A DNA stretch of 28,274 nt from Campylobacterota bacterium. GTDB taxonomy: Bacteria; Campylobacterota; Campylobacteria; Campylobacterales; Sulfurimonadaceae. The first letter of the stretch is position 1, and every line of letters begins with the position of its first letter. The stretch covers positions 1 to 28,274 of the forward strand of contig JAYEKO010000092.1 in assembly GCA_034661055.1 (NCBI GenBank), in the 5' to 3' direction. A program made the position numbers and the translations under genes. Positions 1 through 28,274 of the stretch are shown one piece after another. The notes beneath the pieces were generated by a model. That model did not search any database. It was given only the letters and a program-made list of their open reading frames with translations, and was not told where the DNA came from.

Positions 1-2
1 AT

Positions 3-269
3 AATCTAAAAGGTTGGAAAAATGGAGATATACTTTTGCGAAATATTGCAAATACAGTCCATGAGCATTACCCCTTGTATCTTAAATTTAGAGTACATGG
101 AGATGACTTTTTTCTCTTAGGCAAGGGGAGTAATGGTATTGATATTGATACATTAAATGCAACACCAGAAATTTTACAAAGTGGCATAAAGCTTTCTGTG
201 CAGTCACTCTCTCTTGAGGGCAAAGATATTAATACTGTAGAAGAGCTAGAAAATTATTTTAATTTATAA
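3..269 (+). CDS. 3' end of a protein with a degenerate GGDEF-like domain (gene begins before the window)
   Basis: The frame is open from base 3 (NLKGWKNGDILLRNIA...FRVHGDDFFLL). G-x-x-x-GD-x-x-L and R-x-HGDDF match the GGDEF fold with a non-canonical A-site. Confidence 0.7.
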   Translation, partial: NLKGWKNGDILLRNIANTVHEHYPLYLKFRVHGDDFFLLGKGSNGIDIDTLNATPEILQSGIKLSVQSLSLEGKDINTVEELENYFNL

Positions 270-273
270 CAGC

Positions 274-287
274 TTTTAAGCTAGAAT
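274..287 (+). promoter_or_regulatory. Putative sigma70 promoter (TTTTAAG-c-TAGAAT) for phnA
   Basis: gcTAGAAT at 280-287 fits the Campylobacterota gnTAnaAT -10 consensus, with an upstream TTTAA tract and 29 nt to the ATG. Confidence 0.5.
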
Positions 288-316
288 TTCAAAAAATTTA
301 AGAGGTATGAATCAAT

Positions 317-886
317 ATGAGTGTAGAAGTAGAGCTGTTAGAGCGTAGTGGTGGTAAGTGTGAGCTATGTGCCTCAGAGGTAGAGTTAAGTAGCTTTGAA
401 GTAGCTCCAAGTGATGGCAGTAGTGCAGAGTCGATAATGATCTGTTCTACATGTAAATCTCAACTTGAAGATTCAAATAACGTAGATGTCAATCACTGGC
501 GATGTCTCAATGACAGTATGTGGAGTACTCAGCCTGCTGTTCAAGTAGTCGCATACCGTATGTTAAAACAGCTTGCATCAGAGGGTTGGCCTCAAGATTT
601 GCTTGATATGCTCTACCTAGAAGATGAAGTACAAACTTGGGCAGACTCGATTAGCGATGAGGAAGATGATGATAGAGCGCCAACTATTGACAGTAATGGT
701 TCTGTTTTAGAAGGTGGTGATACTGTTGTTATTATTAAAGACTTAGAGGTTAAAGGTGCTGGATTTACTGCAAAGCGTGGAACAGCCGTACGAAATATAT
801 CACTCACGAATAATCCTGAGCAGATTGAAGGTCGTGTTAACGGTACAAAAATTGTAATATTAACCAAGTTTTTAAAGAAGTCTTAA
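317..886 (+). CDS. phnA: PhnA/YjdM family zinc-ribbon protein
   Basis: N-terminal CELC...CSTC zinc ribbon, HWRCLNDSMWS motif, and C-terminal DSNG..L..GDTV.IIKDL.VKG...KRGT.V.NI PhnA domain. Confidence 0.85.
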   Translation: MSVEVELLERSGGKCELCASEVELSSFEVAPSDGSSAESIMICSTCKSQLEDSNNVDVNHWRCLNDSMWSTQPAVQVVAYRMLKQLASEGWPQDLLDMLYLEDEVQTWADSISDEEDDDRAPTIDSNGSVLEGGDTVVIIKDLEVKGAGFTAKRGTAVRNISLTNNPEQIEGRVNGTKIVILTKFLKKS

Positions 887-1552
887 CTTATAGCCACTGC
901 CTGAGATATTAAGAATGCACCCCTTGGGTACTTTCTTTCGTAGTCCTCTTACTAGCGAACGAATCGCATCACTGCTCATACCATCAATGGGCCAGATGGC
1001 ACTTTCTATCTCTTCGTATTTTACAACACGAGAACTATATTGTACCAATAGTGCCATAAACAGATGCTCATTGGTAGTGAGTTTTACTTCTATTTTATTG
1101 CAGATAACACTTTGGGTAAAGGCGTTGTAGTTACACTCATTAGAGAGTTTTAGTGTAAATTTACTTTTGTCTTCAATGCGTTTGATGCTCTGACTCAGAG
1201 CCTCAAGGAGTTTGTCTTTAGTAATGGGTTTAACTAAATACTTTACAAGTTGTAACTCAACTGCTCTCATTAAGTAGTCAGTCTCAGTATGTGCTGTAGC
1301 GATGATAATTTGCGTCTTAAGGTCGCTAGAGCGAATATATTGTGCCATATCAATACCGTTTAGTCGTGGCATATTAATGTCTGTAATAATAATGTCGGGA
1401 TGGTACTCCCTCCAAATATTAAGTGCCTCTTTACCATCTTTAGCTTCATAGACTTTCTTACAGATACGGCGGAGATACTCAACAGCATTTCTTCGAATGT
1501 CCTCTTCATCTTCAACATAGAGTAGGGTAAGGTTTTTTAAAATATCATTCAT
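872..1552 (-). CDS. OmpR/PhoB-family response regulator (REC + winged helix)
   Basis: LYVEDE, ITDINMPRLNG (phospho-Asp), YLVKP, and C-terminal LTTNE...IRSLVRGLRKK...SGSGYKL. The 3' end overlaps phnA by 15 nt. Confidence 0.9.
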   Translation of the reverse strand: MNDILKNLTLLYVEDEEDIRRNAVEYLRRICKKVYEAKDGKEALNIWREYHPDIIITDINMPRLNGIDMAQYIRSSDLKTQIIIATAHTETDYLMRAVELQLVKYLVKPITKDKLLEALSQSIKRIEDKSKFTLKLSNECNYNAFTQSVICNKIEVKLTTNEHLFMALLVQYSSRVVKYEEIESAIWPIDGMSSDAIRSLVRGLRKKVPKGCILNISGSGYKLRLL

Positions 1553-1567
1553 AGTTTACATGTAAAT

Positions 1568-2125
1568 TTAAGGGTGGGGTACTTTTATTGTTGAGTTTAA
1601 TGACCAACCAATAAGCCCCATAAGTCCCACTACAAGAAGAGATGGAACAATATTATAAGTTGCACTTAGATAGACAAGCCAGAGCAAAATAGCACCAAGA
1701 GGTGTTGGAACACCAGTAAAAAACTTATTTACTTCACCAGCATCAGTATGAATGTTAAAGTGAATGAGACGACGAAGTCCTGAAATGACATAGTAGATAC
1801 TTGCTGCTGATGCAAGTATAAGCGTGACTCCTTCTAAATTTACAGCATACACTGCCTGAAAAACTAAAAATACAGGAACTAAAACAAAAGAGAGAAAGTC
1901 TGCAAAAGAGTCTAGTTGAACACCAAACTCATTGGACAGTTTATATTTTCGGGCAATTTTTCCATCAAAAATATCAAAAGCACCACCAATCCACGCCAAA
2001 ATTATGGCAACAAAAAAGTTATTTTGCGTAATGAAATAGGTAGCCATAAGACCTGCTGTGATGTTTACCATGGTAAAGAGGTTTGCTAAGTTAAAGTGTG
2101 ATGAGGGATTATATAAAAAATTCAT
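1568..2125 (-). CDS. pssA: CDP-alcohol phosphatidyltransferase (phosphatidylserine synthase-like)
   Basis: Family signature DxxDGxxAR...GxxLDxxAD (FDIFDGKIARK...FGVQLDSFADF) and FTGVPTP. Confidence 0.75.
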   Translation of the reverse strand: MNFLYNPSSHFNLANLFTMVNITAGLMATYFITQNNFFVAIILAWIGGAFDIFDGKIARKYKLSNEFGVQLDSFADFLSFVLVPVFLVFQAVYAVNLEGVTLILASAASIYYVISGLRRLIHFNIHTDAGEVNKFFTGVPTPLGAILLWLVYLSATYNIVPSLLVVGLMGLIGWSLNSTIKVPHP

Positions 2126-2178
2126 ACGCCATTATAATATACATGTAAAAAAACTGCAAATATAAATTTTAAAGATAT

Positions 2179-2193
2179 TGATACAGATTATCA
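2179..2193. promoter_or_regulatory. Putative Fur box (distal)
   Basis: TGATACA-G-ATTATCA, 12/14 match to the 7-1-7 TGATAATnATTATCA consensus. Confidence 0.5.
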
Positions 2194-2213
2194 AGATTAA
2201 GGAGCTATTAAGT

Positions 2214-2228
2214 TGATAATGATTATTA
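2214..2228. promoter_or_regulatory. Putative Fur box (proximal) upstream of the porin-feoAB cluster
   Basis: TGATAAT-G-ATTATTA, 13/14 match to TGATAATnATTATCA, upstream of iron-uptake genes. Confidence 0.75.
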
Positions 2229-2266
2229 TTTCTTAGTTAAAATCTTAAAATAAAAGAGAAAAAATT

Positions 2267-3508
2267 ATGATAGATATAATGTCAGGTATGTTATTAGCTT
2301 CTGCTGCTCCTCAAGAGGGTGGTTTAATGCACACTAAACAAGCAGGCCGCTATGAAACAGTTAAAGAGTTGCCTAAAGAGTCCAACAGTTTTAATCAGAT
2401 GTTTGATTACGCTAACGTTACGGGAAATGTCCGTGCAACTTACATGTATAATAACTTACGAGTTGATGACAATAGTGCTTTTGCTATTGGTGGTACTTTT
2501 GGTTTTGACACCGCCTCTTACAGAGGTTTTAATTTACATGTAAAAGCGACCACATCACAAAACATCAACGCTCTAAACAGTGATGCGGCAAGTTCAAAAT
2601 TGGCTTATGATCTTTTTGATGAGAATGGGGAGTCATTTACCTATCTGTCACATGCCAACCTGCACTATACTAATGATATTTTAGAGATGATGGCAGGACG
2701 TATATTAATTGATACGCCCTATGCTGACAGTGATGACATTCGTATGGCAGCAAATACTTTTGAAGGATTACATGTAAATTCAAGCTTAAATGAAAAGGTT
2801 GACATTCAAGGGTGCTACTTAACGCGTTGGGCAGGATATGACTCTGGTGAAAATCAACAAGAGTTTAAATCTTTAGTAGATGGTGGATTTGGAGTTGCTG
2901 GGGCATCTCTAAACTATAAAATAGATGAAGAAAATATTGCATCATTATGGTACTACTATGTTGATGACATGAGTAGTATAATCTATGCTGAGTATGCGGG
3001 TCATCACTATTTTACAGATGAGTTTCATATGGAGTTTGGGATTCAAGGCAGTAGCATAGGTGAACTTGATGATTCATCTATTAGTGGGAACGTTCTTGGG
3101 GCCATGGCACTATTAGATTATGGACCTTTTTTTGGTGGTTTTTCCTATAACTATGGATATATAGATGAGGGTAAGATGATAACTGACGGCTTTGGTGGTG
3201 GCCCCTACTATACATCTCTTGATGAAGCAACCATTGGAGCAGTATCTGAAGCTGCAATGGGTCAAGATGTAGAGGCATATCGTCTGGGAGCAGGGTATGA
3301 CCTTGAATCTCAAAACATAGTTTTTGAGATGGTCTATGGTAATTTGAGTTCAAGTGATAACCGTGTAAACATTGATGAATTTGATGTTGTCGTAACTTAC
3401 GAAATTGATGATCGTTGGTCTGTTGAAGGTATTTTTATGAAATACACCTCAAAAGATCCAAAAGAAGAGTTTGATCGTGGTCTTTTAAGAGTAGATTACC
3501 ACTTTTAA
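2267..3508 (+). CDS. OprD/Opr-like outer-membrane porin
   Basis: Alternating beta-strand pattern, GR..IDTPYADSDD.RM..NTFEG motif typical of Campylobacterota OprD-like porins, and a C-terminal aromatic residue (RVDYHF). Confidence 0.75.
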   Translation: MIDIMSGMLLASAAPQEGGLMHTKQAGRYETVKELPKESNSFNQMFDYANVTGNVRATYMYNNLRVDDNSAFAIGGTFGFDTASYRGFNLHVKATTSQNINALNSDAASSKLAYDLFDENGESFTYLSHANLHYTNDILEMMAGRILIDTPYADSDDIRMAANTFEGLHVNSSLNEKVDIQGCYLTRWAGYDSGENQQEFKSLVDGGFGVAGASLNYKIDEENIASLWYYYVDDMSSIIYAEYAGHHYFTDEFHMEFGIQGSSIGELDDSSISGNVLGAMALLDYGPFFGGFSYNYGYIDEGKMITDGFGGGPYYTSLDEATIGAVSEAAMGQDVEAYRLGAGYDLESQNIVFEMVYGNLSSSDNRVNIDEFDVVVTYEIDDRWSVEGIFMKYTSKDPKEEFDRGLLRVDYHF

Positions 3509-3522
3509 ATCTTATTTTAATA

Positions 3523-3537
3523 TGATATCTATTATCA
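3523..3537. promoter_or_regulatory. Putative Fur box upstream of feoA
   Basis: TGATATC-T-ATTATCA, 12/14 match to consensus, 25 nt before the feoA ATG. Confidence 0.65.
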
Positions 3538-3562
3538 TTACAAAAATATAAATTGAGAAATT

Positions 3563-3796
3563 ATGAAATTATTAAGTGAATGTGACAAAAACAGTACGGT
3601 TAAAGTCGTTAAAATAGATACATCAGGTCCGCTAAAACAGCGTCTGATTTCATTAGGAATTATGAAAGATGTCTCCATAAGAGTCCTTGCGCACACTGCA
3701 GCAAAAGGGAGCATAGAGATTAAAGTAGGAAAAATGCAGATTGCTCTGCGCGCTGAAGAGGCGAGCTTAATAGAGGTAGAGAAAATTGAACAGTAA
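3563..3796 (+). CDS. feoA: Ferrous iron transport protein A
   Basis: 77 aa with RLISLGI and IALRAEEA motifs, directly upstream of feoB. Confidence 0.9.
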   Translation: MKLLSECDKNSTVKVVKIDTSGPLKQRLISLGIMKDVSIRVLAHTAAKGSIEIKVGKMQIALRAEEASLIEVEKIEQ

Positions 3797-5933
3797 TATT
3801 GTACTTGAAAATGCAGCGTGTCCTTTAACGGCTAAGCACATTAAAGTAGCCCTTGTAGGTCAGCCAAATGTTGGAAAGAGCATGCTAATTAACTCCATCT
3901 CCAATTCGCATCTACATGTAGGAAACTTTACAGGGGTTACGGTTGAGAAATCAGAAGTTCTTTTTGATTTTAGAGATTACCATTTTACAGTAGTTGATTT
4001 ACCTGGAACGTACGCTTTTACAGACTATACAATTGAAGAGCGAGTAACACGTGATTACCTCTGTGCTGAATCTTATGATTTAATTATTAACGTAGTTGAC
4101 TCTACTAACTTAGAGAAGAACCTACAGTTAAGTGCTGAATTAATGAGTATGAGTAAAAAGATGGTTATTGCTCTAAACATGAGTGATGAAGCAGAAGAAG
4201 AGGGCATTGAGGTCAACGCTGAGTACCTTTCACAACTTTTAGGTGTCCCTGCTATTAAAGTTTCTGCTATGACTAAAATGGGTGTTGATGACTTAATCGA
4301 CATGGTAGTTAAAACACATGAAGCTGACCATCAAGAATCTAAACTTATTTTTAGTGAGCCGGTTGAAGAAGAGATTACTGAAATTGTAAATTATTTACAA
4401 AAACATAAATATGAAGCGGTAAACTCTCATAGAAACATCGCTATTAACCTACTTAAAAACAATCAAAAAACATATGAGAAACTGCACGATAATCCGATCT
4501 GGACAGAACTGCAGCCTATTTTGATAGATGCAAGTAAACATATTGAACTGCATCACAACAGCAATGATGTTAAAGAGGCCTTTGCAGAAGAGTACTACTC
4601 TTTTAACCGTGGTATTATTGCAGAGACCGTGACATGCTGTAAGGATGATGTCCAAGAATTGACACTAACTGAAAAAATAGATAATGTTCTAATTCACCCT
4701 CTTTTTGGATTACCAATATTTCTCTTTTTTATGTGGGGACTGTTTCAACTTACGTTTGAGCTGGGTTCAATTCCAATGGATTGGATTGATGGCTTCTTTG
4801 GATGGTTTGGTGATGTGATTGGTGCTACCATTACCAATGATGATATTCGTTCGCTTGTAGTAGATGGTATTATTGCTGGTGTAGGAGCTGTAGTGCTGTT
4901 TGTGCCTAATATTATAATTTTATTTATAGGTATTGCACTACTTGAATCTACGGGGTATATGTCTCGTGTTGCATTTTTATTAGATGGTTTTTTCCATAAA
5001 TTTGGACTACATGGACAGTCATTTATTCCACTAGTTACAGGTTTTGGTTGCTCTATTCCCGCCTATATGTCGGCACGAATCTTAAAAAATGATCGTGATA
5101 GACTACTGACACTTTTTGTAATTGGGTTTATGAGTTGTGGAGCACGTCTTCCGGTTTATGTACTTTTTGCAGGAGCGTTCTTTGCTCCAGAAGTTGCCGG
5201 TAATGTTCTTTTTGCCATCTATATGATAGGTGTTCTTATTGGTCTAGTTGCTGCAAAAGTCTTAAAAATGACTGCATTTGCAGGTGAGGATGAGCCATTT
5301 GTAATGGAGATGCCAAAATATCGTCTTCCATCACTAAAGCTAATGTGGCATACGGTAACAACAAAAACATGGATGTACTTGAAAAAAGCGGGTACTTTTA
5401 TTGCAGCGGCTTCAATGTTGGTATGGTTTTTAAGCAACTATCCACATAATGACATTTTAAAGAGTGAGTATAGTGCCAAAATAGAGATAGCTACAGAAGC
5501 AGAAGCTGTAGATTTAGAAAACAGACTCTCAGAAAAGATGTTAGAACAGAGCTACCTAGGTCAAATTGGTAAGTTTATTCAACCGGTTTTTGAACCTATT
5601 GGAATGGACTGGAAGATGGCAGTAGCGCTTCAAACCGGACTTGCGGCAAAAGAAGTTGTAGTATCAACTCTTGGCGTTCTCTACTCTTTAGGTGCCGATG
5701 TAGATGAGGAGAATGAGTCATTAGCAAAAATACTCTCTAGTAATATCTCATTTGCCTCTGCTGTGGCTTTCATTGTGGTAATTATGACTTACTTACCGTG
5801 TTTAGCAGCATCTATTGTCTTTACTCGTGAAGCTGGAGGAGTAAAATATTTCTTTTATCTCTTTGTTTTCACTACCTTAACGGCCTATGCTCTGGCATTT
5901 ATTGCGTATAGAATTGCTCTGTTAGTCACTTAA
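3786..5933 (+). CDS. feoB: Ferrous iron transport protein B
   Basis: G1 GQPNVGKS, G2 GNFTGVTVE, G3 DLPG and G4 NMSD, plus a membrane domain with GFGCSIPA and FMSCGARLPVY. TTG start. Confidence 0.97.
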   Translation: MNSNIVLENAACPLTAKHIKVALVGQPNVGKSMLINSISNSHLHVGNFTGVTVEKSEVLFDFRDYHFTVVDLPGTYAFTDYTIEERVTRDYLCAESYDLIINVVDSTNLEKNLQLSAELMSMSKKMVIALNMSDEAEEEGIEVNAEYLSQLLGVPAIKVSAMTKMGVDDLIDMVVKTHEADHQESKLIFSEPVEEEITEIVNYLQKHKYEAVNSHRNIAINLLKNNQKTYEKLHDNPIWTELQPILIDASKHIELHHNSNDVKEAFAEEYYSFNRGIIAETVTCCKDDVQELTLTEKIDNVLIHPLFGLPIFLFFMWGLFQLTFELGSIPMDWIDGFFGWFGDVIGATITNDDIRSLVVDGIIAGVGAVVLFVPNIIILFIGIALLESTGYMSRVAFLLDGFFHKFGLHGQSFIPLVTGFGCSIPAYMSARILKNDRDRLLTLFVIGFMSCGARLPVYVLFAGAFFAPEVAGNVLFAIYMIGVLIGLVAAKVLKMTAFAGEDEPFVMEMPKYRLPSLKLMWHTVTTKTWMYLKKAGTFIAAASMLVWFLSNYPHNDILKSEYSAKIEIATEAEAVDLENRLSEKMLEQSYLGQIGKFIQPVFEPIGMDWKMAVALQTGLAAKEVVVSTLGVLYSLGADVDEENESLAKILSSNISFASAVAFIVVIMTYLPCLAASIVFTREAGGVKYFFYLFVFTTLTAYALAFIAYRIALLVT

Positions 5934-5936
5934 CAT

Positions 5937-6671
5937 ATGGCTGATTATGGTCTTTACTTTTTAATTACTCTAGTACTCTCCACTTTTTTTGCCATGGGTG
6001 GAGTTGGTTCTGCTGTGGCACTGCTACCTATGTTAGATATGCTAGGAATCCCTCTTAACCTAGCTAAAGCAACGGCTCTTTTTGTTAACACTTCAACAAC
6101 ACTCACTGCTACATTTATGAACTTTAAACGTGGTGTTTTAGAGCTGCGTTTTGCTTTGCCTTTGGTCGTTTCATCTCTTGTAACAGCACCTCTAGGTGTA
6201 GCAGCATCACGCTATGTAGATGATGATACGGTGCGTTTTATCTTAATGATTTTTTTAATTATTAGTGCCTCTCTTATTCTGTTTTCAAATAAAAAAGCGG
6301 TGCTTGTTTATAAAGCACGGTGGGTTATGTATGCTGTAGGTGCTGTGGTAGGTTTTATCTCAGGAGTCTTAGGAATTGGAGGTGGAAGTCTTGTGATGCC
6401 AATTATGATTTTGCTTGGATTTGATGTTAAAAAAATGGCAGTAGCAGTAAGCTTTATGGTCTCATTGGTAACATTAAGTGCCTTTATCTCTTATGCTACT
6501 TTTGTGCAGATAGATATGTTACTACTACTATTTTGTGGTTCTGCAGCAGTGCTTGGCGGCTACCTTGGCAATCATATTATGCACTATAAACTCTCCTCGC
6601 ATCATATTAAGAAGATTATTGGAGTCATTTTGTATGTTTTAGCATTTAAAATAGGTGTGGACCTAATTTAG
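5937..6671 (+). CDS. Sulfite exporter TauE/SafE (TSUP) family membrane protein
   Basis: About 8 TM helices, with GGVGSA..P and GFISGVLGIGGG..MP repeats. Confidence 0.85.
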   Translation: MADYGLYFLITLVLSTFFAMGGVGSAVALLPMLDMLGIPLNLAKATALFVNTSTTLTATFMNFKRGVLELRFALPLVVSSLVTAPLGVAASRYVDDDTVRFILMIFLIISASLILFSNKKAVLVYKARWVMYAVGAVVGFISGVLGIGGGSLVMPIMILLGFDVKKMAVAVSFMVSLVTLSAFISYATFVQIDMLLLLFCGSAAVLGGYLGNHIMHYKLSSHHIKKIIGVILYVLAFKIGVDLI

Positions 6672-6788
6672 AACTAGCTTAATATTGTATTAGATACTAT
6701 TTTTTAAAAGAAAAAGAGGTTGATAGCTAGAGAGATATGTAAAGTTTAATACCAAATTGACTATAATTCGCGTATTAAAAAAAAAGAG

Positions 6789-7265
6789 ATGTTAATGGCA
6801 AAAAAGAAGTTGTATCGACCTAATGTGGCAGTTGTTGTTTTAGCAGCGGACTATGAAATTTCTAAAAAAATCTTTATTGCAGAGCGTTCTGATATTCAGG
6901 GTGTTTGGCAGTTCCCTCAAGGAGGCATCGACAAAGGTGAAACATCTAAAGAGGCGATGTATCGTGAGTTAAAAGAGGAGATTGGAACCAAAAAGGTTAA
7001 GTTGTTAGCAAAATATCCAGAGTGGATTAGTTATGACTTTCCTGCTAAAGTATCTAAGAGAATGAAGCCGTATTCTGGCCAGAAGCAGCGTTATTATTTA
7101 GTGCGTCTCAAAAAAAGTGCTAAAATTAATATTGATACAAAAGATGCGGAATTTTCACAATTTAAGTTTGTGAAGATAGATAAACTTTTTAAACACATAA
7201 CACACTTTAAAGCACCGATTTACAAAGAGGTGTTAGAATATTTTAAAGATGAGGGATATTTATAG
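6789..7265 (+). CDS. rppH: RNA pyrophosphohydrolase (Nudix)
   Basis: YRPNV, WQFPQGGID and the Nudix box GETSKEAMYRELKEEIG. It sits upstream of lysC as in Helicobacter/Campylobacter. Confidence 0.93.
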   Translation: MLMAKKKLYRPNVAVVVLAADYEISKKIFIAERSDIQGVWQFPQGGIDKGETSKEAMYRELKEEIGTKKVKLLAKYPEWISYDFPAKVSKRMKPYSGQKQRYYLVRLKKSAKINIDTKDAEFSQFKFVKIDKLFKHITHFKAPIYKEVLEYFKDEGYL

Positions 7266-7267
7266 AG

Positions 7268-8479
7268 ATGTTAATCGTACAAAAATTTGGTGGTACTAGC
7301 GTTGGAGATATTGAAAGAATTCAAAATGTTGCAAATCGTGTTTCTGCTTCGGTTAAAGCTGGAAATAGAGTAGTAGTAGTTGTCTCTGCTATGAGCGGTG
7401 AGACGAATAAGCTTGTAGGTTATGCAGAGCATTTTACTGATGCTCCTGTTAAAGAAGAGATGGATATGCTATTGAGCTCAGGCGAGCGAGTGACTGCATC
7501 ACTACTATCTATTGCACTCAATGCAATGGGACATAAAGCAACATCAATGAGTGGCCGACGTGCAGGAATTATTACTGATGACAAGCATACAAAAGCGCGC
7601 ATAGAAAGAATTGATGCCTCTATTATGAATGATGCACTTTTAGAAGGTAATATTGTTATTGTAGCAGGATTTCAAGGGGTCAATGAAGAAGGCCGTGTAA
7701 CTACTTTAGGTCGTGGTGGAAGTGATCTCTCTGCAGTAGCTGTCGCAGGTGCACTTAAAGCAGACCTTTGTGAGATATATACTGATGTTGACGGTATTTA
7801 TACGACAGACCCAAGAATTGAGCCGCATGCAAAAAAGATGGAAAAAATATCATATGATGAGATGTTAGAACTTGCCTCTTTGGGTGCAAAAGTTTTACAA
7901 AATCGATCAGTAGAATTGGCAAAGAAACTTAATGTCAATTTAGTCACACGATCAAGTTTCAGCGATGCTGAAGGAACGTTAATTACAAAGGAAGAGAACA
8001 TCATGGAACAGCCATTAGTAAGTGGAATTGCTTTAGATAAGAATCAAGCACGTGTGTCAATGCGTGGAGTTGCAGATCGTCCAGGCATTGCATCAGAGAT
8101 TTTTAATACATTAGCGGAAAAAAGTATTAATGTTGATATGATTATTCAAACAGTTGGTCATGATGGTGAAACAAACCTTGGTTTTACAGTGCCTACAACA
8201 GAGTTACTAGATGCAAAAGCAATTGTACAGATGTTTATTGATAAAGATGATGTACATGAAGCTGAATATGATGATAGTATCTGTAAGGTATCAATAGTTG
8301 GTGTTGGAATGAAATCTCATACGGGTGTTGCAGCAAAGGCATTTTCAACAATGGCGAAGGAAAATATTAATATTATGATGATATCAACGTCAGAAATTAA
8401 GATTTCTATGATTATAGAAGAGAAGTATGCAGAACTTGCAGTTCGCGCACTTCATAACGCCTATGAGCTAGACAAGTAG
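7268..8479 (+). CDS. lysC: Aspartate kinase
   Basis: VQKFGGTSV, TLGRGGSD and YTDVDGIYTTDPR motifs, with two C-terminal ACT domains. Confidence 0.97.
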   Translation: MLIVQKFGGTSVGDIERIQNVANRVSASVKAGNRVVVVVSAMSGETNKLVGYAEHFTDAPVKEEMDMLLSSGERVTASLLSIALNAMGHKATSMSGRRAGIITDDKHTKARIERIDASIMNDALLEGNIVIVAGFQGVNEEGRVTTLGRGGSDLSAVAVAGALKADLCEIYTDVDGIYTTDPRIEPHAKKMEKISYDEMLELASLGAKVLQNRSVELAKKLNVNLVTRSSFSDAEGTLITKEENIMEQPLVSGIALDKNQARVSMRGVADRPGIASEIFNTLAEKSINVDMIIQTVGHDGETNLGFTVPTTELLDAKAIVQMFIDKDDVHEAEYDDSICKVSIVGVGMKSHTGVAAKAFSTMAKENINIMMISTSEIKISMIIEEKYAELAVRALHNAYELDK

Positions 8480-8487
8480 AGACAGTA

Positions 8488-9027
8488 GTGCAAAACTGGA
8501 CGCTTGAGACAATACGAGAGGGTGATGCCTCAATGAGCTGGATGGAGGAGGCGCGTTTTACGTGGATTCCTGCTACTTCTGAAGCTATAAAACAGATGGT
8601 TGGAGGTAGAACTATTGTTCTCATTGCTGATGATGATAGAAAATGGTTTAGTCAGTACATCACATCTTTTTTAAACAGAGCAAAACCAAACCGTCCTATG
8701 ATTCCCATTGTATCTATTGATTCAGTTTATGCTCATTTCAATCAAATTAGTGGTGATCAGTCCATTGAGATGCTTGAGAGTATGCTTGATATGTCCTATA
8801 ATTCACAGTACTTTTTTTGGTATATTGGTAAAGGTGATGATCGTCGTGCTGATATTGCAAAACGAGCCGACAGCAGTTACTTGTGGCTTTTAGATGAAGA
8901 TGCTCATAATGCCTTTTCACTACGTTCTTTAGACCCTCAACTAGATATTAAGTTGTTACAACTATATCAACTTTTTGATATGACACTTAATGCGGTGCTC
9001 TTTGGTGAGATTGATGAGCTCACTTAA
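8488..9027 (+). CDS. hobA: DnaA-binding replication regulator HobA
   Basis: WTLETIR...SWMEE.RF.W.P and FFWYIGK motifs, in the conserved position between lysC and holB. GTG start. Confidence 0.85.
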   Translation: MQNWTLETIREGDASMSWMEEARFTWIPATSEAIKQMVGGRTIVLIADDDRKWFSQYITSFLNRAKPNRPMIPIVSIDSVYAHFNQISGDQSIEMLESMLDMSYNSQYFFWYIGKGDDRRADIAKRADSSYLWLLDEDAHNAFSLRSLDPQLDIKLLQLYQLFDMTLNAVLFGEIDELT

Positions 9028-9637
9028 AAGCCATATTCTTATTTCTCAAAATATACAAGAGAGTGTGCTTGAGTATCAAGAACTCTTAAAAGGTCATCGT
9101 GTTGTTCCTTTTGTGCAGGATGATTTTAAAGTTGAAGACTCCAGAGCGGTTATTGCTGAGGCCTATATTAGCGAAGATAAGACAAAATATATTATATTAG
9201 CAGCTAAAAGTTTTAATAATGTCTCACAAAATGCACTTTTAAAAGCGCTCGAGGAGCCTCCTAGAAATATTGAGTTCATCTTAATATCTCCATCAAAATC
9301 AATTTTTTTACCCACAATACGTTCTCGTCTTCCTATGAAAATAAAGCAGTCGCAAAAAACTATTATTAATGTAGACATCAACCTAAATAAATTAGATTTA
9401 GCCCATCTTTTTAACTTTGTTAAAGCACATGAGCGGACTAAAAAACATGATGCCAAGCTTCTTATTGAAGCTCTCTACTTTCAAGGAAGTGTTAATGAGT
9501 CAATAATGTTTAATCAAGTTCAGCTAAATGCTTTTGAGACGGCATACCGGTTAATTGATCTTAATGGTCGTTTCAATGTTGTTTTAACGATGTTGTTAAT
9601 GACATTTTTACCAAAGAGAGACAATGTTAATTACTAA
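9014..9637 (+). CDS. holB: DNA polymerase III delta' subunit (short Campylobacterota form)
   Basis: QNALLKALEEPP and LPTIRSRL motifs. The start was moved to ATG 9014 to reduce overlap with hobA. Confidence 0.88.
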   Translation: MSSLKSHILISQNIQESVLEYQELLKGHRVVPFVQDDFKVEDSRAVIAEAYISEDKTKYIILAAKSFNNVSQNALLKALEEPPRNIEFILISPSKSIFLPTIRSRLPMKIKQSQKTIINVDINLNKLDLAHLFNFVKAHERTKKHDAKLLIEALYFQGSVNESIMFNQVQLNAFETAYRLIDLNGRFNVVLTMLLMTFLPKRDNVNY

Positions 9638-10766
9638 ATTATCTGCTCAACAGGATATGAAGTCATATTTAAAAGAGTTGGGTGTCGATGGCGGTGGTAT
9701 CTCTATTTTAGCGTCAAAATCAAAAACACATCTTTTTAAAATAGAGAATTTACATGTAGGTGCTGCCAATATTTTAAAGCAAGATGCCCTCTCAATAGGG
9801 GCAGATTTAGCGGTACCTAAAGGAACAGTTCTAGCTCAAGATTTACATGTAAACGCACTTTTAATCGCAACAACTAAACAGCTTAAACTGCTTAGTAAAA
9901 AAGAGTTGGCACAACCTTTTGGACTAAAAATTTTGGCACAAGAGTTGCAGTCGCATATAAAAGCACACACTCCAAAATCGCCTAAAATAATGGGTGTTAT
10001 TAATGCTAATGAAGACAGCTTTTATGATGGGAGCCGTTTTATTGGAACTCATGCTATAGAGAAGATTATTGCTATGATTGAAGAGGGTGCTAGAATTATT
10101 GATGTAGGAGCACTCTCTTCTCGCCCCGGAAGTACTCCTATTTCACAAAGTGAAGAGTTAGAGCGAATTAAACTCATAATTGATGCAGTAGCAAGTGAAA
10201 AATTATATGCTAAAGTCGATTTCAGTGTCGATAGTTATGTTCCAAAAGTCATTGACTATGCACTTAGCAGTGGCTTTAAAATTGTAAATGACATAACTGG
10301 CTTAGAAGATGATGAGGTGTGTCGTCTAACTGCCTCGTATGATGCAACAGCAGTGATTATGCATATGCAAGGGACACCAACTACTATGCAGAGTAGTCCT
10401 ACTTATGAAAATGTTGTTGCTGAGGTGAGTGATTTTTTTGAGCAGCGTCTGCAAAAAGCAGAAGCTTTTGGAATTAACAAGATAGTTTTAGATGTGGGAA
10501 TCGGGTTTGGAAAAACCTTAGAGCATAATTTAGAGCTTATCGCTTCATTGGAGCATTTTTTGAAATTTCAACAGCCACTTCTTATTGGTGCGAGTCGTAA
10601 GTCAATGATTAATGAAATTGTTGCATCATCAGTAGAAAATCGTTTGAGCGGAACGCTTGCTGTTCATCTTAAAGCTCTTGAAAATGGTGCAGAGATTTTA
10701 CGAGTTCATGATGTTAAAGAGCATGTCCAAGCTGTAAAAGTTTATGAAGCAATTCAAAGTTTTTAA
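9624..10766 (+). CDS. folP: Dihydropteroate synthase with N-terminal extension
   Basis: IMGVINANEDSFYDG, SSRPG, LDVGIGFGK, GASRKS and LRVHDV motifs. Confidence 0.95.
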   Translation: MLITKLSAQQDMKSYLKELGVDGGGISILASKSKTHLFKIENLHVGAANILKQDALSIGADLAVPKGTVLAQDLHVNALLIATTKQLKLLSKKELAQPFGLKILAQELQSHIKAHTPKSPKIMGVINANEDSFYDGSRFIGTHAIEKIIAMIEEGARIIDVGALSSRPGSTPISQSEELERIKLIIDAVASEKLYAKVDFSVDSYVPKVIDYALSSGFKIVNDITGLEDDEVCRLTASYDATAVIMHMQGTPTTMQSSPTYENVVAEVSDFFEQRLQKAEAFGINKIVLDVGIGFGKTLEHNLELIASLEHFLKFQQPLLIGASRKSMINEIVASSVENRLSGTLAVHLKALENGAEILRVHDVKEHVQAVKVYEAIQSF

Positions 10767-10836
10767 ATTCTTTAGTAATAAAATATTGACAACTGCTATA
10801 TAATCAAAAATCCTCTATACTCATTTAAGATACTAT

Positions 10837-10881
10837 CTGTAATAATTCTGTAACCAAACTGTATTTCATAAGAAATATAAT
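10837..10881 (+). promoter_or_regulatory. Pho-box-like triple 11-bp direct repeat plus -10 element
   Basis: CTGTAAT (10837), CTGTAAC (10848) and CTGTATT (10859) at exact 11-nt spacing, then TATAAT at 10876-10881, upstream of a phosphate transporter. Confidence 0.65.
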
Positions 10882-10908
10882 TATGATTATAAATAAAAGG
10901 CTGTAATT

Positions 10909-12537
10909 TTGGAAATCCAGACAATTAAAAAAATGGAAAAAGAGGCAATTAAAGGTAGCGGACTTGACTTCAGACGCTTAGGTTTTGCACTGTTTTTTAT
11001 GGTGAGTGTACTTGTATATAGCTCTGTAAGCAGTGGTGGTATTGCAAACAGCATGTTTTTAGCTATTGCAGCACTTTTTGGCGCTTATATGGCGATGAAT
11101 ATTGGTGCTAATGATGTTGCTAACAATGTTGGGCCGGCAGTTGGCTCTAAGGCACTTACTATGGGTGGTGCTATTGTTATTGCAGCAATTTTTGAAGCAG
11201 CTGGTGCACTCATTGCTGGTGGTGATGTTGTAAAGACCATTAAAAAAGGTATTATTGATATTTCTGCATTTGGTGGTAATGTTGATCCGTTTATCTGGGC
11301 GATGATGGCAGCACTGTTAGCTGCAGCACTCTGGCTTAACTTTGCTACAATGATGAAAGCTCCTGTTTCCACAACACACTCCATAGTCGGTGGTGTTATG
11401 GGTGCAGGTATTGCAGCAGCAGGTTTTAGCATTGTTGCATGGGGGACTATGGGTAAGATTGCAGCTTCATGGATTATTTCACCAGTTCTTGGTGGTGTTA
11501 TTGCTGCAATTTTTCTCTATTCAATTAAAAAAAGTATTGTCTTTCGAGAAGATAAGATTAATGCTGCAAAGAAGTGGGTTCCTGTTTTTGTGGCTATTAT
11601 GTCGTGGGCATTTATTACCTATTTGACACTTAAAGGACTTAAAAAAGTCTGGCCACATATTGTAGATATTTTAGTATTTTTACCTGACACAAAAAAGCCT
11701 ACCTTCTTGGTTGCCGCAATTTTTGGGCTAGTTGTAGCCCTTGTGGTTTATGTTTTAGTTAAATCACTTGTAAAAAGTAAAGACAATATAGAAAACACTA
11801 GAGCTGGTGTCAATGCACTTTTTACAATACCTCTTATTTTTGCAGCGGCACTACTTAGTTTTGCACATGGTGCTAATGATGTTGCTAACGCTATTGGACC
11901 ATTGGCTGCTATTAGTGATGCAGTTACTAGTGGTGGTATCTCAACTAAAGCTGAAATTCCACTGTGGGTTATGGCTGTAGGAGCAATTGGGATTAGTGTT
12001 GGTTTAGCACTCTATGGTCCTAAGCTTATTAAAACTGTTGGCTCTGAGATTACTGAACTTGATCAAATGCGCGCTTTTTCGGTTGCTATGGCAGCTGCAA
12101 TTACCGTTATTATTGCATCACAGCTAGGACTTCCTGTAAGTTCAACACACATTGCTGTGGGCGGTGTATTTGGAGTTGGATTTTTAAGAGAGTGGATGGA
12201 CTCTAGTAGTGTTTCCAATGAGATTCAAGAAGAGCGTGAGTTAGTTGCTGATGAGAAAAAGACACTAAAAGCTTTTAAAGCCGAGCTCGCTTCAGTAGAA
12301 GAAAAAGATGGAAAAAATCAGCAAGACTATGAGCGAATTGTTGAGCTTTATAAACTTATTGATGATGAAGAAGAAGCTCTGAAACTTGCAAAAAAACAGC
12401 TTAAAAGTTCTGAAAAAGTTAAGTATGTTAAACGTGATGCAGTGAAAAAGATTATTGCTGCTTGGGTTATTACCGTTCCTGCTGCTGCGTTACTTTCTGC
12501 TCTGATTTTCTTTATTATTAAGGGGATGATGGTTTAA
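10909..12537 (+). CDS. Inorganic phosphate transporter, PiT family
   Basis: Two GANDVAN signatures and PVSTTH/PVSSTH motifs. TTG start. Confidence 0.95.
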   Translation: MEIQTIKKMEKEAIKGSGLDFRRLGFALFFMVSVLVYSSVSSGGIANSMFLAIAALFGAYMAMNIGANDVANNVGPAVGSKALTMGGAIVIAAIFEAAGALIAGGDVVKTIKKGIIDISAFGGNVDPFIWAMMAALLAAALWLNFATMMKAPVSTTHSIVGGVMGAGIAAAGFSIVAWGTMGKIAASWIISPVLGGVIAAIFLYSIKKSIVFREDKINAAKKWVPVFVAIMSWAFITYLTLKGLKKVWPHIVDILVFLPDTKKPTFLVAAIFGLVVALVVYVLVKSLVKSKDNIENTRAGVNALFTIPLIFAAALLSFAHGANDVANAIGPLAAISDAVTSGGISTKAEIPLWVMAVGAIGISVGLALYGPKLIKTVGSEITELDQMRAFSVAMAAAITVIIASQLGLPVSSTHIAVGGVFGVGFLREWMDSSSVSNEIQEERELVADEKKTLKAFKAELASVEEKDGKNQQDYERIVELYKLIDDEEEALKLAKKQLKSSEKVKYVKRDAVKKIIAAWVITVPAAALLSALIFFIIKGMMV

Positions 12538-12550
12538 GATTTTCCCCTCT

Positions 12551-12576
12551 TGTTCCCACGCTCTAGCTTGGGAGCA
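12551..12576. repeat. GC-rich imperfect palindrome between convergent genes (REP-like element or bidirectional terminator)
   Basis: TGTTCCCA-cGC-tcta-GCt-TGGGAGCA hairpin. Confidence 0.55.
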
Positions 12577-12585
12577 CAGAAATTC

Positions 12586-13140
12586 TTATTTCAAATATGC
12601 TTTAATGATACGCTGCTCTTGAACCGGTCTATCTCCCGGCTTACTGGTTTTTGTATTATTAAGCTTATTGACTGTTGCATCTCCGCTTATGACTTCACCA
12701 AAAATTGTATGACGACCATTGAGCCAAGGTGTTGGCGCTGTAGTAATAAAAAATTGACTTCCATTGGTATGGGGACCACGATTTGCCATCGCTAGTATTC
12801 CAGGTTTATTAAATGTATTTCCTGGTTTAAACTCATCAGCAAAATCTTTTTTCCAGATTGACTGACCTCCACGACCGGTTCCTGTTGGATCACCACCTTG
12901 TATCATAAAGTCTTTAATAATTCTGTGAAAAATAAGACCGTTATAGTAACCATTTTTTACATGGGTGGTAAAGTTCTCGACAGCTTTAGGAGCAATATCA
13001 CTAAAGAGTTTGAACTCTATAGTCCCTTGGGTTGTCTCAAAAACTACATGTGGCGTAGCTATTTTATTAGGTTTGGCTTTTACTGCTTGAGTAGCTTGTA
13101 AAAATGAGAGAGTCATTAGTAGTGTAAAAAATATTTTCAT
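12586..13140 (-). CDS. Cyclophilin-type peptidyl-prolyl isomerase with signal peptide
   Basis: FHRIIKDFMIQGGDPTGTG, AMANRGP.TNGSQFFI and HTIFG motifs. The true start MKIFF at 13140 follows an AAGGA RBS. Confidence 0.93.
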   Translation of the reverse strand: MKIFFTLLMTLSFLQATQAVKAKPNKIATPHVVFETTQGTIEFKLFSDIAPKAVENFTTHVKNGYYNGLIFHRIIKDFMIQGGDPTGTGRGGQSIWKKDFADEFKPGNTFNKPGILAMANRGPHTNGSQFFITTAPTPWLNGRHTIFGEVISGDATVNKLNNTKTSKPGDRPVQEQRIIKAYLK

Positions 13141-13156
13141 TGGATTCCTTTGTATG

Positions 13157-13549
13157 TTAATTAGGTGTAAAGTTAAGGCATACTGAGTTAATACAGTAGC
13201 GCAGACCGGTTGGGGCAGGGCCATCAGGAAAAACATGTCCTAAGTGAGCCTCGCAGCGATTGCAGAGTACTTCAACACGAGTCATACCATGAGTGCTATC
13301 ACGTCGCTCTTGTATAGCGTCATCGTCAATACTCTCATAAAAACTTGGCCATCCTGTTCCTGAGTCAAATTTAGTGTCAGATTCAAAAAGAGGAAGACCA
13401 CAACATTTACATGTATATTTTCCCTCAGCCTTGTAGTCATAATACTCACCACTAAAAGGAGCTTCAGTCCCATGTTTGCGTGCTACTTGAAACTCATTTG
13501 GCGTGAGAAGTTTTTTCCACTCCTCACTACTTTTTACTATCTTATTCAA
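13157..13549 (-). CDS. msrB: Peptide-methionine (R)-S-oxide reductase
   Basis: [29 protein letters not shown] and RYCINS motifs, with two CxxC. Confidence 0.96.
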
Positions 13550-15101
13550 AAAATTCCTTTATTTCTAAATTAATATCATGAAAATCTTCATCATTAAAAA
13601 TTACATGTATATTTTTTTTTGCACGACCAAGTGCATAACAAAATTTCATAGTATCTTCAGGATTGATTCCAGAAAGTATGACATAATTTTGTTGTAGTGA
13701 TGCTATTTCATCATATTGGGCAATTAAATGGGTGTCAAAAGCTTGATTTACAAGGCTTTGAGAACCATCAAAAAGTGAAATTTCTTCTTCCACATAGTCA
13801 TGCATTTCATCAAATAGAGCGTGTGAAAATGATTTGTTAGGGGTAATAATAAGAGACTTCTCATCCGCTTCTCTATTTTTTAATATCTTTTTAAACGCTA
13901 AAATTGTCTCCATATAGATGTTACCCTCTGAAAACTTTATATTAGAGATGTTTTTATAGCTATCATGACTCTTTAAGTCTTTTTTGCATAACTCAAGTGT
14001 GCTCTGTGTAACACGGTAGCTTTTAGAGAGCGTAGTGCTATTTCCTTTAGCTTTGTCCGTATCTGCAGAGACAAAGTGAAGTGTGGAGCCTTTTTGTATG
14101 TGCATAAGATAGAATATGAACTCATCTGAGAGTAGTTCAATATCATCACAGATAATGACATCAGCTATGTTGAATTTTTTCTTCATCATTTTAGGTGTAA
14201 TTTCAATGGGTTCAAGCGGTTTTTTATAGAGTGCTTGAGCATGTTGTGTTAAGAGCTCTTTGGGAGTGATAATGTCTATAGTGCTAATATCAACATCAAC
14301 AATTGCATGCTCAATGGCAGCAAGAAGTCGATGCTTCATAATCTCACACGCTGTGTGTGTCGGTTCAATAATAAGGAATCTCTTTTTTGGAGTCTCTATT
14401 TTTTGAATTAAAACTTTTAAAAGCATAAGCGTACTTCTACCAGAGCCATAGGGTCCAATAAGAGTGCTGATGTCTGAGAATTCAGTGTCTATATAGTTTT
14501 TCTGTTCTTCATTTACAACAGCGTGCTCTATATGCTCATTATCACTTAAGAGCGTGTACTGCATGAATAGAGTTGAAATGATGGATGTTGTCGTAATGTT
14601 AAGCGAATCAACAAATGCAGTTTCTAGCTTATCTCTTAGGGAGTCTAAGGTCTCATCATTAAAAAGTACACGCGATTTTGGAATTAGCTGATGAAATGAC
14701 TCATCAAGTAGATCAAACTCTTCTTGCTTTAGGTCATTAAAGAGAATAAAGCCTTTGGTAATATTGAGGTCTTTGTGTAAAACTTCATTAAACTTTTGAT
14801 TTATCACATGCAAAGGAGAATCAAATACAACACTGCTGGACTTTTTTGAAGAGGGGAGTCTTGAAGAGACAGTAGCATCTTTTATGGTGTCAAACTCCCA
14901 ATCAATATCTTCAAATAAAACAATACCTCTGTTGGGTAAAATCATAAGAGATGCCACATCAACTGTTTTTTGGTGATGATATATTTTTGGATTCTCATAA
15001 AGTATGACATCACAAGACGCTACATACTCTTTAACAAGCACCATTAAAGAAGTATCAGTAGAACGTTGGTGAGTTTTTTTCTTAAATAGAGAAAAGGCCA
15101 T
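13542..15101 (-). CDS. Degenerate superfamily-1 (UvrD-like) helicase-fold protein
   Basis: Walker A-like GPYGSGRS, Walker B-like IICDD, LSKSYR motif and C-terminal YALGRAKK (motif VI-like). Confidence 0.55.
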
Positions 15102-15207
15102 TAATAGATACTCCGCATCAAGTAATTTTATAGATTATAACAAAAATATTATTAGAGGTGCTCATAATAAGTTTTTAAGTGGGAAAAAGTTTTATAAGAA
15201 TTAAGTA

Positions 15208-15231
15208 GGAAAAAGCACCAAGAAGGTGCTT
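15208..15231 (-). terminator. Rho-independent terminator of the HU gene
   Basis: On the minus strand, AAGCACC-ttctt-GGTGCTT followed by a T tract, 13 nt after the stop. Confidence 0.8.
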
Positions 15232-15244
15232 AGGGAGTCGTTAA

Positions 15245-15529
15245 TTATTTACCAGCAGCAACACGGTCTTTTAGACCTTTACCAGCTTTGAACTTAGGAA
15301 CCATTTTATCTTGAGTAGTATAAGTTTTATTAGTACCTGGAACTTTACCACTTTTACCTTTTTGTAGTGCAGATGCAAAACTACCAAATCCTACTAAAGA
15401 TACGTCTTCTTTAGCAACTAGTGCCTCTGTTACAGCTTCAGTAAATGCTTTGATAGCTGCTTCAGCTTCAACTTTAGTTTTGTAATCACCATTTTTTTGT
15501 ACTAACTCTACAAATTGTGCTTTATTCAT
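15245..15529 (-). CDS. hup: Histone-like DNA-binding protein HU
   Basis: MNKAQFVE...VGFGSF...PKFKAGKGLKD, 94 aa from ATG 15529. Confidence 0.95.
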   Translation of the reverse strand: MNKAQFVELVQKNGDYKTKVEAEAAIKAFTEAVTEALVAKEDVSLVGFGSFASALQKGKSGKVPGTNKTYTTQDKMVPKFKAGKGLKDRVAAGK

Positions 15530-15618
15530 GAATGCCCTTTTGAAATTATGCTGACTCATCTACACTAAATCGTTTAAAAACGTTATGGCAGATAATGCTG
15601 TGCATACTTTATACTTTC

Positions 15619-15870
15619 TTAGCTTAAATTTTTCTTCTTTTTGCTGTTTTTATGCGTAATATGGGCAAATTGGAGTAATTTCACACTATTTTTTAATTTT
15701 TTAAAGATTGAGACAGATTTGTAATATTTTCGAATTTTATGCTGTTTTTCTGCAATACTATTTTTTAGAGTTTTATAAAATGGTATCTCTGTGTGTCTGC
15801 TGCTGTTGTTAGAGATAGACAAAAAAACATCTTCTAGACCTAATCTTTCTTGTTCTGTTAAACTACTCAA
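15619..15870 (-). CDS. Small basic hypothetical protein
   Basis: 83-aa ORF with an ATGA overlap with the upstream HTH gene. No recognised domain. Confidence 0.5.
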   Translation of the reverse strand: MSSLTEQERLGLEDVFLSISNNSSRHTEIPFYKTLKNSIAEKQHKIRKYYKSVSIFKKLKNSVKLLQFAHITHKNSKKKKNLS

Positions 15871-16112
15871 CTTGTTGTCCCTACCTTATTGATTTTTTTA
15901 ACGACTCTTACAATATCTTCATCTTCAAGACGCCCAAGCATCTGTATTACTGCTTTAGCAGCTTGTGGTTTTGCATTGCCTAGTTTCCAGTCTTGATAGG
16001 TTCTCATCGAGAGGCCAAGTGATGTAGCCATCTCTTTTTGCGAGATTTTTTTACCATTGTTCTGAGCTTCCACGGCATTGTGAAGGATGTTGAAAAGGTC
16101 GCTTAATTCCAT
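15867..16112 (-). CDS. XRE/Cro-family helix-turn-helix protein
   Basis: ISQKEMATSLGLSMRTYQDWKLGNAKP HTH motif. Confidence 0.85.
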   Translation of the reverse strand: MELSDLFNILHNAVEAQNNGKKISQKEMATSLGLSMRTYQDWKLGNAKPQAAKAVIQMLGRLEDEDIVRVVKKINKVGTTS

Positions 16113-16407
16113 TACTTAAGAATACAGAATAGTTCCTTAAAATAAGCATAAAATCGTATAAAATATACAAATAATGTAGTTTTTATTACTATATTTTACA
16201 TATTATATTGTATATAAGTTATATAATATACTAAATAAGTAATATTATATTATTATTAACGAATATAAAATACGGAAAACCGTATATTATTTATAGCAAA
16301 AATAGTTTTAGAGGTGCCATTTATGTTCCACTACTTATGTCATCTATTGTGCTTGGGTATGTACCAAGCAAAAGCTTGGTATAAAAGGAAGTAGGAAAGG
16401 TTAGTGC

Positions 16408-17091
16408 TTATTTGTTGTGTTGAAGTAGATCGGAGTAGTCAAAGCGGTTAAAATCGAGATAAAATTCACCGTTTTGCTGTACAACTCGGCTGTCGTTGCC
16501 GTATGCAGCTGCAAAACGTTTCTTAATAACCTTGCGTTCATTTGAGTTTAGATCAAGTGACTTAAGGTATTTCTTTAACTCAACAAAGCCATCTTGAGAT
16601 ATATCCCCTTTACTGTCAATATCAACATCGACATCATGAATAGTATTGTTTTGAGATAACATCAGCTTCGTGTTTACTAGATTTAAAATATTTTTTAACT
16701 GCTCATCTTTATTGCTGTAGATCTGTTCAATTCTATCTCGCTCACCTATAAGCATCTGCTCTTTATCATCAATGAGTTTATCAATCTTGCTCTCTAGCTC
16801 TTTAATTCGGTTTTTTAGATGTTGGTTCTCACGCTGATATAGGGCAATGATAGTACCAACAGTTGTCTTTGGTTTCTCAGTAGTATCTACTTTTTGTTTC
16901 TGAGACTGCTTAGCTTTTTTCTCATCATGAAGTTCACGGCGTTTATCACTCTCTAAAGAGCTACGAGGTACTATAATGTAAGTGATGCCTTCTTCAATAA
17001 TGTAGTTAAGTCGTCTGTTTTTTAATTTGGAATGAACCATCTCTTTCGACATTTTAAAGTGTTTTGAGTAGTCATCTACGGTTAAACGCAT
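16408..17091 (-). CDS. Hypothetical protein, N-terminal HTH-like region plus coiled coil (DUF3972-like architecture)
   Basis: LTVDDYSKHFKMSKEMVHSKLK...YIIEEG N-terminus, central heptad coiled coil, and an AAGGA RBS. Confidence 0.65.
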   Translation of the reverse strand: MRLTVDDYSKHFKMSKEMVHSKLKNRRLNYIIEEGITYIIVPRSSLESDKRRELHDEKKAKQSQKQKVDTTEKPKTTVGTIIALYQRENQHLKNRIKELESKIDKLIDDKEQMLIGERDRIEQIYSNKDEQLKNILNLVNTKLMLSQNNTIHDVDVDIDSKGDISQDGFVELKKYLKSLDLNSNERKVIKKRFAAAYGNDSRVVQQNGEFYLDFNRFDYSDLLQHNK

Positions 17092-17131
17092 AGTGTGTCC
17101 TTAAAGAATTAATGTGGTATTTTATCATATT

Positions 17132-17488
17132 TTAGAGTTTCTCTTTATGATGATCATATATTTTTTCAATGCTATCTTGATTTGGAAAATTGAGAGAGTG
17201 TTTGCCTAAAAGTTGATTAAGACGATTGGGATTGAATCTCCAAAATTTATCATGGTCAAAATCTTCATGCTCTTTCATTTTGGTGTAGAGTTCATTGTTG
17301 TTTAAATTGTGAGTACTGTTATAATGTTCAATAATAGTAGCCAGCATTATGGTGTTTAGTTTTACATCTGCCTCATCGGTTCTGTCATCATCCTCAAGTG
17401 GTTTATTAGGTAAAAATGCATACATTTTCCAGCCTGAAAAAATAAGAGCCAAAATAAAAGCTATCATCATCCCTGTTTCAATATCCAT
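17132..17488 (-). CDS. Hypothetical membrane-anchored protein
   Basis: One N-terminal hydrophobic helix. AAGGAA RBS 6 nt before ATG 17488. Confidence 0.7.
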   Translation of the reverse strand: MDIETGMMIAFILALIFSGWKMYAFLPNKPLEDDDRTDEADVKLNTIMLATIIEHYNSTHNLNNNELYTKMKEHEDFDHDKFWRFNPNRLNQLLGKHSLNFPNQDSIEKIYDHHKEKL

Positions 17489-17575
17489 CAAGTTTTCCTT
17501 ATGTTAGGGTGTTTTTTAAGCCCTATGAATTTACATGTAAAAATTATAGCCAAAGATTCATGTATAATGACACAC

Positions 17576-18283
17576 ATGAAAGATAGAGTATTTGAAAAAG
17601 CCATAAAGAAGCAGTTTGAATTTGATGAGGATGTCGCAGCAGTTTTTGATGATATGCTTGAACGTTCTGTTCCATTTTACAGTGAAGCGATGACTTTAAG
17701 TCAGCAGATAGCAATTAATGCTTTAAAAGATGGAGGTGTTTTGTATGATTTAGGCTGCTCAACAGCAACACTGTTACTAAATATTGAACGAGCATTAAAT
17801 AGCGAAGTGACACTAATTGGAATTGACAACTCTAAGGCGATGCTCCAGCATGCTGCAAAAAAACTTGCTATCTATAATTCAGGTATAGCACTGCAAGAAG
17901 GTGATATTTTAGAGTATGCATATGAGCGTGCAGTTGTCATAATCAGTAACTATACCTTACAGTTTATTCGACCACTTCAACGTGAGAAATTAGTGCAGAA
18001 AATTGCTAACTCTTTAGAAGATGAGGGTATTTTTATTTTTAGTGAAAAAATTGTTAGTGAAGATAAAAAGCTCAATAAAGAGTTAATTGATATCTACTAT
18101 GAATTCAAAAAAGAGCAGGGCTATAGCATCTATGAGATTATGCAAAAACGTGAGGCTTTAGAAAATGTACTTATTCCCTACAGCGCAAAAGAGAATATTG
18201 AGATGTGCTGTAGCAATGGCTTTAAGCGTTGCGAGATGATTTTTAGATGGGCCAATTTTGCCACATTTGTAGCAAGAAAGTAG
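17576..18283 (+). CDS. cmoA: Carboxy-S-adenosyl-L-methionine synthase
   Basis: FEFDE.VA.VFDDM..RSVPFY, YDLGCST, NYTLQF and KREALENVL motifs. The likely start is MKDRVF. Confidence 0.92.
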   Translation: MKDRVFEKAIKKQFEFDEDVAAVFDDMLERSVPFYSEAMTLSQQIAINALKDGGVLYDLGCSTATLLLNIERALNSEVTLIGIDNSKAMLQHAAKKLAIYNSGIALQEGDILEYAYERAVVIISNYTLQFIRPLQREKLVQKIANSLEDEGIFIFSEKIVSEDKKLNKELIDIYYEFKKEQGYSIYEIMQKREALENVLIPYSAKENIEMCCSNGFKRCEMIFRWANFATFVARK

Positions 18284-18295
18284 GTGTTTTAGTAG

Positions 18296-18523
18296 TTACC
18301 AGACATTAGGACACCCTTGCCCTACGCACTCCTGTTCTTTGGAGTGAAACATATCTTTGATTTCATCATAGTCAATAAAATTTTCGTCACACACTTTATG
18401 GTAAGCACCTTGGGAGTCATAGTACTCTTTACAGTCATTATAGTACTTCATTGAGAGACCACGTCTATTGGCACAACCAACAAGAAACACAAGCGTTGTT
18501 ATTAAAAGCAGTAATTTAATCAT
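18296..18523 (-). CDS. Small cysteine-rich lipoprotein
   Basis: Signal MIKLLLLITTLVF followed by lipobox LVGC. The start was moved to ATG 18523. Confidence 0.75.
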   Translation of the reverse strand: MIKLLLLITTLVFLVGCANRRGLSMKYYNDCKEYYDSQGAYHKVCDENFIDYDEIKDMFHSKEQECVGQGCPNVW

Positions 18524-18537
18524 GTTGGTATTGTAGC

Positions 18538-19185
18538 TCATCTGGCTTTAAAACTCTGTTTTGTTTTACAAAACTCCTGCAAAAAACATTCACTCTCGCA
18601 CTTTGGATTTTTAGCAGTACAGATATAGCGTCCAAAAAGAACAAGGCCTTGATGGAGTTGATGTAGGTCTGTTTTAAACTTTTTAACTAAAGTGGCTTCT
18701 GTCTTAAGAGCAGTCTCATCATCACTCAAACCTAGTCGATGAGATACACGAAAAACATGAGTATCTACTGCCATTAGGTTTGCTCCGGTATATTCAATCA
18801 TAACAACATTAGCAGTTTTTTGACCAACACCTGCTAATGTAATTAACTCTTTCTCATCCATAGGAATCTCACCATCATAGACCTCCATTACTCTGTGTGC
18901 CATGGCAATAATATTTTTTGCTTTGTTGTTAAAAAATGAGCAGGTGTTAATGAACTGTTTTACATCATCTAGTTTAGCAACTGCCAACTCTTTTGGAGAT
19001 GGATATTTTTCAAAAAGAGCTGGAGTGATGACATTTACACGTTTGTCAGTACACTGTGCTGAAAGTGCTACAGCAATGACAAGTTCATATGCATTCTTGT
19101 AAGTAAGCTCAGTTACGGCTTCGCTGTAGCGCTGAATAAATGCCTCTTTAATTAGGAGAGTCTCTTTTTTTGTTGCTTTTTTCAT
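18538..19185 (-). CDS. nth: Endonuclease III
   Basis: LSAQCTD.RVN, HhH motif LAGVGQKTANVV, AVDTHVFRV and a C-terminal Fe-S cysteine cluster. Confidence 0.96.
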   Translation of the reverse strand: MKKATKKETLLIKEAFIQRYSEAVTELTYKNAYELVIAVALSAQCTDKRVNVITPALFEKYPSPKELAVAKLDDVKQFINTCSFFNNKAKNIIAMAHRVMEVYDGEIPMDEKELITLAGVGQKTANVVMIEYTGANLMAVDTHVFRVSHRLGLSDDETALKTEATLVKKFKTDLHQLHQGLVLFGRYICTAKNPKCESECFLQEFCKTKQSFKAR

Positions 19186-19250
19186 AATAATAATTTATCT
19201 TTTTTCATAAAGAGTATGATACAATAAGTTTAGTTCCTTTGGAGTAATAA

Positions 19251-21173
19251 ATGAATTCACTTACACATATTAACAATTTATTTCCTAAGCATGCCTCCTT
19301 AATTGAGAGTCTTGCAGGCATGCATAAAGATATACTGATATTCTTAGATGAGAAAACTGAGCTTATTGGGAGTAATGAAGCACTTTCAAATGTTATTGAA
19401 TATGACTCAATCGAAGTACTTAAACAGAAATTTGAATATGATATTTTAATTAATAGCACTCAAACTGTAGATTGTTCAGAACCTAAGTGGATTGAGAAGT
19501 ATTTAAAGCATGAAAATCTCTCATTACGAATCCATAAGAGTCAGACCCAAACAGTTGAGTTTAAGCTTACAATTAACCGTGCTGTAATTGATGACACTGT
19601 TGTCTATATGCTGCTTTTAGAAGATGACTCTAATGTTGTTAAAGCGATTCGGGCACATCACTACTTTGAGACCTTTAAGCGAAAGTTCTTAACAAGTATT
19701 TCACATGAGTTTAGAACACCTATGAACGGAATCTTAGGTTTTGTGAAATTGCTCTCACATAGCTCTATGAATAATACACAAGCACATCAGCTTGAGATGG
19801 TTGAGCAGAGTGCTACTGAGATGATGCAAAAAATTGAGAATCTTCTAGAGATGATGCAGCTTGAAAGTGGTGCTATTACCCTAAAAGAGACGGTCTTTGA
19901 GCCACATGCTAGAATGGATGAGTTTTTCTTAAAATTTTATGAGCAAGCGCAACGTAAAAATATTACATTCTTGAGTGTAATAGATCCTCAAATTCCATAT
20001 TCAATGATAGGTGATTCAGGTAAAATTAAACGTGTCTTAGAGAGTCTTATAGCTAATGCTATTAAGTTTACGTCAGAGGGTGGGCAGGTACTTATAGAGA
20101 TTAAAGTAATCTCACAAAAAGATGGTTATGCTGAGTTGCAATACAATGTTTTGGACTCTGGTGCAGGAATTGCCAAGGAGAAGCTTGCTCATATCTTACG
20201 CCCATTTGCATCTGCACAAGAGAATCAAAAATTAGGAAAGCATGGTTTGGGAATTGGTTTGAGTGTGAGCCATAAATATTTAGCGATGATGAATTCAAAA
20301 CTATCTGTTGCCTCTTCTATTGGTAAAGGAAGTAAGTTCTTTTTTAATTTAAAACATAAAGTAAACGAGGTTTCACAGTTTACTAAGTTTGCTAATGCAA
20401 AGGCCGCGGTAGTGAGTTTTTCTGCTGCAGACTACCTTTATGCAAAATGTGTCACTAATTATTTAGAAGATTTTGGTGTCAATGTTACACAGACAAATCA
20501 AATTATAAAAGAAGAGTTACAAAATATAGATGCACTCTTTTTAATTACTGAAAACCTAATTGATGAACGAATTGCTTCAGTACGAAAGCTTTTAGGAGAT
20601 GAAGTCAAGATTGTCTCTATTTTGACTAAACCTAGAAAAGGTGTCTCTATTTCTAGTGTTAAAAATATTTTACAGACGTTGGAGTTTCCAATGTTACCAA
20701 GTAAAATTGAAGATGTATTAAATCATATATATTTTAATAAATCTGTACAGCGTATTAATCTTAAGAAAGATCAAGAATATGAAAAAACTGCAAAAATTCT
20801 ACTGGCAGAAGATAATCGAATTAACTTGGAATTGTTACAGACAATTCTCTCACTGCAAGACTATGAGGTGACAGCAGTAGAAAATGGTGAATTGGCAGTT
20901 GAAGCCTACATGAAAAGCTCATTTGACCTTTTCTTGACAGATATAGACATGCCGGTGATGGATGGAATTGTAGCGACGCGCCTTATTAGAGAGGTAGATA
21001 AGAAGCAGCACCGTAAAAGAATACCTGTTATTGCTCTGACTGCATACGCTCTTGAGGGTGACAGAGAGCGCATTATGAATGCGGGTCTTGATGCTCATAT
21101 ACCAAAGCCTGTAGATAAGGCGTACCTTTTAGAAGCAATTAAACACTTCTTAAAAAATAGTACAAAAGGCTAA
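19251..21173 (+). CDS. Soluble hybrid histidine kinase (HisKA-HATPase-REC)
   Basis: SHEFRTPMNGI (H box), ANAIKFT, DSGAGI, GLGIGL and a C-terminal receiver LAEDN...DIDMPVMDG...KP. No TM segment seen. Confidence 0.92.
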   Translation: MNSLTHINNLFPKHASLIESLAGMHKDILIFLDEKTELIGSNEALSNVIEYDSIEVLKQKFEYDILINSTQTVDCSEPKWIEKYLKHENLSLRIHKSQTQTVEFKLTINRAVIDDTVVYMLLLEDDSNVVKAIRAHHYFETFKRKFLTSISHEFRTPMNGILGFVKLLSHSSMNNTQAHQLEMVEQSATEMMQKIENLLEMMQLESGAITLKETVFEPHARMDEFFLKFYEQAQRKNITFLSVIDPQIPYSMIGDSGKIKRVLESLIANAIKFTSEGGQVLIEIKVISQKDGYAELQYNVLDSGAGIAKEKLAHILRPFASAQENQKLGKHGLGIGLSVSHKYLAMMNSKLSVASSIGKGSKFFFNLKHKVNEVSQFTKFANAKAAVVSFSAADYLYAKCVTNYLEDFGVNVTQTNQIIKEELQNIDALFLITENLIDERIASVRKLLGDEVKIVSILTKPRKGVSISSVKNILQTLEFPMLPSKIEDVLNHIYFNKSVQRINLKKDQEYEKTAKILLAEDNRINLELLQTILSLQDYEVTAVENGELAVEAYMKSSFDLFLTDIDMPVMDGIVATRLIREVDKKQHRKRIPVIALTAYALEGDRERIMNAGLDAHIPKPVDKAYLLEAIKHFLKNSTKG

Positions 21174-21182
21174 GGGTAGGGA

Positions 21183-23552
21183 ATGAAAAATAGTAAATTT
21201 TTAATTAATACACCGATTATATCGAAACGATTTTTATTTAGTGTACCAATAATATTTATTATTGTCGCAACTTTGAAAATAGCTTACTCTTATGATTTAA
21301 TGAAAGAGGCTGAACGAACTATTATTTTTGATGAATCAAAGGTCTTGAGTGATTTTATGATGACGCATCGGAGTTACTATCAAAACCTCTACATCAATAA
21401 AGATATAGTCCTCAATAAAAAAACACTTCCTGGTCTTCCTGCTTTTAGTGCTTATGATATATCTCGAGAATTTTCACATCGCAATATACAAAAAATTGTA
21501 CTTCAGACGGTTTCAGACCGTGCAAGAAACAGTAAAAATATGGCTGATAGAGTTGAAATGAAAGCTATTGATGCATTTCGTAATGATAAAACGCTAAATG
21601 AGTACTTTGAGTATATTGAAGATGTTGATCAAAATTATTATCAATATGCTATTCCTCTTCATATTAAAAAAACATGTTTAGAATGTCATGGCAGTAAAGA
21701 TAGTGCACCTCAATTTATTCAAGAAATATATGACATGGCTTATGATTATAAGCTTGGTGAAGTTCGAGGTATTTTAAGTGTTAAAGTACCTGAGGGCAAG
21801 TTAAGTAGTTTTTTTAATACCACTTTTTTACTTTTAGTCATTTATGATACTTTACTGCTAATAGGACTATTTATCTTTATGCAGCAACTTCTTAAAAAGT
21901 TTAGACACTATAACACAAAGCTAGAAGAGGTTGTTGATAAGCAAAATGAAGAACTTCATCAAAATCTAGTTGAGTTAGATGGCTATAAAATAGCCATTGA
22001 TAATAGTGCGTTGGTCTCAAAGACGGACTTAAAGGGTATTATTACTTATGTTAATGATAGCTTTTGTAAACATATGGGATATTCTCGTAAAGAGCTAGTG
22101 GGAAATAATCACAATATGATTAAATCAGCAGAAGTTGATAAATCATTTTTTGCAAAAATGTGGCAGAAAATAGAAAATAAAAAAGTGTGGAGAGGTATTA
22201 TTGTCAATATAAAAAAGGATAATGGAGCTGTTTATCATGACACCACTATTACTCCAATTTTTGATGATAATAATAATATAAAAGAGTATATCGCGGTACG
22301 TCACGATGTAACAGAAGTGATTCAGCAAAGAATTGAGATTAAAAATCTCTATTCAATAGACAGTCTAACACAAGTCCCTAATAGAAATAAATTATTAATA
22401 GATATGAAAGAGTTACAAGCATCCCAAGTGGTTCTATTTAATATTGATGGGTTTAAAAACATTAATGATTTTTATGGAATAGAAGCAGGCGATAAACTAC
22501 TCATTCAGCTTGCCAACTACATTAATGGCGAGATAGAGCATAATAACTTGTTTAAACTCTATAGACTTCATTCTGATGAATTTGCAGTTCTTGGCGATGG
22601 CACACTAGGTATAGATGAGTTTGTAGTTATTATGCATTCGTATCAAAAAAAGATTGAACAACATCTCTTTGATGTCTTATTGGAACAAGAGGTAAAGATT
22701 TCAGTAACTCTGGGGTTTGCCATGGGTAAAAATGCGTTAATTAAAGCTGATATGGCCTTAAAACTTGCACAAAGCTCTAAAAATGAGTACATTATTCATG
22801 ATGACTCTCTTCAACTTGAAAAGCATTATGAAGAAAATATTGAAAAAGCAAAACTTATTAAGTACTCCATTGAAAATAGGACGATAGTACCTTATTTTCA
22901 GCCAATATTGAACTTAAAAACGGAAAAAATCAGTAAATATGAAGCACTGGTCAGAATGATTGATGGAGACAATGTTATTGCCCCTGGAGGGTTTTTACAT
23001 ATTGCAAAACAGTCCCGTACCTACTTTAAAGTTACAGAAATTATGATAGAAGAGACACTCAAGCAGCTCAAGCTACATAACAGCACACTCTCCATTAATA
23101 TATCAATGGAAGATATTGCCAATAGAGATATGGTAGATTTTATTGTAGAGAAACTTAAGCAGTGTGAGGATGCAACACGAGTAGTTTTTGAAATACTAGA
23201 GAGTGAAAGTGTGCAAGACTATGAACTGGTAAGGCACTTCATTCATGAAATAAAAAGCTATGGCGTTAAAATTGCTATAGATGATTTTGGAAGCGGCTAC
23301 TCCAACTTTTTACATGTACTTGAACTAGAAGCTGACTTTTTAAAGATTGACGGCTCTCTTATTAAAAATATTGCAACCGATCGTCAGTCTCTAATCTTAG
23401 TTGAGGGTATTGTAGATTTTTCAAATAGATTAGGCATGAAAACAATTGCAGAGTTTGTTGAAAATGAGGAGATATTAGATATTTTAAAAGAGATTGGTGT
23501 TGACTTTGCGCAGGGTTATTTCATTGGAAAACCTTCTCCCTTAATTGTTTAG
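21183..23552 (+). CDS. Membrane c-di-GMP phosphodiesterase: periplasmic heme-c (DUF3365/Tll0287-like) sensor, PAS, degenerate GGDEF, EAL
   Basis: Two TM helices flank CLECH...YKLGEVRGILSV. PAS SKTDLKGIITYVND, GGDEF site reads HSDEF, and YEALVR, FEILE, DDFGSGYS, KIDG and AQG are intact. Confidence 0.9.
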   Translation: MKNSKFLINTPIISKRFLFSVPIIFIIVATLKIAYSYDLMKEAERTIIFDESKVLSDFMMTHRSYYQNLYINKDIVLNKKTLPGLPAFSAYDISREFSHRNIQKIVLQTVSDRARNSKNMADRVEMKAIDAFRNDKTLNEYFEYIEDVDQNYYQYAIPLHIKKTCLECHGSKDSAPQFIQEIYDMAYDYKLGEVRGILSVKVPEGKLSSFFNTTFLLLVIYDTLLLIGLFIFMQQLLKKFRHYNTKLEEVVDKQNEELHQNLVELDGYKIAIDNSALVSKTDLKGIITYVNDSFCKHMGYSRKELVGNNHNMIKSAEVDKSFFAKMWQKIENKKVWRGIIVNIKKDNGAVYHDTTITPIFDDNNNIKEYIAVRHDVTEVIQQRIEIKNLYSIDSLTQVPNRNKLLIDMKELQASQVVLFNIDGFKNINDFYGIEAGDKLLIQLANYINGEIEHNNLFKLYRLHSDEFAVLGDGTLGIDEFVVIMHSYQKKIEQHLFDVLLEQEVKISVTLGFAMGKNALIKADMALKLAQSSKNEYIIHDDSLQLEKHYEENIEKAKLIKYSIENRTIVPYFQPILNLKTEKISKYEALVRMIDGDNVIAPGGFLHIAKQSRTYFKVTEIMIEETLKQLKLHNSTLSINISMEDIANRDMVDFIVEKLKQCEDATRVVFEILESESVQDYELVRHFIHEIKSYGVKIAIDDFGSGYSNFLHVLELEADFLKIDGSLIKNIATDRQSLILVEGIVDFSNRLGMKTIAEFVENEEILDILKEIGVDFAQGYFIGKPSPLIV

Positions 23553-23610
23553 TATTGATTAGCTTTATTTAAATAATATTTCAGTAATTTATTAAAGATT
23601 AGGAAAAATT

Positions 23611-24450
23611 ATGAAACTAACTGTCAAACTAATTGGACTTTCAGTATTACTAGGATCGATGGCAGCTGCTGCGACACTTGCAACAGTAAATGGAAAAGAG
23701 ATCACTTCAGAAGAGGTAAACAAGGTTCTTTTAGAGGGAACTCAGGGACGTTTTATGTCACTACCTAAAGAGAAGCAAGATGAGCTTCAAGCCCGTGTTG
23801 TAGATGGTATTATTACACAAGAGCTTGTATTTGCAGACGCAAAGAAAAATGGTGTTTTAGAGACTGCAGAATACAAACTGGAGTTTGCTGCTATTACAGA
23901 ACGTATAGAGAAGCAACTCTCTGCAAAAGTTTGGGAGCAGCAAGAGCTTACAAAAGTAAATGTTACTGATAAAGAGAAAAAAGATTACTACAACAAAAAT
24001 GCTCAAGAATTTATAGAAAAAGAGAAGGTTCACGCACGTCACATTCTTGTAAAAGAAGAGAGTGAAGCAAAGTCAGTTGTCTCAGAACTAAAGTCACTTA
24101 AGGGTGAAAAACTTAAATCTAAGTTTATTGAGTTGGCACAGAAGAAGTCAACAGGTCCTAGTGCTCCTAAAGGTGGAGATCTTGGATATTTTCCTCAAGG
24201 ACAGATGGTGCCATCATTTAATGATGCAGTATTCTCTATGAAAAAAGGAACCATTACTACGACTCCTGTTAAGAGTCAATTTGGATACCATGTAATCTAT
24301 TTAGAAGACAAAAAAGCGGGTAAAAAACTTGGATATGCTGATGTTGAAAACTTCATTGACCAACGTCTTAAGATGGAAAAGTTTAAAGTAAAAATGGAAA
24401 AAAAGATGGCTGAACTTAAAAGTGCGGCAAAGATTACTTACGCTAAATAA
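23611..24450 (+). CDS. Periplasmic PpiC-type PPIase/chaperone (PEB4/Cbf2-like)
   Basis: Signal peptide, HARHILVK, GGDLGYF...MVP.F and SQFGYHVI motifs. Confidence 0.92.
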   Translation: MKLTVKLIGLSVLLGSMAAAATLATVNGKEITSEEVNKVLLEGTQGRFMSLPKEKQDELQARVVDGIITQELVFADAKKNGVLETAEYKLEFAAITERIEKQLSAKVWEQQELTKVNVTDKEKKDYYNKNAQEFIEKEKVHARHILVKEESEAKSVVSELKSLKGEKLKSKFIELAQKKSTGPSAPKGGDLGYFPQGQMVPSFNDAVFSMKKGTITTTPVKSQFGYHVIYLEDKKAGKKLGYADVENFIDQRLKMEKFKVKMEKKMAELKSAAKITYAK

Positions 24451-25332
24451 GTGATTTCTCTCCCCTCTGCCGTAGAAAAATTTACATTTTACGGTAGAGA
24501 CTTCTATGTTAAACGTGATGACCTTCTTGATTCTTATTTAAGCGGTAATAAATTTCGTAAACTCTACACACTCTACAACACCTCTTCATCAACATACAAA
24601 AAAGTTATCTCTTACGGCGGAACACAATCAAATGCGATGCTCTCTATTGCCTATCTATGTCATTTAAAAGGTTGGGAGTTTGAGTATTACTGCAGGCCAG
24701 TTGCATTACATGTAAAAAAGATGAATGAGGGTAATTTAGCGCAAGCCTTAAGGTTTGGAATGAGACTCCATGAAGTAGAACATGAGCATTTTGAACAAGA
24801 GGTTACAAAACTATTTTTTAATGTAGATTCAAACATATGCTTAATTGCTCAAGGTGGAGCAGATAAAATTGCTCATAAAGGAGTGAAAGTTTTAGCAGAT
24901 GAGATTACATTATGGAAAGATCAAAATAAGATTTCAAATTTACATGTAATTACTCCATCTGGTACAGGAACTACCGCTTTTTATTTGGCTAAAGAGCTTG
25001 AGTGTGACTGCTATACAACAGCTGTAGTTGGCTCTACAGAGTATTTAAATGAGGAGCTTAAGGCTCTAGGTCAGATGCCTAAAAATTTACATGTAATTGC
25101 TACAGAAAAAAAATACCATTTTGCAAAGCTCTACAGAGAGTTTTTAGCGCTCTATTTAGAGTTAAAAGAGTGCGGTATTGAGTTTGATCTTCTGTACGCT
25201 CCTAAAACATGGTTGGCACTTCTGGAAAATTTAGATGCAATTAATGGAGATATTTTATATGTTCATAGTGGTGGAGTCTATGGAAATGGTACAATGTTAG
25301 AGAGATATAGACATAAAGGGTGGCTTAGATGA
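24451..25332 (+). CDS. PLP-dependent ACC deaminase/D-cysteine desulfhydrase family protein
   Basis: VKRDDL, SGNKFRK (PLP lysine), GGTQSNAM, SGTGTT, FDLLYAPK and HSGG motifs. Confidence 0.85.
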   Translation: MISLPSAVEKFTFYGRDFYVKRDDLLDSYLSGNKFRKLYTLYNTSSSTYKKVISYGGTQSNAMLSIAYLCHLKGWEFEYYCRPVALHVKKMNEGNLAQALRFGMRLHEVEHEHFEQEVTKLFFNVDSNICLIAQGGADKIAHKGVKVLADEITLWKDQNKISNLHVITPSGTGTTAFYLAKELECDCYTTAVVGSTEYLNEELKALGQMPKNLHVIATEKKYHFAKLYREFLALYLELKECGIEFDLLYAPKTWLALLENLDAINGDILYVHSGGVYGNGTMLERYRHKGWLR

Positions 25333-25535
25333 GTCCTTCACAGAAAAAGAAGATTAATAGAGTGTTGCTACTGCAAGTTATCTCTCCTTTTATTTCCGGA
25401 TTTTTGACTGCAATGATTGTCTTTACGGAACCAGAAGGAATGATGCTCATTGGCCTAGCAGGAATGGTTGGGCTATGGATGATTAGCTCTATAGCAAGCT
25501 ATAAAGCAATCAAGGGTTTACTCTTTGGTAGATAG
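25329..25535 (+). CDS. Small two-TM hypothetical membrane protein
   Basis: ATGA overlap with the upstream gene, a basic N-terminus and two hydrophobic helices. Confidence 0.6.
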   Translation: MSPSQKKKINRVLLLQVISPFISGFLTAMIVFTEPEGMMLIGLAGMVGLWMISSIASYKAIKGLLFGR

Positions 25536-25539
25536 CTAC

Positions 25540-26613
25540 TTAGTTTTTGTTGATGGCATTTAAGTCTTCAAATGCACTCTCTACACGTGAAATAAGGCCC
25601 TCTTGACCTGCACGTAGCCATTTTCTTGGATCGTAATACTTTTTATTTGGCTTATCATCGCCTTCAGGATTTCCAATTTGTCCTTGAAGATAGCCCTCAT
25701 GTTTTTCATAGTACTCTTTAACGCCACTCCATGTTGCCCACTGTGTGTCAGTGTCAATATTCATCTTAACAACACCGTAGCCAATAGCTTCTCGAATCTC
25801 ATCTAGGCTTGACCCTGATCCACCATGGAATACAAAGTCAACCTCTTTCTCTTTAGTTGAATACTTTTTTGCAATATATTTTTGAGAGTTGTCTAAAATT
25901 GAGGGGGTCAGTGTTACATTTCCTGGCTTGTAAACTCCATGAACATTACCAAATGAAGCGGCAACAGTGAAACGCTTACTCACTTTAGATAGCTCCTCGT
26001 AAGCATAAGCTACCTCTTGGGGTTGGGTGTAGAGTAGGGCATTATCAATATCTGTATTGTCAACACCATCTTCTTCACCGCCAGTTACACCAAGTTCAAT
26101 TTCAATAGTCATTCCTAGTTGATCCATACGCTCCAAGTACGTTTTACATGTAGCGATGTTATCTTCAATGGGCTCTTCAGAGAGATCAAGCATATGAGAG
26201 CTAAATAGAGGGATGCCATAAGCTTCAAAGTGAGTTTCTGATGCATCAAGTAGTGCATCAATCCAAGGAAGAAGTTTTCGTGCAGCATGGTCTGTGTGTA
26301 AGATGACTGCTACACCATAAGCTTCTGCCATCATATGGACATGCTGTGCACCAGCAATTGCTCCGGTAATGGAAGCAAAATCATCTTCATTGCTTAATCC
26401 TTTGCCGGCAAAATAACTAGCACCACCGTGAGAGAATTGAATAATAACAGGAGAGTTTGCATTACGCGCAGCTTCTAGTACACCATTGATCGAGTCAGTG
26501 TTGACAACATTGATTGCTGGGAGAGCAAATACTCCCTCTTTAGCTGCCTTAAAAACCTTTTGAACATCGTCACCACTTAATACACCCGGTTTTACTAAAT
26601 CTAATACACCCAT
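25540..26613 (-). CDS. fbaA: Class II fructose-bisphosphate aldolase
   Basis: HTDHA, FSSHMLDLSE, EIELGVTGGEEDG, GNVHGVYKPG, FHGGSGS and KMNIDTD motifs. Confidence 0.97.
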   Translation of the reverse strand: MGVLDLVKPGVLSGDDVQKVFKAAKEGVFALPAINVVNTDSINGVLEAARNANSPVIIQFSHGGASYFAGKGLSNEDDFASITGAIAGAQHVHMMAEAYGVAVILHTDHAARKLLPWIDALLDASETHFEAYGIPLFSSHMLDLSEEPIEDNIATCKTYLERMDQLGMTIEIELGVTGGEEDGVDNTDIDNALLYTQPQEVAYAYEELSKVSKRFTVAASFGNVHGVYKPGNVTLTPSILDNSQKYIAKKYSTKEKEVDFVFHGGSGSSLDEIREAIGYGVVKMNIDTDTQWATWSGVKEYYEKHEGYLQGQIGNPEGDDKPNKKYYDPRKWLRAGQEGLISRVESAFEDLNAINKN

Positions 26614-26685
26614 GAAAAATCCTCTTTTTGATATGAGGATTATAACAATTTTTTGGTATGATAAACCTCAAATGAGGATAAAATT

Positions 26686-28062
26686 TTGAACTTTATAATG
26701 ACACTATTTTTTTTAGTAACAACGGCACTTTTTGCACAACATCCAGAAGCGTTTTCTACACTAGCCAAGAGCTTTGAAGAAGATACAAAAGCTATAGAGT
26801 CTATGCGAGATGAATTATACTTTTCTGAGCATGAGACACTTTTTAGTGAGTATGAAAAGAGGGTCAATGAGACTTTTGAGGTGGGATTTGATTTAGATGA
26901 TGCCATACACAATGGAGAAGATACCTCAAAACTTAAAGAGCGTTACCTTAAAGCGTTACGTGAGTTAAAAGATGATCAGGATGCTCTAGACTTAATCTAC
27001 GTTCAGGCTCTAAATGATGCTATTAAAGTGGATGATATTAGGCTGTTTACTTACTTAATGCAACATCCAATGCGACCCCTAAAAAATGAACGTATTCGTA
27101 ATAGAGCGCTTCAATATTATGAGATTAAACGTAAAAAAATTAAAATTATGGAAGTTGAACTGTTACGACAAGAGAAAATGTTTGATGCCTACAGCAGAAA
27201 AATAGCCTTTGAAGAGCAGCAGTCTTATGAAGAACACTTAAAAGTTCTAACAGCGTCTCAAGCAAAGACAATCCGTCAAAAAAGTGTTAAGTCCAGACGT
27301 AATAGTGTGCTTGTCTCAACAGAAACAAGGAAGAGTGCTGTTGTGTTTTTTGCCGAAAACTTTAATGCCTATGCGGTGACCTTGACCTTGAAGTTTAAGA
27401 GTCTGCAAAACTACAGTGGCAATAAAAAACTCCCTCTATATGTTGAACTGATGCCACAAGAGCGCAAGCAGATCATTACAATCCAACGTGATGATCCAAG
27501 ATTAAAAGCAAGTTATCAATCAACTTACGGATGGGTAATGGGAGTGGCATCGGCACAGCATGATGACAGTTACATGTATTTAGTTCCTTTTAAAAAAGGG
27601 AGCAGTGTTAGAGTCTCTCAAGGCTTTAATGGAGCTGCAAGTCATAAAGGCTATTCTCGTTATGCAGTTGACTTTGCTGTTTCTACGGGTACACCAATAT
27701 ATGCAGCACGCTCTGGTAAAATAGTCTCGACAAAATCTACAGGAGATAGAGGTGGATTTGATCGCAGTTTTGGGAAGTATGCCAACTTTATTGTTATAGA
27801 GCACAGTGATCAGACCCTTGGCAAATATTATCATCTTAAAAAGGGTGGCGTCAATGTAGCGGTTAACCAGATGGTAAAGAGGGGTGACCTTATTGGCTAT
27901 AGTGGTAACACCGGCTACTCAAGTGGACCACACCTGCACTTTAGTGTCAGTAAAGTCGATCCAAAATATAGACAACGACCTATTACAGTCCCATTTAAAT
28001 TACAAACTTTAAATGGAGTTGTTACCACTCCTAAGCGGGGAGACAGATATGAGGTTTATTAG
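26686..28062 (+). CDS. Secreted M23-family metallopeptidase with N-terminal helical region
   Basis: Signal peptide, H...YAVDF, GTPIYAARSG, YYHL and GYSGNTGYSSGPHLHF motifs. Confidence 0.88.
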   Translation: MNFIMTLFFLVTTALFAQHPEAFSTLAKSFEEDTKAIESMRDELYFSEHETLFSEYEKRVNETFEVGFDLDDAIHNGEDTSKLKERYLKALRELKDDQDALDLIYVQALNDAIKVDDIRLFTYLMQHPMRPLKNERIRNRALQYYEIKRKKIKIMEVELLRQEKMFDAYSRKIAFEEQQSYEEHLKVLTASQAKTIRQKSVKSRRNSVLVSTETRKSAVVFFAENFNAYAVTLTLKFKSLQNYSGNKKLPLYVELMPQERKQIITIQRDDPRLKASYQSTYGWVMGVASAQHDDSYMYLVPFKKGSSVRVSQGFNGAASHKGYSRYAVDFAVSTGTPIYAARSGKIVSTKSTGDRGGFDRSFGKYANFIVIEHSDQTLGKYYHLKKGGVNVAVNQMVKRGDLIGYSGNTGYSSGPHLHFSVSKVDPKYRQRPITVPFKLQTLNGVVTTPKRGDRYEVY

Positions 28063-28274
28063 TAAGCTGCGAAATATGTGGATTCACAGTATGGTAAGAT
28101 TTAAAGCATATTTCCTAACCATTTAAAACTAAAATACATAATAAAGTTATAGAACTAAAAGATTTCCCAAATATACAAAATATTAAAAAACTCACAAATT
28201 TTGAACCAACTTGCATAATTCGGGTTGAAGAAGCTATTTGTAACGGTTAGTTTTTAAAATGTACTGCAAGCCAA

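Follow-up and report, generated by a model that had tools for sequence, protein, structure and literature searches.

The window, a 28.3-kb stretch of DNA (28,274 nucleotides) whose placement in Campylobacterota by a first-pass annotation was right, carries exactly 18 copies of the octamer TACATGTA between positions 448 and 27578. The first-pass annotation had reported at least this number at the same places against about one expected by chance, and dinucleotide-preserving shuffles of the window agree: they contain 0.60 ± 0.83 copies (maximum 4), and 18 was reached in 0/100.

Copies in the window

The most upstream copy (448..455) lies in ORF 317-886 in the frame xxT-ACA-TGT-Axx, reading S-T-C-K, and is retained in the congeners G004, G001 and G002. 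Two intergenic copies follow at 1557..1564, inside the 12-mer TTTACATGTAAA starting at 1555, and at 2140..2147, which is retained in G004 only. In the porin-like ORF 2267-3508 the word reads Y-M-Y at 2441..2448 and L-H-V at both 2535..2542 (12-mer starting at 2533; retained in G004, G002, G003 and G005) and 2769..2776 (10-mer), with the first and last of these not retained in the congeners. The L-H-V copy of feoB (3786-5933) at 3913..3920 is retained in G004, G001, G002 and G003. Both copies in folP (9624-10766) read L-H-V: the alignment column of 9751..9758 holds TACATGTA in seven Sulfurimonadaceae rows (window included) from rich genomes, defined as those with at least 30 copies of the 10-mer, and in the poor loci L044 and L057, while 9844..9851 (12-mer starting at 9842) is not retained in the congeners. 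On the minus strand, msrB (13157-13549) has a T-C copy at 13408..13415, retained in G004, G001, G002 and G005, and ORF 13542-15101 an I-H-V copy at 13602..13609 that is not retained. The L-H-V copy at 17532..17539 (12-mer starting at 17530; retained in G004, G001, G002 and G005) sits at residue 10 of the cmoA ORF 17501-18283 and would be intergenic if the start codon lies later. The remaining copies are found in a GGDEF/EAL ORF (21183-23552; L-H-V, 23311..23318), in ORF 24451-25332 (L-H-V within the 10-mer at 24707..24714, 24941..24948 and 25088..25095), in a fructose-bisphosphate aldolase ORF on the minus strand (25540-26613; T-C, 26145..26152) and in an M23 peptidase-like ORF (26686-28062; Y-M-Y, 27571..27578).

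By the ORF list, 16 copies are therefore coding and two intergenic (1557 and 2140), which shifts by one the earlier division into 15 and three. All three frames are used, as had been noted, with T-C at three copies and Y-M-Y at two; L/I-H-V occurs 11 times rather than 10. The preference for YTA-CAT-GTA likewise holds (10/11 LHV in the window ORFs), although the claim that all nine LHV were so encoded does not, one of the 11 being TTG-CAT-GTG. The eight 10-mer and four 12-mer extensions were recovered in full: 8/18 copies extend to TTACATGTAA (1557, 2535, 2769, 9844, 17532, 24707, 24941 and 25088) and 4/18 to TTTACATGTAAA (starts 1555, 2533, 9842 and 17530). ACATGT occurs 21 times, 18 of them within TACATGTA; the number of isolated hexamers had been given correctly as three, as had the positions 13233 and 21672, whereas the third lies at 13046 and not 13047.

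A signal at the level of DNA

The earlier observation is confirmed as real and far exceeds the window. In the window's own genome (G000, 1.9 Mb) TACATGTA is the top-ranking 8-mer: its 899 copies compare with a compositional expectation of 66 (13.7×), and 67/67 contigs longer than 10 kb carry it at densities of 0.22 to 0.89 per kb. Genes contain 725 copies, compared with 123.5 ± 7.5 in shuffles that preserve both protein and codon usage (n = 20, maximum 134; 5.9×), and spacers contain 112 against 5.4 expected, at 0.95/kb between convergent, 0.84/kb between co-directional and 0.71/kb between divergent genes. In G350, a poor relative whose G+C is the same, 400 kb contain 11 copies (rank 8948); the density in G000 is 17 times higher.

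Sites persist between species. Across 449 orthologue pairs of G000 and its congener G002 (nucleotide identity 70.7%), the word recurs unchanged in G002 at 77/200 G000 sites (other 8-mers, about 9%) and in G000 at 77/108 G002 sites, control 8-mers scoring 7-13%, and at positions with unchanged amino acids 57/74 motif sites agree in every nucleotide against 18% of controls (binomial p of 6e-29, 1e-54 and 4e-28 for the three comparisons); the word is retained at silent codon positions. The aligned genes hold 200 sites in G000 and 108 in G002, and the G000 copies absent from G002 derive mostly from near-cognate words. In the two commonest frames (190/200 sites), amino-acid identity is 31-39% at motif positions and 43-50% at control positions. 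The first-pass proposal that the DNA word shapes codon choice is borne out by LHV, which is written with TACATGTA in 383/402 cases in G000 and in 2/63 in poor relatives, and its more guarded extension to residue choice by the excess of LHV (5.2×) and TCK (6.5×) over expectation in G000, compared with 0.93 and 1.41 in the poor relative of equal G+C. As these comparisons show, creation and retention of TACATGTA operate on the double helix itself and run counter to protein constraint.

The signal is a sharp peak with depleted one-letter neighbours. Variants lacking one flank have O/E values of 0.22-0.37 in G000 and 0.17-0.59 in the loci of rich relatives and G219, against 0.85 and 1.34 in poor relatives, and total CATG is near expectation (O/E 0.99-1.07). 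The 899 G000 sites display a palindromic flank preference on each half-site (A.60 T.67 T.71), with the half-sites independent of each other (both flanks at 452/899 sites; 0.51 expected), and beyond ±3 or 4 the flanks are background. Longer forms are preferred, namely TTACATGTAA and next ATTTACATGTAAAT in the window's genus or CTTTACATGTAAAG in Sulfurospirillum; at position -3, G000 and G002 prefer A (0.60) and G219 prefers C (0.47). TACATGTA belongs to the HIP1 class of highly iterated palindromes and is a DNA-level signal, and the occupation of three frames plus spacers supports the earlier interpretation of a frame-independent, HIP1-like mark.

Distribution among genomes and along chromosomes

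Among 401 genomes of the order Campylobacterales, rich genomes make up 31/38 of the Sulfurospirillaceae, filling the whole family, and 8/39 of the Sulfurimonadaceae, the window's family, where they are patchy; the 24 other families contribute 0/324. This family-scale distribution agrees with the suggested genome-wide mark of a lineage, and we found no description of it in the searchable literature, as the wording "possibly undescribed" had anticipated. In genus g2, counts of 340, 96 and 32 contrast with 0-16 in 20 others, and the marker tree requires at least six changes of motif state. The sisters of one rich genome have 91, 31 and 101 copies, compared with 21, 12 and 23 of a control word: TACATGTA decays in sister lineages.

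On a complete Sulfurospirillum-type chromosome TACATGTA is again the top 8-mer (444 copies against 22 expected in 800 kb sampled), evenly spread (index of dispersion 1.28) and of normal density at the replication terminus. In low-G+C blocks it is 3-5 times rarer (Spearman 0.56, p 5e-11, 120 windows); the word accumulates in long-resident "core" DNA, and AT-rich, probably acquired blocks are without it. About a thousand copies are present in Sulfurospirillum-type bacteria and some sulfur-oxidising relatives, and they are actively maintained. A local array of the word was also seen on one phage contig.

Gene presence and absence tests revealed no gain or loss that tracks TACATGTA, and a protein recognising the word was not found. 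Vsr and a VirB4-type secretion system were each found in 0/9 rich genomes searched and can be set aside as drivers. ComEC and secretins are present in rich genome(s) but equally in a poor genome, and so do not discriminate.

Candidate explanations

The mechanisms named by the first-pass annotation (methylation or repair, an uptake signal, a nucleoid-protein site) are still live as candidates. The best reading, which we advance tentatively and at rather less than even probability, is that TACATGTA is a self-DNA tag for DNA uptake or recombination. A symmetric (dimeric), very sequence-specific protein would recognise the word in duplex DNA, with a preference for the outer flanks that may have drifted between lineages, and the word would either tag self DNA in natural transformation, at uptake or processing, or promote recombination. 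In the majority of carriers a resident orphan NlaIII/HpyI-type D12 methyltransferase probably methylates the nested CATG at adenine N6; this methylation would modulate the signal without defining TACATGTA. Selection or biased recombinational replacement would convert near-cognate words into the exact one, thereby emptying the one-mismatch neighbourhood. Tight pairs of the word are consistent with such a tag: 12/15 are non-coding, five of these 12 lie between convergent genes and most just past stop codons, and the 12 form predicted hairpins of -7 to -17 kcal/mol. DUS and USS are self-DNA tags in natural transformation, and paired DUS in Neisseria likewise form hairpins near gene ends. Known uptake sequences are non-palindromic, unlike TACATGTA, and its Poisson-like spacing (CV 0.95 against 1.00 ± 0.03) is no more even than chance, whereas that of USS is reported to be. 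No experiment on uptake, transformation, binding or methylation in these organisms turned up in the searchable literature. Site conservation and the neighbour sink are equally compatible with a role in chromosome structure and with a drive by conversion alone.

The former of these, which we consider unlikely but the foremost rival, would have an abundant, symmetric DNA-binding protein occupy TACATGTA and so organise or compact the chromosome, a function put forward for HIP1 by Xu, Lawrence and Durand, with periodicity as the argument for a structural role (available text of PMC5861425). In its favour are the symmetry of a 14-bp recognition site whose flanks are AT-rich, a density near one site per 2 kb across the entire chromosome and strong site conservation, and the phage array implies that proteins recognising the word exist. 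The word is, as read from its sequence, a run of alternating pyrimidine-purine steps, and such steps are flexible. An essential system should, however, neither vary within a genus, as seen in g2, nor decay in sister lineages; the absence of a regional pattern and the normal terminus density are unlike Noc, SlmA, MatP or parS; and families of binding sites usually allow variants, in contrast to the razor-sharp peak with its depleted neighbours.

Less likely again in our judgement is a methylation-centred system of the HIP1 type, in which an orphan NlaIII-type methylase, its specificity perhaps lengthened, plays the leading part and the word owes its selection or generation to what methylation does at it, for example in strand discrimination for repair, replication timing or gene control. 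The resident D12 adenine methylase is flanked by sppA and xseA with no adjoining nuclease, and its homologues are labelled "Modification methylase NlaIII". In genus g44 the median is 1127 copies with the methylase and 258 without (p 0.003, kinship ignored), and in Sulfurimonadaceae 6/8 rich but 3/31 poor genomes have it (p 0.0006, kinship ignored); the methylases of seven rich Sulfurimonadaceae form one long-branched clade, against a short-branched cluster across three families in poor genomes. Elhai's association of HIP1 with two nested orphan methylases (PMC4390886, in the text available) would fit. Against this, 9/31 rich Sulfurospirillaceae lack the methylase, among them an S. arcachonense genome with 1128 copies in which a search of the whole D12 family found none; no D12-family gene was found in G045, G003 or G005, and no D12, N6_N4 or C5 methylase in the complete rich genome G168. 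The enzyme also occurs in 78/324 genomes from other families, taken as background, and in 4/6 genomes of the weak-motif genus g53, no methylase family is common to all rich genomes compared, and total CATG stays at expectation. The NlaIII/HpyI-type methylase is thus associated with TACATGTA but neither necessary nor sufficient; of the earlier methylation/repair idea the association stands, while a required methylase and a Vsr-type repair drive do not.

We give little credence to a function-less drive, in which biased repair or gene conversion makes the exact word and nothing recognises the product. It would account for a one-mismatch neighbourhood emptied in rich genomes only and for the many gains in G000, and the gain or loss of one enzyme would yield both patchiness and decay. 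Yet Vsr was found in none of the nine rich genomes, depletion is strongest in flank variants and not in C-to-T variants, and for the deamination neighbour TATATGTA/TACATATA it does not exceed in G000 the level in poor relatives (0.47 against 0.45). Sites are moreover held across 30% nucleotide divergence, and for HIP1 Xu et al. took conservation to indicate selection over replenishment (PMC5861425, as far as its available text goes); continuing site-directed conversion would also be able to hold sites in place.

Lower still in our estimation, and improbable, is a palindromic Chi-like site recognised by an AddAB or RecBCD-type helicase-nuclease, protecting self DNA and stimulating recombination. 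Specificity shifts in a universal enzyme would produce patchiness without a present-or-absent gene, in line with the lack of any tested gene whose gain or loss follows the word, and the Chi of E. coli is an 8-mer of similar abundance and over-representation. Known Chi sites lack symmetry, are rich in G and show strand skew, however, and the symmetric flanks of TACATGTA indicate a dimer reading duplex DNA and not single-strand scanning. Finally, an artefact of base composition or codon usage, of a preferred peptide or of a dispersed mobile element is almost certainly wrong: the word and the genome are both AT-rich, 68% of coding copies read L/I-H-V, and a maximal-order Markov model predicts 793/899 G000 copies, but that prediction is circular and uninformative because its 7-mers occur almost exclusively inside TACATGTA, the word occupies three frames and spacers, its background flanks show that no element surrounds it, and the reading is already refuted by the protein- and codon-preserving shuffle, the scarcity of the word in the most AT-rich DNA, the poor relatives' want of peptide excess and the equal-G+C comparison.

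The self-DNA tag has a published analogue in cyanobacterial HIP1, for which recent work suggests such a role. In Synechococcus 7002, HIP1 sites boost transformation 7-fold when unmethylated and more than 100-fold when methylated, and a Chi-like action is one of two mechanisms suggested there (10.1101/2024.09.10.611283, in the text available). Type IV secretion genes are reported to track HIP1 abundance (PMC13756078, available portion), unlike the situation here, where no VirB4-type system was found in the nine rich genomes searched. Alongside the HIP1 of cyanobacteria, long unexplained, TACATGTA supplies a second case that can be cultured and varies naturally.

Abundance and anatomy of the word

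The palindromic 8-mer TACATGTA is a signal at the level of DNA, symmetric, exact, actively maintained, biased toward core DNA and patchy across lineages, with decay in some of them. Exactly 18 copies are present in the window, where the first-pass annotation had placed them, against 0.60 ± 0.83 in dinucleotide-preserving shuffles, none of 100 of which reached 18. The sequence contexts also bear out the eight extensions to TTACATGTAA and the four to TTTACATGTAAA at the positions that it had claimed. All but three (13046, 13233, 21672) of the 21 ACATGT hexamers in the window lie within the 18 copies. Use of all three reading frames stood, with small corrections: predicted ORFs place 16 copies in genes and two between them instead of 15 and three, the frames read L/I-H-V 11 times (not 10), T-C three times and Y-M-Y twice, and the spelling YTA-CAT-GTA, said to be used by all nine LHV tripeptides, was found in 10 of 11. 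The host genes are ordinary housekeeping genes (feoB, lysC, folP, msrB, cmoA, nth, fba and others). The window also encodes an HU/IHF-like nucleoid protein (15245–15559, minus strand), and nothing ties this gene to TACATGTA; such proteins are candidate readers of flexible alternating pyrimidine–purine words.

Across the assembly to which the window belongs (G000; 1,908,352 bases in 92 contigs, 36.2% G+C, estimated completeness 83%), TACATGTA is the most frequent 8-mer of all, with 899 copies against 66 expected from composition (13.7×), while the next most over-represented palindrome reaches 5.8× with 40 copies. It occurs on all 67 contigs longer than 10 kb at 0.22–0.89 copies per kb. In a coding set of 1580 crude ORFs (≥120 aa, 1.68 Mb), 725 copies were counted against 123.5 ± 7.5 under within-gene synonymous codon permutation (largest value 134 in 20 runs; 5.9×), and the enrichment noticed in the first-pass annotation thus persists about six-fold under the codon-aware shuffle that it had called for. 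A maximal-order Markov model predicts 793 copies, a figure that is circular because its 7-mers occur almost solely inside TACATGTA. A poor relative of the same G+C (G350, 35.7%; we call genomes with many or few copies rich or poor) holds 11 copies in 400 kb, at 8-mer rank 8948.

Coding copies are divided 495/186/44 among the frames, and 727 copies are coding and 166 non-coding, with 81% lying within genes. Spacers hold 112 copies against 5.4 expected, at similar densities between convergent (0.95/kb), co-directional (0.84/kb) and divergent (0.71/kb) genes, which argues against any promoter or terminator logic. An exact palindromic octamer in many-fold genome-wide excess, present in and between genes irrespective of frame and strand, is what characterizes the HIP1 class (named for the cyanobacterial highly iterated palindrome). 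Certain non-palindromic 8-mers in G000 coding sequence match the excess of the palindrome over the synonymous shuffle, namely CTCTTTAG (156 vs. 24), CACTCTCT (108 vs. 18.5) and CACTGCTT (116 vs. 21), as well as GCACTCTC and AGCACTCT; these are specific to the sense strand, and codon-pair bias or a second signal are both possible sources.

Each half-site in G000 has the flank A(0.60) T(0.67) T(0.71), with background composition past position 4 on either side, so that ATTTACATGTAAAT is the preferred form in this genus. The two flanks are independent, T and A both being present at 452 of 899 sites (0.51 expected), a pattern that would fit a symmetric reader of duplex DNA. A dispersed repeat of the MITE or REP type was rejected, given flanks at background beyond ±4 and the intragenic position of 81% of the copies.

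The 24 one-mismatch words occur 6–82 times each in G000 and are depleted relative to the synonymous shuffle, most strongly the words lacking one flank, VACATGTA/TACATGTB (observed/expected, O/E, 0.22–0.37). This depletion of neighbors is confined to rich genomes: O/E values for TACATGTA and the one-flank words are 7.2 and 0.17, and 5.1 and 0.59, in two sets of rich loci and 9.2 and 0.51 in G219 (a complete chromosome of the Sulfurospirillum type), against 0.82 and 0.85 in poor Sulfurimonadaceae loci and 2.1 (12 vs. 5.6) and 1.34 in G350. A deamination footprint was rejected as well, the deamination neighbor TATATGTA/TACATATA being no more depleted in G000 (0.47) than in poor relatives (0.45).

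Spacing in G000 is approximately Poisson (CV 0.95 vs. 1.00 ± 0.03), and the longest motif-free stretch is at most 11.5 kb. Pairs 10–19 bp apart number 15 against about four estimated by chance (807 gaps × 10/1938). Twelve of these 15 are non-coding, most of the twelve directly past stop codons and five between convergent genes, and these non-coding pairs fold as perfect hairpins of −7 to −17 kcal/mol. Inspection of the genes flanking the 12 pairs for a reader gene gave no candidate.

The word also leaves its mark on proteins. The tripeptide LHV, encoded in one of its frames, has an O/E of 5.2 in G000, 6.0 in G219 and 2.9 in the congener G002, compared with 0.93 in G350 and 2.3 and 1.5 in two poor locus sets (both redundant samples). 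TCK, encoded in another frame, has an O/E of 6.5, 5.5 and 6.4 in G000, G219 and G002, respectively, whereas poor sets give none observed (4.0 expected), 1.0 and 1.41. LHV is written with TACATGTA in 383 of 402 cases in G000 and 269 of 292 in G219, whereas poor relatives use it for 2 of 63. Amino acid identity to the G002 orthologue in the two most frequent frames, which account for 190 of 200 sites, is 31–39% at motif sites and 43–50% at controls, suggesting that TACATGTA occupies or creates less conserved protein positions. Its distortion of LHV and TCK frequencies matters for codon and peptide statistics of the host genomes.

Maintenance, core DNA and distribution

Five congeners sharing 70–78% DNA identity with the window retain 7 of 11, 5 of 8, 6 of 10, 2 of 8 and 3 of 9 alignable window sites, compared with a baseline retention of 8–14.5% for all 8-mers. 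The comparison was extended to 650 kb of G002, in which 449 reciprocal-best orthologue pairs were codon-aligned (446 kb, 70.7% nucleotide identity). Of 200 sites in G000, 77 have the identical word in G002 (binomial p = 6e-29), and of 108 in G002, 77 have it in G000 (p = 1e-54); the figure for same-frame control 8-mers is 7–13%. Conservation of sites between genomes above that of control words is again a property of the HIP1 class. Where identical amino acids are encoded, the nucleotides are identical at 57 of 74 motif sites compared with 18% of controls (p = 4e-28), and silent positions are therefore held. Within the aligned genes the number of sites in G000 is nearly double that in G002, and the G002 counterpart of a G000-only site is usually a near-cognate word, suggesting that gain continues.

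The regional distribution was followed on G219 (3,175,729 bp in one contig, genus g44). Forty evenly spaced 20-kb samples contain 444 copies against 22 expected (20×), with TACATGTA as the top 8-mer and an index of dispersion of 1.28. Density is low in four samples close to the GC-skew switch, where contiguous reading of 540 kb reveals low-G+C blocks, while density at the switch itself (1.55–1.66 Mb) is normal. Since these blocks explain the dip, a terminus-excluded pattern like that of Noc or SlmA was rejected. Density rises with G+C (Spearman 0.56, p = 5e-11, 120 ten-kb windows), from 1.25 copies per 10 kb below 0.34 G+C to 6.3–6.8 at core G+C. This trend is opposite to the compositional prediction for an AT-rich word, suggesting that the mark belongs to long-resident DNA. 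The blocks lie on both sides of the terminus (G219:C1:1480000-1540000 and 1660000-1810000; 0.31–0.38 G+C), carry three- to five-fold fewer copies and are probably acquired islands; taken as such, they display the scarcity in recently acquired DNA seen for the DNA uptake sequences of Neisseriaceae and Pasteurellaceae (DUS/USS). The G219 flanks, C(0.47) T(0.66) T(0.92), form a dialect relative to G000 (C instead of A at −3), and a hyper-abundant conserved word with lineage dialects is likewise a DUS/USS property.

Loci anchored on aspartate kinase and taken from named genomes place the MAG clade of the window within Sulfurimonadaceae, adjoining Sulfuricurvum. Among 41 relatives, all six of the genus of the window (421–1014 copies) and three other genera of the family (1155–1299) are rich; the remaining 32 have 2–58 copies, much like a reversed control word. 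An order-wide sample of 401 genomes was then scanned for the 10-mer TTACATGTAA, for which the reversed control gives 0–9 copies. At least 30 copies were found in 31 of 38 genomes of one family (maximum 1496), in 8 of 39 Sulfurimonadaceae and in none of 324 genomes from 24 other families, where the highest count is 9. The first of these families is Sulfurospirillaceae, as LysC of its member G159 is identical to that of Sulfurospirillum arcachonense DSM 9755 and LysC of G197 to that of Sulfurospirillum sp. Kmv13; the whole S. arcachonense genome has 1128 copies. A second draw of 301 high-quality genomes, all of the same order, gave the same picture.

The trait varies within these families as well. 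Genus g53 of Sulfurospirillaceae is weak (5–21 copies), and g2, the genus nearest to the Sulfurimonas loci, ranges from 340, 96 and 32 copies in three genomes to 0–16 in the other 20. Three sisters of the rich G044 (894 copies) have 91, 31 and 101 copies against 21, 12 and 23 of the control word and look like relics in decay. A five-protein tree requires at least six changes of the trait, and folP has motif positions that are shared among the rich Sulfurimonadaceae, and others among Sulfurospirillum, with no sharing between the two families. The relic genome G048 has three copies at exact 66-bp intervals (336, 402 and 468 in C47:336-475), which suggests that they lie inside a tandem or CRISPR-like repeat unit. 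In three Sulfurimonadaceae MAG loci of 51% G+C, 15 points higher than G000, TACATGTA is still the top palindrome (L008, L010 and L017, with 9, 2 and 12 copies in 21, 8.5 and 21 kb); their flanks are C/G-rich at −2 to −4, and T at −1 remains at 0.85.

Methylases and other candidate drivers

The one D12-class adenine methylase in G000 is a protein of 326 aa that bears a DPPY motif (G000:C91:11104-12081; L090 1369-2349, minus strand). Its gene lies between sppA and xseA with no adjacent nuclease; the congeners G004, G002 and G001 also have it next to xseA, sppA being one gene more distant. Database names within this family include "Modification methylase NlaIII" and "DNA adenine methylase"; a structure search with the G000 enzyme found no solved relative. 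Of the 41 genomes of the first sample, seven of the nine rich ones and five of the 32 poor ones have the methylase. Among Sulfurimonadaceae, six of the eight rich genomes have it, against three of the 31 poor ones (p = 0.0006), and within g44 the median number of TTACATGTAA copies is 1127 with and 258 without it (p = 0.003), both p values being uncorrected for phylogeny. Genus g80 displays no trend with copy number, and the weak g53 has the gene in 4 of 6 genomes. Homologues occur in 113 of the 401 genomes, including 78 of 324 in background families. No D12 gene of any kind was found in the rich S. arcachonense genome, in G045 or in the congeners G003 and G005, and a search of the complete rich genome G168 found no D12, N6_N4 or C5 methylase.

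In the methylase tree, the enzymes of seven rich Sulfurimonadaceae are united in a single clade on a long branch (SH-aLRT 87). The copies in poor genomes, which come from three families, gather in a tight cluster with short branches, a pattern expected of a mobile gene; this apparently mobile cluster has homologues across Campylobacterota and Bacteroidota. The very rich G043 has two D12 copies, one of which (C57:13322-14314, L121) contains an in-frame TAA; since it belongs to the short-branched cluster, it appears to be a decaying second copy. As a driver, the D12 methylase was demoted because it is absent from some rich genomes and present in many background genomes. We read it as probably an orphan methylase, resident in these genomes, that goes along with the signal as in HIP1 and does not define it.

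Other candidates fared no better. Neither C5 methylases (PF00145; absent from G002, G009 and G168) nor N6_N4 methylases (PF01555; none in G000) track the motif, and N6_Mtase (PF02384) was found in all five genomes tested, with a match of merely 26 bits in G000. Profiles for Vsr (PF03852) and for VirB4/ComB4-type secretion (PF03135) each matched none of nine rich genomes; very-short-patch repair of the Dcm/Vsr type was rejected on the former result and on the lack of a C5 methylase in G002, G009 and G168. ComEC and secretins occur in rich and poor genomes alike and do not discriminate. A restriction-modification target was rejected since TACATGTA is enriched, not avoided, and the G000 methylase has no neighboring nuclease. 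G000 was also compared with 38% of G219 for genes of outlying identity, as expected of a reader that had moved horizontally, and the outliers were all housekeeping genes.

A scan of viral contigs with the 14-mer gave at least 120 loci, and 105 of those listed carry one chance copy. In the 16-kb viral contig L246 (IMGVR_UViG_3300025301_001295, 52% G+C) all five copies of TACATGTA fall within 220 bp (4813–5031; record 15845–16063), amid many TACATG/ACATG iterons. Its position is directly downstream of a Cys-rich ORF of 97 aa (L246 4510-4803), and it resembles an origin or operator array for a protein reading TACATGTA. A local binding array of this kind would mean that such proteins exist. Genome-wide enrichment in phages was rejected, given the single chance copies in the 105 listed loci and a sole dense contig that is a local array.

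Possible functions and comparison with known systems

Campylobacterota are known for natural transformation. Our leading explanation, put forward tentatively, is that TACATGTA serves self-recognition of DNA during natural transformation or recombination, in which a dimeric protein would read the word and CATG methylation would modulate the signal. This reading draws on the scarcity of the word in the low-G+C blocks, taken as acquired, and on a phylogeny like that of an accessory trait. It draws further on two DUS/USS parallels, the flank dialects (as described in the available text of PMC3630211) and the hairpin pairs after genes, and on work on HIP1: the accessible part of 10.1101/2024.09.10.611283 reports that HIP1 sites enhance transformation 7-fold when unmethylated and >100-fold when methylated, and that of PMC13756078 proposes a DUS hypothesis for HIP1. 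A more doubtful version is a palindromic, methylation-independent uptake or recombination signal of Sulfurospirillaceae and several Sulfurimonadaceae, whose dimeric reader would have moved between lineages. If true, Campylobacterota would have their first self-recognition word of the uptake type, and such words their first palindrome.

Among the other readings, a role in nucleoid architecture, which Xu et al. favor for HIP1 in the available portion of PMC5861425, is unlikely here; density along G219 is even, with none of the regional origin or terminus distribution of Noc, SlmA, MatP or parS sites. A system centered on methylation would agree with the copy numbers in g44 and the gene counts in Sulfurimonadaceae and disagree with the rich genomes in which no D12 gene was found, and we regard it as rather improbable. 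We give still less credence to a conversion drive, in which the word would be gained and held without any function. A palindromic Chi is very improbable. Chi is likewise an over-represented 8-mer that marks self DNA for recombination machinery, and Chi-like action has been proposed for HIP1; Chi is, however, asymmetric, strand-skewed and read on single-stranded DNA, whereas TACATGTA is symmetric with symmetric flanks. An artefact of composition, codon usage, peptide or mobile element can be dismissed with near certainty on the synonymous shuffle, the equal-G+C control and the G+C trend.

HIP1 was described three decades ago, and highly iterated palindromes have been a puzzle since. Nearly all cyanobacteria carry HIP1 and its methylases, which leaves little contrast for comparative genetics. 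The same kind of signal has now arisen independently outside the cyanobacteria, in a phylum in which one rich family stands against 24 background families, rich and poor species share one genus (some with complete genomes), lineages are in decay, rich genomes occur with and without the nested methylase, and a culture collection has at least one of the rich organisms (S. arcachonense DSM 9755). These natural contrasts make the reader, the role of methylation and the choice between uptake and chromosome structure directly testable; as the trait is polymorphic within genera and in cultured strains, the reader could be identified and, by analogy, HIP1 explained. The word may also matter for genetic tools in organohalide-respiring and sulfur-oxidizing Campylobacterota. 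The full-text literature (few subscription journals, no supplements) gave no account of TACATGTA as a bacterial genomic feature and, for Sulfurospirillum natural transformation and Sulfurimonas uptake sequences, no uptake experiment with it.

Compared with DUS/USS, TACATGTA is alike in its density of about one copy per 1–2 kb, its frame independence, its presence in genes and spacers and its scarcity in probably acquired DNA. USS flanks are AT-rich, as are those around TACATGTA, and in Neisseria paired copies of the uptake sequence form hairpins after genes. A conserved core with lineage dialects in the outer positions is also shared, as far as the available text of PMC3630211 describes it. 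DUS/USS are asymmetric words present in both orientations, whereas TACATGTA and its flanks are palindromic, its one-mismatch variants are depleted and form no halo, its spacing is Poisson-like and sister species lack the word.

Two further marks come from the same phylum: Campylobacter jejuni discriminates DNA by methylated RAATTY in transformation (CtsM), and Helicobacter methylates CATG through M.HpyI/NlaIII. Both are short palindromic adenine-methylation sites used or usable as a self mark, and G000 carries an orphan methylase of the NlaIII type. Unlike TACATGTA, these are short sites and are not reported to be hyper-abundant 8-mers; here enrichment and conservation concern the exact 8- to 14-bp word itself, which is retained where the methylase is missing.

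The closest relative in kind is HIP1 (GCGATCGC), likewise an exact palindrome of 8 bp that ranks first or close to first among 8-mers, occurs in all frames and in spacers, and is conserved between species above background, silent sites included. HIP1 too spans its lineage, a few poor branches excepted, and is subject to the same three functional hypotheses. The 4-bp site nested in HIP1 belongs to an orphan D12-class adenine methylase, for which CATG and the NlaIII-type enzyme would be the candidate counterpart in TACATGTA. Periodic spacing on a scale of 10–90 kb is a further trait of HIP1. In contrast to HIP1, TACATGTA is AT-rich with a CATG core instead of GATC, belongs to another phylum and has one nested methylase candidate instead of two, which is dispensable given a complete rich genome without D12, N6_N4 or C5 enzymes. 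Its distribution is far patchier, differing even within one genus, and VirB4-type secretion was not found in nine rich genomes. The excess of 14–20× is at the low end of the 15–300× given for HIP1 in the available part of PMC5861425, and the available part of PMC4390886 (Elhai 2015) contains neither "CATG" nor any non-cyanobacterial case. With the word TACATGTA and Campylobacterota hosts in place of GCGATCGC and cyanobacteria, it is an analogue and not HIP1 itself: a HIP1-class signal, new in its word, its phylum, its dispensable methylase and an informative patchiness that includes cultured strains.
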